A stretch of DNA of 64,000 nucleotides from positions 7,755-71,754 of the forward strand of contig JBCCWR010000001.1 of assembly GCA_039193385.1 (NCBI GenBank), read 5' to 3'. Of this stretch, positions 1 through 64,000 are shown piece by piece. The translations under genes and the position numbers were made by a program. How positions within the stretch are numbered: the first letter of the stretch is position 1; each line of letters starts with the position of its first letter. The stretch is from Verrucomicrobiota bacterium. Lineage in GTDB: Bacteria > Verrucomicrobiota > Verrucomicrobiia > Methylacidiphilales > JBCCWR01. The notes beneath the pieces were generated by a model that did no database searches, had not been told where the DNA came from, and worked only from the letters and a program-made list of their open reading frames with translations.

Positions 1-1
1 C

Positions 2-736
2 AATGACGCTATGAATGTAGCCATTGATGAAATAAAAAATTCCAGCGACTCCATATCTAAGGTCATTAAGACCATTGATGAGATTGCCTTTCAGACCAAT
101 ATTCTTGCCTTAAATGCTTCTGTAGAAGCTGCGCGTGCTGGCGAAGCTGGGCTGGGCTTTGCCGTTGTTGCAGATGAAGTGAGAGCATTAGCTCAAAGAA
201 GTGCCGATGCAGCGAGGGAAACGGCTGATCTGATTCAAGACTCGATCGATAAAAGTAATGAGGGCGTGGAAGCTTGTAAAAAAGTAAACGATAGCTTGGC
301 AAGCATCACCAGTCGTGCTGACGATGTGAGCCAAAACCTCGATGATATCAGCGAAAAAGTAAGGGACGTGGACCGAGCCGTCGGCCAAATCACCGAAGCC
401 TCATTGGAGCAGCAGGCTGGCATTGACCACATTGGTAAAGCCATGAGTGAGATTGACCACTTGACGCAAAATAGTGTTCAAGCTGCTCAACAAGAGGCTA
501 CACAGGCTAAAGATCTCATAGAGCATGCAGCCTTTCTCAAACAAACTGTGGGGCAACTCAGAGCAATTGTAGGCACCCGAGCAGAGACTCATAACGGTGC
601 GTCTGCTGCCTTAACCTTAACAGATGCGGATACCTCTCCATCATCTTCATCGATTCCTCTTAGGCCAGACTCAGCAGGAGCCATGGAGCCACAACCCCTG
701 ACCCTACCTGATAGAGCGAGCGCTAATTTCTTTTGA
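2..736 (+). CDS. methyl-accepting chemotaxis protein, C-terminal signalling part (5' end outside window)
   Basis: The frame is open from base 2 (ORF track 11..736). The translation contains the MCP hairpin-tip core [44 protein letters not shown]. Confidence 0.85.
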
Positions 737-744
737 GTAACCCT

Positions 745-777
745 GGTCTTATCGCTATTGCTTCATGCGGGTTTAAC
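745..777 (+). repeat. dispersed intergenic repeat, short copy
   Basis: CTATTGCTTCATGCGGGTTTAA shares the ATTGCNTNATGCGGGTTNAA core with eight other sites in the window. It begins 9 nt after the MCP stop codon. Confidence 0.5.
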
Positions 778-887
778 AAAATGATGGATTAGGGCCGATA
801 GCTCGAGGTAAGTAAATGTTTCCGCTTATTCATTCATGGGTAGAGGCGCTTTTTTTGACAGCCATAAGAATGATGTAAGATTGGGTT

Positions 888-1346
888 ATGGCAGAATTAA
901 AAGTTGGCAATAAGGCACCCGCTCTTACAGCCCTAAATCAGTCAGGTGAGAAAGTCAGTCTGCAGGACTTTGCGGGTCAGCGCGTTGTTCTGTATTTTTA
1001 TCCCAAGGATGATACGCCCGGATGCACCAAAGAGGCTTGTGCTTTTCGTGATAACCATAAAGCCTTTGCCAGTAAGAATACGGTCATTCTGGGAGTCAGT
1101 CCAGATGCACCCCAGAAGCATGAAAAATTTATCACTAAATATAACTTACCCTTCACCTTGTTGGCGGACGAAGATCATGCCATAAGCGAAAAGTATGGCG
1201 TTTGGGTGGAGAAGAGTATGTATGGCAAACAGTACATGGGCGTAGAGCGCTCAACCTTTGTTATTGATGTGGAAGGTAAGCTGGAGGCTATTTACCACAA
1301 GGTTAAGCCCGAGCCACATGTCATGGAGGTGCTGGAATCGCTCTAG
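888..1346 (+). CDS. bcp: thioredoxin-dependent thiol peroxidase (peroxiredoxin Bcp)
   Basis: 152 aa with the AhpC/TSA motif FYPKDDTPGCTKEACAFRD. Length and layout are typical of Bcp. Confidence 0.9.
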   Translation: MAELKVGNKAPALTALNQSGEKVSLQDFAGQRVVLYFYPKDDTPGCTKEACAFRDNHKAFASKNTVILGVSPDAPQKHEKFITKYNLPFTLLADEDHAISEKYGVWVEKSMYGKQYMGVERSTFVIDVEGKLEAIYHKVKPEPHVMEVLESL

Positions 1347-1361
1347 CTGATAAACTTTCCA

Positions 1362-1581
1362 ACCATGAAGAACATGAAGGAAGTGAAGGAAAAAGCCTTT
1401 TAACCCGCATTAACCAAACAGAACGAGTCAGATGTGTTAATGCTTCAGGAGAAGAGACTTTAGAGACAATGCAGTTGTATCAAAAAGTATTACGACAAGT
1501 TTGCTATAAAGTCTCCACTTCCAAGATCTTGCACAGATGATCGTGTTGCTATTGCATTATGCTCTTCAAGTTCTTCATGGT
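1362..1581. repeat. ~220-bp imperfect palindromic (MITE-like) non-coding element
   Basis: Outer inverted repeats are ACCATGAAGAACATGAAG (1362-1379) and CTTCAAGTTCTTCATGGT (1564-1581), matching 17/18. An inverted pair of dispersed-repeat copies sits at 1398-1436 (-) and 1515-1562 (+). Inner inverted repeats are AGACTTTAGAGACAA (1455-1469) and TTGCTATAAAGTCT (1501-1514). No credible ORF is present. Confidence 0.45.
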
Positions 1582-1607
1582 AAAAATGAGTTCTAAAGCT
1601 GACCGTC
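1558..1607. repeat. extra copy 1 of the comM-proximal 27-mer plus a diverged remnant of the comM 3' end
   Basis: TATGCTCTTCAAGTTCTTCATGGTAAAAATGAGTTCTAAAGCTGACCGTC aligns with the native sequence at 2450-2503 (CATGCTCTTCAAGTTCTTCATGGTAAATTAGCCCCAGAGTTGACGGTC). Confidence 0.6.
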
Positions 1608-1733
1608 ATTGATGTGGAAGGTAAGCTGGAGGCTATTTACCACAAGGTTAAGCCCGAGCCACATGTGATGGAGGTGCTGGAATCGCTCTAGCTGATAAAC
1701 TTTCCAACCATGAAGAACATGAAGGAAGTGAAG
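1608..1733 (+). repeat. 126-bp duplicate of the bcp 3' end plus 42 nt downstream (source 1263..1388)
   Basis: Position-by-position comparison at offset 345 gives 125/126 identical. The only difference, at 1322 versus 1667 (gtc/gtg), is synonymous in the bcp frame. Confidence 0.95.
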
Positions 1734-1888
1734 TTAAGACCACCCAAAAGGCATCAACACTGTAGTTTTTTTCTTCAAAAGAAGACATTTTCATAAGTTG
1801 ATTCGAGGAGATCAAGGCCAGGGCCAAGGTGTTTATGAATTTCGATAGCACAGCCAATGACTTGATTGGACAACTGGGTCAATTTCAT
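1734..1888 (-). pseudogene. 5' fragment of a GxxExxY-family (PD-(D/E)XK) gene
   Basis: From the ATG at 1888 it reads MKLTQLSNQVIGCAIEIHKHLGPGLDLLESTYENVFF, then TGA at 1775-1777. This is clearly homologous to the first ~35 codons of the intact gene at 2038..2409, after which similarity is lost. Confidence 0.8.
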
Positions 1889-1956
1889 TTTATTGCTTAT
1901 TTTTATAAAATCACCAAGACGTATGCGTCGTAAGAAAGAAGTGAGTTAAAACGCAT

Positions 1957-2010
1957 CATGCTCTTCAAGTTCTTCATGGTAAAAATGAGCTCCAAAGCTG
2001 GCGGTCGAGG
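1957..2010. repeat. extra copy 2 of the comM-proximal 27-mer plus a remnant of the comM 3' end
   Basis: CATGCTCTTCAAGTTCTTCATGGTAAAAATGAGCTCCAAAGCTGGCGGTCGAGGG. The minus strand still reads LDRQLWS, compared with the native comM C-terminus LDRQLWG*. Confidence 0.75.
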
Positions 2011-2037
2011 GCATGATGGCTATGGCATAATACGGAT

Positions 2038-2409
2038 TTAAAGAATAAAACTTTTCAGGCCATTCTTAAGTTTTGTCGTAATGAAATTAATAAGAAAGCC
2101 GTATTTGATTTTAGCCAGCTTCATGTATGTGATTAACTGAGCTTGATGAATGTTTTTAATTTCATCGACGCTCTTCAGTTCCAGTATGATCTGATTATCA
2201 ACCAAGATATCGATTCTGTAAGCACAGTCTATGGATACATTTTTGTATGTTACAGGTAGAGGGTGTTGTAATGTGAAGTTGATATGATGTGTTTGTAATT
2301 CGTAAGCGAGACATTTTTCATAAGTTGATTCCAGAAGACCCGGGCCTAGGTTTTTATGGACTTCGATAGCGCAGCCAATGACTTGATTGGATAACTGGGT
2401 AAATTTCAT
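2038..2409 (-). CDS. GxxExxY family protein (PD-(D/E)XK nuclease superfamily)
   Basis: 123 aa with the signature GPGLLESTYE (G-x-x-E-x-x-Y) and a D...ELK motif (RIDILVDNQIILELKSV). The size is typical of the family. Confidence 0.85.
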   Translation of the reverse strand: MKFTQLSNQVIGCAIEVHKNLGPGLLESTYEKCLAYELQTHHINFTLQHPLPVTYKNVSIDCAYRIDILVDNQIILELKSVDEIKNIHQAQLITYMKLAKIKYGFLINFITTKLKNGLKSFIL

Positions 2410-2476
2410 TTTATTGATACTTTTAAAAAATTACCAAGATTGAGAGGTTCATGCTCTTCAAGTTCTTCATGGTAAA

Positions 2477-4027
2477 TTAGCCCCAGAGTTGACGGTCGAG
2501 GGTGCGGTATTGCACCGCTTCACTGACATGATCGGCACGGATGTGTGGGCTCTCTTCTAAATCTGCGATGGTGCGGGATACTTTTCGGATGCGATCGTAA
2601 GCGCGTGCGGAGAGATTCAGATCTTCCATGGAGTAACGGAGGATGTTTTGAGATTCTTCATCAAGGGGTGCAAAGTTCGTTAGTTCTTTGGCATTCATCT
2701 GTGCGTTACACCAGATTTTTCTGCCATTGCTGCCATTGGATGATTGGTAACGTTTTTGTTGAAGCTGACGGGCTTGTATGATGCGTTGGCGAATGGTGGC
2801 CGAGTTTTCACCGTTATTTTGGTCTATGAGGTGTTTATGTTCCAACGCAGCAACCTCAAGGTGAATGTCAATGCGGTCTAGAAGAGGGCCAGATATTTTA
2901 TTGAGGTAGCGTTGCATGGCGTGATGCGAGATTTTTCCTCTGTCTGCATCGCCGTGAGATCCCGAAGGCGTGGGGTTCATGGCGGCGACAAACATGAAGC
3001 GCGAAGGAAAGGTGAGCGAACCGGATGCTCGGGAGATGGTGACGCTGCCATCTTCCAGAGGCTGGCGCAGCACTTCCAGTGCGGAACGTTTGAACTCTGG
3101 CAGCTCGTCCATGAAGAGTACGCCATTGTGCGCCAGCGAAACTTCTCCGGGGGTAGGATTGGCTGAACCTCCGATGAGGCCAATATCAGAAATGGTGTGG
3201 TGTGGAGAGCGAAAAGGGCGCTGTGCGATGATGGGTTGCTGTGGGCTGGTCAGCCCGCATACGGAATGGATGCGAGTTGTTTCAAGGGCTTCTTCAAGTG
3301 TGAGTGGTGGAAGGATGGTTGGTATACGTTTGGCCAACATGCTTTTACCCGCGCCAGGGTTGCCTACCATGAGGAGATTATGTCCCCCAGCAGCGGCAAT
3401 CTCAATGGCACGTTTGGCCGACTCCTGACCTTTGACCTCGGCAAAGTCGAGTGAATCTAACATACGGTTGTGGCTGGCAGCGGGATCAAAATTTCCCCGC
3501 TGCGGGGTGATGTCGAGTTTACCCTCGAGGAATTCGACAGCTTGTCCCAGGGAATGAAGAGGATAGACGGATAACCCTTCTACTACGGAAGCTTCTCCGG
3601 CATTTTCATGCGGCACGAGTAAACCTCGACAGCCTTTTTCACGAGCCAGTAAAGCCAGAGGCAGAATACCTCGAATAGCGCGTAGACTACCGTCCAGAGC
3701 AAGTTCCCCAGCCATAAAAAAGTGATGAAGCAGTTGAGGCTCCAGTTGTTTCGATGCGGCAAGAATGCTCAGGGCGATGGGCAGGTCAAAGATAGGACCT
3801 TCCTTTTTAATGTCAGCAGGGGCGAGGTTGATGGTGATGCGTCCATCCGGATGATCGAAGCCGCTGTTGGCTAGAGCTGTTTTAACACGATCGCGAGATT
3901 CCTTAACGGCTGTGTCTGGCAGACCTACCATAACGACGGCGGGAAGTCCGCGTCCAGAATCTACTTCCACTTCCACAGGAAAGGCTTGTACACCGATGAC
4001 CGCTCCAGACAATGCTTTCGCTAACAT
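2477..4027 (-). CDS. comM: YifB/ComM family Mg-chelatase-like AAA+ ATPase
   Basis: 516 aa. It has an N-terminal Lon-like domain (MLAKALSGAVIGVQAFPVEVEVD), Walker A GNPGAGKS, and VLFMDELPEF. Confidence 0.9.
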   Translation of the reverse strand: MLAKALSGAVIGVQAFPVEVEVDSGRGLPAVVMVGLPDTAVKESRDRVKTALANSGFDHPDGRITINLAPADIKKEGPIFDLPIALSILAASKQLEPQLLHHFFMAGELALDGSLRAIRGILPLALLAREKGCRGLLVPHENAGEASVVEGLSVYPLHSLGQAVEFLEGKLDITPQRGNFDPAASHNRMLDSLDFAEVKGQESAKRAIEIAAAGGHNLLMVGNPGAGKSMLAKRIPTILPPLTLEEALETTRIHSVCGLTSPQQPIIAQRPFRSPHHTISDIGLIGGSANPTPGEVSLAHNGVLFMDELPEFKRSALEVLRQPLEDGSVTISRASGSLTFPSRFMFVAAMNPTPSGSHGDADRGKISHHAMQRYLNKISGPLLDRIDIHLEVAALEHKHLIDQNNGENSATIRQRIIQARQLQQKRYQSSNGSNGRKIWCNAQMNAKELTNFAPLDEESQNILRYSMEDLNLSARAYDRIRKVSRTIADLEESPHIRADHVSEAVQYRTLDRQLWG

Positions 4028-4113
4028 CAGAATGTTATGCCGGGGCGTTGAAGCTATTGTCTAGCGATAACACTTGAATGTTTAAAAAAATAGAGCGATG
4101 TAACGTTTAATGA

Positions 4114-5415
4114 TCAGGTGGATCGCTGGCCGGCCCTTTTACGTACGGTTTTTTTAACGGTTTTTCGAGCCGTTTTCTTCGCTACGGGTTTTTTGGAGAC
4201 CGCTTTCTTGATCGTTTTTTTGGTAACTTTTTTGGCAGAAGCAGAACGTTTGCGAGCTATCTTTTTATTTGTTATTTTTTTAGCTGCCTTGCGAGGAGTG
4301 CTTGATGCAGGACGCGTATTGTCTACCGAAGCGAGGAGCAGATTAAGTGCTTTAAGGATATGGATTCCTTGAGGTATTTCAAATGCTTGAGGATTGTATT
4401 CGTTCTCTCGGCTGCGAGTTTTGATCCAGCGAATCTTGGCCGCCTCGGAGACATGGGAGATGTCTGATTTTTCAAGACGACGCACATGCTTGGGAAGTAT
4501 TTTAAATAAACCTTCCAAGCCATCACTGAAGCTCGCCATAGGGTCCATATGATGCAGGGCCTGCTGTACTTTCTTCGCATCGAAGGTAAGCTTAAGCTTC
4601 AAGATGGAGATGGTTTCAATCATCCAAGTCAGTGCGGCATCTGCAAGTTTGCTGTTATCAAGCTCGGATGGATCTTTGCTGGTTGTACCGCCGCCAACAG
4701 AGCTGTGTCCTCCAGGGAACCAAACTTCTATGACGCGTTGAGAGGCAGGAGAGTGTGTGCCTTTATCCATAGGCGTATTACAAAAAGAACGACGCTTTTC
4801 ATCAATGGCTACGGCATGCAGGGCATTTTTAATAATAGGACTGATGCTTGTATCATGAAACTGGTATTTCCCATTCCAGAGACGATCCAGAGGAATGAAG
4901 GGAACAATGTCGGGCAATCCGCGTGAACCGACGGTGTCCCAACATGCTACCAGATCTATGTTGATTTCACGGCTAAAGCTTTCGCGAAACTCGACCTTTT
5001 CCTTTTCGTTAAAATCCTTACCGCTTTTATACGTTTTAAAAGCTTCATCAATGTGGGAAAAGAATTCTGTTTTGAGAAGGCCGACATGGTAGATCATACC
5101 TGCCAGACTGCGCACAGTGTAAGCGCCGCGGCTGTAACCAAAAAAGTATAGCTCATCTCCCGGTTCATAATTGAGGATGAGAAAGCGATAGGCTTCTTTG
5201 ATGTTCTGGTCGAGTCCTTTGCCGAAGGCGCCGCCACGAAGTTTGCTCAGAGGGCTGTCTGTGCCGACACCAGAATCATAGTATTTGATTTGAGGAACAG
5301 GGCTGGGTCCGGTGGTGTCGAGAGTTTCAATAGCCTCATAAATTTTGAAAACATTGGTTTGATTCGCTGGTGTGAGCCAGGTTCCGTCACAACAAATAAT
5401 AAGACGTTTTTTCAT
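4114..5415 (-). CDS. DUF2235 (Tle1-like alpha/beta hydrolase) protein with a Lys-rich histone H1-like C-terminal tail
   Basis: The N-terminus LIICCDGTW...GVGT...FFGYSRGAYTVRSLAG (GxSxG) is typical of DUF2235. The last ~65 aa are KKAAKKITNKKIARKRSASAKKVTKKTIKKAVSKKPVAKKTARKTVKKTVRKRAG. Confidence 0.8.
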   Translation of the reverse strand: MKKRLIICCDGTWLTPANQTNVFKIYEAIETLDTTGPSPVPQIKYYDSGVGTDSPLSKLRGGAFGKGLDQNIKEAYRFLILNYEPGDELYFFGYSRGAYTVRSLAGMIYHVGLLKTEFFSHIDEAFKTYKSGKDFNEKEKVEFRESFSREINIDLVACWDTVGSRGLPDIVPFIPLDRLWNGKYQFHDTSISPIIKNALHAVAIDEKRRSFCNTPMDKGTHSPASQRVIEVWFPGGHSSVGGGTTSKDPSELDNSKLADAALTWMIETISILKLKLTFDAKKVQQALHHMDPMASFSDGLEGLFKILPKHVRRLEKSDISHVSEAAKIRWIKTRSRENEYNPQAFEIPQGIHILKALNLLLASVDNTRPASSTPRKAAKKITNKKIARKRSASAKKVTKKTIKKAVSKKPVAKKTARKTVKKTVRKRAGQRST

Positions 5416-5526
5416 ATGTCGAACTTCTTCCGGAAATTTTCGTCATAGGTGAATTAATGGAAGTTGCAATGAAAAAAGAAATTATTCTCTATTTTTAATA
5501 ATTACAGAACAGTTTCCAGCGTTATT

Positions 5527-5548
5527 TTGAACCCACATTATGCACATT
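5527..5548 (-). repeat. dispersed intergenic repeat, short degenerate copy
   Basis: The minus strand reads AATGTGCATAATGTGGGTTCAA and starts 3 nt after the yraN stop codon. Confidence 0.35.
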
Positions 5549-5550
5549 AC

Positions 5551-6054
5551 CTATTTACGGACTGGAGAAGGTATGGGCAAAGAAAAGGCCTGGGGAATAA
5601 TGTAACACTGAGGAAATTTTCCCGTGTTTAGAATGACTTCCACAATATCAAAACGAGCTGCAGGTAGTTCGACTTCCAGTTGCCTCATGTAAGAATGTGC
5701 GGTGTAGACAAGGCGACGCTGTTTCGAAGTATTAACCGAAGCGCTGGGTGTATCCAACATTTCTTTTGAGCGCGCTTTTACTTCGACAAAAACAAGAACA
5801 TCGTCACGCGGATTGAATGTGCGTAGGCGACACACAAGATCAATCTCCCCCCAGCGGCTGGTATAATTTCTGACCAGGATTTTGTAGTTGTGACGCATCA
5901 AGTGTGCTTCAGCGACGCGCTCTCCAAAAACGCCTGAGGCTTTTGTGCTATGAAAAACCGGGCAGTGTCGTCTGTCGAACGGGAGCAAAAGATTTTCGAT
6001 GCTCCGTACAAGGCCCAAGTTTCTGAAGTGCTGCCAGGTGTTCTTTCGTTCCAT
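5551..6054 (-). CDS. yraN: YraN family (UPF0102) endonuclease-like protein; start codon uncertain
   Basis: GVFGERVAEAHLMRHNYKILVRNYTSRWGEIDLV...LVFVEVKARS matches the YraN pattern. There is no ATG or GTG downstream of the rnhB stop. Candidate starts are ATG 6054, TTG 6018 and TTG 5988, and all of them overlap rnhB. Confidence 0.7.
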   Translation of the reverse strand: MERKNTWQHFRNLGLVRSIENLLLPFDRRHCPVFHSTKASGVFGERVAEAHLMRHNYKILVRNYTSRWGEIDLVCRLRTFNPRDDVLVFVEVKARSKEMLDTPSASVNTSKQRRLVYTAHSYMRQLEVELPAARFDIVEVILNTGKFPQCYIIPQAFSLPIPSPVRK

Positions 6055-6604
6055 AACCTTTATGCTTTGCGAAGTGATAACCGGGATATTTTTGATCCAG
6101 CTTTTCCATCATGCGGTCACGCGACTCCTTAGCAAGAATGGATGCTGCGGCAATAGATGGACTGATGCCATCACCTTTAACGATGGCTTTAGCTTCGAAA
6201 GGCCAATGCTCCCGCATGGGAAGACGGTTCCCATCAATGAGGGCGAAGTCTGGCGGTGTGTGCAGTTTCTGCCAGGCGCGTCGCATGGCGAGGAAGGAGG
6301 CATGTAGCACATTGAGTGCATCCACTTCATCAACAGAAGCGCTGGCTATGGCATAGCTGATATTATCCACAGAGATGATTTCATCAAAAAGGTCCTGGCG
6401 GTTGCTGCGCGTCAGTTTTTTTGAATCATTGAGCGCATCTGGCCAGGTGTCATGTTCATGAAAAATAACTGTTGCTGCGACGACAGGACCAGCCAGGCAG
6501 CCGCGCCCTGCTTCATCTAAACCTGCGATGGCATTAAACTTTTTTCGCCGTGCGTTGTATTCATGGTCCCAGCAGAGTTTGTTTTTTGACGGGGCTTTTT
6601 TCAT
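5948..6604 (-). CDS. rnhB: ribonuclease HII
   Basis: 218 aa with AGLDEAGRGCLAGPVV and the DSKKL motif. Confidence 0.9.
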   Translation of the reverse strand: MKKAPSKNKLCWDHEYNARRKKFNAIAGLDEAGRGCLAGPVVAATVIFHEHDTWPDALNDSKKLTRSNRQDLFDEIISVDNISYAIASASVDEVDALNVLHASFLAMRRAWQKLHTPPDFALIDGNRLPMREHWPFEAKAIVKGDGISPSIAAASILAKESRDRMMEKLDQKYPGYHFAKHKGYGTKEHLAALQKLGPCTEHRKSFAPVRQTTLPGFS

Positions 6605-6711
6605 GGTTAGATTTTATGATTATGGCGCGTGAATTGCTAGGCAATGCCCATTATTCACATTTACAGGTAGACGGAAACATTGTTTGCCTTGCCGGGTTAG
6701 AAATTTTTAAC

Positions 6712-7371
6712 ATGAGAAATCTTTGGTCACTATTTTCAAATTTATGCAGTGAAAAAAAGAAGCAGAACGTTTTGCAAAAAACCAACAGTATAAAACGTAT
6801 TAGCAGGGAGGAAATTAATAAGCTGCCTCTCTTTCGTTACACAGGAAAGATTGTCATGGTGCGCTCCAATGAGGAGCTGAACAAAGCTCTGACGGAGTTG
6901 AAAGAGGAAACTTTGTTGGGATTTGATACAGAAACGCGTCCCGCTTTTCGCAAGCATCAGTCCTTTTTGCCTTCACTTCTGCAATTGGCCAGCAGAGAAA
7001 AAGTATACCTTCTACGTTTGGCTGACATGACGGACTTCAATGGTCTCATTGCTTTGCTGGAAAAAGAGTCGGTTATTAAAAGCGGTATCGCTCTGGATCA
7101 GGATGTCAAAAAGCTCAATGAAATTTTTACTTTTAAGGCGGGGGGCTTTGTTGATTTGGGTAAAATAGCACAGATGCATAAATATCAACAAACAGGGCTG
7201 CGCAATCTATGTGCGATGCTTCTTGGCTTTCGCCTTTCTAAGGGCTCTCAAGTTACTGACTGGAGCAAACCGGAGCTTAGTTCTGCCCAGATTCACTATG
7301 CGGCTACAGATGCTTGGGTGAGTCGAGAACTCTATGTTCACATGAGCGAAAGCTCAGATTGGGATGTCTAA
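6712..7371 (+). CDS. 3'-5' exonuclease domain protein (DnaQ/RNase D-like)
   Basis: LGFDTETRP...LLQLAS...VYLLRL...YAATDAW are Exo I-III-like motifs. The ATG at 6712 is preferred because the track ORF start at 6550 overlaps rnhB. Confidence 0.75.
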   Translation: MRNLWSLFSNLCSEKKKQNVLQKTNSIKRISREEINKLPLFRYTGKIVMVRSNEELNKALTELKEETLLGFDTETRPAFRKHQSFLPSLLQLASREKVYLLRLADMTDFNGLIALLEKESVIKSGIALDQDVKKLNEIFTFKAGGFVDLGKIAQMHKYQQTGLRNLCAMLLGFRLSKGSQVTDWSKPELSSAQIHYAATDAWVSRELYVHMSESSDWDV

Positions 7372-7494
7372 AAATATTACTGCTTTATAAATTTATATTA
7401 AGGTCGAAGCTATTGGATCACATGCTTCTTGTTTAAGTTTTAAACTAATCTTGTATTAGCAGTAGCTCTCGTTCAGGCTTGATAGTTAATATTT

Positions 7495-8268
7495 ATGAGA
7501 ACTTTAGTAATTCCAGATATTCATAACCGCATTAGTTGGGTGCATGATTTTATTGGAGCAGTCGAACACGATAATCTTGTCTTTCTAGGCGATTTTTTTG
7601 ACCGTGAAACCGATCCATCACAGACCATGCAAACAGCTATTTGGTTGAAAGAAAGCCTGGTGCGCTATCCGAATGCAGCTTTTTTACTGGGTAATCATGA
7701 TATGCACTATCGTTATCCGGCTAACAATTATCTCAAATGTTCCGGTTACACGGAAGAAAAACAGATATTAATCAACTCCATTATTACTTCGGATGACTGG
7801 AATCGCTTTAAACTTTACCACATCGATCAGGGTTGGCTTATAAGCCATGCCGGCGTTTCGGATGTTGTTTTTCGACCACCGGGACGCACTTTGGATTTAA
7901 AATGGATTCAGCAGAGTTGTGATGAAGCTCTCATCAGTGCTGCACTAAACCAACCTCATAATGCCATTGAACCAGATATGGCCCGTGGTGGAAAAACACG
8001 TGAGGGGGGCATCATCTGGTTAGACTGGGATCTTTTTAAGCCGCTTCCCAATATTCATCAGATCGTGGGACATTCAGTGGATCATTACGTTCGCGATAAA
8101 AAATTGGAGCGTAATGGTGAAGTTATCAGTTGGAACTACTGCATTGATTGCGCGTGTCGGTATGTTGGCCTTATAGAAAGCTCCCGCTTACAGATCATAG
8201 AGACTGGCCTTTACAATGATAACGTTGTGCAAAAGGAACAACATATGGCTGAGGAAGAAGTGTCTTAA
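7495..8268 (+). CDS. metallophosphoesterase (calcineurin-like phosphatase family)
   Basis: Contains the motifs VIPDIHN, FLGDFFDR and GNHD. Confidence 0.75.
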   Translation: MRTLVIPDIHNRISWVHDFIGAVEHDNLVFLGDFFDRETDPSQTMQTAIWLKESLVRYPNAAFLLGNHDMHYRYPANNYLKCSGYTEEKQILINSIITSDDWNRFKLYHIDQGWLISHAGVSDVVFRPPGRTLDLKWIQQSCDEALISAALNQPHNAIEPDMARGGKTREGGIIWLDWDLFKPLPNIHQIVGHSVDHYVRDKKLERNGEVISWNYCIDCACRYVGLIESSRLQIIETGLYNDNVVQKEQHMAEEEVS

Positions 8269-8924
8269 GCCATTTTTAAAACGGTTTCGACCATCTTGTT
8301 TATCCCTGCTTCCGCTTCGCTGATGCGTTGAGCCAACATGTAGGCGGGCGTCGTCACGATTTTAAGATTTTCATCCACAACAATTTCATTCACGGCTTTA
8401 TCTGCATGCATACCTCCAAAACTTTGCAGAGGAGCGGAAGTGGCTTCATCATTGCCTATGGTGAAAGTCACTTTTTTATGGCCGAAAAGTTTTGCAGCGA
8501 TGGCGGGGGCAATGCAGGCAAAGCCCAGAGGTTTGCCCAATTCATGAGCTGCTTTAAGAAAAGTTTCCAGCTCCGGGTTCACCTTCATGTCAGCACCATC
8601 GAAAACAAAAGAGCAAAGGTTTTTTGCCGCGCCAAATCCGCCCGGCAGGATAACAGCGTCATAGTCCGACGCATTGCATTGGGCAAGCGCTTTAATATCC
8701 CCACGGGCAATGCGTGCAGACTCCACCAGCACATTTCGAGTTTCGCCTTCCATAGGCTCTCCTGTGAGATGATCGATCACATGGTGTTGTGCGATGTCTG
8801 GCGCTGCATAAGAGATAGCCGCATCCGCCTTATCCAGAGCCAGCAAAGTCAACACAGATTCATGGATTTCCGCACCGTCGTAGACGCCGCAGCCTGAAAG
8901 AATAACAAGAACTTTTTTACTCAT
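8265..8924 (-). CDS. elbB: ElbB-like DJ-1/PfpI family protein (glyoxalase/isoprenoid-associated)
   Basis: 219 aa. KKVLVILSGCGVYDGAEIHESVLTLLALDKA is typical of ElbB. Confidence 0.85.
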   Translation of the reverse strand: MSKKVLVILSGCGVYDGAEIHESVLTLLALDKADAAISYAAPDIAQHHVIDHLTGEPMEGETRNVLVESARIARGDIKALAQCNASDYDAVILPGGFGAAKNLCSFVFDGADMKVNPELETFLKAAHELGKPLGFACIAPAIAAKLFGHKKVTFTIGNDEATSAPLQSFGGMHADKAVNEIVVDENLKIVTTPAYMLAQRISEAEAGINKMVETVLKMA

Positions 8925-9004
8925 ATTTAGAGTGTAATTTAGGAAGATGAATTGGAAAGTGAAAGTTGCTGACCTCTATTGAAATTATGGCAGTTGAAAT
9001 CTTA

Positions 9005-9024
9005 AATGCATAATGCGGGTTCAA
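9005..9024 (+). repeat. dispersed intergenic repeat, short copy
   Basis: AATGCATAATGCGGGTTCAA lies in the elbB/nrdB divergent spacer. Confidence 0.4.
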
Positions 9025-9140
9025 GAGACGACTTTCTAGAGTGGTAAAATAGTAAATTTATCATTGACACACACGGCTGTTTCATAGTTGTAAAAAAATA
9101 CTTACGAAAGTCGTTTGTCTGTTGACAAAACTAAGTCAAA

Positions 9141-9188
9141 AAGCTACATATTGATGAGTTACCAAAGCAGAGCCACTACATGTAGTAT
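9141..9188. promoter_or_regulatory. tandem NrdR boxes (pair 1) overlapping a TTGACA-N17-TACATA promoter-like element
   Basis: The 16-mers AAGCTACATATTGATG (9141-9156) and CCACTACATGTAGTAT (9173-9188, with a perfect 12-bp palindromic core ACTACATGTAGT) resemble the NrdR consensus acaCwAtATaTwgtgt. Their centres are 32 bp apart. TTGACA lies at 9122-9127. Confidence 0.6.
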
Positions 9189-9295
9189 TTCACTTAAAAA
9201 CGGTTCTTTCTAAAAAACTTATCTAAGTCGCTTATTAGCAACATGATTGATCGGTTTTAAAGAGGGGCCCGTTTTTTTTTGACCCTGGGTTAGGA

Positions 9296-9341
9296 ACACT
9301 AGATGTAGTAGCTACTTAAGTAGTAACACAACATAGGGGAC
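9296..9341. promoter_or_regulatory. candidate second pair of NrdR boxes
   Basis: ACACTAGATGTAGTAG (9296-9311, 12/16 to consensus) and ACACAACATAGGGGAC (9326-9341, about 10/16). Their centres are 30 bp apart. The pair lies about 80 nt upstream of the nrdB ATG. Confidence 0.45.
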
Positions 9342-9419
9342 TTTTTACGTAAAAATTAAAAGAAATTTGCAAAAAGAGGTTTAGATTCCAATGAACATTG
9401 AATCGAGGAGAGATAAATA

Positions 9420-10571
9420 ATGATAAGTGAAGTAATACTGCCAGAAACTGACATGCAGGATGAAATTCTGGAAAAAGAAGATAATAACTATGTCTACTAC
9501 CAGTTCCGGGGGAAGAGGTTTAAGTTAGATAAAGAGAAAGCGCGAGCGCGTAAAGAAGGCAAGCGAGTGATTAATGGGCTGCGCACTGCGGAGCTCAACA
9601 TTATGCCTTTGAAATACCAGGAGGCATACCGTCTTTACAAGCAAATGAAAGCTAATCACTGGGAGCCGGATGTCATTGATATGACTAAGGATTGTAACCT
9701 CTGGCATTCTGATGAGTTGTCGAGTAAGGAGCGTTGGATTATTGAAATGGGTGTGGGTTACTTTTCAGCCGCCGAGGGCATCGTAGGAGACAGTGTTTTT
9801 CATGTTATTGAGGACAACCTTACGGCCGCAGAGCTAAAACATGCCGCGCTGCGCTGGATAGCTGAAGAATCCATTCACATGGACTCGCTACTACACATCA
9901 TTGGATCGCTTGATATAGATCAGGATGAAGTGACAGCAAAGTTCAATGATATTCCTTCCATACGTAAGAAAAATGATTTCATTACACGTCATATGCCTGA
10001 ACTTAAGATGGGTATTGATCTGACAACGCTGGAAAATAAAAAGAAATTTCTCAAAGCTATTTTTGGAATTTCCCAAGTTATGGAGGGCACGCAGTTCTAT
10101 GCTTTATTTGCTATGCTACTTTCCCTGCACCGTCAGAATAAGATGACGGGTATAGGGCAGATGTTTCAATACACATTGCGTGATGAGTCAAACCACATTG
10201 CCTTAGGGCGCTACATTATGTTGGAACTTATCAAAGAAAATCCTGAAGTATGGACAGAAGACTTTAAGCAGGAGCTGGTTGACTTCATGAAAGAAGGTGT
10301 CGAGCTGGAGAAAGAGTTTGTAACCGACTGCCTCCCAGAAAATTGTGTGGGTATGACGCAGAAGGAATTTCTGGATTATGTGGATTTCAATGCGGACCGT
10401 CGCCTCACCAGCGTAGGACTTCCGGCGCAATCTAATGTCGTGGAAAATCCTTTTCAGTGGCTGGATGAAGTTATCTTCCTCAAGAAAGAGAAAAACTTTT
10501 TTGAGACGCGTGTCACCGAATACCAGACCAGCGGCTCTGTCAAGAATGCCAAGGAAGATGATCTCATCTAA
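9420..10571 (+). CDS. nrdB: ribonucleotide reductase small (beta) subunit, class Ic-like
   Basis: Ferritin-like metal ligands are present: SAAEGIV, AEESIH, VMEGTQFYA and RDESNHI. Leu157 occupies the radical-tyrosine position. Confidence 0.9.
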   Translation: MISEVILPETDMQDEILEKEDNNYVYYQFRGKRFKLDKEKARARKEGKRVINGLRTAELNIMPLKYQEAYRLYKQMKANHWEPDVIDMTKDCNLWHSDELSSKERWIIEMGVGYFSAAEGIVGDSVFHVIEDNLTAAELKHAALRWIAEESIHMDSLLHIIGSLDIDQDEVTAKFNDIPSIRKKNDFITRHMPELKMGIDLTTLENKKKFLKAIFGISQVMEGTQFYALFAMLLSLHRQNKMTGIGQMFQYTLRDESNHIALGRYIMLELIKENPEVWTEDFKQELVDFMKEGVELEKEFVTDCLPENCVGMTQKEFLDYVDFNADRRLTSVGLPAQSNVVENPFQWLDEVIFLKKEKNFFETRVTEYQTSGSVKNAKEDDLI

Positions 10572-10635
10572 TGAGTCATTTTTTAAAAAATCCATATAAT
10601 CAAATTTAAATAATAAAAAAGAAGGAGAGCTTTTT

Positions 10636-13497
10636 ATGCCAGTAGAAGCAATCGAAGAACCCCCTGTTGTAACAACACAAGGCGGAACGCAGGATATGCC
10701 TAAAGTCATTCGGCGTGATGATTTAAATTCAACAAATGACAAGCCACGTGTTGTTCCGTGGATGGGTTTTAAAATTGCACGGGCTGTCCAGGGAGCCTGT
10801 GAAGCGGTTGATGCAGATCAATCTATTGGTGAGAAAGTACAAAAGAACATTGAAGCAAACATGCAGGTGGAGCATCCCTTGTTCATTCACATCGAACAGT
10901 TGCAGGATCTGGTGGAAGAGACGCTGCTTGAGATGGGTGAAGGAAAAGTCGCCATTGCCTATGCAAAATACCGTGCGCGCCGTGCCGCTTTGCGTGAAGC
11001 CCGCGCCTTAGAGCCTGAAGAGGATGCAGACCAACTTGAACTGACCTCCACAGAAATACTCAAAGATATTCGGCTGCGCGTCTCTTTCGCCATCATTAAT
11101 CTCGATTTGGGGGAATTTTCTGAAAACGATCTTATTGCGCGCCTTCTACGCAGTGTCACACCTGATTTAACAGAGGAAGAAAGACAAAATACCATTATTC
11201 TCAATGCGAAAGCGCTACTAGATCTGGATGCGGATTTTCGTTACTTTGCTGCGCGTATTCTGCTGACGTTTATTTATGAGGAAACCCTGGAATGGAAAAT
11301 TGCGGATGGAATCGATAAGTTGAAAATCGCTCACCAGGAAGCGTTTAAAACTTATATTCCTAAAGGCATTGCCCTAAAACGACTCGACCCACGTTTGGAT
11401 GAATTTGATCTTGATTCCATAGCAGAGGCGATCGATCCCTACTCGGATCTCCAATTTGATTTCCTTGGCATACAAACATTGTATGACCGCTACCTGATTC
11501 ACTATAAGCCGGACTCGACATCAAGTCGTAAAGTTCGCTTGGAAACGCCACAGATTTTCTGGATGCGCGTAGCCATGGGACTCGCTTTGTTGGAAGATAA
11601 CCGTGAGTCTAGAGCGAAAGAATTTTACAGCATCTACAAATCGCGTCGCGCATGCTCATCTACGCCGACGCTCTTTAATTCAGGTTCTTTACGTCCGCAA
11701 CTTAGTTCATGTTATTTGCTTTATTGTGGAGATTCTATTGATGAAATCACCGAGACATGGGTGCGCTTCTCCCATCTATCCAAATGGGCAGGTGGCCTTG
11801 GTTGCTCCTGGACGGCAGTTCGTGGTACAGGCTCACACATTGCGGGCACAAACGGTGAATCATCCGGGGTGATTCCTTTCCTGAAAGTTTCTAATGATAT
11901 TGCTCTGGCGGTGAACCAAGGTGGTAAAAGACCCGGAGCACTTTGCTCTTACCTGGAGACGTGGCATAACGATATTGATGACTTCCTTGACCTGCGTAAA
12001 GAGACAGGGGATGAACGTCGCCGTACGCACAATATGAACACCGCGAACTGGATTCCTGATTTATTCATGAAGCGGCTCAAAGATATAGCGGATGGTAAGC
12101 TGGAGAAAGATACCACATGGACGCTATTGCGTGCGTCTGATGCGACCGATCTTCACGATCTATTTGGCAAGGCCTTTGAAGAGCGCTACCTCGAGTATGA
12201 ACAGATGGTGGAAGAAGGTAAGATCTTCGGTAAAAAAGTACGAGTCCTTGCTTTGTGGAAGAAGATGATCGAAGCGCTTTTCGAGACAGGACACCCGTGG
12301 ATGACATTTAAGGATCCTTGCAACCTTCGGTCACCTCAGGATCACGCTGGTGTTGTTCATAGTTCAAATCTTTGCACTGAGATCACATTGAACACCTCCC
12401 GTGATGAAGTGGCGGTTTGTAATCTGGGTTCCGTCAATATTGCAGATCACTTAAATGAAGATGGTTCTATCAATGATGATAAGTTGCAAGAAACAGTAAT
12501 CACATTGATGCGTATGTTGGATAATGTCATTGATATTAATTTTTATCCGACGGAAGCAGCGGCTAATGCGAACCTTAGGCACAGACCTGTCGGCATGGGC
12601 GTCATGGGGCTGCAGGACGCGCTTTATAAAAAGCGAGTGCCATTTGATAGTCCAGAGGCTGTTGAGTTCAATGATGAAATGATGGAGAAAATAGCCTACC
12701 ATGCCTACTCTGCCTCGGCGAACCTGGCTAAAGAACGCGGCTGTTACTCAACTTTTAAAGGTTCGAAATGGGATAAAGGTATGTTACCGCTGGATTCACT
12801 TGAGCATCTAGAAGAGCAACGCGGTGTGAACATCATGGTCGATCGTAAAGTTCGTTTGGACTGGAATGGATTGCGTCAGAAAATTCAAAAGAATGGCATG
12901 CGTAACTCCAACTGTTTAGCTATTGCTCCCACAGCGACGATTGGGAACATCATGGGAACCACGCCATGCATTGAACCTGTGTTTAAGCATATGTTTACCA
13001 AGTCCAATTTATCAGGAGACTTTGTTTATACGAATGGTTTTCTCGTTCGTGAGCTGCGTGAATTGAACTTATGGGATCAGCAGATGCGGGAAGACTTGAA
13101 GTATTTCGATGGATCGATTAGTTCGATTGACCGCATACCGGAAGACATTAAAAGGCGTTACCTCACAGCATTTGAAATTGAACCAACATGGGTTCTGCAG
13201 GCTGCCGCAGTCCGTCAAAAGTGGATTGATCAGTCACAGTCCGTTAATCTCTTCCTCGGGGACAACGACGCTCGTAAAGCCTCCTTTATGTATCGTGAAG
13301 CATGGGAGCGCGGCTTAAAAACAACGTATTACCTGCGCACCTTCAATCAGTCAGGTTATGATAACACCATGAGGGATCGTAAGCGTAAAGAACTGGAAGA
13401 AGCAGAAACTAAAAAAGACTCCAATGATAGTCCAGAGCCGTCAGCCTGTTCTATAGAGGCGGCACGTCGAGGAGAAGTCTGTGAGTCTTGTCAGTAA
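10636..13497 (+). CDS. nrdA: ribonucleoside-diphosphate reductase large (alpha) subunit
   Basis: 953 aa with an ATP-cone-like N-terminus, the active-site SSNLCTEI motif, and a C-terminal Cys cluster CSIEAARRGEVCESCQ. Confidence 0.93.
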   Translation: MPVEAIEEPPVVTTQGGTQDMPKVIRRDDLNSTNDKPRVVPWMGFKIARAVQGACEAVDADQSIGEKVQKNIEANMQVEHPLFIHIEQLQDLVEETLLEMGEGKVAIAYAKYRARRAALREARALEPEEDADQLELTSTEILKDIRLRVSFAIINLDLGEFSENDLIARLLRSVTPDLTEEERQNTIILNAKALLDLDADFRYFAARILLTFIYEETLEWKIADGIDKLKIAHQEAFKTYIPKGIALKRLDPRLDEFDLDSIAEAIDPYSDLQFDFLGIQTLYDRYLIHYKPDSTSSRKVRLETPQIFWMRVAMGLALLEDNRESRAKEFYSIYKSRRACSSTPTLFNSGSLRPQLSSCYLLYCGDSIDEITETWVRFSHLSKWAGGLGCSWTAVRGTGSHIAGTNGESSGVIPFLKVSNDIALAVNQGGKRPGALCSYLETWHNDIDDFLDLRKETGDERRRTHNMNTANWIPDLFMKRLKDIADGKLEKDTTWTLLRASDATDLHDLFGKAFEERYLEYEQMVEEGKIFGKKVRVLALWKKMIEALFETGHPWMTFKDPCNLRSPQDHAGVVHSSNLCTEITLNTSRDEVAVCNLGSVNIADHLNEDGSINDDKLQETVITLMRMLDNVIDINFYPTEAAANANLRHRPVGMGVMGLQDALYKKRVPFDSPEAVEFNDEMMEKIAYHAYSASANLAKERGCYSTFKGSKWDKGMLPLDSLEHLEEQRGVNIMVDRKVRLDWNGLRQKIQKNGMRNSNCLAIAPTATIGNIMGTTPCIEPVFKHMFTKSNLSGDFVYTNGFLVRELRELNLWDQQMREDLKYFDGSISSIDRIPEDIKRRYLTAFEIEPTWVLQAAAVRQKWIDQSQSVNLFLGDNDARKASFMYREAWERGLKTTYYLRTFNQSGYDNTMRDRKRKELEEAETKKDSNDSPEPSACSIEAARRGEVCESCQ

Positions 13498-13546
13498 CTA
13501 GTAAAAGAATAATTTTTAAGACCGATAAACTTAGCAAGTTAAACTG

Positions 13547-13580
13547 AGCTGTGGGAATTGATCCCACAGCTTGGTTTTTA
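13547..13580 (+). terminator. rho-independent terminator after nrdA
   Basis: A perfect 10-bp stem (AGCTGTGGGA / TCCCACAGCT) with loop ATTGA, followed by TGGTTTTTA. Confidence 0.6.
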
Positions 13581-13650
13581 TTATAAGGGACATCGTTAAG
13601 TAGATAATAACTTGTCATGTAAAAATAATCTGCAAAGGATCATATAAGGT

Positions 13651-14157
13651 ATGCTCACTAGAAATTACATGTCTGTGCTGATTATTTCGTTATGCCTTGT
13701 AGAACTAGCTCAGGCAGTGGCGGAGCAGCAAGAAGCACCAACCATCACTAACTACGGTGCTCTTCTGGTAACAGTTGAATCAGCTCGAAATGATAAGGGG
13801 CATGTTGGCCTCATTATGTTTAATAAAGAAGACGGCTTTCCTACCAAAGCGGAACAATCTGTTATTAAAACACCCATGACTTTGAAGAATGGAAAAAGTC
13901 AGGTCATGCTCAAAAATCTTCCCTATGGCGAGTATGCTATCGCCATTGTGCATGATGAAAACAAAAACGAGAAACTTGATCTTAACTGGTACGGTATACC
14001 GAAAGAAGGCTATGGCGCTTCAAATAATATCAAAACAAAGTTTGGCCCTCCTCGCTATAAGGACGCAGTCTTTTTGCTCGATGCGCCTTTGCAAAAAGTG
14101 AATGTGACTTTGTATTACTGGATCGGCGGAACTTTAATTCCTGGCATAAAAAGCTGA
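13651..14157 (+). CDS. DUF2141 domain secreted protein
   Basis: Signal peptide, then GHVGLIMFNKEDGFP...HDENKNEKLDLNWYGIPKEGYGASNN, which is characteristic of DUF2141. Confidence 0.75.
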   Translation: MLTRNYMSVLIISLCLVELAQAVAEQQEAPTITNYGALLVTVESARNDKGHVGLIMFNKEDGFPTKAEQSVIKTPMTLKNGKSQVMLKNLPYGEYAIAIVHDENKNEKLDLNWYGIPKEGYGASNNIKTKFGPPRYKDAVFLLDAPLQKVNVTLYYWIGGTLIPGIKS

Positions 14158-14203
14158 CAAGAATGATAAGCATTCTGTTATTTCGTGAATGCTAAATCTT
14201 TAA

Positions 14204-15283
14204 CTATTCTTCTTCTGGCGGATTTAATTTTTGCAGAAGTTCCGTTTCGATTGTTTCGTAGAGCTCAGTGTTGCTTTTGAGCTCGACCTTGGCGGCATCA
14301 CGTCCCTGAGCAAGTTGTTTTCCCTGATACGAGAGCCAGGCACCACGTTTATCAATGACATTATGTTCAATAGCCAGGTCGATGAGAGAACCTACTTTAG
14401 AAATGCCTTCATTGTACATGATATCAAACTCAGCTTCCGTGAACGGAGGGGCGACTTTATTTTTTACCACTTTAATCTTGGTACGGTTTCCCTGGACAGA
14501 ACCATCGGTTGCTTTGATTTGACCGATGCGGCGGATGTCAATGCGTACGCTGGAATAGAACTTCAGAGCACGGCCCCCAGGCGTCGTCTCAGGATTTCCA
14601 AACATCACACCAATCTTTTCTCGGATCTGGTTGGTGAAAATAGCAATGGTTTTGGCTTTGCTGATCATGGCAGTTAATTTACGCATAGCCTGGCTCATTA
14701 AACGGGCCTGTGCGCCGACGACCGCATCTCCTATTTGACCTTCTAATTCGCCTCTGGTCACCAACGCAGCGACGGAGTCAACCACCAGCACATCGATAGC
14801 ATTCGAGCGAATCAGAGTTTCTGCAATGCCTAGGGCTTCTTCGCCAGAGTTGGGTTGGGAGACAAGAAGCTCTTCCATATTTACTCCCAGTTTGCGTGCA
14901 TATTGAGGATCAAGTGCATGTTCCACATCAATGAATGCAGCGGTTCCGCCCATCTTTTGAGCACTGGCTACGACGGTTAAAGTCAAAGTGGTTTTACCGG
15001 ATGATTCTGGTCCATAGATTTCAACAATGCGTCCTCGTGGCAAACCTCCAACGCCCAGGGCTCGGTCGATTACAATTGATCCGGTGGGAATGGACTTAAT
15101 CTTCATCTTGGCACTCTCGTCGCCGAGGCGCATGATAGAATTTTCTCCGTATTGTTTAACAATAGCCTGCAGTGCCAAATCCAGATCTTTATTTTCTTTC
15201 TTAGCTTCTTGTTTCTGGGTCTTGTCGGTCTTGGCTGTTTTGGTTGCTTTAGCTTCTTTAACTTCTTCTGCTTTTGCTGGCAT
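14204..15283 (-). CDS. recA: recombinase RecA with a ~30-aa Lys/Ala/Glu-rich N-terminal extension
   Basis: [29 protein letters not shown] and [29 protein letters not shown] lies 5 nt upstream of the ATG at 15283, which supports the extended start. Confidence 0.95.
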
Positions 15284-15324
15284 GAGGTCTCCTATGTATT
15301 ATCTTCGCGTTGTCACGACACTCT

Positions 15325-16560
15325 TTACTCTGCTACTAGCGTTTTGCGCAAGAGATCCAGTGCGTGATTAGAAGCTAATAACTTAAAGGTTTCGCGATCA
15401 GGTACAAGCCGCTTTTCTAAGGTTTCTGTAAAAATCTCACCTCGGTCTGTTTTTCTGGCCATGCCGATAAAAACGAGCCCGACGGGTTTTTCAGAACTGT
15501 CTCCTGTAGGCCCAGCTATCCCGGTTAATGAAACTGCGAGATCCGCGTTGGCATTTTCGACAGCACCGCGTGCCATAGCCTCGGCAACTTCTTTACTCAC
15601 AGCTCCATGCGTCTCTATTAATTCTGGGGGCACATTCAGCTCAGCGACTTTGGCTTCATTGCTATAAGTGACCCAGCCTCGATTGAATACCTGTGAGGCC
15701 CCTGGAATATTGGTCAGGCGTGTCGCGACCTGCCCTCCTGTACACGATTCAGCAGTGGCAATTTGCTTCTTATTTTGCTTTGCGGTATGAACCACGACGG
15801 ATTCGAGTGTGTCAGCATCCTCGCCATAGATATAAGCCTGAAGCACTTCTTTAGTCTCATCAATGCGTTGAGACAGCAAAGCTTCATCCTTGGATATGAG
15901 GCGTAGGTCAACTAATCCAGCACGGGCGCAATAACCCACTTCAAGCCCTTGAAGTCCATGTAATTTTTCATCCACAATTTCCTGTAGAGATGATTCTCCT
16001 AAGTCTGACATTCGTAGAGTTTTCATCCTCATGCTTTTGGTTTGCGGTTGAAGTCCTTGAAGAATAGGCCAGACAGTGTTTTCACAAATGGGGTAAAGTT
16101 CTCTGGGAGGTCCAGGCAGGCAAAAAACATGTTTTCCGTTTTCTTCGAGGTAGAGACCGGGGGCTGTGCCATGGGCATTATGTAATACGGTGGCTCCTTC
16201 AGGAACCATAGCCTGAACTTTATTATTTTCCGGGCAGGTTCTATTACGCTGGGCAAAAAATGCTAGTAAATCTTGCTCAATCTCTGGGGAAAATTCTAAC
16301 TTACGCTTGAAATAAGATGCGACGATCTCTCGTGTCATATCATCGGTAGTAGGACCAAGACCTCCTGTTATTAAAATAACATCTGCTCGCTCGAGACTCT
16401 CTTTCAAGGCGCAAGCAATGACTTCTCCATCTGGTATAGTGACTTGGCGCGACACTCTTAGACCAAGCCGCATCAATGATTCAGAAAAATAACGTAAGTG
16501 CGTATTGAGTACCTGGCCCAGCAATAATTCGGAACCCGTATTAATAACTTCTATGAACAT
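15325..16560 (-). CDS. cinA: CinA family competence/damage-inducible protein (nicotinamide-nucleotide amidohydrolase)
   Basis: 411 aa. The N-terminal MoCF-binding-like domain is IEVINTGSELLLGQVLNTH, and the C-terminal PncC-like domain contains TAESCTGG. It lies directly upstream of recA. Confidence 0.9.
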   Translation of the reverse strand: MFIEVINTGSELLLGQVLNTHLRYFSESLMRLGLRVSRQVTIPDGEVIACALKESLERADVILITGGLGPTTDDMTREIVASYFKRKLEFSPEIEQDLLAFFAQRNRTCPENNKVQAMVPEGATVLHNAHGTAPGLYLEENGKHVFCLPGPPRELYPICENTVWPILQGLQPQTKSMRMKTLRMSDLGESSLQEIVDEKLHGLQGLEVGYCARAGLVDLRLISKDEALLSQRIDETKEVLQAYIYGEDADTLESVVVHTAKQNKKQIATAESCTGGQVATRLTNIPGASQVFNRGWVTYSNEAKVAELNVPPELIETHGAVSKEVAEAMARGAVENANADLAVSLTGIAGPTGDSSEKPVGLVFIGMARKTDRGEIFTETLEKRLVPDRETFKLLASNHALDLLRKTLVAE

Positions 16561-16710
16561 ATCTTAGGTGAGCTTAGGTTCAGTTACTATAATTTCAATT
16601 GCGAGGATTTTTAATTCAATGCGGAATTGATGGAATGATAGAATATAGGCTTGATGACGTCATGCAGCTAATCGTACTATAGTGTTATTAAATAAAGAGG
16701 ATGACCTAAT

Positions 16711-17148
16711 ATGATGTCTGCCGCCCAAGTTTATTATATCAGTGAAAAACATAATCCTACAGCTAGAGAACTGGCAAACTCTCTAGCACATGAGATAGAG
16801 TATAAATGTGTCGATCGAGAAAGCAAAGGTGATGGCCAAATTGTCCGTCAAATCTTAGTTCAAGCTCCTAAGCCTTTAATTATTCATTTTATGGATGATG
16901 ATGCCGAGGTTCCTGTGAAAGCCAGGCAACTAGCCGAAGGCGTCAAACCATCCATCGATAAGGCTATTTATGATAACTTCCGTCGATGCGATCGTAGATT
17001 TGATATTGTTCCCGTTACTCAGTCTAACGGAAGTCTTGACCCATCTCAGGGCGATTTAAGAGAAGTGGTGGATGAACTGGCCATGCTTGTGGATGGCTTT
17101 ATCTACGATCGTGTCAATCAACAGTTTGCCGCTGTTTATGAAGAATAG
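16711..17148 (+). CDS. hypothetical protein
   Basis: A 145-aa ORF with AAAGAGGA about 10 nt upstream. No family was recognised. Confidence 0.5.
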   Translation: MMSAAQVYYISEKHNPTARELANSLAHEIEYKCVDRESKGDGQIVRQILVQAPKPLIIHFMDDDAEVPVKARQLAEGVKPSIDKAIYDNFRRCDRRFDIVPVTQSNGSLDPSQGDLREVVDELAMLVDGFIYDRVNQQFAAVYEE

Positions 17149-17190
17149 TGCTTCTAGACTTTTTACAGTATGCGTTATGCTTCTGTAAAA

Positions 17191-19134
17191 CTAAGGAGCA
17201 GGAGATTCCACTTTATGTGCTTTTAAGGGATGGTCCGAATATTGAGTCCAACTGATAACTTTATCTCCTGAAAACATGACTACAGAGAGTCCGTAATACC
17301 AAATACTATCCGAGAAAGCGCGTGGCGTGCCTTGAACAGCGAGCACGACATCCTTGGAAGAGCCTATAGTAAAGAAGTCAGGAGGATTGCTAACCGATTG
17401 ACGAGGAAGAAGCTTCACTGTTAATGGGTCGTTATCCGTGCTGTTCCAGGTGGTGACTTTGCGATCTGAGAAGGTGACAGATGATAATTTATAAAACCAA
17501 ACGTTGGCTTCTTTTGAAGTCGGTTCTCCCATAATACGTACAACATCTTCCTCACTGGATCCCACAGTTATGAAATTCATGCTGTCGGTAGATGAAGCCT
17601 GAGAAACAGGGGCTATATTGGTTTCACTAGTTTTTTGTTTGCTTTCAGATGTGTTGGTGGTGGAAAGGGATTGTAAATCCTCCTCGGTTAGCTCAGTTAT
17701 AACGGGTTTGATATCTGTCAAAATTTGAGGTGCTTCAGTAATAGATTCTAATAGAGGCGTTTGAGATGGTTGCTCCGTTGTGGGTTCAATATCATCCTTT
17801 ACTACTTCGGTTTCTTGATTGGATTCTGCGGAGGTTGTAGATAGAGGCTCTTGGACGCTAAGTCTTGGCTCCGAAATTTTTGGTTCAGTCGGTTTCTCAA
17901 GGCCCAGCTCTTCCAGAATATCTTTTGGTTCTGTTGAGTTCTTGGATGTCGACTGAAACATTTGATCTGGCCGGAAGATAAAGAAAGCTGTCATGGTTGC
18001 GGCGTAGATAAAAATGAGTGCTATGATGATTAATAGTTTGAAGTCTATTTCTTTTCTGGATTTTTTGTAGGTGCTAACATTGACTGCAGCAGTCTTATCA
18101 TAATGTGAGGCAATGTTGTTCGGATCTGCTTCACGTGAGGTTGGAAGTTTTGGTAATGCTTCCGCTGGCTTATTTGGTTGATTTGATTGTTGATGGTGAT
18201 TTGGCTGTATTTGTTGTTTAAATGGTTTGGGTGCTGAAGAAATGAGAGGTGCCGGAGAAACAGGGGTATTGGGGGTATTGGAAGTAAGATTAGCATTAGA
18301 AATACTTGGCTCATTTTCTTCAGGCTGTTCTGCAGAAAGATGTTCTTGGGGAGGATTTTCCTGTAGCAAAGGTGGAGTGGAAAGTGTTTGCGGGGATTCT
18401 CTATGTTCCGTCTGTTCTTGGTCTTCGGATGTCGTTTCGCTTAAGACAGGTTCAGCCTCTTGTTGCTCAGTATGCTCCTCAGGTGTAAGTGAGTTGACCT
18501 GAAGGGGTATTTTCTTTGTCGGTGCTGACGATTTACTCTTTTCTCTTTTCTCAGAAGGCGTAGATGTTGATTGATCTATGGCTGAGGTTGAGACTTTTTG
18601 CTGTTGTGGTTCGCTTTGACCGAAAAACTGTGGAGGTGGCATAGCTTCAGGGCTAAGCCGCATAACAGGTCGCGGGGTCTTTTTGGTGGGAGCATCCGAC
18701 TCGATGGGTTGGTCTAAGCTGAGTTCTGGTTGAGCAACAGGTTCTGATGTGGCTGCAGGATTGGATGGTAAAGAAGTTTCGGCAGGGCTCTCTGCTTGTT
18801 GACTCGCTCCGTTAGTTTCTTTGTTTTGAGGAAGAATAGGCAAACTTTCTTCGAACTCATCGAACTTGATTTTTTCAACCGCTTGAATGTTGCCACGAGA
18901 AATTTTAACTGTATGTGCACCATCATCATCAATCTCTGCCGAGCAAATTTTACCGTAGGCGATGTTAATCTCTTTGAGATGAGCCTTGGCATGGTCGCGG
19001 AGTTTGGAGTTCTCTGCAAATCGGTCCGGGTGCCACACATCGACCAGTTCGTAGTAGGCTTGGTTAATTTGCTCTGTGCTTGCACCTGGAAGCAGTCCTA
19101 AAATTTTGTAGTATTTGGTAAGATCTTGTTCCAT
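17191..19134 (-). CDS. J-domain membrane protein with a long low-complexity linker and two C-terminal BamE/SmpA-like repeats
   Basis: J domain YYKILGLLPGAS...VWHPDRF. Pro/Gln/Ser/Glu-rich region of about 300 aa. Transmembrane helix LLIIIALIFIYAATMTAFFIF. Two repeats of about 55 aa (FITVGSSEEDVVRIMGEPT... and FFTIGSSKDVVLAVQGTPR...). Confidence 0.8.
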   Translation of the reverse strand: MEQDLTKYYKILGLLPGASTEQINQAYYELVDVWHPDRFAENSKLRDHAKAHLKEINIAYGKICSAEIDDDGAHTVKISRGNIQAVEKIKFDEFEESLPILPQNKETNGASQQAESPAETSLPSNPAATSEPVAQPELSLDQPIESDAPTKKTPRPVMRLSPEAMPPPQFFGQSEPQQQKVSTSAIDQSTSTPSEKREKSKSSAPTKKIPLQVNSLTPEEHTEQQEAEPVLSETTSEDQEQTEHRESPQTLSTPPLLQENPPQEHLSAEQPEENEPSISNANLTSNTPNTPVSPAPLISSAPKPFKQQIQPNHHQQSNQPNKPAEALPKLPTSREADPNNIASHYDKTAAVNVSTYKKSRKEIDFKLLIIIALIFIYAATMTAFFIFRPDQMFQSTSKNSTEPKDILEELGLEKPTEPKISEPRLSVQEPLSTTSAESNQETEVVKDDIEPTTEQPSQTPLLESITEAPQILTDIKPVITELTEEDLQSLSTTNTSESKQKTSETNIAPVSQASSTDSMNFITVGSSEEDVVRIMGEPTSKEANVWFYKLSSVTFSDRKVTTWNSTDNDPLTVKLLPRQSVSNPPDFFTIGSSKDVVLAVQGTPRAFSDSIWYYGLSVVMFSGDKVISWTQYSDHPLKAHKVESPAP

Positions 19135-19160
19135 GTCCCAAGTCTAATGAAATCAACTAA

Positions 19161-19568
19161 TTATGATAATTGTGGCCTAAGATATGGCTGTTGGTCAACG
19201 GGTCTTTTTAAGATAGTTACGCGTTCCGCTTTTGACGAGGTAAGAGCATTGGCCGTGCATTGATAAAGATTTCGGGAAAAATGAATAACTTTCTTATAGG
19301 AGTAACGAATGAATCCAGGCTTGTTCTGGTAGATGCGCATAACTCGCTCAAGGTCTTTGATAGCTTGTTCTGGGGTATGGCCCCAGCCGTAGGGTTGAAT
19401 GAGGATGCGTACTGTATTATCTTTGGCTGCATATCCTTTTCTAATCTGTAGATCACGCTACACAAAGTTTTCATACACAGAATTAGCCAAAGTCTTGTTG
19501 GCGATGAGTGTTGATGTAAGTGAGATCAAAGTGATAAAAAGAATTGGTTTGAAGAAATTTTGCGTCAT
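19161..19568 (-). pseudogene. signal-peptide ORF interrupted by an in-frame TAG at codon 37
   Basis: From the ATG at 19568 it reads MTQNFFKPILFITLISLTSTLIANKTLANSVYENFV, then TAG (19458-19460). The same frame stays open for 98 more codons (RDLQIRKGYAAKDNTVRILIQPYGWGHTPEQAIKDLERVMRIY...) to TAA at 19161-19163. Confidence 0.35.
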
Positions 19569-19648
19569 AAAACAATAGAGAATTATTCATATAAATCATC
19601 AACTGGCAAAGAGGTTAAATAAGCTTTCCGTCTTCAATTTGCAGCCTT

Positions 19649-20323
19649 ATGAAAAAGATCGTATTAACTGGAGTTACTCGTGGACTCGGTGCCGCGCTGG
19701 CAAGGTATTTTTCTGAGCAGGGTCATGTTGTGCTGGGATGTGGCCGTTCTCAGGAAAATGTTTTAAAAATACAAAAAGAGCTGGGCGAACCGCATATGGT
19801 AGAAGTTGTTGATGTTGCAGATGATGAAGCCGTTAAACAGTGGGCTGAGCATATCATGGCTTCTTATGAAGCACCTGATTTTTTGATTAATAATGCAGCC
19901 TTGATGAATAAAACAGTTTCGTTATGGGAAGTGCCTGTTGAAAATTTTGATGCTGTTGTTGATGTTAATATCAAAGGCGTAGCCAATGTTATTCGTCATT
20001 TTGTGCCTGCTATGGTCATGCGTAAACGCGGTGTGATTATCAATTTTAGTTCAGGATGGGGACGTTCTGTTTCACCCGACGTGGCTCCCTATTGCGCCAC
20101 TAAGTGGGCTATAGAAGGCTTGACCAAGGCGCTTGCACATGAATTACCACAAGGTATGGCTGCTGTGCCTTTGAATCCCGGTATCATAGACACAGATATG
20201 CTGCGTAGTTGTTGGCAGGAATCGGCTGGTGCTTATCCCACGGCTGATGAATGGGTTAAAAAGGCTGGTTCTAAGATTCTAAAAGTCGAAGCATCGGACA
20301 ATGGTGTATCACTATCTGTGTGA
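19649..20323 (+). CDS. SDR family oxidoreductase
   Basis: TGVTRGLG cofactor motif, NNAA, and a YCATK catalytic motif. 224 aa. Confidence 0.85.
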   Translation: MKKIVLTGVTRGLGAALARYFSEQGHVVLGCGRSQENVLKIQKELGEPHMVEVVDVADDEAVKQWAEHIMASYEAPDFLINNAALMNKTVSLWEVPVENFDAVVDVNIKGVANVIRHFVPAMVMRKRGVIINFSSGWGRSVSPDVAPYCATKWAIEGLTKALAHELPQGMAAVPLNPGIIDTDMLRSCWQESAGAYPTADEWVKKAGSKILKVEASDNGVSLSV

Positions 20324-20374
20324 TATGCTTTTTGATATCTTTAAACCGGCATTGAGCAATAGCAACACGACCAT

Positions 20375-20428
20375 CTTCCCAAGCTTTCACACATCTGACT
20401 CGCCCTCTATTGCTTAATACAGGTTAGA
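20375..20428 (+). repeat. dispersed intergenic repeat, long degenerate copy
   Basis: CTTCCCAAGCTTTCACACATCTGACTCGCCCTCTATTGCTTAATACAGGTTAGAA aligns along its length with the copy at 44384-44435. Confidence 0.45.
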
Positions 20429-20470
20429 ATTGACTGGTCAAATCTCTCTTAACAATTTAGCAATGGACTA

Positions 20471-20671
20471 ATGAATATATTACGAGTTTGCATATTCTGT
20501 GGGGTGGGTGTTGTTCTGATTTTTAGTTTGAGTTCTTGTGCGCAAATGCGCACAGATCCTGAAAAAGAGGGTTGGCAAGGACCAGGCGTCAGTAAAAACG
20601 AAGTGGATTACGCTGGTGAGCATCCAGCAGATACGCGCGTGGATGCTTTTCGTTTTAAGAAGACGCTATAG
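20471..20671 (+). CDS. small putative lipoprotein
   Basis: 66 aa with a signal peptide and lipobox (LSSC). Its 3' end overlaps the convergent creC by 17 nt. Confidence 0.4.
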   Translation: MNILRVCIFCGVGVVLIFSLSSCAQMRTDPEKEGWQGPGVSKNEVDYAGEHPADTRVDAFRFKKTL

Positions 20672-22115
20672 GGAGTTGCAGTTGGGCTTTGGTTCCAGAG
20701 TCTTGGTTATTTCTTTTTGTCAGTTGAATTTCCCCACCGTGTAAAGTAGCCACTTCCTTCACAAAGGGAAGACCGAGCCCAGAGCTCTTGTGTTTTGAGT
20801 CAGGGCGAGGAAGTGAGTAGAAACGATCAAATATTTTATCTTGTGCGTACTCGGGGATACCCGTGCCTTGATCTTCGATCATTATATAGGCTATGGCATT
20901 CTTACAAGTAAGAGATACCTGAATGGCACCTTTCTTTGGGCTAAAATCAATAGCGTTTTGCAGCAAATTTAAAATGGCCTGATGGAGTAGGAACGCATCA
21001 CCCTTTACATAGATATGATCCTCTAAGTTCATTTGAAGACTTAACTGTTTTGCCATTAAAAGAGGGGTCCTGCTATTAATGGTTTGCTGGATTAATGGAT
21101 TCAGATCGATCGGTTCATAGGTTTCAAGTGACTTAATAGATTCGAGAGAGGCCAGTCTTAGCATTTTTTCAATAATGCCTGTTATGCGTTGGGCCTCATT
21201 CTTGATGTTAGTGAGGAATTTATGGCGTTGCGCGAGTGACATACGTTCCTGCAAAAGTTCAGCCGCTCCTCGTATAGCCGAAACAGGGCTTTTAAGTTCG
21301 TGCGTTAATGTTTGTACATACTGTTCAACGTATTGGCGGCCTTCGAGGGCGTCCCGCATTTCTTCAAAAGCGAAGCCAAGTTTTTTTAATTCACGCGCCA
21401 TGAAGAGTTGTGGCAATTTCACACGCTGGCCATCACGCACCTGACGAGCATACTGAGTTAAAGCGGATATGGGATGCGTGAGCCAGAATGAAATAAGCAG
21501 TCCGAGCATGATTGTGCCCAGACCGGCATATATTCCAGTGCGTATTACTTTCTGAGTGGCGGTATGGATAAATTCACTCAGACCTGTTGTCGGTTTGCAT
21601 AAGGTAAGCACACCAATAAGTTTGCCATCTTTTATCATAGGTGAGGCAACATAGAGCGTGCTGGCTGTGGGGTTAGATGGGTCATCTTTGGTGGAACGGG
21701 CCCCATATTTTCCCTGAAGCGTAAGCTTCACATCGCGCCAATGCGAATAGTCTGCGCCGATTTTGGCTCTTTTCTCTGGTGCCCGCGAATCATAAAGGAT
21801 GAATCCCTTGGCATCTGTTATGTATATATCGACATCAATATTATTTTTAAGACGTCCATAGATCTGTGCCTGAGGGTTCGTTGTGTGAACATGGGCGAAG
21901 ATACGCTCAAGCTTTGCTTTATGAATGACATTATCTTGTTCATGCAGTGCTTGTGTAACCAGTGATGCCAGCAGATTGGATGAATCAACGAGTGATTCTT
22001 CAATGGACTCGAGATAGCGCGGGCGAAGCTCATTGATCACCGAATGGGTCAGATAATAAATACCAATAGCGGTAATTAAGATATAGGAAAGAAAGATGCC
22101 ACGTCGTATGGTCAT
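20655..22115 (-). CDS. creC: two-component sensor histidine kinase, CreC-like
   Basis: 486 aa. DYSHWRDVKLTLQGKYGARST and YVQTLTHELKSPVSAIRGAAELL closely parallel E. coli CreC as I recall it. HATPase motifs are present (NAIDF, DQGTGIP, GLGL). Confidence 0.8.
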   Translation of the reverse strand: MTIRRGIFLSYILITAIGIYYLTHSVINELRPRYLESIEESLVDSSNLLASLVTQALHEQDNVIHKAKLERIFAHVHTTNPQAQIYGRLKNNIDVDIYITDAKGFILYDSRAPEKRAKIGADYSHWRDVKLTLQGKYGARSTKDDPSNPTASTLYVASPMIKDGKLIGVLTLCKPTTGLSEFIHTATQKVIRTGIYAGLGTIMLGLLISFWLTHPISALTQYARQVRDGQRVKLPQLFMARELKKLGFAFEEMRDALEGRQYVEQYVQTLTHELKSPVSAIRGAAELLQERMSLAQRHKFLTNIKNEAQRITGIIEKMLRLASLESIKSLETYEPIDLNPLIQQTINSRTPLLMAKQLSLQMNLEDHIYVKGDAFLLHQAILNLLQNAIDFSPKKGAIQVSLTCKNAIAYIMIEDQGTGIPEYAQDKIFDRFYSLPRPDSKHKSSGLGLPFVKEVATLHGGEIQLTKRNNQDSGTKAQLQLPIASS

Positions 22116-22232
22116 GAGATTTCATCAATTAACAATACTGCACAGAGTAACAGGATCACTTCCAATTAACAGCTTGACCCGTTAGATAGATTAAGGAAGA
22201 TACGTTTACAAGCAACCAATGAAAAAACTACC

Positions 22233-22913
22233 ATGATTAAAACTACCTTTCTCACCTTTATTTCTTTACTGACAGCATCTGTTTTGCAAGCTGCTGAACC
22301 TATCCAACTCTTTAATGGCAATGACATTGAAGGTTGGACGAAAAAAGGAGGAAACGCTACCTACGAAGTCATAGATGGTGTAATCATCGGTACCACCGCA
22401 AAAGATAATTCCCCTAATACCTTTCTTTGTCCGCCCAACAAATACGGTAACTTTGAGCTGACTTTTGAAGTGAATTGTGACACAGATTTGAATAGTGGAG
22501 TTCAGGTACGTTCACAAGATAATCCCTCAGATCTGCCTGATAGCCTGGATGAAAAATCAAAGAAGAAAGCCATAGGACGAACTAAATCCGGAAGTCTATG
22601 TGGGCCACAGGTTGAAATTGCTGCTAAACCAAAAGCGGGTTCTGTTTACTTTGAGGGTGTTGGCGGTTGGATTCTTTTATCCGATGAAAAATTAGCTTTG
22701 AAAAGCTACAAAAAGGATGCATGGAACAGCTATAAAGTTCGAGCCGTAGATTCGAACATTCAGGTCTGGATTAATGGTGAAAAAGTTACAGATGGAGAAG
22801 ACACAATGTCTGGTTTCAAGGAGGGTTATATCGGGTTGCAGGTTCACCGTATTAAACCGGGAACAGGACCTTTCCAGGTGCGTTTTCGCAATATTACGAT
22901 TACTGAGCTATAA
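22233..22913 (+). CDS. DUF1080 (3-keto-disaccharide hydrolase-like) secreted protein
   Basis: Signal peptide, then LFNGNDIEGWTKKGGNATYEVIDGVIIGTT and YIGLQVH, which are typical of DUF1080. Confidence 0.8.
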   Translation: MIKTTFLTFISLLTASVLQAAEPIQLFNGNDIEGWTKKGGNATYEVIDGVIIGTTAKDNSPNTFLCPPNKYGNFELTFEVNCDTDLNSGVQVRSQDNPSDLPDSLDEKSKKKAIGRTKSGSLCGPQVEIAAKPKAGSVYFEGVGGWILLSDEKLALKSYKKDAWNSYKVRAVDSNIQVWINGEKVTDGEDTMSGFKEGYIGLQVHRIKPGTGPFQVRFRNITITEL

Positions 22914-22954
22914 ATGAGGTTCTGTTATTCTTTTTCTTTTTGTGACTAGGCACT

Positions 22955-24604
22955 TTAAAGATTTTCAAGTTCGGGAGGAATGATTACCTTTTTTCCTTTT
23001 ATTTTAAGTTTCTGAACCAGGTCAATTTGTTCATCAACCTGTCCAGGTTCAGCAGCATTACCTCCGGGAATGAATTCGCCATAAGGTCGTTCGAAAATTT
23101 GCAGAACTTCGGTTAACTTCTTCTGCATCTCTTTTTTCTTAGGTTTGTATTCAGCAGATGCGGCTAGATTATCCATTTCTTTAGGGTCTTTGCTCATATT
23201 ATAAAGCTGGTCTTCTTTCCAGAAACCAGGGTGATCAGCTCCTCTAAAACCTATACCTGGTCTATTTAAGGGGCTTATAGCTTTGGGTAACTTTTGGAGG
23301 CTGACTTTCTTGATCGTTTGGATTCGTTCCTGTGTATGACGTGAGGCGATGTATTTCCATTCGTGAGTCATGATGGCTCTGGCAGATCCTATTTCAAAAT
23401 AAAGATGATCTCTCCATTCGTTTTGAGGTGCCTTACCATCTTTAAATAGCGGGCTTAAACTGATACCATGTATTTTATAATCTGAGGGCACTTCAGCTTG
23501 AGCTAGATCAAAAAAAGTAGGCACCATATCTATATTTTGCACGAGTTCATTGCACTCTAATCCGGCAGATATACCTGCAGGCCAGCGCATTAGTAGGGGA
23601 ATATGACTGCCGTTGTGTGCATACACACAGCCCTTATCGCTACTGCCGTGGTCTGGGGCAAAAACAACGAGTGTATTGTTATCTATGCCTAGTGCTTGAA
23701 GTTTATCCAGCAGTACTCCTAAGTTGGCATCTATCCATGCTCTACCGAAGTGGGTTTTAGGATCCAGACCTTTCTCCTGCAGAAGCTGCAAGAGGTTTTG
23801 ACGTGCTTGGACAACTTCCGGGTCTGGCTCAACATAACCTTGTCCCGTGTTCTCTGGTTCTGTCATACTTTTGTACCATTCCCCATTGGGACCATGGAGT
23901 AAGGTGCTGCAATAGTGCAGGTAAAAAGGTTTCTTTTTTTGGGTCTGTGTTTCAATAAATTCCAGAGCGGCTTGCATGGTCCATTCTGGGTTATGAGAAG
24001 AGTAAGGCTTATTCATATTTCCCCAATAAATATGCTTAGCCCACGTAAAGCCCCGTTTCATGATCAACTTGCGATAAACGAGTTCATTCGCTTTAAAAAC
24101 ATCTGAAACCTCTGGGCTATGCTTCTCAGTCTTTACAGGCTTAATACCGTACTTGAGTTCGTCCTCACTTGTCCCTTCAGTACCATGCACATGGTATTTG
24201 CCGACAAAACCTGTGGCATAGCCGTTAGCAGCGAGAACAGCTCCGACATTCATATTATCCTCTTCCAGACCCATGTTGAATGCAACATGCCCTTGCTGGC
24301 CCGGAGGACATTCATTTAAATAAGACTTATCATAAGCTGCGCCTGCATAGCGCCCTGTCAAAAAAGTGTAGCGTGAGGGGGTGCAAACAGTGCTGCTCAC
24401 ATAGGCTTTATTAAATTTAATACCCTCGGCGGCCATACGTTCTAGATTTGGCGTGTAGGTTTCTCCACCATAAGGGCTTAATTCTTCAAAGTCCTGATCA
24501 TCTATGAGAAACATAATAATATTGGGCTTCGAGGAAGCATGAGCCATCTGGCACAAGACACCTATTAAGAAAATAGAAATTAGTTGAGTGAAAGCGGTCT
24601 TCAT
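22955..24604 (-). CDS. sulfatase (formylglycine-dependent)
   Basis: Signal peptide, PNIIMFLIDDQD, and the C-x-P-x-R sulfatase signature CTPSRYTFLTGRY. Confidence 0.9.
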   Translation of the reverse strand: MKTAFTQLISIFLIGVLCQMAHASSKPNIIMFLIDDQDFEELSPYGGETYTPNLERMAAEGIKFNKAYVSSTVCTPSRYTFLTGRYAGAAYDKSYLNECPPGQQGHVAFNMGLEEDNMNVGAVLAANGYATGFVGKYHVHGTEGTSEDELKYGIKPVKTEKHSPEVSDVFKANELVYRKLIMKRGFTWAKHIYWGNMNKPYSSHNPEWTMQAALEFIETQTQKKKPFYLHYCSTLLHGPNGEWYKSMTEPENTGQGYVEPDPEVVQARQNLLQLLQEKGLDPKTHFGRAWIDANLGVLLDKLQALGIDNNTLVVFAPDHGSSDKGCVYAHNGSHIPLLMRWPAGISAGLECNELVQNIDMVPTFFDLAQAEVPSDYKIHGISLSPLFKDGKAPQNEWRDHLYFEIGSARAIMTHEWKYIASRHTQERIQTIKKVSLQKLPKAISPLNRPGIGFRGADHPGFWKEDQLYNMSKDPKEMDNLAASAEYKPKKKEMQKKLTEVLQIFERPYGEFIPGGNAAEPGQVDEQIDLVQKLKIKGKKVIIPPELENL

Positions 24605-24683
24605 AATCTGTGGTGATGTTAAGACTTGTTTTGCTATAAGATGCTTACTTTTCAGTATGATTTAAATGTAAATTTCCAGTTTT

Positions 24684-27452
24684 TTATTTATTAACTATTT
24701 CACCGACATGGGTAAGTAGAACTTCCAGAAATTGTTTTTTTCTAGTTGCTGGTAGCGTATTTAACATGGAGGCATAGTAAACGACTTTCCCTTCGCCCAG
24801 ATCCCCTCCTGGAGTGACGAGGGCGGCAGCATCTCCGATGTATTCGCCATCTCTTTTCACCATAGCCAAAGGCGTATAATCTACTGCATCCGGATAACTG
24901 CTTTTATGCATAAGTCGACTTGTTCTTGTTTTTGTACTTAAATTTTTCCAATTCCAATTTCTAAATTTATTTTTAAATAATTCCGCAAATTCCACAGTGC
25001 AATGACGGTCCCCTTTCTCACGAGATAGTTTAAAGCCAATTTCCGTTGAAGCTTGTTTTCCCTTTGCAGGTTGTTGTAAGGGATTACTACCTTCAGACAT
25101 GACCAAAAGGACGGCACCTTCTTTAAGGCAGCTTTTCACGTAATCATTAACCTCCCGCAGAGAAGAATCACCCGTTTTGTAACCATCATTACTCTGAGCC
25201 ATGAGAATAACCGATTTAGAAGGTCGATTTTGGATGATTTTACTCCAAGGCATAAAGCGAAGGTTTAATGCTGGAGCTACATTGTTTAACTCAACAGGTA
25301 GTTTTGTTAGTTGTTCAATATCCGCATAAATGGGAGTATTCCGGAATAAATCTTTCCATTTGGCCGTTACTTTTTCTGGGAAGAACTTGGGGTCTCTGTA
25401 ATAGTCTAATACCGACTGAGGTTCATACGTTACAGGTTCTGGAGTTATGTTGGGAAATGACACATCTTTGCCGGCTACAAGTTGACCAGCGAGTCCTGCA
25501 AGTCTCATATAAAAATCAGAAGGCATCCCTTCATAAGTGGTGAAGCGTCCTACGGGTGGATTATTCGTGCATTTGAAGATAGCCGTAGCCTCATCCACCT
25601 CATCAAACATGGCCACGTAAATCATATTGATGCCATATTGCTTAGCCAGTTCTGCCTGACGCCAGAAGAACTTACCTTGTAATCTAGGAACTAAGTTAAG
25701 TTGTGCTCCCGTCTTGAGATTGGCCCAACTAAATCCAGGATAAAGAACCGGGTAGTAATCGAGATCATGGGTTTTGCAGACTTCCAGGTCTCCAGTTACC
25801 ATTTCAGCAAAGAATTCTTCAGCCAACTCTGGAGAACGATACCTCCCCACGGTCCATGGGCTCACAACGCTGACATATTTCTTTACCAGCTCCATCCTTT
25901 CATCATCCCACTGCGCCCAGTCGTTATCAGGTAATCCGACCATGATGGTGCATCCGCCATTTTGAGGATCTTTCATAAACTTGAATAGTTTTTCAGCAGC
26001 GGCAGGATCCCAAGGGCGGGATTTATCCGCATAGCCCCAATAAGTGACTACGGGCGCGCCGCGGTGTCGCATATAAGCAGGGGTCTCTGTTATTTTCATT
26101 TTATGGTAGAGCAACTTCCAATCCTCTATCATCGCATTACATACCTCAGCACTGAAACTGACGTCATACATAACGGCAAAAGTACGCCCATAACGGTTAG
26201 CACCTTCACGACAATGGGATAATACAGCTATATCACCCGCGGTATGACGATGCCTGCCTTTCGACATGAAAGTGTTGCCAAAACGTTGCTTGAAGACTCC
26301 GTGTATCTTGTAGTCCTGCATCCATTTAAAATGCCGTAGAACAGTTTTTCTATTTTTAGAGCTGAAGACATAGGCAGGCGAACCATCGTTATACTTATAG
26401 TTTGTAGCGTATTTCTCATCATCATCCAATTCGCTCATATCGGGCCACAGGTCGACCGTGCATCGCGGAGGATCGTTGAGTACATTCCCCCAATGGACAA
26501 GCTTATCGGAGTATCCATCATCAGGATGGGCAAACCATCCCTGGTAACCGCACATAACTTTGTTGTACAAGGTGGTATTATCCTCTGGTTCCACTATAGG
26601 TCCAGAGTATGGAACCAGCAGTTCTTCAAGCGGCAGGATGGTGTGTTCGATATTAGTAGAAAGTGTTTGTACCGGGGTAGGTTCCGTGGTCTGAGCTGTA
26701 TCCGTAGCCTGAGTTGTATCCGTGGCCTGAGTTGTATCCGTAGCCTGAGTTGTATCCGTAGCCTGAGCTGTATCCGTAGCCTGAGCTGTATCCGTAGCCT
26801 GAGCTGTATCCGTGGCCTGAGCTGTATCCGTGGCCTGAGCTGTATCCGTGGTTTCAGGTTCTTTGGCTAAAGATACTATTTCGTAAGTCGTATCGGATGA
26901 AATGGGGGCTAGTGTATCTTTTGTATTAACAAGAGGGTCGACTTCGTCAGAAGTATCCTGAATCTCAATGCCTTTTTTGACGGCACGAGGTTGTACCAAA
27001 TTTTGTTCATCATGATCATCACTGCCAAAGGGAAAAAATAAATAAATGCCAGCGCCTAATATTGTCAGCAGGAAAAGAAGAGGAATGATTTTGCCCGAAG
27101 CACTCTCTTTCTTATGAACGGAGTATTTTGTATTTGAAGCTGGCCTGTTAGGTGGTCTGCTGGATATTTGAGTTGAAGCTGTTTGTGGAGCTGTAACCTT
27201 AGGTAATGGAGAAGAAATCTTGGTTACGAAGTATTGAACTCCGCATTGACATGAAAGTTCAGAGTTGAGGTGCTCTTGTGAAAGCTGATAAACCTGACCA
27301 CAATGATAACAGGTGACTTGCCAATGCACTAAGTCAGAAGCCCCCATTGCGTAAATGGTTTTTTCACAACTACATGTGTACCATTGACCTTCTGTTTGCG
27401 TGTCAAAGGAATAAATCGATTTACACTGGGGGCACTGTGATTCGTAAGGCAT
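24684..27452 (-). CDS. large membrane-anchored protein: two Cys-rich zinc-ribbon-like modules, TM helix, TDTAQA repeat linker, ~650-aa glycoside-hydrolase-like domain (function uncertain)
   Basis: N-terminus CPQCKS...CSC and CYHCGQ...CQC. Transmembrane helix IIPLLFLLTILGAGIYLFF. Nine hexapeptide repeats. The C-terminal domain begins VMCGYQGWFAHPDDG. 922 aa. Confidence 0.8.
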   Translation of the reverse strand: MPYESQCPQCKSIYSFDTQTEGQWYTCSCEKTIYAMGASDLVHWQVTCYHCGQVYQLSQEHLNSELSCQCGVQYFVTKISSPLPKVTAPQTASTQISSRPPNRPASNTKYSVHKKESASGKIIPLLFLLTILGAGIYLFFPFGSDDHDEQNLVQPRAVKKGIEIQDTSDEVDPLVNTKDTLAPISSDTTYEIVSLAKEPETTDTAQATDTAQATDTAQATDTAQATDTAQATDTTQATDTTQATDTTQATDTAQTTEPTPVQTLSTNIEHTILPLEELLVPYSGPIVEPEDNTTLYNKVMCGYQGWFAHPDDGYSDKLVHWGNVLNDPPRCTVDLWPDMSELDDDEKYATNYKYNDGSPAYVFSSKNRKTVLRHFKWMQDYKIHGVFKQRFGNTFMSKGRHRHTAGDIAVLSHCREGANRYGRTFAVMYDVSFSAEVCNAMIEDWKLLYHKMKITETPAYMRHRGAPVVTYWGYADKSRPWDPAAAEKLFKFMKDPQNGGCTIMVGLPDNDWAQWDDERMELVKKYVSVVSPWTVGRYRSPELAEEFFAEMVTGDLEVCKTHDLDYYPVLYPGFSWANLKTGAQLNLVPRLQGKFFWRQAELAKQYGINMIYVAMFDEVDEATAIFKCTNNPPVGRFTTYEGMPSDFYMRLAGLAGQLVAGKDVSFPNITPEPVTYEPQSVLDYYRDPKFFPEKVTAKWKDLFRNTPIYADIEQLTKLPVELNNVAPALNLRFMPWSKIIQNRPSKSVILMAQSNDGYKTGDSSLREVNDYVKSCLKEGAVLLVMSEGSNPLQQPAKGKQASTEIGFKLSREKGDRHCTVEFAELFKNKFRNWNWKNLSTKTRTSRLMHKSSYPDAVDYTPLAMVKRDGEYIGDAAALVTPGGDLGEGKVVYYASMLNTLPATRKKQFLEVLLTHVGEIVNK
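26691..26852 (-). repeat. 9 tandem copies of an 18-bp in-frame repeat (encodes TDTAQA/TDTTQA)
   Basis: On the plus strand CTGAGCTGTATCCGTRGC is repeated head to tail with only 1-2 variable positions per unit. It lies inside CDS 24684..27452. Confidence 0.95.
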
Positions 27453-27636
27453 TTGCTTAAAAGTAAAATATTATTTGTAGGACAAAAAAAGTAAACTTTT
27501 TAGTTATAATTCTCCGAACACCAAGAGCAATTTTAGTAAAAATGCCATAGATAACCTTGGAATAGTTCTAAAATTACTACATTTTTGCTGTACTCTATAG
27601 AAAGTCGTATTATAAAAGTTATCATAATCTATTACT

Positions 27637-28230
27637 ATGAGTAGGCTCGATAAACAGACCGTGTTGGTCCTAAATCGAAATTGGCAGGCGATCAATACCC
27701 AGAGCCCTAGAGAGTCGTTTGGACAGATGGCTACAGATGTAGCGACTGCGCTCGACATTACGGCTGACTCCATGATTCCAACGAAGTGGAACGACTGGTT
27801 AAAATTACCTATTCGAGAGCAAGATGATTTTGTCGGCACAGTCAGCACGAAGATTCGCATTCCCACAGTGCTTGTTTTAGCAAGGTTTGCCCGTGTTCCT
27901 GTGCGGCGTCCAGCGCTTGGTATGGATGGTATCTGGCAAAGGGATAGAGGAATCTGTCAATACACAGGGCGCATGCTCAAGCGGCATGAGGGTAATATAG
28001 ACCATGTGATTCCCAGGTCGCGCGGAGGCGATACGTCATGGGAGAACTGTGTTTTGGCAGATAAAAGGGTGAATAGTAAAAAAGGGAACCGATTGCCTTC
28101 AGAAGCTGGGTTGCGGCTTTTGAATAAACCACAAATGCCTTTAGATGTGCCTGTTACGGCTTTACTGAAAAATTTGCATGGTATCCCAGACTGGGACTGT
28201 TTTTTGATTCATAAAAATAATAGAAGCTAA
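27637..28230 (+). CDS. HNH endonuclease family protein
   Basis: DHVIPRSRGGDTSWENCVLADKRVNSKKGN is an HNH motif. 197 aa, with an uncharacterised N-terminal domain. Confidence 0.85.
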   Translation: MSRLDKQTVLVLNRNWQAINTQSPRESFGQMATDVATALDITADSMIPTKWNDWLKLPIREQDDFVGTVSTKIRIPTVLVLARFARVPVRRPALGMDGIWQRDRGICQYTGRMLKRHEGNIDHVIPRSRGGDTSWENCVLADKRVNSKKGNRLPSEAGLRLLNKPQMPLDVPVTALLKNLHGIPDWDCFLIHKNNRS

Positions 28231-29156
28231 AAATAAGTAATAGCGCGCTCGATTAGCCGGGTACGTCTCGCTTCTTCTCGAAAAATTTCACCATCTCCGC
28301 CATCTTGGTTAACTTGAGAAAATTTACTTATTTCTTTTTTCACCCAGTTTCCTTTTTGATCGTCTCTGTAAGTATAACGAACTCCTGAAAATACTTCATT
28401 ACCAATACCGTCTGTCTTCCACTCGATCATTCTACCCTTTCCATCATATTGGAAGTAATCGTAGACCAAACTGCCTCTTGTTGTCTTGAGTGTTTGTTCG
28501 ATAAAGCCATCCTCATCGTAATAAAATTCAGTTCGTTCATGTAGGTTGTTGTTTTCAAATCCGTTTACAAGGGTGAGTTTCAGGTCGGTATCGTAGTAAT
28601 ATTGATAACAGAAGCCTTCATTGCCGGAAGCATCGTAGTTAATACGTTCATTTAATAAGCCTGTTTCAGGATTGATCACTACATTGACTTGCATATTTAG
28701 TTTAGAGTCTGGTCCCGTAAATTCTTCGCGGATACAATGCCCCGAAGCATCATAAAAGCTCTTTTCTATTTTTATTAACTTATCATCTTGGGTTTGAGTT
28801 ATGATTTCATGAAGTTGATGCTGTTCATCATAATGAAAAATCTGTTTGGTTTTATATCCGGCGAGATCATAAAGGGTGCGTTCCTTAATTTTACCATGCT
28901 TGTTTAATGCAATTATCTTTCGCTGGCGTCTAGTGGAGTCGTCTGAAAAATCCGTCTCGTAGTAGACTAATTTTCTCACGGATCCAGTTAGATCATGAAT
29001 ATCTCGCATAGCATAATCTTCCAGGCCCTCTGGCACGAGGACAGGCACACGATGGATAGCGGCAAGGCTTAGGAGTTTGTCAGGCTGGGAGCTTTTTTTT
29101 GAACAGCTAGAGAAAAGAACTACTAGTAGACAATGGCAAATGATCTGAAGGCGCAT
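28227..29156 (-). CDS. lipoprotein with YD-like repeats
   Basis: Lipobox LFSSC. Repeated x-Y-D-x-x-G modules are present: FYDASGH, NYDASGN, YYDEDGF and QYDGKGR. Confidence 0.6.
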   Translation of the reverse strand: MRLQIICHCLLVVLFSSCSKKSSQPDKLLSLAAIHRVPVLVPEGLEDYAMRDIHDLTGSVRKLVYYETDFSDDSTRRQRKIIALNKHGKIKERTLYDLAGYKTKQIFHYDEQHQLHEIITQTQDDKLIKIEKSFYDASGHCIREEFTGPDSKLNMQVNVVINPETGLLNERINYDASGNEGFCYQYYYDTDLKLTLVNGFENNNLHERTEFYYDEDGFIEQTLKTTRGSLVYDYFQYDGKGRMIEWKTDGIGNEVFSGVRYTYRDDQKGNWVKKEISKFSQVNQDGGDGEIFREEARRTRLIERAITYF

Positions 29157-29208
29157 TTGCCAAAATTACATTATAAAAGTGACCGTAGTGTGGCGAAAAG
29201 AATTGTGA

Positions 29209-30048
29209 TTACACAAATTCGACTTCGATTTTTTCTCCAATAAGACCTGCTTCATACCCCTTATCAAGAAAAAGTTGAACCGCTTTTCTGCCTCTCTCAC
29301 CATAATCAAGGGTAAGATCATTGACATACATACCAATAAAACGGTCTGCTTTTTCATGATCAAGCCCACGGCCTAGAGGCAATGCGTGTTTGACGCCATC
29401 GTCACGATTTTCCAGGCCATAGCTGATGCTCTCAGTTAATATTTTGGAAAGTTCTGTGATGGCTTGCTCTCCAAGGCCACGCCGAATGGCGTTGCCGCCC
29501 AGAGGCAGAGGTAGTCCCTCCGTCAATTGATTCCACCATTGGCCTAAGTCCTCAGAGACGACAAAACCCTCATCGGCATAAGTAAGTTGACCTTCGTGAA
29601 TAATAACACCGACATCCGCTTTGCCCGACTTGAGTGCATCAAATATTTCATCAAAAGGAACAACCACCGTGTCGAGCTCCGCATCGGCTTTATCGAGGTA
29701 GAGTTGTAGCGCTAGAAAAGCACTGGTCATTTTTCCTGGTACGGCGATGCGTTTGCTAAGCAGTTCTTGTTTAAGAAATTTCTTTGGGCCGACTATCATA
29801 GGACCATAGTTATCTCCCATGCTTGCACCGCTGGAGAGAAGCGCGTAGTCCTGAGCTAGTGTGGCATAAGCATGAATGGAGACGGCCGTGACGTCTAGTT
29901 CGACTTTTCTGGCACGTTCGTTAAGAGTCTGGATGTCTTGCAGGATGTGTTCAAACTCGTATGAGCCAGTGTCAATTTTATGCTCCGCTAGAGCATAAAA
30001 CATGAAGGCGTCATCTGGGTCAGGGCTATGTCCAAGAGTAATATTCAT
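29209..30048 (-). CDS. MqnA/MqnD family protein (futalosine-pathway menaquinone biosynthesis; most like MqnD)
   Basis: LGHSPDPDDAFMFYAL, IIHEGQLTY, GLPLPLGG and VNDLTLDYGERGRKAV parallel Thermus MqnD as I recall it. Confidence 0.7.
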   Translation of the reverse strand: MNITLGHSPDPDDAFMFYALAEHKIDTGSYEFEHILQDIQTLNERARKVELDVTAVSIHAYATLAQDYALLSSGASMGDNYGPMIVGPKKFLKQELLSKRIAVPGKMTSAFLALQLYLDKADAELDTVVVPFDEIFDALKSGKADVGVIIHEGQLTYADEGFVVSEDLGQWWNQLTEGLPLPLGGNAIRRGLGEQAITELSKILTESISYGLENRDDGVKHALPLGRGLDHEKADRFIGMYVNDLTLDYGERGRKAVQLFLDKGYEAGLIGEKIEVEFV

Positions 30049-30113
30049 AATGTGTTGATGCGTCTCTTACTTAGAGAGCAGTAAGTGAATCACTTTTTAA
30101 CAGAAATACAAAT

Positions 30114-30344
30114 TTAGATATAATCTTTACTCTCAATGGATAGAGGTGCTCTAGAAGCCAGGAATTCTGCTTGAGTAATAACGGCTTGATGGGTGGTATC
30201 AAAGCGGTAAGCGCTGCAGTTGGGGCATACGGGTGACTTGGCGACGACAATGGAACCACAACATTCACAGACCTTATAATTATTAGGCGAGGATTTGATT
30301 TTCCGCGCTGCTTCTACGCGCTCTGCTATCTGTGGTTGACTCAT
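30114..30344 (-). CDS. small zinc-ribbon protein
   Basis: 76 aa from the ATG at 30344, with CECCGS...CPNCS. The longer track ORF (to 30476) adds an unlikely N-terminus. Confidence 0.5.
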   Translation of the reverse strand: MSQPQIAERVEAARKIKSSPNNYKVCECCGSIVVAKSPVCPNCSAYRFDTTHQAVITQAEFLASRAPLSIESKDYI

Positions 30345-30477
30345 AGTTATTGCAAAATCGATATTCGTATTAAGATTATTTAAATTGTTAGCGAAATAAG
30401 ACCAATCATAAATAAAGTTCAGTAATGGATGAATCTCAAGAAAAAATCGAGGCAAAATACAATTTAATTGCTGCATT

Positions 30478-31974
30478 CTAGGGATTTAACTTGGAGGGTA
30501 TAAGTCGGCCGGCTTTATCGGAGTGATCAGAAGCTTCCTCATGATACTCCGCGTCCGTGTTGACACGCCACAGGTCAAAGCTGTTTTCATTCTGCTTACT
30601 AAGATTTCTGGCTGCTAGCAGCGCCGTCATCATGGAATGGTCTTGGTTGTTATATTTATGCATGCCATTGCGGCCAATGACCTGAAGGTTATCTAATTTA
30701 GCGAGTTGTTCGCGGATGATATTAATATTCTCCTGATAGCCTGGATCATAGACAGGATAGGCTTTTTCCATTCTCACGACACAACCGTCGAAAACGTCTT
30801 TTTCATCGACTAGACCCAATTGGGAAACCTCTTTCTTGCCTAGATGAATGAGATCTTCATCCGCCATAGTCCATAATCCGTCCCCTTCAAAACAGAAGTA
30901 TTCCAGTCCGATACAAGTTGTATTTGGTTCAGGCACAAGCTCCTGGCTCCAGTTATTAAAGTTCTGGATGCGTCCTAACTTGACGGAAGGGTCGTGTATA
31001 TAAATCCAATTGTCGGGGAAAAGGTTTGTTTTACGCACCATAAGGGCAACGGTAAGAAAGTCGCGGTATTTCAGCTTACGGGCGGCTTGGTTGACAGATT
31101 CCGCAAGAGGCGGCTCAAAAGCTAGCACAGTCTCCCGCAGGGGTATGGAGATAATAAATGAATTTGCTTCTACCGTATGTTCTGTTCCATCCTCTTTGAG
31201 GAAGGTGATGCTGGAAATAGACTTAGCAGTCGTACTTTCTCTATTAATACGGGTAATCTTGGCATTCATATGCACCGAACCACCGGCTGAGATGATATCA
31301 TCCCGCGTTTTTTCCCACATCATACCAGGACCAAGACGAGGATACTCAAACTCATCAATAAGTGTTTTGATGACAGAGCCATCCTTAGAAGGCATCTGAG
31401 GTAATAAAGCATTCAGAACTGCTTTGATTAGAGATAGACCTTTAATGCGTTGCGCTGCCCAATCTGCGCTGATTTCTTCACAAGGAAGGCCCCAGACTTT
31501 TTCCGTATAAGTTTTGAAGAAAATATTAAATAACCTTTTTCCAAAGCGGTTAGTGACCCAGTCCGCAAAAGATTTTTCCGGACGTATGGGAAAAAGTCGG
31601 GCTTTGATATAACTAGCCACACAAAGAAAGCTTGTGAAGATACCTAGATTCAAAAGTGCATTCGAAGCTTTGAGTGGATAGTCAAAAAATTTCTTACGGT
31701 AGAATATTCGCGAAAGACGTTTAACTCGGATGAAATCATCCGGTAGACGCTTGCGCCACCAGTCTGTGATTTCACTGCTCTTGCTGAAAAATCGGTGTCC
31801 GCCAATATCGAATCGATAGCCTTTATATTCGACAGTGCGGGAGATGCCGCCCACATAAGAAGGGTCTTTATCATAAATTTCAACTTGCATGCCATGTTCT
31901 TGGCATTCAGCGGCAGCTGTGAGTCCTGCTGGTCCTGCGCCAGCTATAATAATTTTAGAAGTTTGTTTAGACAT
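30478..31974 (-). CDS. NAD(P)/FAD-dependent oxidoreductase (amine oxidase/UDP-galactopyranose mutase-like fold)
   Basis: From Met23 of the track ORF it reads MSKQTSKIIIAGAGPAGLTAA (Rossmann GxGxxG). The start overlaps the upstream gene's stop by 8 nt. Confidence 0.8.
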   Translation of the reverse strand: MSKQTSKIIIAGAGPAGLTAAAECQEHGMQVEIYDKDPSYVGGISRTVEYKGYRFDIGGHRFFSKSSEITDWWRKRLPDDFIRVKRLSRIFYRKKFFDYPLKASNALLNLGIFTSFLCVASYIKARLFPIRPEKSFADWVTNRFGKRLFNIFFKTYTEKVWGLPCEEISADWAAQRIKGLSLIKAVLNALLPQMPSKDGSVIKTLIDEFEYPRLGPGMMWEKTRDDIISAGGSVHMNAKITRINRESTTAKSISSITFLKEDGTEHTVEANSFIISIPLRETVLAFEPPLAESVNQAARKLKYRDFLTVALMVRKTNLFPDNWIYIHDPSVKLGRIQNFNNWSQELVPEPNTTCIGLEYFCFEGDGLWTMADEDLIHLGKKEVSQLGLVDEKDVFDGCVVRMEKAYPVYDPGYQENINIIREQLAKLDNLQVIGRNGMHKYNNQDHSMMTALLAARNLSKQNENSFDLWRVNTDAEYHEEASDHSDKAGRLIPSKLNP

Positions 31975-32704
31975 TTTCAGTATAATAATAGGCGAAGCCA
32001 CGAACGCGCTGATAGTGAACGTAGCCGCTAAGACCTTCAATAAGAAAGTCGGGCGACAGTTTGGCCATCGGTGTGCTAAGGGCAGTAGATAGTTTTTTTG
32101 CGAACGCTAAGTCATTGTGAGCCACCATCGTTGTGGCAGGGTTTGGGAAACTCGTGATTTCATCCAGGGAAATTTCACGAGGCTCTCCTGTTGAAACTTT
32201 GTTTAATATAAGATCATGTAGCGTAGTGAGAAGGTTGTAGCGGGGGGAATGATGAAGCCAGTGAAAGACTTCATACTCGGTAACACAGGATAATTCTTTT
32301 TTGTCAAAAAATGTTTTCTGTATCCACCCCTTTATGCCTTTACGCTCATTAAAATCTTTAAAGCCTCTTTTAATTCGGCCTGCACGAAGTTTATTTCTTT
32401 TAACACCCTCTTTCAAATAAGAGGGAAGCTTACCGGTATTTTTTTGTGGGTTTAATCCCATGCGATATTCCTCAGGCATAACGTCGCCTTCGTAGCCTAG
32501 CACTTTAGTAAGGCCTTCCGGAGTGCTTGCTTCCTGGATAAGTTCTTCAGTGGCATCGCCAATGATGGATGTATTAATGGCAACTCGGTATGCTTGCAAA
32601 GACAAGTACATCATAAACACTACCATGCTTGGAGAGTTCAAGGCGTTTGACAAGATCAAAGACAATGGTGATGGTAAGAAGTTGTGTTTCGTATCTGAAC
32701 TCAA
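31967..32704 (-). CDS. hypothetical protein
   Basis: A 245-aa ORF that is first in an apparent minus-strand operon. No family was recognised. Confidence 0.5.
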   Translation of the reverse strand: MSSDTKHNFLPSPLSLILSNALNSPSMVVFMMYLSLQAYRVAINTSIIGDATEELIQEASTPEGLTKVLGYEGDVMPEEYRMGLNPQKNTGKLPSYLKEGVKRNKLRAGRIKRGFKDFNERKGIKGWIQKTFFDKKELSCVTEYEVFHWLHHSPRYNLLTTLHDLILNKVSTGEPREISLDEITSFPNPATTMVAHNDLAFAKKLSTALSTPMAKLSPDFLIEGLSGYVHYQRVRGFAYYYTENV

Positions 32705-32716
32705 TGAAGTAATACG

Positions 32717-33181
32717 ATGAGTAAGAAATCTCCGAAAATAGCCAAGTTAATCGAAAATTGTCACCGCGAAGGCCTTGACCCTCACTATGTCGGTTATTTT
32801 CAATGTTTTAATCAAGAACTCTACTATGAAGCGCATGATGTTTTGGAGGAGTTATGGCTACAAGAAGGGAAACAAGGAGAGAATTATGCGTATTACAAGG
32901 GCCTCATTCAGGCAGCTGGAGCCTTTGTTCATATGCAAAAGCATGATCAGTTTCCCCAACATAAGACACATGGCCGGCGGCTCGAGCCTGCATCCCGTTT
33001 GTTAAAGTTGTCACTAGACAATTTAGCAGGATATGGTGACGAATATTTGGAGTTTGATCTCAAACAATTTCGAAAACTGTGCCAGCATTACCTTGATCAG
33101 CTTCTGGAGAGGTATTGCAAAGTAAATCCCTGGACTAGAGGCAGTGGGCCAAAATTATCCCTAGTCGAAAGGAATGCTTGA
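32717..33181 (+). CDS. DUF309 domain protein
   Basis: FQCFNQELYYEAHDVLEELW...YYKGLIQAAGAFVH is typical of DUF309. Confidence 0.7.
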   Translation: MSKKSPKIAKLIENCHREGLDPHYVGYFQCFNQELYYEAHDVLEELWLQEGKQGENYAYYKGLIQAAGAFVHMQKHDQFPQHKTHGRRLEPASRLLKLSLDNLAGYGDEYLEFDLKQFRKLCQHYLDQLLERYCKVNPWTRGSGPKLSLVERNA

Positions 33182-33201
33182 GCAAGAAACTCTTTACCCT
33201 T

Positions 33202-34026
33202 CTAAGATTTTTGGCTCAGAACAATTTCAATACGTCGATTCTTGGCCTTATTCTCCTTCGAGTCATTAGGAGCTATAGGTCTTTGCTCGCCGTAGCCCAC
33301 AGCCGTGAGCTTTTCACTGGGAATACCACAGACTTCGCTCAGATAGCGTACGGCTGCAATGGCACGAGCCGCAGAAAGATCCCAGTTGGAAGGAAAACGA
33401 AAAGTATTAATGGGCACATTATCAGTATGTCCTTCGACGCTAATAATTTGATCATCTTCGCCAGCAAGAGCGAGAGCGACCTTATCAAGAACGTCTTTTC
33501 CTTCTTTGCGAAGGGTTGAAGAGCCAGAGTTAAAAAGAATTTTGCTCGCTACATTGACAGTTAATTTGTCTTTGAGGCGAGAAATCAGTACATCCTGGCT
33601 TTCTACTGTCTTACGTAATTTTTCTTCCAGAGAGGCTTGAGTCATTTCGCTCTCTTTCATCTCTTTTTCGAACTTTTTACGCTGTTCTTCAAACAGGGAG
33701 CGTTCTTTGGTTAATTTAGTCTCGGTGGCGGCAATTTGCTTTTTCAGACGCTCTTCGCGTGCTTTAAGGATTTCGGCTTGCTTGGAGGCTTCTTCGAGTT
33801 TAGAGCGTTCTCCCGTAAGGATTTGCGTAAGTTCATCATTCTGAAGATTAAGATTTTCGATAGCGACCTTGAGTTTATCAAGTTTTGTCTCGAGTTGGGT
33901 GATTCTATCCTCCCGTTCGGATAGCAGTTCAGCCTTTTTTGATCCATCATAAAAAAAGTAAAGACCAGCGAGTATGAGGACGATGATAATAACAGCTACC
34001 AGAGCGGTTTTAGCAGTATTGTTCAT
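33202..34026 (-). CDS. OmpA/MotB-family protein with N-terminal TM helix and coiled coil
   Basis: C-terminus VEGHTDNVPI...SNWDLSAARAIAAVRYL...GYGEQRPIAPNDSKENKAKNRRIEIVL. Confidence 0.8.
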   Translation of the reverse strand: MNNTAKTALVAVIIIVLILAGLYFFYDGSKKAELLSEREDRITQLETKLDKLKVAIENLNLQNDELTQILTGERSKLEEASKQAEILKAREERLKKQIAATETKLTKERSLFEEQRKKFEKEMKESEMTQASLEEKLRKTVESQDVLISRLKDKLTVNVASKILFNSGSSTLRKEGKDVLDKVALALAGEDDQIISVEGHTDNVPINTFRFPSNWDLSAARAIAAVRYLSEVCGIPSEKLTAVGYGEQRPIAPNDSKENKAKNRRIEIVLSQKS

Positions 34027-34119
34027 AACTCGCGAGTCTAATTAGGGTCGTCTAAAATGCAATCACCGAAACTTGTTCCAGCTAGCTGTAGAATAGTTTT
34101 CTGAATAGATAATACGGAC

Positions 34120-35100
34120 ATGAGCGCAACAGAGGTAAGTAGTGAAACGTCGAATGTAGATGGGTTTTTTCCACGGCAGAAAATACTTTCTCATTTGCCA
34201 GGTGGTTCTCATTATAGTGAATTTCGTAATCGAATGGCCACGGTGCTTTGCGGTGATAGCAAAATTCCCAAAACAGCGTTTTCAGACATGAAGCTGCTGG
34301 AAGCTCTATCTGAAGAAAATAGCTCCTTGGAGGATATTGCACCCTGCGTCAAAGCGGATCCCTCACTCAATATGAAAATTATGCGTATTTCGCGCACAGC
34401 GATGTATTCACGCGGAGTCGACGTAGAGAGCTTTGAGGATGCCTATTACCGTCTGGGTATGAGGGAGATTCGTAATCTCATCTATGCCGAAAAAGTAGCG
34501 GGAGGATTTCGAAAATTTAAAACGGATGTGGATTGGATGAATTTCTGGAAAAACAGTGTGCTTACCGCGCGTTTGACGGAAGTTTTAATGAGCGCAGCGG
34601 TAGGGTTTAAAAACTTTGGCTTCATCAATGGCTTGCTCAATGACACTGGAAGTCTGGTCATTCGTGAATACTTTCCTGAGGAAAGCATGCTTATTGCAAG
34701 AGCTATGCAAGAAGAGAATAAAGAGCTCATTGATGCGGAAACAGAAATTTTTGGTTTCAGTCATGCGCATGTGGCAGGTCTCCTTTGTCTGAAATGGCGT
34801 TTTCCCTATAATTCGTCTATGGGGGTTTACCATCATCACTCTCAGTTAGATGAAATAGAAGATAACGCAACGATTCGTTCTTATGCCTTGGCCACATATC
34901 TGGCTGAAAATATGGCCAAAGCAGGACTCATGTTAGAATCCGGCGAGGATGCAACGGAATTTCTAAACTATCTCTACGATAGCAACGTCTGGAATATCTT
35001 TATGTCTTACGTTAAAGACCATGATCTGATAAACAAGATCGACTTAGAAAAAGAAGTTCAGGACGCAAATCAGCTGGCAACGACGTTGTTGAGCTCCTAG
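34120..35100 (+). CDS. HDOD domain protein
   Basis: The HDOD-like core includes FWKNSVLTARL and FGFSHAHVAGLLCLKWRFP. Confidence 0.75.
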   Translation: MSATEVSSETSNVDGFFPRQKILSHLPGGSHYSEFRNRMATVLCGDSKIPKTAFSDMKLLEALSEENSSLEDIAPCVKADPSLNMKIMRISRTAMYSRGVDVESFEDAYYRLGMREIRNLIYAEKVAGGFRKFKTDVDWMNFWKNSVLTARLTEVLMSAAVGFKNFGFINGLLNDTGSLVIREYFPEESMLIARAMQEENKELIDAETEIFGFSHAHVAGLLCLKWRFPYNSSMGVYHHHSQLDEIEDNATIRSYALATYLAENMAKAGLMLESGEDATEFLNYLYDSNVWNIFMSYVKDHDLINKIDLEKEVQDANQLATTLLSS

Positions 35101-35130
35101 CAAAAAGTTCTCGTAAAAGAGTTTTTTCTT

Positions 35131-35189
35131 CACCACTTCCAAGATCTTGCACAGATCGTCGTGTCCCAATGGCATAATGCGGGTTCAAT
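35131..35189 (+). repeat. dispersed intergenic repeat, long copy
   Basis: CACCACTTCCAAGATCTTGCACAGATCGTCGTGTCCCAATGGCATAATGCGGGTTCAAT lies 30 nt after the HDOD gene stop. Confidence 0.5.
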
Positions 35190-35319
35190 AGTAATTCATA
35201 GTTGACGAGTTCGGGGCATGGGTGCACTATTTCAGCGCATTTTTCAAGATAAAGAATTGACTTGGATGTGGTTTTTAGGTTTGGTACGCGGTTCCCGTCC
35301 ACAATAAAGGATTACTAAA

Positions 35320-35922
35320 ATGGCAGAAACAATAGCATTAAAAGCAGAGCCCAGAAATAAAATAGGTCGTAACTCCGTCAAAAAAGTCAGGAAAGAAGGT
35401 AAAGTTCCTGCGGTATTGTATGGAAAAACAGAGACCCAGGCTTTGCAAATAGACACTTTGGATGTGATTCATGCATTGAATGGTACCACCAACGAAAACT
35501 GTTTTGTGGATCTTGAAGTAGGGGGCAAGAAGAGTTTAGCGCTTCTCCAAGAGGTTCAGGTCGACCCCATTAAAGACAGGGTCATCCACATGGATTTACA
35601 GCAGATAGAGCAGGATCAAGTTATCACAGTCGATGTTGCTTTGCTTCCCTCAGGTGAATCAGAAGGTGTTATTAAAGGAGGTGGTCTGCTGGAACAGCTC
35701 ATCCGCACCGTAAAAGTAAAAGGTCAGGCAAAAAACATTCCTCACCATGTGGATGCCGACATTACCTCTTTACAGCTCGGTGAAGCTCATAAGATTGGCC
35801 AAATCAATGCGCCAGAGGGTATAGATATTCTCACCAAGCCTGAGCTTATAGCTTTTAAAATCCATGTTCCTAGAAGTGCTCGTTCAGCAGCGTCACAAGC
35901 TGCTAAGGCTGGCAATGATTAA
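35320..35922 (+). CDS. rplY: 50S ribosomal protein L25 / general stress protein Ctc
   Basis: LKAEPRNKIGRNSVKKVRKEGKVPAVLYGK. 200 aa, the long Ctc form. Confidence 0.9.
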   Translation: MAETIALKAEPRNKIGRNSVKKVRKEGKVPAVLYGKTETQALQIDTLDVIHALNGTTNENCFVDLEVGGKKSLALLQEVQVDPIKDRVIHMDLQQIEQDQVITVDVALLPSGESEGVIKGGGLLEQLIRTVKVKGQAKNIPHHVDADITSLQLGEAHKIGQINAPEGIDILTKPELIAFKIHVPRSARSAASQAAKAGND

Positions 35923-35955
35923 TCACCTTAGAAACGGTGCATAGGAGAAAACAAC

Positions 35956-36531
35956 GTGGCCGGGTATTTACCTCTGGTAGTTGGTCTGGGAAATCCCGGA
36001 TTATTTTATCGGAAGACTCGCCACAATGTTGGGTTTGAGGCTGTAGACCAACTTGCAAAACTTCGGAGAGGAAGTTGGAAGAAGCTACGCTTTACAAAAG
36101 CCAAAGGGTGCCAGATTGAAAATGGCAGTTGGCTGATGAAACCGATGGATTATATGAATACATCGGGTCCGGTGGTCAATAAGGCCATGCAATGGTTTAA
36201 ATTGAAGCCGGGACAGATTTTAATAGTGGTGGATGATGTAAATCTGCCTCTGGGTAAACTTAGATTGAGAGCAAAGGGATCGGCCGGTGGACATAATGGG
36301 CTGAAGTCCATAGAGCAAGCGCTCAATACGCAGGAATATCCCAGACTGAGAGCCGGGGTGGGCGCCTCGACTCATGATGGAAAAGATTTAAAGGCTCACG
36401 TATTGAGTCGTTTTAGTAAAGAAGAATGGCAGGCCGTTCAGATGATGGTAGAAAAGAGCGTTGAAGTTATTGAGACATATCAAGCTCATGGTTTGGATGC
36501 GGCGATGCAAAAAGGAAACAGTAGTTTATGA
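35956..36531 (+). CDS. pth: peptidyl-tRNA hydrolase
   Basis: GTG start. LVVGLGNPGLFYRKTRHNVGF and GHNGLKS. Confidence 0.9.
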   Translation: MAGYLPLVVGLGNPGLFYRKTRHNVGFEAVDQLAKLRRGSWKKLRFTKAKGCQIENGSWLMKPMDYMNTSGPVVNKAMQWFKLKPGQILIVVDDVNLPLGKLRLRAKGSAGGHNGLKSIEQALNTQEYPRLRAGVGASTHDGKDLKAHVLSRFSKEEWQAVQMMVEKSVEVIETYQAHGLDAAMQKGNSSL

Positions 36532-36863
36532 AAAATAAGTATGAAGCGACCTATATTCTGGATCTTCAATCCAAAGAAGAGCTCGTTAAAGAAGCAATTA
36601 TAAAGCTGACCAAGGAGATCGAATCTTTTGGAGGGAAAGTGAGTAATACACAGAGATTGGATAGAAGGAAATTTGAACGTGTAGCAGGGAAGCTGGATAC
36701 AGGCTATTACCTCATAGCTAACTTTGAAATGGACACGCAAAAGCTAGCTGGCCTTAAAAAGAAACTTCAATTAGATGATTTGGTCTATCGTCAATTTTAT
36801 CTTGTAGATGATGGCAAACAATCAGCCCCTGTTGAAAAAGAGGCAGCTCCGGCTGTAGCATAA
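36528..36863 (+). CDS. rpsF: 30S ribosomal protein S6
   Basis: KYEATYILD...GYYLIANFE. It overlaps pth through an ATGA sequence. Confidence 0.9.
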   Translation: MKNKYEATYILDLQSKEELVKEAIIKLTKEIESFGGKVSNTQRLDRRKFERVAGKLDTGYYLIANFEMDTQKLAGLKKKLQLDDLVYRQFYLVDDGKQSAPVEKEAAPAVA

Positions 36864-36913
36864 GCTATTCACGAGTTTGCAATGAGCTAATATCAAAACC
36901 ACACTAAGACAAA

Positions 36914-37423
36914 ATGGCTTCTCTAAATAAAGTAATGTTAATGGGTAATCTCACAAGAGATCCTGATGTGCGTCACACGCCCAAAGGTACTGCCGTGGGA
37001 GATCTCGGATTAGCCATTAACATGTCATATCGCACTCAAGATGGACAAGATCGAGATGAAGTATGTTATGTCGATGTTGTGGTATGGGGTCGTCAGGCTG
37101 AAACATGCCAACAGTATCTTCGTAAAGGGGCGCCTGTTTTTGTAGAAGGGCGTTTGCAGCTAGATCAATGGCAGACCCAGGATGGTGAGAAAAAAAGCCG
37201 ACTACGTGTTCGAGCCGAGCGTGTGCAATTTCTCAGTGGCGGTGGAGGCGGCCGCAGCGGTTCTGGAGGCGGCAATTATTCAAGTAGTGGAAACCAGGGT
37301 AGCTCCTACGGCCAGCCTGATAACTACGGAGCGCCACCAGCCGGTGGTGGTGGCTACTCACAAGGAGATGGACCTCCTACGTCTTCGCCGGCTGGCGATC
37401 CCGATGACGAAATACCGTTTTAA
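36914..37423 (+). CDS. ssb: single-stranded DNA-binding protein
   Basis: LNKVMLMGNLTRDPDVRHTPKG, a Gly-rich tail, and the acidic tip DDEIPF. Confidence 0.92.
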   Translation: MASLNKVMLMGNLTRDPDVRHTPKGTAVGDLGLAINMSYRTQDGQDRDEVCYVDVVVWGRQAETCQQYLRKGAPVFVEGRLQLDQWQTQDGEKKSRLRVRAERVQFLSGGGGGRSGSGGGNYSSSGNQGSSYGQPDNYGAPPAGGGGYSQGDGPPTSSPAGDPDDEIPF

Positions 37424-37464
37424 TAGATTAAAATTTAGATTCAAAATATTAGGAGTACTACAAA

Positions 37465-37962
37465 ATGGCAATGGAACTGATTCTTAAAAAACACATACCA
37501 GGACTAGGGGCAGAAGCTGATATTGTAAAAGTGAAGCCTGGCTATGCGCGCAATTTCCTCATTCCTCGTGATTATGCAACTGTCGCAACGGGTGCTACGA
37601 AGAAACTGGTGGAAGACCTTAAACGCAAACGTGCCGAACGTGAAGCAGAAGAGCTGAATCGTGCGAATGATCTGGCAGGTAAACTTGGTAAAGTCACTCT
37701 GACATTTCAGATGAAAAGCTCTACAGATGAGAAAGTATTTGGCTCTGTGACGGCTAAAGACATTATTGAGCGACTCAAAGATATGGATATCCAACTTGAG
37801 CGTAAGCGCATTAAGTTAGGACAGCCTCTGAAAGAAAAAGGGGAACATAAGGTGGATATAGACCTTGGAAGTGGTGTTCATTCATCGATCAAAGTCGTCG
37901 TCGATGTTACCTCTGAAGACAAAGAAGAGCAGGATTCCAAAGATAAAAAGAAGAAAAAATAA
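37465..37962 (+). CDS. rplI: 50S ribosomal protein L9
   Basis: MELILKKHIPGLGAEADIVKVKPGYARNFLIPRDYA. Confidence 0.92.
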   Translation: MAMELILKKHIPGLGAEADIVKVKPGYARNFLIPRDYATVATGATKKLVEDLKRKRAEREAEELNRANDLAGKLGKVTLTFQMKSSTDEKVFGSVTAKDIIERLKDMDIQLERKRIKLGQPLKEKGEHKVDIDLGSGVHSSIKVVVDVTSEDKEEQDSKDKKKKK

Positions 37963-38089
37963 ATCTTTATTTTTATCAAGAGAAGAAGAGTTAAGTTTGT
38001 TGCATCGGCACTTAACATCAAGACCAGGTGCTTGATTCGGCACAACTTTTTAGCTATTTTAAATACGTATGATGTAATAGAGGGCGAAT

Positions 38090-38138
38090 CAGATCTTGCA
38101 CAGATGGTCCTATCACTATTGCATCATGCGGGTTAAAT
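38090..38138 (+). repeat. dispersed intergenic repeat, long copy
   Basis: CAGATCTTGCACAGATGGTCCTATCACTATTGCATCATGCGGGTTAAAT ends 10 nt before the tRNA 5' end. Confidence 0.5.
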
Positions 38139-38147
38139 CTTGATTTT

Positions 38148-38222
<75 letters not shown>

Positions 38223-38249
38223 CAAATTCTTATGCTGAATCAGTGTCAT

Positions 38250-38642
38250 TTATTCTTCCTGGCGTACAAAATAAACATTAAAACTCTGGCTGTTAGCTGG
38301 TTGCGAGTAGGTCCCCACAAGCTGGTCATGCTCTTTAAAATATTTAAGAACATAGGTTGAGCCAGGATATCCCGCATCTCTCAAAACAACTTTTATGATA
38401 GGGGCTCCCAATTTACTTTTGGCTGTGTAGGCAGATTCAACATGGATTGGTTTTGGATTAAAATAAGCAGCCTCAGCATCTCCATCTTCAGATAGCGACT
38501 TTATTTCAAGAATGTATCCTCCATCAGGTCGAGACCATTTGCCAATGAGCACCTCTGGTGTTAAGGGAGTTTCAGTCCTGCTACAACTAATGCATAAAGT
38601 TAAAATTGAGCAGGTTAGGAAAGAGAGCATTTTTGTAGGCAT
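38250..38642 (-). CDS. small lipoprotein, unknown function
   Basis: 130 aa with a signal peptide and lipobox (LCISC). Confidence 0.5.
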   Translation of the reverse strand: MPTKMLSFLTCSILTLCISCSRTETPLTPEVLIGKWSRPDGGYILEIKSLSEDGDAEAAYFNPKPIHVESAYTAKSKLGAPIIKVVLRDAGYPGSTYVLKYFKEHDQLVGTYSQPANSQSFNVYFVRQEE

Positions 38643-38703
38643 GAAGAGACCCTAAAAGGCATTCACTCAAACTGCCAGTGTTATGTGATATGAGGGAAAG
38701 AAT

Positions 38704-39984
38704 TCACAGGGATCCGCTTGGCTTAATAGAAAGCAGATTCTCCGTTGAGCGGATGTAAATATGGTGATCAACGATAACAGGCGTAGCCAGGCAGCCTGTT
38801 TGGCCGATGTTAAATGCTGTGAGTAATTCAGGCTTTTTCCCCGCTTTCAGGATGTTTACCTGACCATCTACGGAAAGGCATATTAACTTTCCGTCTACCA
38901 GCACAGGTGACGCCCGGTAGATTTCTCCTCCATCCAGTTGCTTGGTCCAAATATGTTTTCCAGTTTTGCCCTCAAGACAAGTCATGGTTCTTTCCGCACC
39001 ATGAAGAAAATAAATCAGTCCATCTTTGTACGTTGGGTTGCAAACATCAGGAACGTCTCCCGTATATTCCCAGATTTTTTCATATTTATCCGCGTTAAGT
39101 TTAAGAGCATGCATTGTCTTACCACGAGGGAGTGGATGAAAAAGTATGCCATCACCGATGACTGGTGTTGCTACCTGCCGCCAGTTACGCATACGAGGGT
39201 TATCTCCCATATAGCCATAACGCCATAGCTCTTGACCATCCGTATGACTATGAGCCGTGATGTAATCTGCTCCCCAGACCATCATGATTTTCTGGCCGTC
39301 TAGTTCAGTGGGAAGTGGAGAACTGAAGGAAAGAGGTGACTCATGGAGTGCTTCCGATTCGCGTTTGACTTGCCAGACGGTTTTGCCTGTCTTGGCGTCT
39401 AGTGCCAGTAAAAGTGAATCAACCGTTTTAATCTTGAAGCCTCGTAGTGCCATGACGAAGAGCTTCCCATCTTCTAAATAAGGTGTGCTGGAATAGCCAA
39501 AGTGATGATCAAATGGTCCCAGCTCAGCGACGAGATCCCTTTCCCAGATCAAATCGCCTTGATGATCCAAGGCCACAAAGCGTGCTTTTCCGGTCATAAA
39601 ATAAACGCGTTCCTCATCGACGACAGGCGAAGGACTAGCACAGTGCCCTTCCAAAGGGAATTTACGTGCAGAATCAATTTTCTTATCAAAGAGAACTTGG
39701 CCGCTTTTCTGATCGATGCAGATAGCGCGGACTTCCGTGTGATTACCAGCCGTTGTAATAACAAAAATTTTGCCATTTTTAACAACAGGCGTGCCTCCAG
39801 CCATGCCAGGGAGAGCGGTTTTCCATACAATATCTTTATCTTTCCAACCTACAGGAAAACTTCCGGCTTCAACATCGACCGTCCCATCGTAATGCGGGCC
39901 TCGCCAATGTGTCCATTCGTAGGCTTGAGCTATCTGAAGAGTTACAAAATGAAAAACAATAAGGAAGATACATTTTGTTTGCAT
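38704..39984 (-). CDS. PQQ-like beta-propeller repeat protein (secreted)
   Basis: Signal peptide followed by repeated W-x-modules (e.g. GDLIWERD, GKTVWQV, GQELWRY, GKHIWTK) typical of PQQ/BamB-like propellers. Confidence 0.75.
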   Translation of the reverse strand: MQTKCIFLIVFHFVTLQIAQAYEWTHWRGPHYDGTVDVEAGSFPVGWKDKDIVWKTALPGMAGGTPVVKNGKIFVITTAGNHTEVRAICIDQKSGQVLFDKKIDSARKFPLEGHCASPSPVVDEERVYFMTGKARFVALDHQGDLIWERDLVAELGPFDHHFGYSSTPYLEDGKLFVMALRGFKIKTVDSLLLALDAKTGKTVWQVKRESEALHESPLSFSSPLPTELDGQKIMMVWGADYITAHSHTDGQELWRYGYMGDNPRMRNWRQVATPVIGDGILFHPLPRGKTMHALKLNADKYEKIWEYTGDVPDVCNPTYKDGLIYFLHGAERTMTCLEGKTGKHIWTKQLDGGEIYRASPVLVDGKLICLSVDGQVNILKAGKKPELLTAFNIGQTGCLATPVIVDHHIYIRSTENLLSIKPSGSL

Positions 39985-40049
39985 AGCATCGTTATCTAAG
40001 ACACAAAAAATGAAACCTACCAGATTTTAAATAGCCATATAGTCTGGTT

Positions 40050-41234
40050 TCAGATCATGATAGCTTCAGTGTCTTTAGAAACGGCTCTTTCATCCGCTGA
40101 GCCTTCTATGATGACGGGCTCAAAGACTTTAGTGAGTTGCGAAAAATTTCTGATTCTTTGCAACATGATCGGAGAGATTTTATAACCTGCTCCCACAAGG
40201 GTTAATCCTTCCTCCGTCTTGATGTCTTCCAGAATAACCGTGCCTGGCTTGAGCTCATTGAGACCGATTTCTTGCCTGGGTGCTTCACTCAAATAAAAAA
40301 CCGTCCACTCATCGAGATATTCCAATAGTGCGGGGTCATACCAGCCCGGTCTTCCCTTAAGTATTTCTACAGCTTTGATACGTGAGACGCCAGTGGACTC
40401 CTGCAACATGACATCTTTGAGAAGTTTAAGTATTCGAGCTCCTTGCGGAATTTGTTCGCCAGCTAGCGAGTCCTTTGGATAACCGCTGCCATCATAGAGC
40501 TTGTCCTGGTAGAGGATAAACTCAGCTACTTCATCCATACGGGGAATTTTCTTGAGGAGTCGAGCGCCTAGGCTGGGAATGTCACGGATCATTTCCTTTT
40601 CCGCAGCAGTCAAAGCATTGTCCAGATTGTAGCGTTCCATGACATCGGGAGGAACAGCTGTAGCTCCAATGGAGCTCAAGAGCGCAGCTATTTCTATGAT
40701 CCAGCTTTGCTCAATATGGCATACGTGCGCGAATGTTTTGACGTAGTCGCGTAAACGTTGAGCTCGTCCGAAAGCTTCGGGTTGTAAAATAGATAAAATA
40801 TCTATGAGCACACGGATGCTACCCTTTAATGTCTTCTCCAACAACTCATGCTCGGCCATGACCAAGCGGTATTTCTCAAGGCCGGAATCAAGTGCATTAG
40901 CCAGCATCTCATTGCTACATGGCTTGGTTAGAAATTGGAACACCTGCCCTTGATTGACTGAGCGGATCGTGGTGTCTTGATCCGCATTCCCCGTAAGCAT
41001 GATGCGAACAGTATCTGGAGCTAATTTCTGCATGTGTTGCAGCAGTTCCAGTCCGCCCATCTCCGGCATCTTTAGGTCAGCTACCAGAATGGCATAGGGA
41101 CCTTGTTCTGATACAATCTTGAGGGCTTCACGACCATTCATGGCCGTATCAAACTCATATCGGTCTAAGAAATTTCGCTGATACGCGGCCAGGATTTTAG
41201 GATCATCATCTACATACAATATTTTTTCGTTCAT
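40050..41234 (-). CDS. response regulator: receiver domain plus degenerate HD-GYP domain
   Basis: REC domain ILYVDDDPKIL...ILVADLKMPEMGG. The output domain keeps DGSGYP, but it has AALLSSIG where HD-GYP proteins have AALLHDIGK, and YQD in place of HHE. Confidence 0.75.
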   Translation of the reverse strand: MNEKILYVDDDPKILAAYQRNFLDRYEFDTAMNGREALKIVSEQGPYAILVADLKMPEMGGLELLQHMQKLAPDTVRIMLTGNADQDTTIRSVNQGQVFQFLTKPCSNEMLANALDSGLEKYRLVMAEHELLEKTLKGSIRVLIDILSILQPEAFGRAQRLRDYVKTFAHVCHIEQSWIIEIAALLSSIGATAVPPDVMERYNLDNALTAAEKEMIRDIPSLGARLLKKIPRMDEVAEFILYQDKLYDGSGYPKDSLAGEQIPQGARILKLLKDVMLQESTGVSRIKAVEILKGRPGWYDPALLEYLDEWTVFYLSEAPRQEIGLNELKPGTVILEDIKTEEGLTLVGAGYKISPIMLQRIRNFSQLTKVFEPVIIEGSADERAVSKDTEAIMI

Positions 41235-41264
41235 ACTTACCCATACCTATCGATTCTATCCATT

Positions 41265-42878
41265 CTATGCTGCTATGTCTTGATCTGCGCTCTCCCCTAC
41301 CTCCAGAGGCAAATTAACAATAAAAATCGTTCCTCTATCTGTTTCCGTCTCAAATTCGATGGTTCCACCATGGTGTTCATGAATCACGGAATGCGCCAGG
41401 GCCAGCCCCTGGCCTGTTCCCTGCCCAATATCTTTGGTTGTGAAAAATGGTTCAAATATGCGTGACTCAACTTCCTTGGGAATTCCTGAACCAGTATCCC
41501 GAATGCGTATCTCGATTGTTTTATCCAGCAGTTTGGAACGCACTGCTATGACCCCGAGCCCTTGATGTTGCTCTGCTTGACGTTGTTCGATGGCGTCTAT
41601 GGCATTGATCATAAGGTTAAGAAAGACGCGCTGGATTTCATTGGGGTGACAGTAAATTTCAGGTATGGCCGGATCAAACTGAGTCACCACACGCGCAATA
41701 GATTTCCACCGGTTACGTGTCATGGTAATGCTTCCTTGAATGGCTCGGTTTACATCAAACAGCACACTGTGGCTGGCCCCCGGATGAGAAAAGTCATTCA
41801 TCGCTTTTACTATACCGGCGACGTGTTCCACACCTTCCAGGCTGTCCCGCAACGCCGCAGGTAATTCACGCAATGTGAACTCCAGATCAACACCTTGAGG
41901 AAGGGTTACTTTTGATTGGTCTAGGGCCGCCGCCGCTTTAATGAGGGAGGCCATATATTTTTCAATAAAACGTAAATTCTCCTGTAAATATTGCAGTGGC
42001 GTATTTATCTCGTGGGCTACGCCTGATGCCAGTCGACCAATGGATTCCATCTTTTGTGCGTTCATAAGTTGACGTTCCATACGTCGACGTTCGGTTACAT
42101 CCTGAATGATGGCGATGCAGTGCTTGATACCACCGTCATCATCTTGAACAGGGCTGACACGGCACTCCATATTTCTTCCTTCGTGCAGACAGTGGAGAAT
42201 CTTCAATCCATGAAGCTTGATGTCATGGGCCAGTTCTGAAATTTCCAGTTGAGCGAGTGCTGAGCCCACGCCAGCAATTTCTTTTGCTGAATGATGCATC
42301 ACTTTTTCTCGAGTTACACCGAGCATTTTTGTCAATGCGGCATTGATATAAAGCACAAGTTGTTCTCCGGTGGGCTTAAAGACCAGAATACCTTCTCCCG
42401 CCTGATCAATCGCTGCCTGAATCATCAGGAGGTTTTGCTCCATACTATGGTAAACTTTTTGTTGTTCGATTTGTTGGAGAGAACGTGTGACCAAAGCGGG
42501 AACTTGCTTAACAAGATTTGCACTTTTGACTAAATAATCAATGGCTCCTCGTTTCATCCAGTTAACTGCCAGTGAAAGGTCATCCGCTCCCGTAATGAGA
42601 ACAAAGGGAGTGACTTTATTATTCTGTTGAAGCTTGTTTAGGAGATCTTCCCCGTTGAGATCGGGCAGGCCTAGATCAACTAGTAAAAGATCAACATCTG
42701 ATTTTAAGAGGTACTCCAGAGCTTCCAGTCCTTTATTGAAACAAATGAGTTCAATATCAAGAGACGTGAGCGCATGCTGCAAAGAACGAAGCACAGCTTT
42801 ATCATCATCAATGGCCACGACTTTCGCGGTCAGATGTTGTGTTTTGAACCCTTTCGGGTAGGAGGGCACCATCTCCAC
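41265..42878 (-). CDS. hybrid sensor: N-terminal receiver + PAS + HisKA/HATPase histidine kinase
   Basis: REC domain (VVAIDDD...LLLVDLGLPDLNG), H-box SGVAHEINTPLQY, and N/G boxes NLMINAIDA, DTGSGIP and GTGQGL. Confidence 0.8.
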   Translation of the reverse strand: MEMVPSYPKGFKTQHLTAKVVAIDDDKAVLRSLQHALTSLDIELICFNKGLEALEYLLKSDVDLLLVDLGLPDLNGEDLLNKLQQNNKVTPFVLITGADDLSLAVNWMKRGAIDYLVKSANLVKQVPALVTRSLQQIEQQKVYHSMEQNLLMIQAAIDQAGEGILVFKPTGEQLVLYINAALTKMLGVTREKVMHHSAKEIAGVGSALAQLEISELAHDIKLHGLKILHCLHEGRNMECRVSPVQDDDGGIKHCIAIIQDVTERRRMERQLMNAQKMESIGRLASGVAHEINTPLQYLQENLRFIEKYMASLIKAAAALDQSKVTLPQGVDLEFTLRELPAALRDSLEGVEHVAGIVKAMNDFSHPGASHSVLFDVNRAIQGSITMTRNRWKSIARVVTQFDPAIPEIYCHPNEIQRVFLNLMINAIDAIEQRQAEQHQGLGVIAVRSKLLDKTIEIRIRDTGSGIPKEVESRIFEPFFTTKDIGQGTGQGLALAHSVIHEHHGGTIEFETETDRGTIFIVNLPLEVGESADQDIAA

Positions 42879-43049
42879 TACTATCGGCTACAGGATGTAT
42901 AATTATAGTGTAAATCCTCAGTAGCTAAAGCCATTGAAAATAGTCGATAAACGATCTAACGCATAGTTTCAGTATCGAGCCAATAAAAGAACTGAGCTTG
43001 TAGCTTGTGCTTGTGTACGGCTACTTATTGTTCAGATCATGAATAGAAC

Positions 43050-44351
43050 CTAGAGTCCGCATTTTTTAAACTTGCTGTCAATATGCTGAAAGTGGCGGTC
43101 AAGCGAGCAAGCTTCCCGAAGCTCTTGTTCATTGAGCTTCTTGCGGATTACAGAATTTTCCAAAAGATGATCGAGTAAGGTAACGTCACTATTGATATCT
43201 TCCCAGGTCGCCATAGCACTTGTTTGAACCGCTTCATAAGCCCGACGGCGTTCCATACCTTTTTCTGTAAGAGCCAAAAGAACGCTTTGTGAAAAGTACA
43301 GTCCTTTTGTGATATCGAGGTTTTTCTTCATGTTTTTGGGATAAACAACCTGTTTATCAACCAGCCAAATCATTTTAGCCAGCATGTAGTCGAGCAGTAT
43401 GGTTGAGTCCGGGCAGATAATGCGCTCGACGGATGAGTGCGAGATATCACGCTCATGCCAAAGAGCCACGTTTTCCATGGCCGCCAGAGAGTGGCCACGG
43501 ATGACTCGAGCCATACCGCTCAGACGTTCACCAATAATGGGATTGCGCTTATGGGGCATAGCGCTGCTTCCCTTCTGACCTTTAGCAAAAAATTCTTCAA
43601 CTTCCAGAACCTCTGTTCTTTGTAGATGGCGAAATTCTGTAGCCCAGCGGTCGATGCTCGATGCAATAAGGGCCAGTGTGGTCATGTAGTGTGCGTGACG
43701 GTCACGCTGAATCACCTGCGTAGAAATATTGGCAGGCTTAAGTTTAAGCTGACGGCAAACATACGATTCAACACGCGGATCAAGGTGGGCATGGGTTCCC
43801 ACAGCACCGGAAAGTTGCCCAACAGCGATGTGTTGCCGAGCTTCCAGCAAACGTTGCTCACAACGTGTAAATTCTTCATACATTAAGCCGAGTTTTAAAC
43901 CATAGCTCACAGGTTCGGCGTGAATGCCATGCGAGCGGCCGATCATGGGCGTGTATTTATATTTACGTGCTTTTTTGGCGATAACGCGCTTAAGGTCTTT
44001 GAGATCCTTGAGTAAAATATCAGATGCTTGACAAAGTTGAAGCGCCAACGTGGTGTCGAGAAGGTCTGACGAAGTCAACCCTTGATGAATCCAGCGTCCG
44101 CTAGGTCCGACGAAGGTCGCTACGTTTTCCAGAAAAGCCAGTACGTCATGATGCGTCCGTTTTTCATTTTCCTGAACTTGCTTGAGATTAAATTTAGCAC
44201 GTTTACGAATAATCTCTGCATCTCTTGCAGGGATTTTTTTATACTTTGCCATACCCTCACAAGCGAGGACTTCAATTTCCAGCCAATGCTTCAGCTTAGC
44301 TTCTTCCGTCCAAATGGCAGTCATTTCTGGCCTTGAGTAACGTTCAATCAT
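43050..44351 (-). CDS. purB: adenylosuccinate lyase
   Basis: MIERYSRPEM..., the SSAMPHKRNP signature, 433 aa. Confidence 0.92.
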   Translation of the reverse strand: MIERYSRPEMTAIWTEEAKLKHWLEIEVLACEGMAKYKKIPARDAEIIRKRAKFNLKQVQENEKRTHHDVLAFLENVATFVGPSGRWIHQGLTSSDLLDTTLALQLCQASDILLKDLKDLKRVIAKKARKYKYTPMIGRSHGIHAEPVSYGLKLGLMYEEFTRCEQRLLEARQHIAVGQLSGAVGTHAHLDPRVESYVCRQLKLKPANISTQVIQRDRHAHYMTTLALIASSIDRWATEFRHLQRTEVLEVEEFFAKGQKGSSAMPHKRNPIIGERLSGMARVIRGHSLAAMENVALWHERDISHSSVERIICPDSTILLDYMLAKMIWLVDKQVVYPKNMKKNLDITKGLYFSQSVLLALTEKGMERRRAYEAVQTSAMATWEDINSDVTLLDHLLENSVIRKKLNEQELREACSLDRHFQHIDSKFKKCGL

Positions 44352-44383
44352 AAGCGGGAAACAATGCCTGAGACATAACGATT

Positions 44384-44435
44384 CTCAAGCTTTTACACGT
44401 CTGATTTGCTCTCTATTGCTTAATGCGGGTTAAAA
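44384..44435 (+). repeat. dispersed intergenic repeat, long copy
   Basis: CTCAAGCTTTTACACGTCTGATTTGCTCTCTATTGCTTAATGCGGGTTAAAA ends 1-2 nt from the argA stop codon, which is on the opposite strand. Confidence 0.5.
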
Positions 44436-44436
44436 A

Positions 44437-45726
44437 TTACTTCAGCATCTTGACCAGAACTTTGGAATTCCTGCCGCTTACTTCATAACGTTCACGCCGG
44501 CTTGAAGGAAGCATTTCATAAGAGGCTTCTTCATAGCCGCCTTTTTTCTTCAGATAGTTATAGGCTTGAGTCGACAAGCCAAAGAGTTTGGTAACCCCCA
44601 GTTCTCGGGCTTTTTTTTCGGCGAAGGCTAAAAGTTTACTGCCGATGCCTTGATTTTCATGCGCATGTGAAACAACAAGGCTGCCCATTTCTGCACACTC
44701 TGGAGCGTCCTGGAAAACGTGTAGCATGACACAGCCCACAATGTTGCGGTCTATTTCAAACAAGTACCAATCTTGATAATAATTTTCTAATTCACTCCGT
44801 CCCCGTGGTAGAAGCTCCTGCCAGTGCACAGGATCTTTTACCAGGCGTAAGATGGCTCCAATATCGCGTTTTTGGGCACGCCGAATGGCCTCATACTGAT
44901 TGGCATAGATCATGGTACCTATGCCTTCATTAGAAAAAATTTCATCAAGCAAGGAATCTGGTTTGGTGCCGTCGATAATATGTGCGCGGTTAACGCCATT
45001 TCTACAGGCGCGAACGCCATGTTCCAATTTGGAGAATAAGTCCTCTGATATCTCCCTTTTATTATTTTCATCGGCTAGGTACTGCTGAATCTCCTCGACG
45101 GAGAATTGTGCGGAGAGCTTCCCGGCATCTTCTACTCCGTTATGATTGGTCACATACATGAGTTTTGCCCCACGCAGGGCTTCAGCAACCTCAAGGGCAA
45201 CCCCATCCGAATTGACACGGTAGGTATTACCCTCGCCATCGTAACCCAATGGAGGCACAAGGGGCAGTATGCCATTATCCAGCAGCGTCTTTAAAAACTC
45301 CGCATCCACCTTTTCAACACGGCCTGTGTTCAAAAGATCCTGGCCGTCTTTGATGCCAAAGGGGTGAGCTACGACTGCATTTGTTAGTGCAGCCCGCTGG
45401 TTTACCTCGGAAAGCTGTTGTAGAATTTTATTGCCCACGACGTGAGCTGCTCTTATGGAAATATTGAGTGTATTATCATCCGTTATACCCATGCCATCTG
45501 CATTAGAAATGACCATGTCACTTTCACTGCTAATCGACTGAACCTGACTGGTGATGCCGTAAATAAGTACAATTTTAAAATTAAGGCTGCGCAAAACAGT
45601 TATATCCAATAGTAAATTTCTAAACTGATCATCAGCTACAACATCACTATCAATACTCAGAACAAAAGTTTTCTCACGAAAGCGTGTGATATAACTTAAG
45701 ACGCCTCTTAAATCCGATGGTTGCAT
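44437..45726 (-). CDS. argA: amino-acid N-acetyltransferase (N-acetylglutamate synthase)
   Basis: 429 aa. An amino-acid-kinase-fold N-domain is followed by a GNAT C-domain (VSHAHENQGIGSKLL). Confidence 0.85.
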   Translation of the reverse strand: MQPSDLRGVLSYITRFREKTFVLSIDSDVVADDQFRNLLLDITVLRSLNFKIVLIYGITSQVQSISSESDMVISNADGMGITDDNTLNISIRAAHVVGNKILQQLSEVNQRAALTNAVVAHPFGIKDGQDLLNTGRVEKVDAEFLKTLLDNGILPLVPPLGYDGEGNTYRVNSDGVALEVAEALRGAKLMYVTNHNGVEDAGKLSAQFSVEEIQQYLADENNKREISEDLFSKLEHGVRACRNGVNRAHIIDGTKPDSLLDEIFSNEGIGTMIYANQYEAIRRAQKRDIGAILRLVKDPVHWQELLPRGRSELENYYQDWYLFEIDRNIVGCVMLHVFQDAPECAEMGSLVVSHAHENQGIGSKLLAFAEKKARELGVTKLFGLSTQAYNYLKKKGGYEEASYEMLPSSRRERYEVSGRNSKVLVKMLK

Positions 45727-45800
45727 GCTGTTATCCTAGAAGCAAAGCTTCTCCGCTTCCAATGATATTCTTTACGAATGAAATATGAGGGTGAACGAGA

Positions 45801-47234
45801 TTAGGCCATGACCATAGCAGTCTTCTTTTGTGGCTTACGACGTTGTCTGATGATATCAAATGCAGCCAGGCGGTATGCTTCAGTTAAAGTGGGAAAATTA
45901 AAAATATTATCAATAAATTCATCAATGGGCATATCTGCAAGCAATGCTAATTGAGCAAGATGGATCAAGTCTGCCGAGCCTTCTCCAAGAATTTGTGCTC
46001 CCAAAAGTTTCTTGCCGGAGGCATCTGAAATAAGTTCTAGAAAACCGTTTTCGATAGCAGCTATCTGTCCGCGAGCCACTTCTTCAAAGTTTGCTCGTCC
46101 CACAATGATATCGCCATACTTTGCTTTGGCTTGTTCCTGGTTCAGACCCACACATGAAATCTCCGGGATTGAATAGATGCCGGAAGGAATGATATCCCTC
46201 TTGGTGCCATACTCTAAATCCAGAGCATAACTTATAGCTTTACGGCCCTGTTCCATAGCGGCTGAGGCGAGTGATGGTGGCCCAATGACATCACCCACAG
46301 CATAGATGTGAGATACTTTTGTCTGGCAATGTTCATTAACAGGAATGATCCCACGGTCTGTTGTTTCCAGACCAGCTGCTTCGATTTTGAGCCCTTCTAA
46401 CCTGGCAACACGGCCCAAAGCAAAAAGGCATTTATCTGTAATAATCTCTTCATCATTTTCCATCGTTACGATGACTTTTGATACGCCGTCATATCGAGCT
46501 GTTTTGATGTCGCGTTGAGGCAGGTAGATGCCGCCATTATCCTTTAAAGTTTCGATGAAACGATCTGTTACTTCTTTATCCAGGAAAGGCAGAGGACGTT
46601 CTCCTTTGTCAATGATGGTTACTTGCACTCCCAACGCGGCGAAAACGCTGGCATACTCACAGGCGATAACGCCTGCTCCGAGAACGGATAATGATTCTGG
46701 CAAATAAATCATGGAAAGCAGAGAGTCGCTATCGAGAATATGCTGGTGATCCACTTTCATATTCGTGGGAGTACGTGGACTGGAACCTACCGCTATAACA
46801 ATGATATCTCCCGTAACACGAAATTTGCTGCGGTCCACACGGAGAATTTCTAATTCATGGTCGCTTACAAAACTCACACGTCCATGTTTGATGGTGACTC
46901 CCTCGCGCTCAAGCTGACGGCTCATATAGTGCACATGGCCTTGGACTACCTGGTCAAGGCGCTTGATAAGACTGGCCATCTGTAGGTCACGGCCAGACTT
47001 TACTTCAAATACGCCTGCGCTTCGTTTTTGAAAATTTTTCAGTGATATCGCAGTTTCACGTAATGTCTTACTTGGAATAGTACCACGATGTACGCAACTT
47101 CCGCCTACTTTAAGGTCTCGCTCTATGACAAGTGCCTTCTTACCCACTTTCACAGCTTCGATAGCTGCCTTTTGTCCGGAAGGTCCGCTACCGATAACCA
47201 CGACATCATAATGTTCTGTGCTCGCATCACTCAT
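45801..47234 (-). CDS. sthA: soluble pyridine nucleotide transhydrogenase (SthA-type flavoprotein)
   Basis: YDVVVIGSGPSG, and GGSCVHRGTIPSK. The single Cys, with Thr replacing the second redox Cys of Lpd, is the SthA pattern. Confidence 0.8.
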   Translation of the reverse strand: MSDASTEHYDVVVIGSGPSGQKAAIEAVKVGKKALVIERDLKVGGSCVHRGTIPSKTLRETAISLKNFQKRSAGVFEVKSGRDLQMASLIKRLDQVVQGHVHYMSRQLEREGVTIKHGRVSFVSDHELEILRVDRSKFRVTGDIIVIAVGSSPRTPTNMKVDHQHILDSDSLLSMIYLPESLSVLGAGVIACEYASVFAALGVQVTIIDKGERPLPFLDKEVTDRFIETLKDNGGIYLPQRDIKTARYDGVSKVIVTMENDEEIITDKCLFALGRVARLEGLKIEAAGLETTDRGIIPVNEHCQTKVSHIYAVGDVIGPPSLASAAMEQGRKAISYALDLEYGTKRDIIPSGIYSIPEISCVGLNQEQAKAKYGDIIVGRANFEEVARGQIAAIENGFLELISDASGKKLLGAQILGEGSADLIHLAQLALLADMPIDEFIDNIFNFPTLTEAYRLAAFDIIRQRRKPQKKTAMVMA

Positions 47235-48094
47235 GATAATACGCCAACCATATCAATGATTTGATCTTTCTTGGCCAGGATGGTGTCAAGCTCATCAGGG
47301 TAAATATTGAGATGTACAAGCATAGGATGTTCCTGGATTTGCTGCTCGGTGCGTTCCTTAGGACCAACAGCAAAATGCGCTAAATCATTAGCCAGGTTGG
47401 TCAGCCTAGCTATCTCGACACATTCTTTGGCCTCATCTGGAGTATGATGGTAGCGAATGGCCTCTGCTAATCGATCAGGTAGATTCCAGCGCTCCGCTAA
47501 CATGCCTCCTACATTTGCATGGAAGTGGGAAACAACGGGTAAAACTTCTTCTATATCATATGTGGTTTGCTGCTTTTTTTCCAGATCAGCTACAAATTGC
47601 AAAAGCACGGGACAGCCGATATCATGCATTAGTCCACACAAGAAGGCTTCTTCTACATTGCGTCTTCCTTGTCGTGCTACCTCTTCTGCAAAAGCGGAAG
47701 CCGCAAGGCAATGGCGAAAAAGCTGTCGCACTTGAGTTTCATAACGCTTGACCTGGAAAACGCGTCCTTCACAGGAAATGATCAGCGTCGCTTCTTTAAC
47801 CCGTTTAAATCCTAAGCGGGAGACGGCTTGCTCCAGAGTTTTGATTTCAAAGCCTGGTGAATACATCGCCGAATTGGAAATCCGTAATAAATTTGCCGCC
47901 AGAGACTGGTCTCTGCGGATAAGATCATGGATCTCACCAGGCGTACTATCCGGGTTGGAACAGAGTTGAACAACCTTTGTTGCAACCTCAGGTAAAACAG
48001 GTAGCTCTAAGTGACCTTGATCAAGGTGATCTTGAATACTTAGATGGATAGGGGCAAGAGCAGTCATAACATAGCAAGACTTTATGCTATACAT
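47231..48094 (-). CDS. HDOD domain protein
   Basis: LPVLPEVATKVVQL..., and GLMHDIGCPVLL is HD-like. The stop overlaps the sthA start (ATGA). Confidence 0.8.
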   Translation of the reverse strand: MYSIKSCYVMTALAPIHLSIQDHLDQGHLELPVLPEVATKVVQLCSNPDSTPGEIHDLIRRDQSLAANLLRISNSAMYSPGFEIKTLEQAVSRLGFKRVKEATLIISCEGRVFQVKRYETQVRQLFRHCLAASAFAEEVARQGRRNVEEAFLCGLMHDIGCPVLLQFVADLEKKQQTTYDIEEVLPVVSHFHANVGGMLAERWNLPDRLAEAIRYHHTPDEAKECVEIARLTNLANDLAHFAVGPKERTEQQIQEHPMLVHLNIYPDELDTILAKKDQIIDMVGVLS

Positions 48095-48154
48095 CGACCT
48101 CTTGAGGCTCAGTATTTACTAAAAAGCCTGAAAAAACTAGAATGCCGCAGTTTG

Positions 48155-48715
48155 TTAGATTTTAAGCAGGTCAGCTTCCTTGGCGGAACATAGTTCATCA
48201 ATTTGCTTAATAAACCTATCGGTTAGATCTTGTGTATCCTTTTCAGCAACTTTGAGATCGTCTTCGGTGATGTTTGATTCCTTTTGCTCTTTTTTGAGCT
48301 GATCCATGGCCTCGCGACGTGAGTGACGAATAGCGATCTTTCCATCTTCAGTCATTTTCTTAACAACTTTTATTAAATCTCGGCGGCGCTCTTCTGAAAG
48401 TTCAGGAATAGGTAGACGAATAATTTTACCGTCAACCAGAGGTGTGATACCTAAGTTTGCCTCTTCAATCGCTTTGCGTATAGGGTCGACATTAGCAGTA
48501 TCCCAAGGCTGAATCATGATTAATCGAGGTTCCGGAGTTGTGATGCCCGCCATTTCGCGCAGTTTCATGGATGTGCCATAAGCATCTACTTTGAGGCCGT
48601 CAACGAGTGCAGGGCTTGCCTTACCTGTGCGGACGCCATTGAAGTCTTCGCGCACCTTGGTTAGCGTCTTTTCCATTTTTTCTTCAGCGTTTAAAAGAAT
48701 TTCGTCAATTTCCAT
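48155..48715 (-). CDS. frr: ribosome recycling factor
   Basis: 186 aa. RTGKASPALVDGLKVDAYG and LSEERRRDLIK. Confidence 0.93.
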   Translation of the reverse strand: MEIDEILLNAEEKMEKTLTKVREDFNGVRTGKASPALVDGLKVDAYGTSMKLREMAGITTPEPRLIMIQPWDTANVDPIRKAIEEANLGITPLVDGKIIRLPIPELSEERRRDLIKVVKKMTEDGKIAIRHSRREAMDQLKKEQKESNITEDDLKVAEKDTQDLTDRFIKQIDELCSAKEADLLKI

Positions 48716-48719
48716 ACTA

Positions 48720-49478
48720 TTATTTCTGTTTACTTGAAACGAGTGTGCCTACTTTGCGACCTAAAGCAACCGCTTTCAAATTTCCTTTCTTGAAAACATC
48801 AAAAACGATGATGGGCATGTTGTTATCCATACATAGGCTAAAAGCTGTTGAGTCCATGACCTTGAGCTGGCGGCGTAGCGCATCGATGTAGGATATTTCC
48901 TTAAAACGCTTGGCCTCGGGGTTTTTCTCCGGATCGCTATCATAAATGCCGTCGACTTTAGTGGCCTTCAACACAATATCCGCATTGATCTCGCTGGCCC
49001 TGAGTGCTGCTGTTGTATCCGTTGAAAAGAATGGGTTGCCTGTTCCCCCGACAAAGATAACCACACGTTTCTTTTCCAAGTGACGCATAGCACGGCGTCG
49101 AATGAAGGGTTCGGCGACGTTCTTCATCTCGATAGCGGTTTGTACACGCGTAGGGACACCTTGTTGTTCAAGTGCTTCCTGTAAGCGCAACCCATTGATC
49201 ACGGTGGCTAACATGCCCATATAGTCTGCGGTTGTGCGATCCATTCCCGCGTGAGAAGCTGTCGCACCACGCCAGATGTTGCCTCCGCCAATGGTCATAG
49301 CCACCTGTACACCTAGTTTCCAGACGTCTTTGATCTGCTCGGCTATCTTGGCGGTTTTTGCGGATGAGATATGCTCATATTCATCGGCGAGGACCTCACC
49401 GCTGAGTTTAATAATGATACGTTTGTAAGTCGGTTTTGTTTTGGCTGTCTTTGCGGCCTTTTTTGAAATGGTTGCCAT
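48720..49478 (-). CDS. pyrH: UMP kinase
   Basis: From Met14 of the track ORF it reads MATISKK...[13 protein letters not shown] and GGGNIWRG. Confidence 0.9.
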
Positions 49479-49566
49479 TAAACGGACACTATTCAGACAA
49501 GTGCCTGCTACCGTCAACTCTAAACTGGAAAATGAGCGGAGAAATGAGATTTTTACACCGAAGCCT

Positions 49567-51264
49567 TTAGAAGAAACTATCTTCTAGTTCTTTTTGTGAT
49601 TCTCGTGAACGCGGCGTTGTTTCTGTTGTTTCTATATCGCTAATGGTCGCTTCCGGCGTTTCCATTTGGCCTAAAGTATCCATGACACTGCGGATTTGTG
49701 CCTCTTCTTCCTCTTCTGTTTTGACAGCATCCGCGCCAAAGACCAGCTTGAGCTCCCTGAGCATCAAAGCATGAAGATTATGGGCTTCATTTGATAAATA
49801 ATCAGAAAAATGTGAGAGTTGATTTGCGTGTGATACTGAATCTTGGGCGGATTTTTCAATTTCCAGCACAGAGTTGCGAATATCATTCATACCAACGGTT
49901 TGTTCATCTGTAGCTGTGGTGATCTCATCAAATCCTTTATCTACACCGCCCACTTTTTCAACGATGGTGGTAAAGTTGGAATGGATGTTGGAGGATTGAT
50001 CATTAATGATCTTCAATGTGTTAACCACTTTGTCAGAAACGCTGACAGCATCTTTACTTTTTTCAATCGAACTGCTGATCAATTTATTTGTTTCCTGGGC
50101 AGCTTTGGCACTACGTAGTGCCAGAGCACGCACTTCGTTGGCAACTACAGCAAATCCAGCCCCTGCTTCTCCGGCTCGTGCGGCTTCAACGGCGGCGTTC
50201 AGGGCCAGGATGTTTGTCTGGAAAGCGATTTCGTCAATAGTTTTAATGACCTTGGATACTTCGTCATTGGCATCCTTGATATTTTGCATGGTGGAAGTGA
50301 GTTCACCGGTAGCTGAGTTCGCCTGTTGAACACATTGTTCAAGGGTGAGAATTTCCTGAAGTCCTTGTTCCGCGGAGTTACGGCAGTCACGAGTGGATTC
50401 CCTGCTGCTTTTGACATTCTCATTGTTGCTTTGAGCTACACTGCTCATCTCCTCAATAGAAGCACTTATACTTTCCACGCTGGAAGCCTGGCCGGTGGCA
50501 AATCGAGCTACCACTTTGCTGTCTCGCTGTATATCGTCTGAGATGACCCGGGTGATGGCCGAGGTAAGCTTTAATAGATTAACGTCATTGTTAAGATGGT
50601 TGATAGCGGCATTGATAATAAGGACCAGTACAGCGATACAGAGCAGCGTAGTAATCATCGATCCATATTGGAACCAGCTTACGAAGTCAGTATGTTGTTC
50701 AGATATTTTTTGCATGATTTGAACTGCCTTATTCATTTCTTTGAGCAAAGGTAAATTTTGTTTTTTTAATGCATTGAGATCGGCTTCGGCTTCGTTAATA
50801 GGTAGAGTTAAAGCATTGTCCACGTGTTTGCTAAACGTATTCCACAAGCCTTCAATTACTTGGAGCTGCTCTAGGAGTTCTCCTTTTGCAGCTGGTATAG
50901 TACGATATTTTGTATCAGCTAAATTAAGCGAAAGGGGGGCATTTCCGGAATACATAAGAGCATTTAAAGTCAGGCTGAAGATTTCCATGGTGTCGCGTAC
51001 TTGCTTGGCAGACTGCTCAGCAGCAGGGTTCTTAGCTTCCTCCAATCTGCTATAAATCATAACTTCCTTACTTATTTTCTGGGTAAGCATACGCTGACGA
51101 CCTGCTAAATTCATGATAGCTCCATCATTCTTCTGTTCCGATAGAATGGTGAAACACATAAAAAGCTGCGCCAGAGTGAGAACGGTTAATATAACGCATG
51201 GAATCGATAATTTGAGGCCCAGGCCTTGCGTATAGTTCTTTAAGTAGCTTGTAATTTGAACCAT
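49567..51264 (-). CDS. methyl-accepting chemotaxis protein with PilJ/NarX-type N-terminal sensor
   Basis: [17 protein letters not shown] (PilJ-type P-box) plus the MCP core [40 protein letters not shown]. Confidence 0.85.
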
Positions 51265-51435
51265 AATAATCAGCTATCGACCCATGATTATTGTACTAAA
51301 GTTATTAGTTTAAGATTATTTTAATTTTTTAATTTTTGAGTTTGTATAATAACAAAACTGTAAAATTTTAAAAATGCTACATTCTATAAGCAGTATAGAT
51401 TATCACCGTAGCTTATGGGATAATACGTTAAATTC

Positions 51436-52089
51436 GTGAACCTTAAGAAGTATATCCTTATTCATTATCCTGTAGGTGATATTTTGGCGGCGCTTGCTCC
51501 AATTCCAGCCATGCTAATTGGACTTTATGTTATGAACAGTGGCTGGACAGCTCTTTTGCTTTATCACTTATTCATCATTCTGACATTGCTTCTTTTTTGG
51601 AAAAAATTTGAAGGAGCTATGTTAATAAGAGGTTGGCGTCCAATGTTGGCCTTGGGAGTTTGTGTCGTATGTGCCGTATCTGGATTCATCTTGTTTATAG
51701 CCAAAAATCTGATTATTCCAGATGTTTCATGGTATGAAACATTAATCAAATTATCGTTTTACAGAGATAATTTCGTTCTATTTATTTTTTATTTTTCAAT
51801 TGTTAACCCTGTATTAGAAGAAATTCACTGGCGCATGATTTTGCCGCGAACCAATCTATTTCAACGATTCCCTCTGGCGCTCCACTTTATTTTTGCCAGT
51901 TACCACATTTTGATTTTGGCTTTATTCCTACCCTGGTTCTTGATTCTGCCATGTGTTATCGGTCTTATGTTGGCCGCCTGGGGTTGGCGTTGGTTGGTTC
52001 AAAAAACCGGAGGACTAAGTATTCCCATACTTTCTCACGCGTGTGCAGACTTCAGTATTGCTCTGTGTGTTTATTGCTTGGTCTCATAA
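51436..52089 (+). CDS. CPBP family intramembrane glutamic endopeptidase (CAAX protease-like)
   Basis: A polytopic membrane protein with the NPVLEEIHWR motif and a distal H (ILSHACADF). GTG start. Confidence 0.7.
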   Translation: MNLKKYILIHYPVGDILAALAPIPAMLIGLYVMNSGWTALLLYHLFIILTLLLFWKKFEGAMLIRGWRPMLALGVCVVCAVSGFILFIAKNLIIPDVSWYETLIKLSFYRDNFVLFIFYFSIVNPVLEEIHWRMILPRTNLFQRFPLALHFIFASYHILILALFLPWFLILPCVIGLMLAAWGWRWLVQKTGGLSIPILSHACADFSIALCVYCLVS

Positions 52090-52189
52090 AAGCTTTGCTT
52101 GATGGTTAGGGGTGATGATGGAAGATAATTTGCATAAGCAAGGTTTTCATATTTTAATTTTCTACAGTAGCTGTACGCTTAAATAGTTT

Positions 52190-53308
52190 ATGGATAAATC
52201 TGCGCTACGCTCATGGTGTGAAGTCGATCTAAGGGCGCTTGAGCATAATGTACGTTTCATTCGTCAGAAAGTGGGACAGGCAAGTCAGATAATGGGTGTG
52301 GTGAAGGCAGATGCCTACGGCCATGGTCTAACGGAAATTTCAAAATTTCTTGGTCAAACGGACTGTCAGATCATCGGCGTAGCAAATCTCTCTGAGGCTC
52401 AGGCGGCGCAGCAGGCGTTGCCTCAATCTGCAAAAATCCCCATTATTCTTCTTAGTGCAGCACTAGAAAGTGAATACGAAGCTGCTATACGGGATCGAGT
52501 TATTCTGACTGTTTCTAGTCGGGAAGAGGCCGAAGCGATTAATATTGTTGCTAAGAGCTGTCAACAGAAAGCAATTGTTCATTTGAAAATCGACACTGGT
52601 ATGGGGAGATTGGGCGCATTACCGCAGGAAGTAGACGCTCTCAAAAGATTTATAAAAGAATGTTCGTATATTAAGTTAGAAGGTCTTTATTCACATTTTT
52701 CAGCAGCGGACAGTGATGTTGAATTGACGCAGCGACAGTGGAATCTCTACGAACCGCTTGCTGATACGACGTTGACACAACATATGGCCAACAGTGCGGG
52801 TTTTTTGAATCAGAAATCCAGTCATCTGGATATCGTACGGCCTGGTCTGGCGTTCTACGGTATTGCGCCGAATGCCAAACACCAGTCAAAGCTTCGGCCA
52901 GCCCTGACCTGGAAGTCTCGAGTCACCTTGTTAAAAGATTTTCCTCGCGGTCACCCCATAAGTTATGGAGCGACGTATACAACGGCTCGTCAGACACGTG
53001 TTGCTGTCGTTTCTGTCGGCTATGGGGATGGATTTTTCCGTAGCTTGTCCAACCGAGGACATGTCTTGATTAATAATGTTCGACGCCCCATTCTCGGACG
53101 AGTCACAATGGATCAAATTATGGTAGATGTTACAAATACGCCTGGTGTCGAGAGAGGTTCTGAAGTTATTCTCATTGGCTCGGGCAGCACCGCCAAAAAT
53201 ACATCCAGGATTCTTGCCAGTGAAATGGCAGAATGGGCTGGTACTATAGCCTATGAAATCTGGTGTCACATCACCCCTCGTGTGCAGAGGATTTATATTA
53301 AAAAATAA
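52190..53308 (+). CDS. alr: alanine racemase
   Basis: GVVKADAYGHG is the PLP-lysine motif. 372 aa. Confidence 0.9.
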   Translation: MDKSALRSWCEVDLRALEHNVRFIRQKVGQASQIMGVVKADAYGHGLTEISKFLGQTDCQIIGVANLSEAQAAQQALPQSAKIPIILLSAALESEYEAAIRDRVILTVSSREEAEAINIVAKSCQQKAIVHLKIDTGMGRLGALPQEVDALKRFIKECSYIKLEGLYSHFSAADSDVELTQRQWNLYEPLADTTLTQHMANSAGFLNQKSSHLDIVRPGLAFYGIAPNAKHQSKLRPALTWKSRVTLLKDFPRGHPISYGATYTTARQTRVAVVSVGYGDGFFRSLSNRGHVLINNVRRPILGRVTMDQIMVDVTNTPGVERGSEVILIGSGSTAKNTSRILASEMAEWAGTIAYEIWCHITPRVQRIYIKK

Positions 53309-53321
53309 GGAATACATTAGA

Positions 53322-53768
53322 ATGATTCAATACGCTCTACTCAGATGGATTTTTCTCTCACTGGCGGTTTTTCTGTCTTCTATGATTGTGCCCGGGATCG
53401 AAGGGGATGCGCGTGGCATCCTAATAGCTGCCTTAACGTTGGGTATATTAAATGCCTTCATCAAACCGATTATTACGATTATTTCTCTACCCTTCATTAT
53501 TCTCACACTTGGTCTTTTCATTCTTATCATTAATGCCTTGCTCTTAATGTTGACCGGGTTTCTCGTTCCCGGTTTTCAAATTGCCGGTTTTTGGTCTGCT
53601 CTGGGAGGTAGCCTTATAATAAGCCTTGTAGGGATGTTCTTTGGTGTTGATAAAAAAACTCAGGACGTGAAAAAGAAAACGGTCAAAAAATCTTTTCATG
53701 TGCGTCAGCCTCCCCGCGAACGTCGTCCCAAGCCGCCTCCCGGTAAAGGCCCGGTTATTGATGTGTAG
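53322..53768 (+). CDS. phage holin family 4 / YvlD-like membrane protein with basic Pro-rich tail
   Basis: From the internal ATG at 53322 it reads MIQYALLRWIFLSLAVFL..., giving 3-4 TM helices in the GILNAFIKPIITIISLPFIILTLGLF pattern. Confidence 0.65.
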   Translation: MIQYALLRWIFLSLAVFLSSMIVPGIEGDARGILIAALTLGILNAFIKPIITIISLPFIILTLGLFILIINALLLMLTGFLVPGFQIAGFWSALGGSLIISLVGMFFGVDKKTQDVKKKTVKKSFHVRQPPRERRPKPPPGKGPVIDV

Positions 53769-53777
53769 ACTGAAAAA

Positions 53778-54005
53778 TTATTTCTTTTGAATTTTGATGA
53801 TGTCCACGGGGCAGCTAGCCTCGGCATCTATGAGAACGGCCTGGTCTTCATCAAAACCCAGGGCAAAGTCAAAGGCATCTCGCTCACTTTGCTTGTCGAT
53901 CAGCTTGGCCATACCTTCATCATCCAAGCGCCAGTAGTGTGGTGCTATTTCCACACACTGTGCACAACCGATGCATTCGATCGCTTTATGCCGAATTTGC
54001 AGCAT
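53778..54005 (-). CDS. small 4Fe-4S-type ferredoxin
   Basis: From the ATG at 54005 it reads [22 protein letters not shown]...EASCPVDII (CxxCxxC...CP). It overlaps the 3' end of the U32 gene by 20 nt. Confidence 0.6.
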
Positions 54006-55356
54006 GAGTTTGTAGTTTCTCCGCAGACAATTCTTGTTCGTTCTGACATCCGCAAGAATCCGCCTGACATGGCATTTTTTCATCTTTTGGAGGGGTGGGG
54101 TTTTCCAGCTCCAAAGGTTCCATGAGATAGAATTGATCATTAGGTCGAACTTTCTGGTCGACCTTGATACTATAAATAGCGTTGGATCCATGAACTTCTT
54201 TCACAGCGGTTTCATCGAGTCGGATCTCCTCGACTGTCCCTTTCACAACTCCGCTGGTATGGCCAATAATGACAAACTCATCACCTAAACGAAGTCGAGT
54301 GGCTGCTCCACGAATTTCTGCCACGCCGATTTTTCCATAGTACTTGCCCACTTTGCCGACGTAGACTTTGCGGCGTGTGGCTTTTGAGCCATAGGCAGAA
54401 GACCACCCCTGTTCGCGTCCAAGATAGTAGCCGGAGGACATCCCACGGTTATAGACGGTCTCCAGTTCTTTATATAATTTTTCGACAAAGGCTTTGTCAT
54501 AACTGCCATTAGCCACAGCATCAAGCCCTCTACGATAAGCGTTAATGACCGTATAAACATACTCCGGGGAGCGACCTCTTCCTTCAATTTTTAAGACATT
54601 AATACCGGCTGCAACGACTTCATCGAGAAAATCGATCGTGGAAATATCATTGGGGGACATGATGTAGTTATTGTCCACCTTGAGTTGTTTTCCCGTTTCT
54701 GCATCAGTGACAATATATTCCTTACGACAGTTTTGCTCACAAGCACCGCGGTTGGCGGATGCATTTGATGTAAATAAAGACATGCCGCAACGTCCTGACG
54801 TGGCGATGCATAAGGCCCCATGAGCGAAGGTCTCAATTTCCATAAGTCTGCCTGACGGGCCGCGCAAATTCTCCTTCTCAATCTGCTGACTTAACTTTTT
54901 GATCATAGGAAGACTCAGTTCACGGGCCAAGACGATGCGGTCGCTGAACTGCGCATAAAACTTAAATGACTGGTAATTTGAAATAGATAACTGGGTGGAG
55001 ATATGAACTTCCAGTCCACATTCACGGGCCATTTGCACAGCAGCCATATCGGAAACAATGACCCCATCTACGCCCTGCCGTGCGGCGTCCTCAAACATTC
55101 GCCGGGCTAGAATTAAATCATGATCATACAAGATAGTATTGAGTGTAAGATACCCGCGAATGTCAGCATCGTGACAGCGTTGGATGATCTCTTGCTGATC
55201 TTCTTTTTGAAAGGAACGCCGCGCGCGCGCGCGCATGTTGAGCTGTGCCAAGCCATAATAGACGGCGTCTGCACCAGCATCTATAGCTGCTTGCAGCGAG
55301 GGGTAACAGCCTGCCGGCGCCAGGAGCTCAACGTGTTTCTTCATAAATTTAATCAA
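53986..55356 (-). CDS. peptidase U32 family protein (YegQ/YhbU-like)
   Basis: [28 protein letters not shown] and the E-x-F-x-H-G-A-L-C-like ETFAHGALC motif. 456 aa. Confidence 0.85.
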
Positions 55357-55447
55357 ATACTATAGCCGGATTTTCACCAAAGCAAAAGGTAAAGAAACGC
55401 TACACCCTCTCAATTATCTGGGCAGTGTGGGTAAATAAGATAGGGTC

Positions 55448-56668
55448 TTGCTTCTTATGGATGCCAAAGAACGTCAGCAAAAAACATTTTACTATGACCG
55501 CTGGCGCGCTTTGTGTGCGGGTATTATTGAGACCATGCCGTCTAGTTTCATCCTTATCATCGCCATTCGCTACTTTGATGCGGATGATGCCATCCAAGGT
55601 TTGTTGGCCACTACATGGGCTTTTGGTCTATTACTAAGTCCTTTTTCGGTAGCGATGATACGGCGTTTTCATTTAAAACCGACACAAGGCTCGGCTATTT
55701 TGGCTTCGATCATGGGCTTTTCGTTTCTCGTTGCCTCTCTATTTCCCAACCTGTGGATCTATACCACTTGCTGCTTAATAGGAATTAATTCTGCCACGTT
55801 GGCGGTTCCTCTTATGACTGAAACCTATGAGCAAAATTATCAACGCAAGATGCGTGGGCGTCTTTTTTCCTGGTCTATCATGATCAAAGTTGGCACGACG
55901 GGAATTTTTGCCTGGGGCGTAGGTAAATGGCTGACGGATGATATTTCAAGGACACCTATGTTCTTATTTGTATTGTCTGCCGCTTCGTTTTTTTCAGCTT
56001 ATTGTCTCTCTCGCTGCCCATCGGAGAAAATTCGTCAAAGCTCCAGCACGAATCCTTTTCAGGCCATACGCTTTCTTGGAGAGGATCGTCCGTTTCTTAT
56101 TCTCATCGTCAGCTGGATGTTCCTGGGTTTTGGCAATCTGATGATGATGCCATTGCGTGTCATCATGTTGGCTGAGGACCGCTATGGATTTGTCTATCCT
56201 ATTGAAACCATAAGTTTGCTTATCAGCATCGTTCCACCCCTAACTCAACTCTCGCTTAGTTTTTTCTGGGGACGTCTTTTTGATAAATTAAATATTTTTC
56301 AGCTGCGTATATTCATCAATCTCTTCTTTATTGCATCCCATGCTTGTTTCTTTTTTATCAATAATTTTATGGGCTTTTTGTTGGGCGGCATTTTACTAGG
56401 GGCAGCATTTAGCGGAGGAAATATAGCCTGGAGCTTATGGGTAACTAAAGTAGCACCGAAACATCAGGTAGCCGATTACATGTCGGTTCATACTTTTATG
56501 ACAGGCATAAGAGCTATAGCGGCTCCATTGTTGGCCGTTTATCTTGCTACAATGATAAGTATGCAGAATATCGCCTGGATGAGTTTGATCCTTATGTTCC
56601 TGGCTATGGTCATCCTTATTCCTGAAGCATGGACATTAAGCCAAGGTAAAAAGTCTGATAATGAGTAG
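55448..56668 (+). CDS. MFS transporter
   Basis: 406 aa with about 12 predicted TM helices. The start could instead be 55457. Confidence 0.7.
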   Translation: MLLMDAKERQQKTFYYDRWRALCAGIIETMPSSFILIIAIRYFDADDAIQGLLATTWAFGLLLSPFSVAMIRRFHLKPTQGSAILASIMGFSFLVASLFPNLWIYTTCCLIGINSATLAVPLMTETYEQNYQRKMRGRLFSWSIMIKVGTTGIFAWGVGKWLTDDISRTPMFLFVLSAASFFSAYCLSRCPSEKIRQSSSTNPFQAIRFLGEDRPFLILIVSWMFLGFGNLMMMPLRVIMLAEDRYGFVYPIETISLLISIVPPLTQLSLSFFWGRLFDKLNIFQLRIFINLFFIASHACFFFINNFMGFLLGGILLGAAFSGGNIAWSLWVTKVAPKHQVADYMSVHTFMTGIRAIAAPLLAVYLATMISMQNIAWMSLILMFLAMVILIPEAWTLSQGKKSDNE

Positions 56669-56683
56669 AGCCGAAATTAAAAT

Positions 56684-57871
56684 TTAATACGTCGGCATGT
56701 CTGGGTCGATATCTTCTGCCCAAGCATCAATGCCGCCTTCCAGTGCCCTGAGTTTTTTGAAGCCTGCTTGTTGAAGCTTGCGGTAGGCATCTTCCGTGCG
56801 TTGTTCACCTTTGCAGTAAATAACAATCTCATGTGCTGTATCAAGTTCGTGGATGCGTTTGGGTAGTTCATTGAGAGGTATGAGCTTAGCCTCGGGAATA
56901 TGGGCAATCTCATACTCATGCTGTTCACGTACATCCAGAATCACCAAAGAAGGATCATTCTTCTTTAGCTCGACTAATTCATCGGGCGTGACCTCAGGTG
57001 CGGTGAGGTGTTTCTGTTCTGGCTCATCAACCGGAGCCGTGCCACAGAACTGGTTGTAATCAACAAGTTCCGTGATGGTGGGATTTTCTCCGCAGATAGG
57101 ACAGTTTGGATCTTTGCGAAGCTTCATTTCCCGAAAACGCATTTTTAAAGCATCAAAAATAAGCAATCGACCTATCATCGGATCCCCAATGCCGCAGATG
57201 ATTTTTATAGTTTCGATGGCCTGTAAAACGCCAATCACTCCAGGGAGGACTCCGAGCACTCCGCCTTCTGCGCATGAGGGAACGAGACCTGGGTCGGGTG
57301 GTTCAGGGTAAAGGCAACGGTAGCATGGTCCCTTTTCTCCCCAGAAGACAGTGACCTGCCCATCGAAACGAAAAATGGAGCCATAGACGTTAGGCTTACC
57401 GAGGAGCACGCAGGCATCGTTGACCAGATAACGCGTAGCAAAGTTATCCGTACCATCAAGAATAACGTCGAAATCTTTGGCAATCTCCAGGGCATTATCA
57501 GAGCGGAAGGAGGTCTCAAAAGGAATAACATTAACATGCGGGTTAATGTCTTTCATAGTTTCAATAGCGGAAGAAACTTTCGATTTACCAACGTTAGAAG
57601 ATTTATGGATGATCTGTCGCTGCAGGTTGGTGGTATCCACCACATCGAAGTCGCACAAGCCGATATTACCCACGCCAGCTGCTGTCAGATAAGCTAGTAG
57701 GGGTGATCCAAGACCGCCGGTGCCAACCACCAATACCTTGGATGCTTTCAGCTTCTTTTGTCCTGAAAGAGTCACTTCCGGCATAATCAAATGACGACTG
57801 TAGCGTTTGACTTCTTCATTCGTCATGGTAATGCCGTCTACTCTATCTTCGATATCTGGTATAAAACTCAT
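56684..57871 (-). CDS. moeB: MoeB/ThiF-type adenylyltransferase with C-terminal rhodanese domain
   Basis: RYSRHLIMPEV..., VLVVGTGGLGSP, CxxC pairs (CYRC and CPIC), and a rhodanese-like tail (VILDVREQHEYEIAHIPEA...YCKGEQR). Confidence 0.85.
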   Translation of the reverse strand: MSFIPDIEDRVDGITMTNEEVKRYSRHLIMPEVTLSGQKKLKASKVLVVGTGGLGSPLLAYLTAAGVGNIGLCDFDVVDTTNLQRQIIHKSSNVGKSKVSSAIETMKDINPHVNVIPFETSFRSDNALEIAKDFDVILDGTDNFATRYLVNDACVLLGKPNVYGSIFRFDGQVTVFWGEKGPCYRCLYPEPPDPGLVPSCAEGGVLGVLPGVIGVLQAIETIKIICGIGDPMIGRLLIFDALKMRFREMKLRKDPNCPICGENPTITELVDYNQFCGTAPVDEPEQKHLTAPEVTPDELVELKKNDPSLVILDVREQHEYEIAHIPEAKLIPLNELPKRIHELDTAHEIVIYCKGEQRTEDAYRKLQQAGFKKLRALEGGIDAWAEDIDPDMPTY

Positions 57872-57984
57872 AATGGGGATAAATAACTTAGGATTATTTC
57901 TGCTGAGGTCAAGAATCCATGGTCAACATGTTTCCAGCATATAGGAAAAAAATAGTTCTTAATAGCAGAGAGAAATGATTGAAT

Positions 57985-58713
57985 TCACAGTTCTTTTAAA
58001 GAGTAACCTAAGCCGCGATGTGTTTTGATAGGGTCGGTATGCGAATGAATGGTGCGTAATTTGGCACGCAGTTGTTTGATGTGGGCATCAACCGTCCGGT
58101 CAAGACTGGCTCCTGGGTCTTCCCATATCTGAGTCATAAGCTCATCTCTGGAGTAGACCCGTCCGGGTCGTTTCATGAATAATGCCAGGAGACGGTATTC
58201 ATAGCGTGAAAGTTCCAGAGCTTCTCCCTTGTAGCTAATGCATTTGGCTGCTTCATCATGAACAAAAGAGAGGTTAGGATTTTCTGTTGGGGGCAGTGCT
58301 TGACTTTCTTTTCTCTGGGTCTTTTTCTGTAAATTTGTGCGGCGTAAAATAGCTTTGATGCGTGCGCAAAGTTCACGCGGACTAAAGGGCTTGAGTACAT
58401 AGTCATCCCCACCAATTTCCAGTCCTACAACACGGTCAATTTCATCACTACGAGCTGTAAGAAAAATAATAGCTACATGCCCATCTTTATCTGTACCTAA
58501 GGAGCGAATGTGTTGGCAGACTTCAAAGCCGCTTTGATCTGGAAGTCCGACATCCAGAACAACCAAGTCGAAAGACTCCGATTTAATTTTACCTAAAGCG
58601 TCTTCACCTGTTGTGCACCAAGTCGTATCAAAGCCGTCTGTTTGCAAGGCATAAGCAATATTTTCAGCAATAGGTGGCTCATCTTCCACGATGAGAATTT
58701 TGCGCTTAGGCAT
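57985..58713 (-). CDS. creB: OmpR-family response regulator, CreB-like
   Basis: LDVGLPDQSGFEVC, FLTARSDEIDRVVGLEIGGDDYVLKPFSPRELCARI and DRTVDAHIKQLRAKLR...THRGLGYSL track E. coli CreB as I recall it. Confidence 0.75.
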   Translation of the reverse strand: MPKRKILIVEDEPPIAENIAYALQTDGFDTTWCTTGEDALGKIKSESFDLVVLDVGLPDQSGFEVCQHIRSLGTDKDGHVAIIFLTARSDEIDRVVGLEIGGDDYVLKPFSPRELCARIKAILRRTNLQKKTQRKESQALPPTENPNLSFVHDEAAKCISYKGEALELSRYEYRLLALFMKRPGRVYSRDELMTQIWEDPGASLDRTVDAHIKQLRAKLRTIHSHTDPIKTHRGLGYSLKEL

Positions 58714-58762
58714 ACTTATTTATTAGAGAAACCTTACCTTCAGCTCAACTTGTAACTAGCAG

Positions 58763-59362
58763 TCAAATTTCTTTGCGGTCCTGTAATGCATGCGTGAGTG
58801 TCATAGCATCAGCAAATTCCAGAGAGCCGCCAACAGAAAGTCCCGTGGCTAAACGCGTTACCTTAATATCTATCTTTTTGAGATGATCAGCCAGGTATAA
58901 GGCGGTTGTTTCGCCACGAACATCCGCACTGAGGCCGATGATCACTTCCTTAACCTTCTGTTCCTCAATCTCACGCAAATGTCGTGGAATTTCAAGCTCC
59001 TCAGGTCCTATGCCGTCCAGAGGAGAAAGAGTTCCTCCGAGTACACGATAGACACCATTAAAATTTTCCGTGCGCTCAAAGGCCAGTACATCGGTGGCAT
59101 TTTCAACAATGCAGACGACGTGTTTAAGGCGTTTTTCATCCGCACATATTTCACAATTCGCTTCTTGCGTAAAGAAACCGCATTGAGGGCAAGGATGTAT
59201 CTTATTCTGAGCCTGGGTGATGGTCTCGGCGATATTTTGACCGAGACGTTTCTCATTCTTTATGATAAATAAAGCCAGCCGCTCTGCACTCCGTGGTCCT
59301 ACACTTGGTAAAGCGCGTAGGGCATCAATGAGATCTTGTAAGCATGGTGGGTAAGAGACCAT
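58763..59362 (-). CDS. recR: recombination protein RecR
   Basis: LPSVGPRSAERLA, a C4 zinc finger (CPQCGF...CEIC), and a Toprim domain. Confidence 0.93.
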   Translation of the reverse strand: MVSYPPCLQDLIDALRALPSVGPRSAERLALFIIKNEKRLGQNIAETITQAQNKIHPCPQCGFFTQEANCEICADEKRLKHVVCIVENATDVLAFERTENFNGVYRVLGGTLSPLDGIGPEELEIPRHLREIEEQKVKEVIIGLSADVRGETTALYLADHLKKIDIKVTRLATGLSVGGSLEFADAMTLTHALQDRKEI

Positions 59363-59449
59363 AAATCTTAATATCTAAATTAGATGACTTACTGCATTGG
59401 GCACGTGTGTCTATAAAGACAAAAATCTATACATAGTGCTCAACTTGAA

Positions 59450-59764
59450 TTAAAAGCCGAGACCGGGGATGTTTGGCATGTTTGCCGAGATTTTACTCAT
59501 TTGACTCTGCGCGTCTTTACGTGATGTAGCTAATGCTTCACGCACAGCGGTTAGAACGAGATCTTGAATCATCTCTGCATCACCTTCTGCGACAATGTCT
59601 GGAGATATAGTTAAATCTTTTAAATCACCTTCGCCGTTGACTATAGCTTTAACGGCTCCACCACCTGCTTCAGCTTCGTACGTTTTACTGGCCAATTCAG
59701 CCTGCATTTTCTGCATATCAGCTTGCATCTTCTGAGCTTGCTTCATTAATTTCATTGGGTTCAT
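59450..59764 (-). CDS. ybaB: YbaB/EbfC nucleoid-associated protein
   Basis: 104 aa. MKQAQKMQADMQKMQAEL...AGGGAVKAIVNG. Confidence 0.9.
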   Translation of the reverse strand: MNPMKLMKQAQKMQADMQKMQAELASKTYEAEAGGGAVKAIVNGEGDLKDLTISPDIVAEGDAEMIQDLVLTAVREALATSRKDAQSQMSKISANMPNIPGLGF

Positions 59765-59784
59765 AAGTTTCTTTGCCTTTTCTT

Positions 59785-61521
59785 TTAGGAGTTATTTTTT
59801 CGAATTTCTACAATTCTAGCATCAAAAATTTCTAACGCCTGCTTAATGAGTGGATCGTTAAGATAATCTTCTTCAGACAATACCTGCAAATCTTCTGTAG
59901 CAGATGTATTTGAAGTATCTTTTGTTGTGTTGTTTGGAGCAGCTACAACGTTTTCTTGTTTTTCAGGCTTCTCTTCTGTTTTACGAGGGACAAAATCAAT
60001 TTGTAATTCGATTTCACGTTCCAAAGCCGATCCAAGCGCTTTAGAGAGCTCGGCAGGCTTGGTAGATTTTAAAAGTGAGTCATAGAGCGCACGAGTCGCT
60101 GTCATAACCAAATTAAAATAGGGAGCTTCAAAAGACGTAAAATCACAACACTCCACATAACGGCGGAACGAAGCATCTTTCTCAATGAGACGTTTTGTTG
60201 CTTTGGTATAGGCTATCTTGGGATCAATTTGTTTTTCGTCAGAAGAAGCTGTCTCACGATGAGATGGTTCATCTTTAACCGCAGAAGGTGACGTTTTTTG
60301 ATTTGCGTAATTTACCGTGTGCTCTGGAGCAGCAGGGCGAGCCTTTTCTACCGGTCTTGTCTTAGGAGTTGCTGTATGCTGCGTATTAGCTGAATTTCCG
60401 GAAGTTAGTTCTTTTAGAACAGCTTCAAGGGATACCTTTTGTTTCTGCTGTGCCATACGGAGCATAGCAATCTCAAAGACAACATCCTTAACAAGGGCAA
60501 AGCGTAATTTTTCTTCGAGCCGCAAAAGTTCTTCAATGAAAGCCATGACTATCTCAACCGAAGGTATGGATTCCAGCTTTTTGAAATGTTCTAATTCATT
60601 AGCGTCCAACTTAGCAGCTTCTTCTTTATTGATTAAAAAAGTCAGCATGCTGCGGTAATAATGCATGATCTCCTTGGCTAGGCGTTCGCTATCTTTTCCT
60701 TTAGTTGTAAGCTCGCGAACCTGTTTTAAAGCGGATGAAGTATCACCCTCGGTTATTGCTTGAGCTAGGGCCCATACTTCTGATGCTCCTGTGAGACCAA
60801 AAACCTCCAGTACATCTTTTTCAGTGATTGTATTGCCGCAAAAACTGATCAATTGTTCCAAGGCTGATTCTGCATCACGCAGGCCACCTTCAGCATTACG
60901 AGCCAGGATCTTCAATGCGCTGGGCTCGATGTTGATTTTCTCTTTCTGGCAAATCATACCTAGATGTTGGGCAATGTCCTCTTCGGCTATGCGTTTTAGA
61001 TCAAAACGTTGGCAGCGCGATAAAATGGTGGCGGGAAGTTTATGCACCTCAGTGGTGGCAAAGATAAATTTTACGTGCGCGGGTGGTTCTTCAAGCGTCT
61101 TCAGGAGTGCATTAAATGCCGCAGTGGAAAGCATGTGAACTTCATCAATGACATAGATTTTGTATTGGCCGTTGGTCGGAGCGTATTGGACGTTATCGCG
61201 TAAGTCACGCACCTGTTCAACGCCGTTATTGGAGGCTCCGTCAATCTCTAATACATCCATGCAGCGTCCTTCGGAAATTTCTCTACACAGCGGATGTTCA
61301 GGATCAAAATCAATGCTTGGTCCTTCTGGCGCATTAAGAGCTTTGGCTAGAATACGAGCTGTGGAGGTTTTACCAATGCCTCGTGGGCCCACAAAAAGAA
61401 AGGCATGTGGTATGCGCCCCGTCTCAATCGCATTACGAAGTGTGCGGATGACATGCTGTTGCCCCACCACTTCACCGAAAGTTTGAGGACGATATTTCCG
61501 CGCAAGAACCTGATAACTCAC
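59785..61521 (-). CDS. dnaX: DNA polymerase III subunit gamma/tau
   Basis: YQVLARKYRPQTF, GPRGIGKTS, and the zinc module region. It sits in the usual dnaX-ybaB-recR order. Confidence 0.93.
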   Translation of the reverse strand: MSYQVLARKYRPQTFGEVVGQQHVIRTLRNAIETGRIPHAFLFVGPRGIGKTSTARILAKALNAPEGPSIDFDPEHPLCREISEGRCMDVLEIDGASNNGVEQVRDLRDNVQYAPTNGQYKIYVIDEVHMLSTAAFNALLKTLEEPPAHVKFIFATTEVHKLPATILSRCQRFDLKRIAEEDIAQHLGMICQKEKINIEPSALKILARNAEGGLRDAESALEQLISFCGNTITEKDVLEVFGLTGASEVWALAQAITEGDTSSALKQVRELTTKGKDSERLAKEIMHYYRSMLTFLINKEEAAKLDANELEHFKKLESIPSVEIVMAFIEELLRLEEKLRFALVKDVVFEIAMLRMAQQKQKVSLEAVLKELTSGNSANTQHTATPKTRPVEKARPAAPEHTVNYANQKTSPSAVKDEPSHRETASSDEKQIDPKIAYTKATKRLIEKDASFRRYVECCDFTSFEAPYFNLVMTATRALYDSLLKSTKPAELSKALGSALEREIELQIDFVPRKTEEKPEKQENVVAAPNNTTKDTSNTSATEDLQVLSEEDYLNDPLIKQALEIFDARIVEIRKNNS

Positions 61522-61692
61522 AGCGAGTGAAAATACCTTCCCGTTTGCAAATGAAAAGAGAATATAGGTAGCACTAAATATTTAGCTTTGTCTACATGGT
61601 CTGTATGTTTTTTCGTAGATATGAGATCTAAAAATCAATGATCTACATGTAACAGTTTTACATTCGGCCAAGGACTCACTATTTTCAGGGCC

Positions 61693-62274
61693 ATGATTCT
61701 CAACGATAAACAAATCACTGAACTCTCTGAAAAGGGTATGATCAAACCCTTTGAACCTAAACTTGTTCGCGCAGCCCAGCGTATACCACGTTTATCCTAT
61801 GGTCTCTCCAGTTATGGCTATGACCTACGTTTGTCACCTAAGGAATTTAAGATTTTCCGCCATGTGCCTGGCACAGTTATAGATCCTAAAGAATTTAATA
61901 CGCAGAACCTTGAGAAGACCCCTCTACATAAAGATACCAAGGGAGAATATTTTATTTTACCTGGTCGATCTTATGGTTTGGGCGTTGCTATTGAAGCACT
62001 GAATATGCCAACGGATGTTTCAGGTATTTGTGTGGGCAAGAGCACTTATGCCCGTTGTGGCATCATTGCTAATCTCACACCGGCTGAGGCTGGTTGGCGA
62101 GGCCACCTGACTTTGGAGTTTTCTAATTCTTCCGCCGCGGATTGCCGCATCTATGCAGGCGAGGGTGTGGTGCAAATGATTTTCTTCCGTGGTGAACCTT
62201 GTGCTACTTCGTACAAAGCTCGCAAAGGTAAATATCACGGTCAGGCTCAGCGCATCACTCTGCCGAGAGCCTGA
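61693..62274 (+). CDS. dcd: dCTP deaminase
   Basis: MILNDKQI...SYGYDLRL. 193 aa. Confidence 0.9.
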   Translation: MILNDKQITELSEKGMIKPFEPKLVRAAQRIPRLSYGLSSYGYDLRLSPKEFKIFRHVPGTVIDPKEFNTQNLEKTPLHKDTKGEYFILPGRSYGLGVAIEALNMPTDVSGICVGKSTYARCGIIANLTPAEAGWRGHLTLEFSNSSAADCRIYAGEGVVQMIFFRGEPCATSYKARKGKYHGQAQRITLPRA

Positions 62275-62316
62275 TTCGGCACTCGCATGTTTAGGTCAAG
62301 GTGAGTTCATACTAAA

Positions 62317-62332
62317 TTCACACTGAATTCAC
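62317..62332 (+). promoter_or_regulatory. cre-tag-like CreB operator TTCAC-N6-TTCAC upstream of creD
   Basis: An exact direct repeat TTCACactgaaTTCAC lies about 100 nt upstream of the creD ATG. It matches the published E. coli CreB consensus TTCACnnnnnnTTCAC. Confidence 0.55.
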
Positions 62333-62427
62333 TTTCGGTTCAAACATTTTTCATACATTTAGCAGATAGTCTTAATCAACGCTGCCTGGCTAGTGTCAGG
62401 TAACATAAAAAGATAGTTAAGATTATT

Positions 62428-63810
62428 ATGCAAAAAATTATATTTAAAGTTATCCTCGTGGGCTTTTTAGCCCTCATGCTGCTTATTCCACTATCTATGA
62501 TCCAGGAAGTGGTATCAGACAGGCAGAACTATCGTTATGAAGCTATGGAACAGATTGCCGCAAGCTGGACGGATCATCAGAATATGATCGGTCCTGTTCT
62601 GGTGTTACCATATAAAGAGCGTGTGCTCCTAAAAAATTGGGATGCCGACAAGAAAAAACTAATCGAACAAACGAAAGTTTACCAACGCTATACCTATGTG
62701 AATCCCTCCAAGCTTGATATTCAAGCAAATATTGAGACAGAAGAACGCTACATTGGGATTTATAAATTTCCTGTTTATCATTCAAAGATTGCTATAGATG
62801 GGAACTTTGAAATAACGAAGCGCTATGGCATTTCGCAGAATGTGGACATCGTCTCATTTGGAAAGCCTTATCTTGTCATTGGAGTCAATGATAAGCGAGG
62901 TATGACAAAGATACCCATTCTTCATTGGAATGAGACAGAGCAGGTCTTTTATCCTGGTGCAAACACGGACCTCGTTCGTAATGGTATTCATTCTATACTG
63001 CCTAAGGTTGATACAAGTATGGATCATAACATGAGCTTTCGTTTTCATGTGAACTTGCAAGGCATGTCATCTTTTGAAATCGTCCCCATAGGAAAATCGA
63101 ATAAAGTCAGCATAGTCTCGTCTTGGCCTCATCCTAGTTTTATAGGGCGATTCCCGCCCAAGAATCGTAAAATTTCACAAGAAGGGTTTCAGGCACAGTG
63201 GGAGGTTTCTCATTTTGCAACGCGTGTGTCAGAGTATTTTACAGAAAACAATACAAAGCTTTTTAATGAGCTTCTAGGTGAAACCGTCGGCGTACGTTTA
63301 ATTGAGCCAGTTGATATTTATCTTAAAGCAGAACGCTCAGTCAAGTATGGCATTCTCTTTATTGGGCTTACTTTTACCTTTTTCTTTCTCTTTGAGGTTC
63401 TCAAGAAACTAAAAATTCATCCAGTGCAATACGGACTTGTAGGTATAGCGCTTGCTTTATTCTTTCTGCTACTGGTTTCATTATCAGAGCATATTGCTTT
63501 TGCTCTGGCCTACAGCATTGCCAGTATCGTTTCTATAGCTCTGTTGAGTTTCTATATCAGCGGTATTCTCAAAAGCTGGCTTGTTGGTATGGGCTTCGGC
63601 ATGTTTCTAGGTATGATTTATGGCGTGCTCTATATATTGCTGCAGTCGGAAGATCATGCACTACTCATGGGATCCGCACTCCTCTTTACCGTGCTGGCTG
63701 TGATCATGATTGTTACTCGAAAAATCAATTGGTATGAAGCGGGAGATACTTTGAGTTTCAAAATCAAGAACCCGTTTGTTTCTATGACACACAATGATGT
63801 GAGCAGCTGA
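62428..63810 (+). CDS. creD: cell envelope integrity protein CreD
   Basis: 460 aa. It has an N-terminal TM helix, a large periplasmic domain, then about 5 C-terminal TM helices, with the conserved opening LLIPLSMIQEVVSDRQNYR. Confidence 0.85.
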   Translation: MQKIIFKVILVGFLALMLLIPLSMIQEVVSDRQNYRYEAMEQIAASWTDHQNMIGPVLVLPYKERVLLKNWDADKKKLIEQTKVYQRYTYVNPSKLDIQANIETEERYIGIYKFPVYHSKIAIDGNFEITKRYGISQNVDIVSFGKPYLVIGVNDKRGMTKIPILHWNETEQVFYPGANTDLVRNGIHSILPKVDTSMDHNMSFRFHVNLQGMSSFEIVPIGKSNKVSIVSSWPHPSFIGRFPPKNRKISQEGFQAQWEVSHFATRVSEYFTENNTKLFNELLGETVGVRLIEPVDIYLKAERSVKYGILFIGLTFTFFFLFEVLKKLKIHPVQYGLVGIALALFFLLLVSLSEHIAFALAYSIASIVSIALLSFYISGILKSWLVGMGFGMFLGMIYGVLYILLQSEDHALLMGSALLFTVLAVIMIVTRKINWYEAGDTLSFKIKNPFVSMTHNDVSS

Positions 63811-63837
63811 TAGGTGTGCCAATCACAGTGATCCTAA

Positions 63838-63874
63838 AAAACTCTCAGCTTCTTGCAGATGAGCTGAGAGTTTT
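63838..63874. terminator. perfect 13-bp hairpin, A-tract/T-tract flanked (bidirectional terminator candidate)
   Basis: AAAACTCTCAGCT (63838-63850) pairs with AGCTGAGAGTTTT (63862-63874) around an 11-nt loop. It lies 28 nt after the creD stop. Confidence 0.5.
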
Positions 63875-64000
63875 GTTTTGTCCATTTTTTCAAGTTGACG
63901 TGCCATCATGGAGAGACGAGGTTGGCTAGTAAAAAAGTCTCGATGTATATGGATAAAATTCCAAAAAAGCGCATCCCATGTTGTGGTCCATTTTCCTGCT

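Follow-up and report, generated by a model that had tools for sequence, protein, structure and literature searches.

The intergenic repeats of the window (the whole 64-kb stretch of DNA analysed) were, with high probability, MITEs derived from an IS1380-family insertion sequence (IS) and mostly decayed here. MITEs arise from an IS by internal deletion and are non-coding; the repeats displayed short non-coding sequences, terminal inverted repeats (TIRs), target-site duplication, and TIRs common to autonomous ISs, the latter coming from other genomes. The preliminary description had offered, among several options, that the repeats were arms of a MITE-like element at 1362-1581; this option was essentially right and extended to the whole family. 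The family is selfish DNA of an ordinary kind, not a new regulatory signal.

The nine copies reported in that description were each present at or near the positions it gave, and the repeat was more frequent in the window than expected by chance: the core ATTGCNTNATGCGGGTTNAA gave 10 matches at ≤3 mismatches versus 0.31 expected from 100 dinucleotide shuffles (shuffle maximum 2), a 22-nt consensus gave 12 matches at ≥14 of 19 specified positions versus ~1.9 in shuffles, and the HMMs of two arm subtypes found the same sites again and nothing further in 64 kb. Its copy list was real but incomplete: it overlooked (i) the partner arms 20341-20362(-) and 38059-38080(-), with which two of the "copies" became complete inverted-repeat elements, and (ii) two further sites, 2013-2041(+) with a degenerate arm and 1945-1961(-) with a possible half-arm that the arm HMMs did not recover. 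That description was also right about the GCAT-N-ATGC palindrome and about there being two arm subtypes. A single directional element has two different arms, and these are the "subtypes"; the copies are the TIRs of short palindromic elements, not independent motifs. The TIRs were 17 bp in length (CCCGCATNATGCAATAG/CTATTGCNTNATGCGGG), and two different subterminal arms lay inside them. Both ends were found in three elements, while ~6 sites, about half of the window copies, had a single end (Table 1). The window elements were non-coding and 78-164 bp in length, and the longest internal ORFs, in an analysis that also took in Bacteroidota relatives, had ≤65 codons, none being transposase-like.

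Table 1. Elements and solo ends of the repeat family in the window
Feature	Position	Strand	TIR and flank	Match	Context
Solo end, A-type arm	744-776	+	TIR CTATTGCTTCATGCGGG (755-771), then TTTAA (772-776)	0 mismatches to core; A-arm HMM E 9.5e-8	Starts 8 nt past chemoreceptor gene stop codon
Longest window element, 164 bp	1399-1562	Both	Flank TTTAA (1399-1403)		Folds into long hairpin
Left TIR and B-type arm of 1399-1562	1404-1420 (TIR), arm to ~1448		CCCGCATTAACCAAACA	HMM E 8e-14	
Right A-type arm of 1399-1562	1524-1562		TIR (1549-1562) truncated inside TIR, after GCATTATGC	HMM E 4.5e-12	
Possible outer TIR half	1945-1961	-	GCATGATGCGTTTTAAC	Weak; read from sequence	At rearrangement junction
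Degenerate solo end	2013-2041 (arm 2020-2041)	+	CTATGGCATAATACGGA, then TTTAA	3 mismatches; 16/19; HMM E 0.07 (weak)	4-nt overlap with stop codon of GxxExxY gene (2038-2409, minus strand)
Marginal solo end	5527-5548	-	Plus strand TTGAA, then CCCACATTATGCACATT	3 mismatches; 14/19 (chance boundary); nhmmer E about 1	3 nt from yraN stop codon
Solo TIR	9003-9024	+	(TA)AATGCATAATGCGGG, then TTCAA	1 mismatch; HMM E 0.012	Divergent region between elbB and ribonucleotide reductase small-subunit gene
Complete minimal element	20341-20428	Both	TTAAA, CCGGCATTGAGCAATAG ... CTATTGCTTAATACAGG, TTAGA; TIR pair 20346-20362/20407-20423	Arm HMMs: left arm A-type (reverse complement), E 3.9e-12; right arm B-type, E 2e-15	Starts 18 nt past SDR gene stop codon
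Solo A-type arm	35131-35188	+	TIR CAATGGCATAATGCGGG (35167-35183), then TTCAA	HMM E 9.8e-15	Starts 31 nt past HDOD-domain gene stop codon
Complete minimal element	38059-38137	Both	TTAAA, TACGTATGATGTAATAG ... CTATTGCATCATGCGGG, TTAAA; TIR pair 38064-38080/38116-38132	4 substitutions in left TIR	Directly after rplI terminator-like hairpin (38028-38043)
Solo B-type arm	44384-44434	+	TIR CTATTGCTTAATGCGGG (44413-44429), then TTAAA	0 mismatches; HMM E 1.5e-15	Outer end 2 nt from stop codon of minus-strand gene 44437-45726; antisense to both neighbour genes

Target duplication could be assessed in two window elements only, and both were flanked by 5-bp direct repeats, identical on the two sides of 38059-38137 and differing by one base at 20341-20428. 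The 20-nt core was also multi-copy in marine Bacteroidota genomes, with at least 117 loci, at least 17 of which were located in one Roseivirgaceae MAG. Among the matches listed, 41 inverted pairs were recognized, the resulting Bacteroidota elements being mostly 177-195 bp in length, and both flanks were readable in 40 of them. Across these 40 pairs (again among the matches listed), the TTNAA flanks of the two sides agreed at their central base in 33, versus 16 on average and at most 26 in 10,000 permutations, and the whole flanking 5-mer was identical in 26, versus a permutation mean of 13; the matching flanks included the rare pairs TTCAA/TTCAA and TTGAA/TTGAA. The 5-bp AT-rich target of the elements is TTNAA, or more generally WTNAW.

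Complete 1.46-kb ISs with the same termini and with 5-bp AT-rich duplications were found in Aliarcobacter and in metagenome contigs. A gene annotated as an IS1380-family transposase in Aliarcobacter cibarius plasmid pACIB was bounded by ATTAA-CCCAGATTATGCAATAG and CTATTGCATAATGCGGG-ATTAA; its product scored 231.9 bits (cut-off 180) against the NCBIfam model NF033539 (NF033539.1) "IS1380 family transposase" and matched Pfam PF13701 with an E-value of 9.4e-44. Further full IS copies with the same ends on other contigs displayed the duplications ATTAT (twice, at different sites), ATAAA, TTAAA, and TTTAA, giving 5-bp duplications at six IS insertions in all, and the IS termini started with CCC. 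Members of the IS1380 family have ends beginning with CC, in line with the ISfinder family description, and generate 4-5 bp direct repeats. In Crocinitomix (Bacteroidota), a transposase fragment 63.5% identical to that of Aliarcobacter adjoined TTTAA-CCCGCATTATGCAATAG, and an 18-nt subterminal stretch GAAGAAGCAATAAAATAT of the Aliarcobacter IS end recurred in the left arms of several Bacteroidota MITEs. Production of 5-bp direct repeats has been reported for IS1247, a member of the IS1380 family (PMC3281130, Table 2). Neither an autonomous copy nor a transposase gene or fragment was found in the 64-kb window.

The spread sampled among the matches listed comprised (i) MITEs in Bacteroidota, Ignavibacteriales, and Verrucomicrobiota and (ii) full IS copies in Campylobacterota and Bacteroidota. 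One MITE copy with an ATAAT duplication was carried by Microscilla plasmid pSD15. Beyond ~22 terminal nucleotides, the window arms showed weak similarity to those of the Bacteroidota elements or the ISs, and the closest relative of a window flanking gene was 54% identical. In the Bacteroidota loci, elements were located at or near many contig ends, which suggests that they break assemblies there.

An IS1380-family transposase supplied in trans would bind the 17-bp ends, excise or copy the element, and insert it via a 5-bp staggered cut, which would produce the 5-bp duplication. The window copies are probably old and mostly inactive, as indicated by the substitutions in their ends, one truncated end, and the ~6 single ends; these single ends would have been left by deletion or recombination, so that a simple MITE model needs secondary decay here. 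Copies presumably survive in intergenic DNA alone, for the most part a short distance past stop codons; sites of this kind are rich in AT, and insertions there are tolerated.

All copies were intergenic by ORF coordinates, as had been described, with one arm (2020-2041) reaching 4 nt into a stop codon, and the earlier remark on their position held as well, seven of eight loci lying within ~100 nt of a stop codon. Such proximity is expected if AT-rich WTNAW targets are preferred and purifying selection acts on the insertions. It would also be compatible with a structured RNA or regulatory 3'-UTR module (stabiliser, terminator, or protein-binding site), either primary or exapted from MITE ends, and this reading could further draw on the stable folding of the elements, on a central hairpin in the Bacteroidota elements with apparent compensatory changes (e.g., CATAGC..GCTATG versus CGTAGC..GCTACG), on the element that, as noted earlier, ends 10 nt before a tRNA (38059-38137 versus tRNA-Met 38148-38222), and on the outward promoters that IS1380-family elements are generally known to supply. 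The module is nevertheless quite unlikely, and the same-strand 3'-UTR RNA module of the preliminary description was not borne out: the complete elements contained one arm in each orientation, and the solo arm 44384-44434 was antisense to both its neighbours; Rfam at gathering threshold matched only tRNA-Met in the window and nothing in eight Bacteroidota loci with full elements; no window arm contained a promoter-like or terminator-like site; folding energy favoured neither strand consistently; and the window copies were decaying, not conserved.

A REP/REPIN origin, likewise raised earlier, would make the copies short palindromic intergenic repeats in inverted pairs mobilised by RAYT (an IS200/IS605-like Y1 transposase), and the short, intergenic, multi-copy nature of the copies and the folding of inverted doublets as long hairpins resembled such elements. 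It is highly improbable and was set aside: the elements carried 5-bp target duplications, which Y1-type single-strand transposition is not known to make; identical termini flanked an IS1380 DDE transposase gene, not RAYT, with which no association was seen among the loci examined; and the GCAT-N-ATGC stem of 4 bp with a 1-nt loop was too small for a REP-type hairpin. Site-specific recombination sites, integron attC-like or Xer/dif-like with GCAT-N-ATGC as crossover core and GTTNAA as the likeness of the attC R' box, have an equally slight chance: the core was palindromic, GGGTTAAAT looked like GTTRRRY, and rearrangement junctions lay exactly at GCATNATGC (1562 and 1953-1961), but the copies were scattered singly among housekeeping genes (bcp, yraN, elbB, SDR, rplI/tRNA-Met, purB-like, and argA-like) with no cassette array, the region downstream of the core was unconserved so that a 28-bp dif-like architecture was absent, conservation ended exactly at the 5-bp flank acting as target duplication, and the ends belonged to a DDE transposon. 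The elements mark past rearrangement sites, namely the mosaic between bcp and yifB.

The comparison was also extended to known mobile elements. Full-length relatives of the window elements resembled IS1380-family ISs (e.g., ISEcp1, IS1247, and IS1380) in their ~1.46-kb length, single ORF, short TIRs starting with CC(C), and 5-bp repeats; the window elements differed from these ISs in being 78-164 bp in length and lacking a transposase, and the TIR CCCGCATTATGCAATAG together with the palindromic WTNAW target was particular to this subgroup. With other bacterial MITEs (e.g., Correia/NEMIS, RUP, ERIC, Nezha, IS982-derived MITECca01, and Tn3-derived TIMEs), the window elements shared a short, non-coding, multi-copy, and intergenic nature, TIRs in common with a parental IS, target-site duplications, and the potential to fold into long hairpins, but the parent here was of the IS1380 family, and the family was spread across phyla. 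The preliminary description had recognised no named repeat family, and it appears that this MITE family has no name so far: Rfam gave no match, the terminal sequence was found in no paper, and no IS1380-derived MITE with these ends was found described in the literature searched. An unannotated repeat that could be mistaken for a regulatory motif is thereby accounted for, and a search model composed of the 17-bp TIR and WTNAW flanks can serve masking and annotation in Verrucomicrobiota and marine Bacteroidota MAGs.

The termini and target also resembled those of piggyBac, both having CCC...GGG termini and a palindromic AT-only target (TTAA in piggyBac versus TTNAA/WTNAW here), but the duplication here spanned 5 bp, versus 4 bp, and its central base was free, and the transposase here was ~430 aa; this resemblance of ends is an observation only and does not imply homology. 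IS1380 transposases serve as the prokaryotic outgroup of piggyBac transposases, their eukaryotic relatives (PMC10813416). It is conceivable, though unlikely, that the IS1380 subgroup and its MITEs constitute a lineage of ancient origin that spreads horizontally (Verrucomicrobiota, Bacteroidota, Ignavibacteriales, and Campylobacterota) with termini and target mirroring piggyBac and, separately, that some single ends near stop codons or the tRNA were exapted as regulatory sites; if true, the lineage would provide a tractable prokaryotic model for the origin of piggyBac-type target choice and excision. The palindromic TTNAA target and the CCC/GGG ends offer a small, testable connection to piggyBac biology.

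The intergenic repeats of the window, which is from a Verrucomicrobiota MAG, resolved to one of the options in the preliminary description, arms of MITEs (non-coding IS derivatives), and the parent of these MITEs was most probably an IS1380-family IS. The 20-nt core ATTGCNTNATGCGGGTTNAA had 10 matches at ≤3 mismatches in the 64-kb window, compared with a mean of 0.31 and a maximum of 2 in dinucleotide-preserving shuffles of the window, so that its occurrence beyond chance was confirmed; the 22-nt consensus CTATTGCNTNATGCGGGTTNAA, at ≥14 of its 19 specified positions, gave 12 sites in the window versus ~1.9 in shuffles. Two arm-subtype profile HMMs retrieved the same sites from the window and no additional ones, the copies at 5527-5548 (E ~1) and 2018-2041 (E 0.07) being marginal. 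By these scans, the nine copies listed in the preliminary description were all real or at least plausible, and its statement that they were intergenic held for every copy; none lay past 44.5 kb. Copies were found just downstream of stop codons at distances of 2, 3, 8, 18, 31, 53, and 97 nt, and the simplest account of this clustering is that the chosen targets are AT-rich and that insertions into genes and promoters are selected against. The surrounding genes were ordinary: a chemoreceptor gene, bcp, yifB, yraN, elbB, nrdB, an SDR gene, an HDOD-domain gene, the genes for L25, pth, S6, ssb, L9, and tRNA-Met, and purB-like and argA-like genes. The nearest non-identical NCBI protein to the histidine kinase encoded at 20655-22115 was 54% identical, and look-ups of three window proteins by exact sequence had no hit.

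Reading of both strands revealed two-ended elements, one element with a truncated end, and single ends (see table). Two arm forms (A-type and B-type) did exist as previously described, but they were not independent motifs: they were the opposite, differing arms of a single directional element, which forms a hairpin and is bounded by 17-bp terminal inverted repeats (TIRs). The two window elements with intact ends had 5-bp flanks TTAAA/TTAAA and TTAAA/TTAGA.

Coordinates of MITE-related features and of the inverted motif between bcp and yifB in the window
Feature	Position	Arms or strand	Sequence (plus strand for two-ended elements)
Two-ended element	20341-20428	minus-strand copy (20341-20362) facing the previously described plus-strand copy	TTAAA-CCGGCATTGAGCAATAG ... 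CTATTGCTTAATACAGG-TTAGA
Two-ended element	38059-38137	degraded minus-strand copy facing the previously described copy	TTAAA-TACGTATGATGTAATAG ... CTATTGCATCATGCGGG-TTAAA
Element with truncated end	1399-1562 (164 bp)	B-type arm (-) and A-type arm (+)	right arm broken off after GCATTATGC
Single end	744-776		
Single end	9003-9024		
Single end	35131-35188		
Single end	44384-44434		
Weak single end	2013-2041		
Weak single end	5527-5548		
Weak single end	1945-1961		
Inverted motif	1363-1390	+	
Inverted motif	1708-1735	+	
Inverted motif	1557-1584	-	
Inverted motif	1956-1983	-	
Inverted motif	2449-2476	-	

A scan for the exact pattern, with each species represented by one genome, gave at least 117 loci, which among the matches listed were overwhelmingly from marine Bacteroidota with several copies per genome (at least 17 loci in a Roseivirgaceae MAG, 8 in a Saprospiraceae MAG, and 6 each in Dokdonia and Cyclobacteriaceae MAGs) and also included Ignavibacteriales loci; scattered one-off matches were probably due to chance. 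In these loci, conservation ran inward from the core and ended exactly after GGGTTNAA. The listed loci formed 41 inverted pairs, mostly elements of 177-195 bp with a few minimal hairpins of 49-90 bp, and alignment of 30 of these 41 elements displayed two distinct arms plus a central hairpin; similarity of the window arms to the other arms was weak past ~22 nt. Variants of 200-360 bp contained nested small hairpins or composite copies and no transposase remnants. A nested GC-rich hairpin of ~30-40 bp (e.g., CCCCGCCTGCCAAAGTCTTGTACGGCGGGCAGG), observed in Bacteroidota MITE copies of four loci outside the window (L098 2941-3177, L110 6747-6982, L005 60-254, and L044 24-218), appears to be another small mobile palindrome that has inserted itself into the MITE arm. 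Another MITE, flanked by an ATAAT duplication, was found in the mobilizable Microscilla plasmid pSD15; the full 177-bp MITE had no match among plasmids. Metagenome scans yielded no match to the strict A-arm pattern and five loci with the GCTT-variant TIR, mostly coincidental or coding, and the only two matches in viral contigs were probably both due to chance.

The Bacteroidota elements were organized as TTNAA–CCCGCATTATGCAATAG ... CTATTGCATAATGCGGG–TTNAA, and target-site duplication was assessed with 10,000 permutations in the 40 of 41 pairs with both flanks readable. The central N was equal on both sides in 33 of the 40 pairs (permutation mean 16.0, maximum 26), and the complete 5-mer in 26 (mean 13.0, maximum 22); among elements of ≥130 bp, the central base was equal in 31 of 34. 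The rare equal pairs TTCAA/TTCAA (loci L005 and L082) and TTGAA/TTGAA (locus L022) were especially telling evidence of duplication. The 5-bp flanks were matched in 2/6 short versus 31/34 long elements, and they were mostly unmatched in the 49-bp hairpins with the structure TIR–3 nt–TIR from Bacteroidota (L066 5776-5824, L069 6844-6892, L070 4007-4055, and L105 5707-5755), which could be extreme deletion derivatives or products of excision or repair. Termini starting with CCC together with a 5-bp duplication are ISfinder features of the IS1380 family, and derivation from this family was predicted from them. The published 5-bp repeats of the IS1380-family member IS1247 (PMC3281130) agreed with these duplications.

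No transposase adjoined any MITE in the 117 listed loci, and when ORFs of ≥150 aa lying no more than 3 kb inward of each arm in these loci were clustered, the recurrent families were all housekeeping proteins (e.g., DEAD-box helicases and pseudouridine synthase). A blastn search of a 34-nt end against PLSDB plasmids matched Aliarcobacter cibarius plasmid pACIB at 67 nt from a gene annotated as 'IS1380 family transposase', and the corresponding ~1.47-kb IS displayed the structure ATTAA–CCCAGATTATGCAATAG–429-aa ORF–CTATTGCATAATGCGGG–ATTAA. This transposase matched Pfam PF13701 (E 9.4e-44) and NCBIfam NF033539 'IS1380 family transposase' (231.9 bits, cut-off 180), and it had 4,555 homologues at E ≤1e-20, many of them on ~1.5-kb contigs as expected for a repeated IS. 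The contigs of three of these homologues carried the same ends, and the duplications there were ATTAT (at two independent sites), ATAAA, TTAAA, and TTTAA. The Bacteroidota contig L056 (Crocinitomix) harbored a C-terminal transposase fragment that shared 63.5% identity with the protein from Aliarcobacter and stopped beside TTTAA–CCCGCATTATGCAATAG. The 18-nt subterminal stretch GAAGAAGCAATAAAATAT occurred both in the IS end from Aliarcobacter and in the left arms of several Bacteroidota MITEs, consistent with derivation by internal deletion. An IS5/IS1031 or PIF-like origin (TNA duplication) was set aside after the IS1380 partner turned up. In L131, another locus outside the window, one IS copy had its end tandemly duplicated at 1399-1433 (CCCGAATTATGCAATAAG twice), and 278 bp past the IS, at 3136-3152, the opposite end occurred again with the same subterminal sequence, suggesting either a partial copy next to the IS or duplication of its ends.

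Established in this reading were the ends, the duplication, and the connection with an IS1380 transposase. A transposase acting in trans would bind the 17-bp ends, and the element would insert at WTNAW with a 5-bp stagger. We infer that the window copies are fossils, because their ends were substituted, one end was truncated, about six were single ends, and no transposase was found in the 64-kb window. REP/REPIN elements, as put forward in the preliminary description, were disfavored by the 5-bp duplications and by a partner that was a DDE transposase. Identity as attC or dif sites was likewise disfavored: the copies were dispersed in single-copy context, conservation stopped at the duplication, and the ends were identified as those of a transposon. 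A role as an RNA or regulatory module gained no support, since an Rfam search at gathering threshold of the window plus eight Bacteroidota loci returned tRNA-Met only, the orientation of the copies did not favor it, and promoter and terminator scans placed no site within any arm. Individual copies of these IS1380-derived MITEs may have been exapted for regulation, e.g., that located 10 nt upstream of tRNA-Met. No description of this MITE family was found in the literature on the terminal sequence, TTNAA, or IS1380-derived MITEs; the published Cardinium MITE derives from IS982 rather than IS1380, and piggyBac resembles the present family in ends and target. The finding is of use for annotation; its further interest is mild and lies in the cross-phylum spread and in this resemblance to piggyBac.

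The region 1260-2500 between the convergent bcp and yifB genes was a mosaic: (i) a 129-bp direct duplication (1260-1388 and 1605-1733; 98% identity) copied the bcp 3′ end; (ii) the final ~50 nt of yifB, together with the stem downstream of it, occurred three times (1554-1607, 1953-2006, and 2449-2502); and (iii) a GxxExxY (TIGR04256) gene was intact at 2038-2409(-), with a pseudo-copy covering the first 33 codons and the upstream region (1788-1909 versus 2315-2430). The junctions held three MITE fragments, and in two of these the break fell precisely on the GCATNATGC palindrome. The original bidirectional stem between bcp and yifB was probably made up of the five copies of the inverted motif ACCATGAAGAAC(A/T)TGAAG(G/A)A (complement TCTTCAAGTTCTTCATGGT), which at present flank the GxxExxY copies and could be the ends of a GxxExxY cassette. 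The GxxExxY nuclease gene, located beside one arm, was rejected as a partner of the family, having no association with it elsewhere; almost no literature on GxxExxY was found.

Three further features of the window were observed. At 36528-37962, the gene order was rpsF–ssb–rplI with an ssb–rplI gap of only 41 nt, and the S18 (rpsR) ORF was absent from its usual place. A 433-aa protein encoded at 4114-5415(-) amid housekeeping genes contained a T6SS Tle1-like phospholipase catalytic domain (PF09994, E 5.5e-79) and had no match in an NCBIfam search. An 18-nt tandem repeat of ~13 units (TCCGTRGCCTGAGYTGTA) at 26647-26885, within the 922-aa ORF 24684-27452(-), presumably encodes a repetitive protein segment.

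Follow-up and report, generated by a model that had tools for sequence, protein, structure and literature searches.

A GxxExxY cassette with inverted-repeat arms and duplicated gene ends in the bcp–comM spacer of a Verrucomicrobiota bacterium

The 23S rRNA IVS carries an S23p ORF inside a 28-bp stem with tandem heptamers, and RNase III excises it (PMC4990558). Here, we analyzed an arm-flanked gene that lies between the convergent bcp and comM genes in a window of 64,000 nucleotides from a Verrucomicrobiota bacterium (contig JBCCWR010000001.1).

Other systems also bear on this locus. In Acinetobacter, comM is interrupted by large Tn7-like transposons, the AbaR/Tn6022-type islands. Host gene ends are not duplicated when an integron cassette inserts, and homing replaces flanks and does not duplicate them. 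PD-(D/E)XK homing enzymes exist.

Anatomy of the bcp–comM spacer

From comM to bcp, the spacer contains three stacked units (Table 1). The unit nearest comM consists of an arm and an intact GxxExxY gene. The middle unit consists of a comM-end relic, an arm, a truncated gene, an arm and a bcp-end relic, and the bcp-proximal unit of a comM-end relic, an arm, a foreign MITE, an arm and the native bcp end. A GxxExxY cassette fits exactly between the convergent bcp and comM stop codons, and the 64-kb window has no second cassette locus.

Table 1 Features of the bcp–comM spacer and its flanking genes, in window coordinates
Feature	Position	Strand	Description
bcp (thioredoxin-dependent thiol peroxidase)	888..1346	+	intact; full-length NCBIfam NF006960 match, E 5.5e-52
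Block a1, outer part: native last 87 nt of bcp and 15-nt spacer	1260..1361	+	duplicated at 1605-1706; direct repeat 98%, alignment
Downstream cassette arm alpha-1	1362..1388	+	ACCATGAAG AA CATGAAG GA AGTGAAG; three 7-mer cores; inverted repeat of the 27-mer (18 nt, 94% complementary)
Unit 1 cargo: palindromic MITE/REP-like element, unrelated	1396..1562	.	TTTAACCCGCAT...GCTATTGCAT; fills the ORF place between alpha-1 and beta-C
Upstream cassette arm beta-C	1558..1584	-	27-mer, 1 mismatch
comM 3'-end relic C	1585..1607	-	23 nt; reads DGQL*NS; alignment
Block a2: bcp 3'-end relic, spacer and arm alpha-2	1605..1733	+	relic stop 1689-1691; alpha-2 at 1707-1733
56 nt between arm alpha-2 and truncated GxxExxY copy	1734..1789	.	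matches neither the full copy nor other window sequence
Second GxxExxY gene, 5' fragment	1790..1888	-	~32 codons; tblastn 85% identity/33 aa; TIGR04256 E 5.3e-6
Upstream (promoter/RBS) region of truncated GxxExxY copy	1889..1956	-	homologous to 2410-2449, plus a 27-nt insertion (alignment)
Upstream cassette arm beta-B	1957..1983	-	27-mer, exact
comM 3'-end relic B	1984..2010	-	27 nt; reads LDRQLWSS, continues into the arm to FLP*
GxxExxY / PDDEXK_3 predicted nuclease gene	2038..2409	-	intact, 123 aa; TIGR04256 E 6.3e-44; PF13366 E 7e-43
Upstream cassette arm beta-A	2450..2476	-	27-mer, exact; begins directly past the comM stop codon
comM / yifB (Mg chelatase-like AAA ATPase)	2477..4027	-	intact; YifB/ComM TIGR00368 E 1.3e-191

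A first-pass annotation of the window had reported serial duplications of both gene ends, and every repeat was found where it had been placed. The 3' end of bcp with the following 42 nt is present twice (1263-1388 and 1608-1733), with C1322/G1667 as the sole difference (GTC to GTG, both Val), and lies within a longer repeat of 98% match (1260-1388 and 1605-1733). A 27-mer, CATGCTCTTCAAGTTCTTCATGGTAAA, occurs together with the comM 3' end three times (at 1558 with one mismatch, at 1957 and at 2450), and shuffled sequence yielded no match to it. In the alignment, every copy is followed by 23-27 nt of the comM 3' end. The native end encodes LDRQLWG*. Copy B encodes LDRQLWSSFLP*; it has lost the stop and shows three synonymous changes and one replacement. 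Copy C, which has an in-frame stop, most resembles B (5 differences in 54 nt). At 1607/1608, as had been annotated, a comM-end relic meets a bcp-end copy, and the junction microhomology is only ~2 nt.

An 18-mer, ACCATGAAGAACWTGAAG, has five copies in the window (0.01 expected), all of them at the bcp–comM spacer: two on the + strand after bcp ends and three on the - strand before comM ends. The 27-mer and the bcp-side sequence are thus mutual inverted repeats. The GxxExxY cassette has two inverted-repeat arms: the 27-mer, which is not part of comM, forms the upstream one, and the 27 nt past bcp form the downstream one. Arms beta-A and beta-B are identical at 28 of 28 positions, though the truncated and full GxxExxY copies differ at pS = 0.37 (pN = 0.078). 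Judging from these sequences, the cassette arms may be under constraint. Both ends of the MITE match other copies in the window (20356-20429, 35130-35188, 38066-38137 and 44384-44435), and positions 1347-1610, as single-stranded DNA, fold into one long hairpin (z = -4.5).

The first-pass annotation had seen neither a recombinase nor a transposase gene nearby. No recombinase is indeed present among the ORFs in ~3.5 kb around the spacer (1-6054). Within the units lie, however, an intact gene for a predicted PD-(D/E)XK nuclease, part of a second copy and a MITE. The AlphaFold2 model of the GxxExxY protein (pLDDT 92) has a PD-(D/E)XK fold, with lambda exonuclease and Cas4 as the best solved matches, and D61, D67, E77 and K79 are invariant across 30 homologues. 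These features suggest that the 123-aa protein is a nuclease.

The cassette and its arms in other bacteria

CAYRRAG-type arms flank GxxExxY genes in more than 100 loci of other phyla, with three to four copies 9-10 nt apart and in opposite orientation on the two sides; a Desantisbacteria locus, for example, has TTTTACCACGAAGAACACGAAG ahead of its GxxExxY gene. The window-type motif ACCAYGAAGRAC directly adjoins the GxxExxY ORF in 21/21 close-homologue loci (the window copy L001 plus the P0061 and P0040 sets). Across 80 metagenome loci (50-69% protein identity), the density of tandem-core arms is 3.33/kb within 150 nt of the GxxExxY ORF and 0.11/kb beyond (0.63/kb in non-ORF DNA alone), compared with 0.027/kb in comM control loci (0.17/kb in non-ORF DNA). 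In 44 of 68 loci, the flank-to-flank inverted repeat scores above every one of 20 shuffles. Core-to-core spacing in the arms is 9-10 nt, and complementarity between arms reaches 95% in the cores but only 47% in the inter-core spacers. The core type follows protein relatedness (0/2000 permutations), and distant members (33% identity) keep this layout with different 9-mers. In intergenic DNA, the arm repeat also occurs as solo hairpin doublets (L082, L114, L125, L128, L131 and L140; 0.63/kb in non-ORF DNA). The arms therefore belong to the GxxExxY gene family rather than to comM.

Arms and gene recur jointly as a ~0.5-kb unit amid unrelated contexts. At loci with unrelated flanks, homology is confined to the gene and 40-110 nt per side and stops at the outer arm edges, TTTCACCACGAAG...CTTCGTGGTGAAAA (L135/L146, 94.6% over 522 nt; L137/L143, 89.9% over 534 nt). 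This cassette-limited homology suggests that the cassette is mobile. The boundaries of cassettes in unrelated contexts showed no target-site duplication. For L171/L182, the cassette is 92.6% identical and the flanks 73-82%. Tandem arrays at times carry exchangeable cargo between constant sites (L105, L135, L146 and L170).

Duplication of an arm with adjacent host or flanking DNA also occurs at other cassettes (L145, L111 and L096). At L145, a 124-nt direct repeat comprises the arm, a spacer and the first 72 nt of ribBA; the ribBA relic has a frameshift and terminates at the opposite arm. L096 and L100 have one additional, internally deleted cassette relative to L092, and L111, compared with L113, has a 183-nt flank repeat and an extra cassette with an internal deletion. 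Cassettes also abut host stop codons: dut ends in GENT* or GENI* in cassette-free relatives, while in L092 it runs into the arm (GENMEHFYHEEHEEH*), as comM relic B does here.

Origin of the repeated gene ends

The locus probably arose through illegitimate recombination that repeatedly duplicated sequence around a GxxExxY cassette, itself probably mobile. The order and mechanism of events are read from one sequence, as the collections searched for a close relative gave none (best comM match 66-67% identical, in a different context) and hence no empty or differently filled site for comparison. A ~0.5-kb cassette fills the spacer, with its gene for a predicted 123-aa PD-(D/E)XK nuclease inside inverted-repeat arms, each an array of three CATGAAG-like 7-mer cores 9-10 nt apart. 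The extra gene ends probably stem from two or three such recombination events, each copying a block made of a cassette arm and the adjoining host-gene terminus. Such blocks could have come from unequal exchange or slippage inside the genome (tandem duplication), or from the integration, anchored by homology on one side, of a variant allele that a related strain had supplied. Later, one ORF would have been truncated and a MITE would have replaced one cargo. The gene-end relics would be non-functional debris, and the arms may have been held intact by constraint or gene conversion. The cassette would be selfish and mobile, its nuclease would recognize the phased 7-mers, and breaks at the arms would promote local duplications.

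The first-pass annotation had offered two routes to this arrangement. One of them, duplication in tandem of the entire spacer and both gene ends, agrees with the data. A single tandem duplication should leave the two ends of the 1607/1608 event equally diverged, whereas the bcp end differs at 1/126 nt and the comM end plus arm at 5/54 nt, so that gene conversion or a foreign donor allele is needed. Plain duplication also leaves unexplained the exact swap of cargo (MITE versus gene) between constant arms. The other route, recurrent site-specific insertion next to the comM stop codon, is not supported: the 27-mer is the GxxExxY arm, of a motif class found with that gene in other phyla, the three cargoes differ and the copies differ greatly in age, a poor fit to a simple series of identical insertions. 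We regard as extremely improbable a comM-specific integration hot spot, at which the comM 3' end would be hit time and again by an external site-specific recombinase or a Tn7-like system, as with the Acinetobacter islands. comM is a known target of some islands, and its end is present in three direct copies. Here, however, comM is intact with the elements past its stop codon, the bcp end is duplicated likewise, the units are only 0.2-0.5 kb, the ORFs of 1-6054 include no recombinase and the 27-mer accompanies GxxExxY genes beside unrelated genes in other phyla. Among 80 comM loci of other bacteria, the motif ACCAYGAAGRAC was absent, none had such an arm within 400 nt downstream of comM (0/80) and none had bcp nearby. 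It is very improbable that the structure is an assembly artefact in which allelic spacers of co-existing strains, or a collapsed repeat, were concatenated. The source is a metagenome-assembled genome, repeats of 54-129 nt are hard for short reads, and the bcp product is absent from the protein index. Against this, a de Bruijn path from the comM end to bcp needs real junction k-mers, and the two sides of 1607/1608 share only ~2 nt. An independent Logan unitig (L001; k=31, run SRR22824305) is 100% identical to window positions 1960-5434 and thus spans the 2010/2011 junction; it ends exactly where the graph would have to branch at a 32-mer common to copies B and C, as co-existing copies predict. 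This comM together with GxxExxY lies on one contig only, and analogous structures occur in unrelated assemblies. The repeat structure is therefore real; independent unitig support covers the 2010/2011 junction and not 1607/1608 or 1733/1734.

Two further explanations involve the cassette itself. Each unit could be the footprint of a separate cassette-driven insertion, which we consider unlikely: the GxxExxY nuclease would cut at or near an arm, and repair by homing-like copying from another cassette copy, or by fill-in of long staggered cuts, would install new cargo and duplicate the arm with tens of nt of adjoining host DNA, the relics recording the integration mechanism. This is favored by the duplicated blocks, all of which end on the inside at the inner edge of an arm, with varying cargo (MITE, truncated gene, full gene), and by arms that are identical despite diverged adjacent sequence. 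An arm and host-gene terminus are also duplicated at the unrelated cassette L145, near-identical strains differ in cassette copy number, and the D...ExK catalytic motif is intact and invariant. However, cassettes in unrelated contexts lack target duplications, the outer ends of the relic blocks lie at arbitrary positions with ~2-nt microhomology as in ordinary illegitimate recombination, L111 and L096 resemble tandem duplication followed by internal deletion, and the literature is silent on the biochemistry of the family. It is quite improbable that the arms act chiefly in RNA, for example as a stabilizing stem, a stem processed by RNase III or a terminator around an ordinary chromosomal gene, with the duplications as unrelated random events in a junk-tolerant spacer. 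The closest described analogue is indeed the 23S IVS with its S23p ORF (PMC4990558), the arms are able to pair and unit 1 folds strongly (z = -4.5). Yet the full unit around the intact gene folds like shuffles (z = -0.02), complementarity is limited to the 7-mer cores, mismatches between arms are not biased towards G:U pairs on the sense strand (49 G:T, 65 A:C) and no Rfam family was found. The 9-10-nt phasing suits a protein on one face of duplex DNA, and cassette-limited homology in unrelated contexts requires DNA mobility.

Comparison with known systems

The armed cassette occurs next to unrelated genes across many bacterial phyla and resembles a small selfish element of a kind that has been little described. 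Its only likeness to the comM resistance islands (AbaR/Tn6022-type) is comM as the neighbor gene: those islands interrupt comM, whereas here comM is intact, 0.2-0.5-kb units lie past its stop and bcp is symmetrically affected. Integron cassettes with attC are likewise small single-gene units separated by imperfect palindromes and sometimes in tandem, but their attC follows the gene, whereas the arms described here enclose it; no attC R/L-box organization was recognized, and no integrase was found among the ORFs scanned beside the spacer. Free-standing homing endonuclease genes (intronless homing, phages) are also small nuclease genes between conserved genes with patchy distribution, and in some pairs (L171/L182) the cassette is likewise more conserved than its flanks. 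GxxExxY proteins, in contrast, are not known to have a cleavage target.

MITEs and small TIR-bounded IS share terminal inverted repeats at the outer edges, recurrence of the unit in unrelated contexts and internally deleted non-coding derivatives that retain both ends (L096 and L111 for the cassette). Unlike them, the cassette has no recognized transposase and no detected target-site duplication, and is only ~0.5 kb. REP/REPIN with RAYT shares a single small nuclease-type gene between inverted copies of its own repeat, solo hairpin doublets in intergenic DNA and a repeat type that co-varies with the protein. The cassette protein, however, is a predicted PD-(D/E)XK nuclease rather than an HUH/Y1 transposase, and its repeats are 7-mer arrays rather than a single REP palindrome; in the window, arms occur at this locus only.

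Like the cassette, the 23S rRNA IVS with an S23p (four-helix-bundle) ORF in Coxiella and Leptospira is a ~120-aa ORF within terminal inverted repeats that could form a long stem, with short tandem repeats near the start codon whose copy number varies between strains, and both are considered selfish elements of unknown mobility (PMC4990558). In contrast to the 23S IVS, the phased 7-mer arrays, non-complementary spacers and absence of G:U bias argue against an RNA stem as the selected feature of the cassette, which lies between protein genes rather than in rRNA and whose ORF encodes a predicted PD-(D/E)XK nuclease rather than S23p.

Repeated gene ends between bcp and comM

The identities of the convergent genes bcp and yifB/comM hold, and ComM is intact (516 aa, end-to-end model match). 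The spacer between them carries repeated ends of both genes, as the first-pass annotation had described. The bcp end is duplicated, 1260-1388 matching 1605-1733 at 98% identity, and the single difference between 1263-1388 and 1608-1733 is indeed synonymous (C1322/G1667, GTC to GTG, both Val). The claimed three copies of the 27-mer CATGCTCTTCAAGTTCTTCATGGTAAA were recovered at 1957, at 2450 and, with one mismatch, at 1558; the rest of the 64-kb window has none, shuffles give 0 matches, and each copy is followed by 23-27 nt of the comM 3' end. The native end reads LDRQLWG*, and copy B LDRQLWSS, continuing into the 27-mer as FLP*. Copy C has an in-frame stop and is nearest to copy B (5 differences in 54 nt). 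At 1607/1608 relic C, the comM-end copy, does abut the bcp-end copy, the parental sequences having ~2 nt in common there.

All five window copies of an 18-mer, ACCATGAAGAACWTGAAG, belong to this locus, two of them located after bcp ends (+ strand) and three before comM ends (- strand). Thus the 27-mer forms an inverted repeat with the 27 nt that follow bcp; the two are here called beta and alpha arms, respectively. Read in the sense of comM and of the neighboring GxxExxY gene, the first unit consists of comM, arm L(A) and GxxExxY. The next runs from comM-end relic B through arm L(B), a truncated GxxExxY copy and arm R(2) to the bcp-end relic, and the last from comM-end relic C through arm L(C), a MITE and arm R(1) to the native bcp end. 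The native comM TAA is directly followed by the arm, while relic B records a former comM reading frame that extended four codons into the arm. Neither bcp nor comM has an evident use for these local duplications, which are debris.

The palindromic MITE/REP-like element of the last unit (unit 1) is unrelated to the cassette. Its family, with ends TTTAACCCGCAT...ATGCGGGTTAAA, has at least eight copies in the 64 kb, all intergenic, one of which ends 11 nt before tRNA-Met (38148-38222). An origin of the first 27-mer bases (CATGC) from the MITE end was rejected, since they represent the third 7-mer core in the arm.

Features of the bcp-comM locus, MITE copies in the window, and tandem arrays at other GxxExxY loci (L-numbers, in locus coordinates)
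Feature	Position	Strand	Remark
bcp	888-1346	+	
comM/yifB	2477-4027	-	
Beta arms L(A), L(B), L(C)	2450-2476, 1957-1983, 1558-1584		27-mer copies
Alpha arms R(1), R(2)	1362-1388, 1707-1733		inverted counterparts after bcp ends
Intact GxxExxY gene, 123 aa	2038-2409	-	67 nt downstream of comM, same strand
Second GxxExxY copy, first ~32 codons	1790-1888		protein identity 85% to intact copy
Palindromic MITE/REP-like element	1396-1562		fills cassette unit 1
Other MITE copies	755-776, 9013-9024, 20341-20429, 35130-35188, 38066-38137, 44384-44434, 57536-57547		
Tandem array, L129	2278-2811		
Tandem arrays, L176	1728-2409, 2924-3389		
Tandem arrays, L180	1988-2490, 3053-3777		
Tandem array, L171	1738-2310		
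Tandem array, L169	3058-3622		
Tandem array, L178	2883-3415		

The suggestion that comM itself is an integration hot spot did not hold up. No tandem-core arm lies within 400 nt downstream of comM in 80 loci from other bacteria; the window-type motif and a nearby bcp are each found in 0/80. The analogy with comM islands lacks support as well, since comM is whole here and the effect on bcp is symmetrical. Downstream of comM, its nearest relatives (66-67% identity) carry different genes, and a search for closer ones via comM, in genome contigs and 5.8 billion proteins, returned none above 66-67% identity, with different neighbors.

The GxxExxY gene and its arms

The product of 2038-2409 matches TIGR04256 (E 6e-44, 149 bits, cut-off 35) and PF13366 (PDDEXK_3; E 7e-43, 146 bits, cut-off 22). 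The fragment at 1775-1888 scores 26.8 bits, under the cut-off, and covers the N-terminus only. The 123-aa protein models confidently as a predicted minimal PD-(D/E)XK nuclease, with an alpha-beta core in the AF2 model (pLDDT 92.4). D61, D67, E77 and K79 do not vary among 30 homologues, and the protein has the residues of the predicted D...(D/E)xK catalytic motif. Among solved structures the best matches, to lambda exonuclease and Cas4 SSO0001, have weak E values of 4e-3 to 9e-3 (none reaching 1e-3), and a search by sequence detected no solved structure. Membership in a defense system was rejected, the only pointer being weak similarity to the Cas4 core (weak Cas4 HMM hits). The family comprises 18,998 cluster representatives at 50% identity (E <= 1e-3) and is already named in NCBIfam and Pfam; GxxExxY/PDDEXK_3 receives only passing mentions in the searchable literature, its function being listed as unknown. 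About 20 of the best 150 family representatives (P0241-P0254 and others) are two-domain proteins of 260-295 aa, which look like fused or read-through tandem cassettes.

The arms travel with this family. In two close homologues, P0040 (Candidatus Desantisbacteria) and P0061, both 67% identical, the same sequence type adjoins the gene; one homologue gene, for example, has TTTTACCACGAAGAACACGAAGAACAC ahead of its ATG and CTTCGTGCTCTTCGTGCTCTTCGTGGTAAAAA behind its stop. The pattern ACCAYGAAGRAC stands beside the gene in 21/21 close-homologue loci and in 0/80 comM loci. A metagenome scan yielded 80 further GxxExxY loci at 50-69% identity, where nearly every ORF has three to four tandem 7-mer cores (CACGAAG, CATGAAG, CACAGAG or CACGGAG) on one side and their reverse complement on the other, at a spacing of 9-10 nt, occasionally 11. 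The inverted repeat between the two 120-nt flanks exceeded all 20 shuffles in 44/68 loci. Tandem-core arms reach a density of 3.33/kb within 150 nt of the ORF, against 0.11/kb farther away and 0.027/kb in comM control loci; when only non-ORF DNA is counted, the latter two values are 0.63/kb and 0.17/kb. The core type tracks protein relatedness (68% vs 57% identity; 0/2000 permutations), and two distant members (L032, L040; 33% identity) use other 9-mers (GCGCAAAAG, CGCGAATTn) in an unchanged layout. The 27-mer of the window is very probably an arm of such a GxxExxY cassette.

We defined an armed cassette as a GxxExxY ORF flanked, within ~130 nt, by inverted arrays of CAYRRAG-type cores (2-3 or more, spaced 9-11 nt apart). 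By its arm coordinates the window locus has this layout, as does the family at large; the downstream arm nearest the intact gene lies ~305 nt off, past relic B and the truncated copy.

An alternative reading of the arms as an RNA stem found no support. In paired arms the cores are 95% complementary and the 2-3-nt spacers only 47%, the sense-strand mismatches (49 G:T vs 65 A:C) have no G:U bias, and the intact unit is no more stably folded than shuffled sequence (z = -0.02), none of which favors it. Phased 7-mers about one helical turn apart would better suit inverted arrays of protein-binding sites than a selected RNA helix. As DNA, unit 1 and its palindromic MITE do fold well (z = -4.5). An Rfam search of 700-2700 gave no match to rRNA or another relevant family, and scans for intrinsic terminators and promoters gave counts not above chance.

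Spread, derivatives and origin of the duplications

At loci with unrelated flanks, homology is confined to the gene and 40-110 nt per side (94.6% over 522 nt for L135/L146, 89.9% over 534 nt for L137/L143, and likewise for L125/L128/L140) and stops at the outer arm edges, TTTCACCACGAAG...CTTCGTGGTGAAAA. A unit bounded by terminal inverted repeats (TIRs) in unrelated contexts is thus seen for related cassettes; the window cassette is without a near-identical copy for comparison. The boundaries of six cassette pairs showed no direct repeat indicative of a target-site duplication. Reduced forms also occur: internally deleted cassettes keep both arms and a few terminal codons (L096/L100 and L111), and 'solo' hairpins, comprising both arms and a 15-30-nt loop, lie near several genes. 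Complete solo hairpins with ~30-nt, mutually related loops stand either side of the P0061 gene (L082, 2806-2890 and 3378-3480), adjoined by unannotated small ORFs of 121 and 113 aa.

Cassettes abut host stop codons. In cassette-free relatives dut (dUTPase) ends GENT* or GENI* (L185 and L186, both 3490-3513), and in a Desantisbacteria locus (L092, 2951-2989) the native stop is lost and dut reads 11 codons into the arm (GENMEHFYHEEHEEH / MEHFYHEEHEEH). Cassettes can thus create spurious C-terminal extensions in annotated host proteins. These relatives were discounted as a clean empty site for the Desantisbacteria cassette, as they lack synteny and define only the native dut stop. Among loci sharing their context (L171/L182 at 2380-2865, L116/L117 and L169/L184), the cassette is 85-93% conserved, above at least one flank, and in L171/L182 and L169/L184 above both (71-82%), a hint that cassettes were recently exchanged or converted between lineages. 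Taken as a whole, the cassette is probably mobile DNA.

Local duplication that includes neighboring DNA recurs at these cassettes. The cassette of L145 is flanked by a direct repeat of 124 nt (87%), made up of arm, 25-nt spacer and the first 72 nt of ribBA, and the upstream copy of this repeat is frameshifted and ends exactly at the other arm. L096/L100, otherwise 99.5% identical to L092, have an extra 172 nt that constitute the internally deleted cassette and carry a 74-nt repeat (98.6%) of arm, RBS and 11 codons; a decayed dut end was considered as the source of the 36 nt before the second arm in L096, but the two are just ~60-65% similar. L111 has one cassette more than L113; this second one is internally deleted and comes with 183 nt of repeated downstream flank (97.8%). 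Direct repeats of at least 45 nt surround the gene in ~35/80 loci, long tandem arrays included. In several metagenome loci such arrays, on one or both sides of the gene, have periods of ~62 to ~190 nt and identities of 75-95%. At L151 (1-1067) the GxxExxY gene itself is arrayed with a 367-nt period at 99.6% identity, which is a genuine cassette array or else an artefact from assembling a short contig.

For the window, an artefact of the metagenome-assembled Verrucomicrobiota contig has to be weighed. A Logan k=31 unitig from run SRR22824305 matches 1960-5434 at 100%, including the junction between relic B and the intact cassette. It ends at 1960, where the next k-mer (1959-1989) falls inside a 32-mer common to B and C (1559-1590 = 1958-1989), so that the graph must branch at this point; this supports B and C as copies that truly co-exist in the reads. 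The junction at 1607/1608, known from the assembly alone, cannot arise from a shared k-mer. Exact look-ups of comM and GxxExxY returned one Logan unitig only, from the same sample, and those of the proteins from bcp, the fragment ORF and the junction ORF returned no match. The absence of the 152-aa bcp product from the exact-sequence gene index, where comM and GxxExxY of this contig are present, is expected if the unitig breaks inside the duplicated bcp end.

The two GxxExxY copies differ at pS = 0.37 and pN = 0.078 over 33 codons; their divergence is old and took place mostly while they were functional genes. In the arms 28/28 sites are identical, for which the chance of no change at the synonymous rate is ~0.63^28, or 2e-6; the arms are thus constrained or homogenized by gene conversion. 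Relative to the native comM end, relic B has three synonymous changes, one replacement and a lost stop, numbers too small for a test and suggestive of past function.

A single event must have made the comM-end and the bcp-end copy that meet at 1607/1608. The bcp-end blocks differ by 1 in 126 nt, compared with the 5 in 54 nt between relics C and B, and this unequal divergence of the two ends requires, for a single event, either gene conversion of the bcp-end relic or a foreign donor allele. In the latter case, an allele from a related strain would have integrated by homology in bcp and by an illegitimate join in the comM tail. Both routes amount to ordinary recombination of an illegitimate or duplicative kind, and one genome is compatible with either. 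Serial duplicative illegitimate recombination around a probably mobile cassette is a fairly plausible overall explanation, and we file the gene-end duplications as by-products of a small, inverted-repeat-bounded selfish cassette. A mechanism driven by the cassette itself is a live rival: the inner edge of every duplicated block is the inner arm edge, and the cargo between the arms varies among MITE, truncated gene and intact gene. We retain it mainly because plain duplication offers no explanation for these block edges and the differing cargo. Action of the nuclease on the arms is conceivable, at somewhat doubtful odds. Less likely still is the full proposal that GxxExxY is the enzyme of very widespread ~0.5-kb selfish cassettes, binding and cutting its own phased 7-mer arms; that the cassette and its deletion derivatives (solo hairpins and internally deleted forms) are mobilized to gene ends; and that relics of arm plus host terminus, as in the window and L145, are footprints of break-and-copy integration.

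Significance and comparison with known systems

GxxExxY/PDDEXK_3 is among the larger uncharacterized small-protein families of environmental bacteria. Its genes have conserved inverted arrays of phased 7-mers, recur with these arms as a unit beside unrelated genes, have internally deleted derivatives and are accompanied by repeated local duplications. These four properties lead to a testable hypothesis for the family, namely a nuclease that acts on its own arms as a selfish cassette; if true, the class would be widespread and so far undescribed. For annotation, host genes adjoining a cassette can gain false C-terminal extensions or relic pseudo-ends.

REP/RAYT systems (REPINs), MITEs and integron cassettes each have some features of the cassette and lack defining ones. 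Like the cassette, REP/RAYT has a gene flanked by its own inverted repeats, but its protein is an HUH/Y1 transposase rather than a PD-(D/E)XK protein. MITE/TIR transposons share the terminal inverted repeats; they need a cognate transposase, whereas the sole protein encoded by the cassette is a predicted PD-(D/E)XK nuclease, and their fixed short target-site duplication is not seen at cassettes. Integrons have an IntI integrase with attI, and an attC follows each gene, whereas the cassette arms enclose the gene without recognizable attC organization; the ORFs scanned near the locus (1-6054) include no integrase. AbaR/Tn7-like islands interrupt comM and carry tns/tni, whereas here comM is intact and the units span 0.2-0.5 kb.

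The closest described analogue is the ORF-bearing 23S rRNA intervening sequence, in which an S23p ORF of ~120 aa lies in a 28-bp terminal-inverted-repeat stem with tandem heptamers on its 5' side, and which is held to be selfish, its mobility being unexplained (PMC4990558). The intervening sequence lies in helix 25/45, encodes the four-helix-bundle S23p and has its stem excised by RNase III, whereas the cassette lies between bcp and comM, its ORF is PDDEXK_3 and the indirect tests above do not favor an RNA stem. The likeness provides a conceptual link between GxxExxY cassettes and these long-unexplained elements.

Follow-up and report, generated by a model that had tools for sequence, protein, structure and literature searches.

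The locus analysed here lies between two host genes, bcp and comM, within a window of 64 kb, by which we mean the whole stretch of DNA under analysis. Its features are listed below in order of position, an arm being a 27-nt repeat made up of three 9-nt units.

888–1346, plus strand: bcp (thiol peroxidase), the left host gene, converging on the locus (Pfam AhpC-TSA, E 7e-44; NCBIfam PRK09437, E 5.5e-52)
1362–1388, plus strand: arm A1, ACCATGAAG AACATGAAG GAAGTGAAG, three 9-nt units; outer arm of unit 1
1389–1554, strand unassigned: loop X1 of unit 1, 166 nt
1555–1581, minus strand: arm A2, reverse complement ACCATGAAG AACTTGAAG AGCATAATG; inverted partner of A1
1582–1607, minus strand: comM-end', which repeats the final comM codons and spacer in decayed form and is directly joined to bcp-end'
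1605–1706, plus strand: bcp-end', a duplicate of the final 85 nt of bcp, the stop codon and a 15-nt spacer
1707–1733, plus strand: arm A3, the same 27-mer as A1, just past the 3' side of the truncated gene
1775–1888, minus strand: truncated GxxExxY paralogue of 37 codons; a 6-nt insertion precedes a frameshift, after which the remainder of the gene is lost
1954–1980, minus strand: arm A4, reverse complement ACCATGAAG AACTTGAAG AGCATGATG; 5' arm of the truncated gene
1981–2011, minus strand: comM-end'', an older duplicate of the 3' end of comM (LDRQLW codons)
2038–2409, minus strand: intact GxxExxY gene, 123 aa, with the PD-(D/E)XK catalytic residues E27, D67, E77 and K79 present
2410–2446, minus strand: AT-rich spacer from arm to ATG, 37 nt, with a weak promoter-like match (TTGGTA-18-TAAAAT)
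2447–2473, minus strand: arm A5, reverse complement ACCATGAAG AACTTGAAG AGCATGAAC; 5' arm of the intact gene, 3 nt past the comM stop codon
2477–4027, minus strand: comM/yifB (Mg-chelatase-like AAA ATPase), the right host gene, on the same strand as the GxxExxY genes (TIGR00368, E 1e-191)

The bcp–comM interval thus holds three stacked cassette copies, one intact, one broken and one empty. The 3' end of bcp is duplicated together with its arm (1605–1733 versus 1260–1388, 98% identity over 129 nt), and the 3' end of comM is present as two decayed copies (1582–1607 and 1981–2011), each beside a copy of CTTCAAG...GGT. Comparison of the repeat families placed comM-end' at 91% identity to 1953–2006 and 72% to 1983–2011, and comM-end'' is 83% identical to the live comM end (2474–2502), from which it has five differences, three of them synonymous. 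The joint between comM-end' and bcp-end' is a simple junction with 2–3 nt of microhomology. Because the stacked copies include both host-gene ends, local segmental duplication or recombination fits the locus better than clean cassette insertion. In a DNA fold of unit 1, A1 pairs with A2 (z -5.1). No GxxExxY remnant was detectable in loop X1 by HMM search of its six-frame translations (best E 1.8), and this loop gave no useful alignment to that of unit 2, although the flanks are 91–98% identical. Promoter-like sites were no more numerous than in shuffles, an Rfam search of the window returned nothing relevant (E up to 10), and the nearest comM proteins found for synteny were only 66–67% identical and came from loci without an adjacent bcp.

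The intact protein matches PF13366 (PDDEXK_3; E 7e-43, 146 bits versus a cut-off of 22) and TIGR04256 (E 6e-44, 149 bits versus a cut-off of 35), in both cases over residues 5–119, as expected from the sequence-only reading of this region, which had called an intact GxxExxY gene at 2038–2409. E27, D67, E77 and K79 are invariant across 24 sequences. The AF2 model of the protein (mean pLDDT 81) has an order of secondary structure elements that fits the PD-(D/E)XK fold, whose core is alpha-beta-beta-beta-alpha-beta, and its best Foldseek matches are PD-(D/E)XK enzymes, albeit weak ones (E 0.1 or higher). Based on its modelled fold and catalytic residues, we assign the protein to the PD-(D/E)XK superfamily as a predicted nuclease. 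Pfam gave only PDDEXK_3 plus a sub-threshold match to Cas4; similarly, the PADLOC defence models (E 4e-4 or higher, residues 55–107) and the PHROGs phage library gave only weak matches to the Cas4 core. Natural two-domain fusions suggest that the GxxExxY protein may work as a dimer.

The neighbouring fragment scores 25.8 bits with PF13366 and 26.8 bits with TIGR04256, passing the Pfam cut-off only, and corresponds to residues 1–31 of the intact protein (tblastn 85% identity, E 2e-13; HMM E 5e-15). Within the first 99 nt it differs from the intact gene at 14 sites, 10 of which are third codon positions (dN 0.055, dS 0.53); it also has a 6-nt insertion (GLDLLES versus GLLES), which is followed by a frame-shifting 1-nt deletion. 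The description of this ORF (1775–1888, minus strand) as the 5' fragment of a paralogue, running 37 codons to a TGA and set apart by mostly third-position changes and a 6-nt indel, was therefore accurate.

The identical word that had been noted upstream of both genes is a 28-mer, TCATGCTCTTCAAGTTCTTCATGGTAAA, with 100% identity between 1956–1983 and 2449–2476, while the adjoining genes differ at 14 of 99 nt. It has three copies, two identical and a third at 96%, each preceded by comM-end-like sequence. An 18-mer, ACCATGAAGAACWTGAAG, has five exact copies in 1362–2473; these include the inverted copy already recognized at 1707–1724 and two, at 1362–1379 and 1564–1581, that were missed in the earlier count of three. 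Allowing up to three mismatches, there are six matches in the 64-kb window (the sixth, with three mismatches, at 38998) versus 0.04 expected, and none of 100 shuffles reached six. Each 18-mer is part of a 27-nt arm of three heptamers (CATGAAG), in which the heptamer and two variable bases recur with a 9-nt period and the outermost unit is always ACC...GGT. The tandem CATGAAG-like heptads described previously have a period of 9 nt and not 7. Similarly, the view that both genes lie between inverted repeats holds for the fragment only, since an inverted arm pair brackets just the truncated gene of the two in the window, whereas the 18-mer copies flanking the intact gene have the same orientation and no arm follows its stop codon. 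The intact gene also departs from the canonical layout in its 37-nt spacer, as the arm of most homologues abuts the ATG.

Three arm dialects were found, CACGAAG, CATGAAG and CACAGAG, and period-9 triple heptamers in the sample belong essentially only to these three. Complementarity between paired arms is about 97% at the heptamer positions but only 35% in the 2-nt spacers, and among the mismatches G:T and A:C are equally frequent. These values indicate that pairing as such is not the conserved feature; on this sequence evidence, the heptamer is conserved as a sequence, beyond pairing alone. The stems are AT-rich and, in the flank logo, are preceded by a T-run and followed by an A-run, which extend the inverted repeat. 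No terminator-like site was found at any arm in a scan for intrinsic terminators.

We surveyed 71 GxxExxY loci from metagenomes that were picked by protein similarity alone. At least two heptamers were present within 70 nt upstream in 50 of the 71 loci and their inverse within 70 nt downstream in 49, and an inverted-repeat score of at least 14 was reached in 38 of the loci versus none of 280 control windows. Where the arms are clear, the 5' arm ends 0–1 nt before the ATG (19 of 32 loci) and the 3' arm begins no more than 10 nt from the last codon (25 of 32). CACAGAG arms in this arrangement are found in two cultured Bacteroidota, Bacteroides finegoldii and Bernardetia, and the N-terminal extensions of some database homologues (MKDMKNMK, MKRMKDMKR) are translated arm. 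These data show that phased-heptamer inverted arms are the standard GxxExxY architecture in many phyla. The earlier proposal of a cassette stood to fall if other homologues lacked such termini; the same kind of inverted termini in other phyla is the opposite outcome. In addition, a protein's nearest neighbour shares its arm dialect in 67 of 72 cases versus 43 expected (permutation p < 0.0002), which shows that arm dialect and protein diverge together.

The GxxExxY family is large, comprising 18,998 clusters at 50% identity (E up to 0.001; 5,730 at 1e-10), and occurs in soil, sediment and aquatic bacteria as well as a Bacteroides species. Some cassettes adjoin DNA-repair genes (comM here, radA in B. 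finegoldii and recN in Acidobacteria), and a functional link to these neighbours was considered and rejected: the neighbours of 56 cassettes fall into 86 mutually unrelated Pfam families with no enrichment, so we treat the repair genes as coincidence. No other gene families were found inside the same arms, the loops being either short or matching a GxxExxY gene in length. A search of 15 related loci at the Rfam gathering threshold gave nothing relevant, and Acido-Lenti-1, considered as a lead, was not matched by the Lentisphaeria loci in the Rfam search. Searching the literature by family name, accession and repeat string turned up no account of the arms, and the architecture is apparently undescribed.

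Arm-to-arm loop lengths are bimodal (7–135 nt and 373–450 nt), and some of the short loops are recognizable as genes with an internal deletion (L126, 587–708; L054). Tandem pairs of an intact and a deleted copy recur (L126; Desantisbacteria L236 versus L232), and the cassette occurs in both orientations at one orthologous site. Among 120 genome loci with the 18-mer there were 37 complete short-loop hairpins, and only two of the 120 had a GxxExxY gene or remnant nearby. These observations show that cassettes flip, form tandem duplicates and are emptied by internal deletion, which leaves solo hairpins. At the recN–satP site, cassette-lacking loci (L211, L224–L230) have no arms and filled sites have both. 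This shows that the arms belong to the cassette rather than to the insertion site, and it answers the question of presence/absence polymorphism raised earlier, the arms being missing where the gene is missing. The two kinds of allele are not related by a simple insertion; a stretch that takes in the last recN codons is replaced, so cassette spread could be ordinary homologous recombination; the junction in the cassette-lacking alleles is too diverged to define a target.

Orthologous cassettes at one chromosomal site have a dN/dS of about 0.05 at a dS of about 1.9, which shows that strong purifying selection maintains the intact genes. Persistence of this kind is uncommon among purely selfish endonuclease genes and leaves room for a host-level function. 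Identical proteins on many contigs were always in one genomic context, and thus give no direct sign of recent movement, and neither a target-site duplication nor a clean insertion junction was found at the cassette flanks. Vertical persistence, single-context proteins and absent target-site duplications are some evidence that the cassette is probably not a simple selfish homing gene. Of the selfish or homing-type cassette first proposed, the cassette with inverted termini is supported, and its homing or transposition and the action of its nuclease on these ends are putative. No vehicle for cross-phylum spread was identified among phage, IMG/VR and plasmid records: there were no matches in 50,697 phage records, no relatives in IMG/VR and eight matches in 72,556 plasmid records, all typed non-mobilizable.

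We consider the chances about even that the cassette is a self-contained element of nuclease plus binding site, analogous to REPIN–RAYT systems, with putative recognition and cutting of its arms. The region would then consist of three successive units of one compact kind of cassette, a nuclease gene of about 123 codons within inverted arms. A GxxExxY dimer may recognise the arrays of heptamers in its own arms, cutting the DNA there, and repair of the breaks by recombination would copy, flip or locally duplicate the unit, in a system akin to REPIN–RAYT or to a MITE plus its transposase but with a restriction-endonuclease-fold nuclease instead. In the window, an ancestral comM–(arm–gene–arm)–bcp arrangement would have been duplicated twice, dragging along the comM and bcp 3' ends; the oldest extra copy would later have lost most of its gene, and the outermost unit may now be unrelated or unrecognisable sequence. 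Counting against this explanation are the inability of a lone PD-(D/E)XK nuclease to rejoin DNA, the lack of target-site duplications and clean junctions, the single contexts of identical proteins, the persistence of orthologous copies under selection, the replacement at recN–satP and the non-canonical layout of the intact gene in the window. More tentatively, and with the balance leaning somewhat against it, GxxExxY cassettes may be an undescribed, cross-phylum, autonomous cis–trans element whose nuclease uses its own 9-bp-phased 7-bp termini to copy, invert and amplify itself, leaving large populations of solo hairpins. They would then represent a second independent invention of the REPIN–RAYT lifestyle, with programmable dialects (CACGAAG, CATGAAG, CACAGAG and others).

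A co-diverging, phased DNA word that is packaged with the gene provides the first concrete hypothesis for this family, namely that the substrate is its own arms. If confirmed, this would add a new protein fold to the few enzymes that maintain intragenomic repeat populations, and it might yield small nucleases with modular 7-bp specificity.

The likeness to REPIN–RAYT systems is threefold: a single small DNA-cutting protein (predicted here) with inverted copies of a short palindromic repeat on both sides of its gene, the occurrence of the repeat as many gene-less intergenic copies, and largely vertical, long-lived inheritance with the protein under purifying selection. However, RAYT is an HUH/Y1 transposase (PF01797) and the cassette protein belongs to the PD-(D/E)XK nuclease family; REPs have a GTAG or CGTC tag, whereas cassette arms are three phased heptamers; and the GxxExxY gene is inside the hairpin loop. 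RAYTs are also typically single-copy, whereas GxxExxY proteins are a multi-paralogue family according to the sequence-only reading, with two adjacent copies at this locus. With respect to the features of a REPtron, the cassette has inverted repeats that are also dispersed without the gene but has no HUH Y1 transposase. MITEs and their parent transposons resemble the cassettes in having terminal inverted repeats with repeated subterminal sites, gene-less derivatives by internal deletion and presence/absence polymorphism. The cassette differs in having no DDE, serine, tyrosine or HUH transposase, and recent copies at new sites were not found; of the inverted repeats and direct target-site duplications typical of MITEs and IS elements, only the repeats were seen.

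Homing endonuclease genes, including those of the PD-(D/E)XK type such as I-Ssp6803I, encode small restriction-fold nucleases and are free-standing or intron-borne. The cassette likewise has a small restriction-endonuclease-fold nuclease gene that could propagate via break repair. Homing genes are not known to carry terminal inverted repeats; they aim at a single conserved host site and degenerate after fixation, whereas the cassette has a dN/dS of about 0.05 at a fixed site and its sites are diverse. The ORF-bearing intervening sequences of 23S rRNA genes encode S23p, a four-helix-bundle protein, lie inside the rRNA and are excised by RNase III. They share with the cassettes an ORF of about 120 codons within inverted repeats that pair in the transcript, multiple copies and a distribution across phyla. 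The cassettes encode another protein family and were not seen in an rRNA context, and no phased heptamers are known from these intervening sequences.

As an alternative to cassette mobility, the stacking in the window could be an ordinary segmental tandem duplication followed by decay, through slippage or unequal exchange at a palindrome-rich spot and unrelated to the nuclease. We regard this as unlikely, though a serious contender. It accounts for the passage of the duplicated segments beyond the arms into both host genes and for the simple joint between comM-end' and bcp-end', and the levels of divergence are compatible with two dated events. However, an intact plus a deleted copy, or a duplicated arm with its flank, recurs in unrelated lineages (L126, L236–L241, L158, L170), which implies that something about the arms promotes stacking, and the failure of the unit 1 and unit 2 loops to align is at odds with their nearly identical flanks.

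It is also rather unlikely, in our estimation, that the cassette is an RNA-level module, in which the arms of a read-through transcript pair into a stem around the ORF that is processed, for example by RNase III, or controls translation or stability, and the cellular job of the nuclease is unrelated to the arms. RNase III processing of the ORF-bearing 23S rRNA intervening sequences is the model for this explanation, under which the purine-rich GAAGG units would double as a ribosome-binding site. Consistent with it, the arms lie directly against the first and last codons, where neither a promoter nor a terminator would fit; same-strand upstream neighbours outnumber the others (43 versus 17); selA continues into the arm in L186 and L204; and a fold of the minus-strand transcript is predicted to pair the arms. 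Vertical persistence and the low dN/dS fit a useful gene, and some genes are not enclosed by a hairpin but have a complete one on either side (L242, L134, L146, L148, L158). Against it, the spacer dinucleotides do not covary and G:U is not favoured over A:C. The same heptamer is kept across phyla despite saturated synonymous sites, which calls for a sequence-specific partner; in addition, the dialect of the arms follows the protein, solo hairpins without a gene are common and also duplicated, and there is no match to an Rfam family.

An integron-like origin, in which the 28-mer by the comM stop codon would be the core recombination site and promoterless cassettes were inserted serially by a recombinase encoded elsewhere, is very improbable. 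Cassettes of integrons resemble these units, which are promoterless, carry a single ORF, measure about 400–500 nt, have an imperfect palindromic site and are stacked in one place, and the three 28-mers, each after comM-end-like sequence, resemble displaced attachment sites. But no integrase or other recombinase was found among the adjacent genes, the neighbours being bcp, comM and a Tle1-like protein, and the arms are unlike a single attC-type site; elsewhere inverted arrays lie on both sides of the gene. Moreover, the cassettes are scattered over dozens of unrelated sites with no arrays at one platform, and the bcp end is duplicated as well.

Equally, there is very little chance that the tandem structure is an assembly artefact joining strain variants of a simpler locus. 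The genome is metagenome-assembled, and an independent Logan assembly of SRR22824305 breaks exactly within the repeated 28-mer, at window position 1960; its contig is nevertheless 100% identical to window positions 1960–5434. The repeated parts are diverged (72–98% identity) and not collapsed, the comM-end'/bcp-end' joint shares no long k-mer for an assembler to follow, and analogous tandem structures are present in other assemblies. The least credible explanation, that the GxxExxY genes adjoin by chance a shared bidirectional terminator (the alternative named in the sequence-only reading) or generic host hairpins, has in its favour that the repeats lie between convergent genes and that the arms can pair, but the T-run and A-run around the AT-rich stems are the wrong way round on either strand, the terminator scan was negative at the arms, GxxExxY genes of many phyla have the same heptamers on either side, and cassette-lacking sites have no arms.

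The arms explain several features of existing records, including assembly breaks at repeats, a class of intergenic hairpins across several phyla, and annotation artefacts such as N-terminal extensions of the MKDMKNMK or HHEEHEGHE kind and host genes that read through into an arm.

The interval between bcp (888-1346, plus strand) and comM (2477-4027, minus strand) carries an intact GxxExxY nuclease gene, a truncated paralog and five copies of a repeated arm (A1 to A5), arranged as follows.

2038-2409, minus strand: intact, full-length GxxExxY/PDDEXK_3 gene (PF13366, E 7e-43; TIGR04256, E 6e-44)
1775-1888, minus strand: truncated GxxExxY paralog, a 37-codon N-terminal fragment
1362-1379: additional copy of an 18-mer that is part of the arm
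1564-1581: additional copy of the same 18-mer
Order on the comM strand, part 1: comM stop, arm A5, 37-nt spacer, intact gene, 26 nt
Order on the comM strand, part 2: comM-end'' (duplicated comM 3' end), arm A4, spacer, truncated gene, arm A3 (inverted), bcp-end' (duplicated bcp 3' end)
Order on the comM strand, part 3: comM-end' (duplicated comM 3' end), arm A2, 166-nt loop X1, arm A1 (inverted), true bcp end

Both family profiles bear out the sequence-only reading of an intact gene, and its 5' paralog fragment was also found: the copies differ at 14 sites in the first 99 nt, 10 of them third codon positions, and the truncated copy has a 6-nt insertion followed by a 1-nt deletion that shifts its frame. 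The repeat said to precede both genes is a 28-mer with CTTCAAGTTCTTCATGGT, 100% identical between 1956-1983 and 2449-2476, and its inverse is present at 1707-1724 as described. The 18-mer ACCATGAAGAACWTGAAG has five exact copies in the window, all inside 1362-2473; those noted earlier are real, and the two at 1362-1379 and 1564-1581 had been overlooked. With up to three mismatches allowed, there are six matches in the 64-kb window vs. 0.04 expected, and no further GxxExxY copy or arm was found in the rest of the window. The arm is 27 nt long and, while composed of CATGAAG-like heptamers as proposed, is not a simple heptad tandem, as each heptamer sits in a 9-nt unit with two variable bases (e.g., ACCATGAAG AACATGAAG GAAGTGAAG). 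The placement of both genes between inverted repeats holds for the fragment only; the 3' arm of the intact gene is lost or was never present. The ATG of the 5' arm starts a short upstream ORF before the intact gene (MKNLKSMNLSILVIF and stop, 2423-2470, minus strand) and lies within a 30-codon ORF before the fragment (1903-1995, minus strand, ending ...MKNLKSMMRFNSLLSYDAYVLVIL); both ORFs terminate just ahead of the AT-rich spacer and could be either leader peptides or coincidental.

The window is part of a metagenome-assembled genome. Positions 1960-5434 are matched at 100% identity by an independent Logan assembly of SRR22824305, and the left-hand units (1340-1960) are represented by the metagenome-assembled genome alone. 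The Logan sequence ends inside the repeated 28-mer, which is the expected effect of a real repeat on short-k assembly. At 4114-5415 (minus strand) is a Tle1-like phospholipase domain protein (PF09994, E 5.5e-79) with a long lysine/alanine-rich, histone-H1-like C-terminal tail.

The locus retains traces of successive duplications. Positions 1605-1733 are a 98% identical duplicate of 1260-1388 (the final 85 nt of bcp with stop codon, spacer and arm), and likeness to the comM 3' end recurs at 1582-1607 and 1981-2011, each beside a CTTCAAG...GGT copy; at 1981-2011 the LDRQLW codons are discernible and three of five differences from live comM are synonymous. We infer an ancestral arrangement of comM-(arm-gene-arm)-bcp, in which a first duplication, from inside the comM end to 26 nt beyond the gene, would have produced the second gene copy. 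Both copies would then have evolved as working genes, based on the fact that their differences are mostly synonymous (dN 0.055, dS 0.53). The displaced comM end has meanwhile drifted to 83% identity with the live end and the 28-mers are unchanged, which implies constraint or gene conversion. The interior of one gene copy would have been lost later. The outermost unit probably arose by a younger duplication that began within bcp and reached into the displaced comM end; identity is 98% between the two bcp ends and 91% between the comM-end copies taken together with their arms. Loop X1 of that unit (1389-1554, between A1 and A2) is not alignable to other loops, and no GxxExxY trace or coding remnant was detectable in it. 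With its arms, it folds as DNA far better than shuffled sequence (z -5.1).

The gene and its two phased heptamer arrays form one heritable unit, as is evident from other genomes. A scan for the 18-mer in one genome per species returned at least 120 loci, with about 35 chance matches estimated for the whole collection; among the matches listed, a third in-phase heptamer was present in 56 of 120 and the complete hairpin (ACCATGAAG-NNCATGAAG-NNCATGAAG, loop, inverse) in 37 of 120, and these matches came from Methylococcaceae, Lentisphaeria, Desulfobacterota, Acidobacteria, Verrucomicrobia, Planctomycetota and others. In metagenomes we took the best 80 of at least 580 GxxExxY matches, selected by protein similarity only, of which 71 had enough flank. 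Two or more heptamers lay within 70 nt upstream in 50 of the 71 and inverse heptamers within 70 nt downstream in 49; heptamers on both sides (41/71) extend to other GxxExxY genes the inverted termini proposed for this locus. An inverted-repeat score of at least 14 was reached by 38/71 loci vs. 0/280 control windows. The arms abut the gene closely, the 5' arm ending 0-1 nt from the ATG in 19 of 32 clear-armed loci and no more than 10 nt separating the last codon from the 3' arm in 25 of 32, and the N-terminal extensions MKDMKNMK, MKRMKDMKR and MKSMKSMK on database GxxExxY proteins are translated arm. Cultured Bacteroidota have the same layout with CACAGAG heptamers (Bernardetia; B. finegoldii, between radA and a FAD-dependent protein gene). 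Distant members (33-45% identity) are flanked by different repeats: CGCAGAG arrays in Gemmatirosa and CGCGAAG in Sphingomonas (gene between fabD and fabG); the Treponema member has a single inverted 11-mer, and those of Prevotella and a Fusobacteria bacterium have direct repeats.

Some arms are part of longer repeats. In Lentisphaeria/Lentisphaerota MAGs (L007, L008, L053, L078, L086, L098), ~45 nt of conserved sequence (AAACCCGGGAGCGCCGGTCGCCTGACCGGCTTTATG...) come after a CATGAAG arm, and phased CACGAAA units often come before it; the whole looks like a composite repeat family and had no Rfam match. In Methylococcaceae/Methylobacter (L006, L015, L016, L038), a longer palindromic repeat has the heptamer hairpin at its core, and the flanks of this repeat (...AACTTGAGCAAGTTTTATTTTTAA / ...TAATTGCTTAAATTAA...) recur at different loci within one genome in MITE fashion.

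The unit inverts, duplicates locally and decays into solo hairpins (arm pairs without a gene). The distance from an arm to the next inverse arm is bimodal, 7-135 nt or 373-450 nt; the longer loops contain GxxExxY genes, and no other gene families were found within these arms. In L126 (587-708), the loop encodes NEIILELKSVEALKDGLKNFIL and a stop, a gene remnant left by two deletions between 8-nt direct repeats, and in L054 only the C-terminal third of the gene remains. Some short loops are plainly genes with the interior lost, and the truncated window copy is a member of the same internal-deletion series. The deleted copy in L126 adjoins an intact one, and a 130-nt block of arm, spacer and solo hairpin is duplicated there around an ORF6N gene. 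Similarly, a Desantisbacteria population varies in whether an additional, internally deleted copy precedes the intact one (L236, L238, L241 vs. L232), L158 has several near-identical solo hairpins, and L170 (93-333) has five tandem 5' arms of 54-nt period upstream of one GxxExxY gene. These tandem arms yield a spurious 96-aa ORF (TTKDTKSTKG...).

The convergent recN-satP site of Acidobacteria provides the presence/absence polymorphism that was sought. Among contigs with identical SatP the cassette is intact, frameshifted or truncated, whereas L211 lacks both cassette and arms, its spacer being 60 nt of unrelated sequence and its recN C-terminus different; in a sister lineage (L224-L230) the spacer is 24 nt long and arm-less. 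Since cassette-less sites are also arm-less, the arms belong to the cassette, and since the recN C-terminus differs in L211, the cassette allele carries its own last host codons, a replacement that parallels the comM-end copies in the window. The cassette lies one way in seven contigs and the other way in five, and its proteins are 81-99% identical (excluding the frame-disrupted L192), with median dN 0.07, median dS 1.9 and dN/dS ~0.05. Both orientations together with so low a ratio at this dS indicate that the cassette has long been inherited vertically, has inverted repeatedly and is under strong purifying selection where its gene is intact. In two Acidobacteria loci with the order selA-cassette-selB (L186, 22-1059; L204), selA has no stop codon of its own ahead of the cassette and is translated through the arm (...TEYHHEAHEGHEDGI and stop), so that within an operon the host gene end has been replaced by insertion.

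The heptamer sequence is conserved across phyla, and it diverges in step with the protein. Three versions, or dialects, account for essentially all period-9 triple heptamers in the fetched DNA: CACGAAG (54 loci), CATGAAG (14, including the window) and CACAGAG (4). Both arms of a cassette always share a dialect, and protein similarity follows it, the nearest-neighbor protein being of the same dialect in 67/72 cases vs. 43 expected (permutation p < 0.0002). Complementarity between arms is ~97% at heptamer positions and 35% at the two spacer bases, and G:T mismatches are no commoner than A:C (26 vs. 23 at spacers, 11 vs. 10 in cores), from which we conclude that the word and its phasing are conserved, not pairing as such. 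Arms have a sharp outer boundary, (T-rich)-C-A-C-C-A-Y-G-A-A-G, in which position -1 is A in 88/89 ends, and the opposite boundary mirrors it (...GGTG-(A-rich)). Dialects are nested in L156 (~919-1380), where a CATGAAG arm lies upstream of the gene and a CTTCGTG then a CTTCATG arm downstream, as if a CACGAAG-type cassette sat within a CATGAAG hairpin.

GxxExxY proteins are a large family (18,998 clusters at 50% identity, E up to 0.001) for which papers mentioning it give no function. E27, D67, E77 and K79 (E...D...ExK) are invariant in 24 sequences from several phyla (67-72% identity to the window protein), and an AF2 model of the window protein (mean pLDDT 81) has the expected helix/strand order. 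There is no close solved structure: a PDB profile search gave no match at E up to 1, and the best Foldseek matches were weak (E at least 0.1; lambda exonuclease, HsdR nuclease domain, BglII, EndoMS). Four natural proteins of 276-295 aa (P0361, P0362, P0364, P0365) have two GxxExxY domains, of which the second no longer has ExK; this points to pseudo-dimers with a single active site and hints that the working unit is a dimer. The sequence-specific partner of the heptamers would be the nuclease itself, a dimer or higher oligomer of which would bind all three phased sites in an arm, and cuts at the arms followed by recombinational repair could copy, flip or amplify the unit. We consider the chances even that the nuclease acts on its own arms in this way, in the manner proposed for REPIN-RAYT systems and MITE/transposase pairs, but with another enzyme fold.

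The main alternative, less probable and not exclusive of the first, is that the arms function at the RNA level, forming in a read-through transcript a stem for processing or translation control, analogous to the ORF-enclosing stems of 23S rRNA intervening sequences; the nuclease would then have another cellular role. This would suit the tight abutment of arms to start and stop codons, the bias of upstream genes to the same strand (43 vs. 17) and the strong vertical conservation; however, the spacers do not covary, the arm mismatches show no sign of selection on wobble pairs, the heptamer word is constant across phyla and gene-less hairpins are abundant. A shared bidirectional terminator, the alternative offered in the sequence-only reading, is contradicted by a T-run ahead of the stem and an A-run behind, the inverse of intrinsic-terminator order on either strand, and by a terminator scan with nothing at the arms.

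In behavior, the nearest analog of the cassette is REPIN-RAYT, although the protein encoded here is not the one that defines that system. The locus likewise does not qualify as an integron cassette, and it differs from insertion sequences and MITEs in that no direct target duplication was seen at the arm ends. The family is already known and named, and we found no published description of the arms in the open-access literature searched. The cassette combines a nuclease gene with a dispersed repeat of its own, and the possibility that it represents a distinct class of element is a real one.

GxxExxY genes occurred in 8/72,556 plasmid records and 0/50,697 phage records, with no relatives in IMG/VR viral contigs, and two exact proteins found on many contigs each had one genomic context throughout. 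The neighbors of 56 cassettes comprised 86 Pfam families without enrichment. Three cassettes lie directly downstream of DNA-recombination genes, comM (window), radA (L205) and recN (L184), which in view of that wider survey is probably coincidence. Other neighbors include Cas1, a TIR-domain ATPase and a DNA methylase, and in L150 (710-1933) and L160 (1585-2907) the 5' arm begins at the extreme end of an HsdS-like (type I restriction specificity) gene. In Syntrophomonas zehnderi OL-4 (L039, 785-802), the 18-mer lies within a CRISPR spacer with the repeat GTCGCACCCCGTGCGGGTGCGTGGATTGAAAC on either side, which could be chance or a spacer against DNA with a CATGAAG arm.
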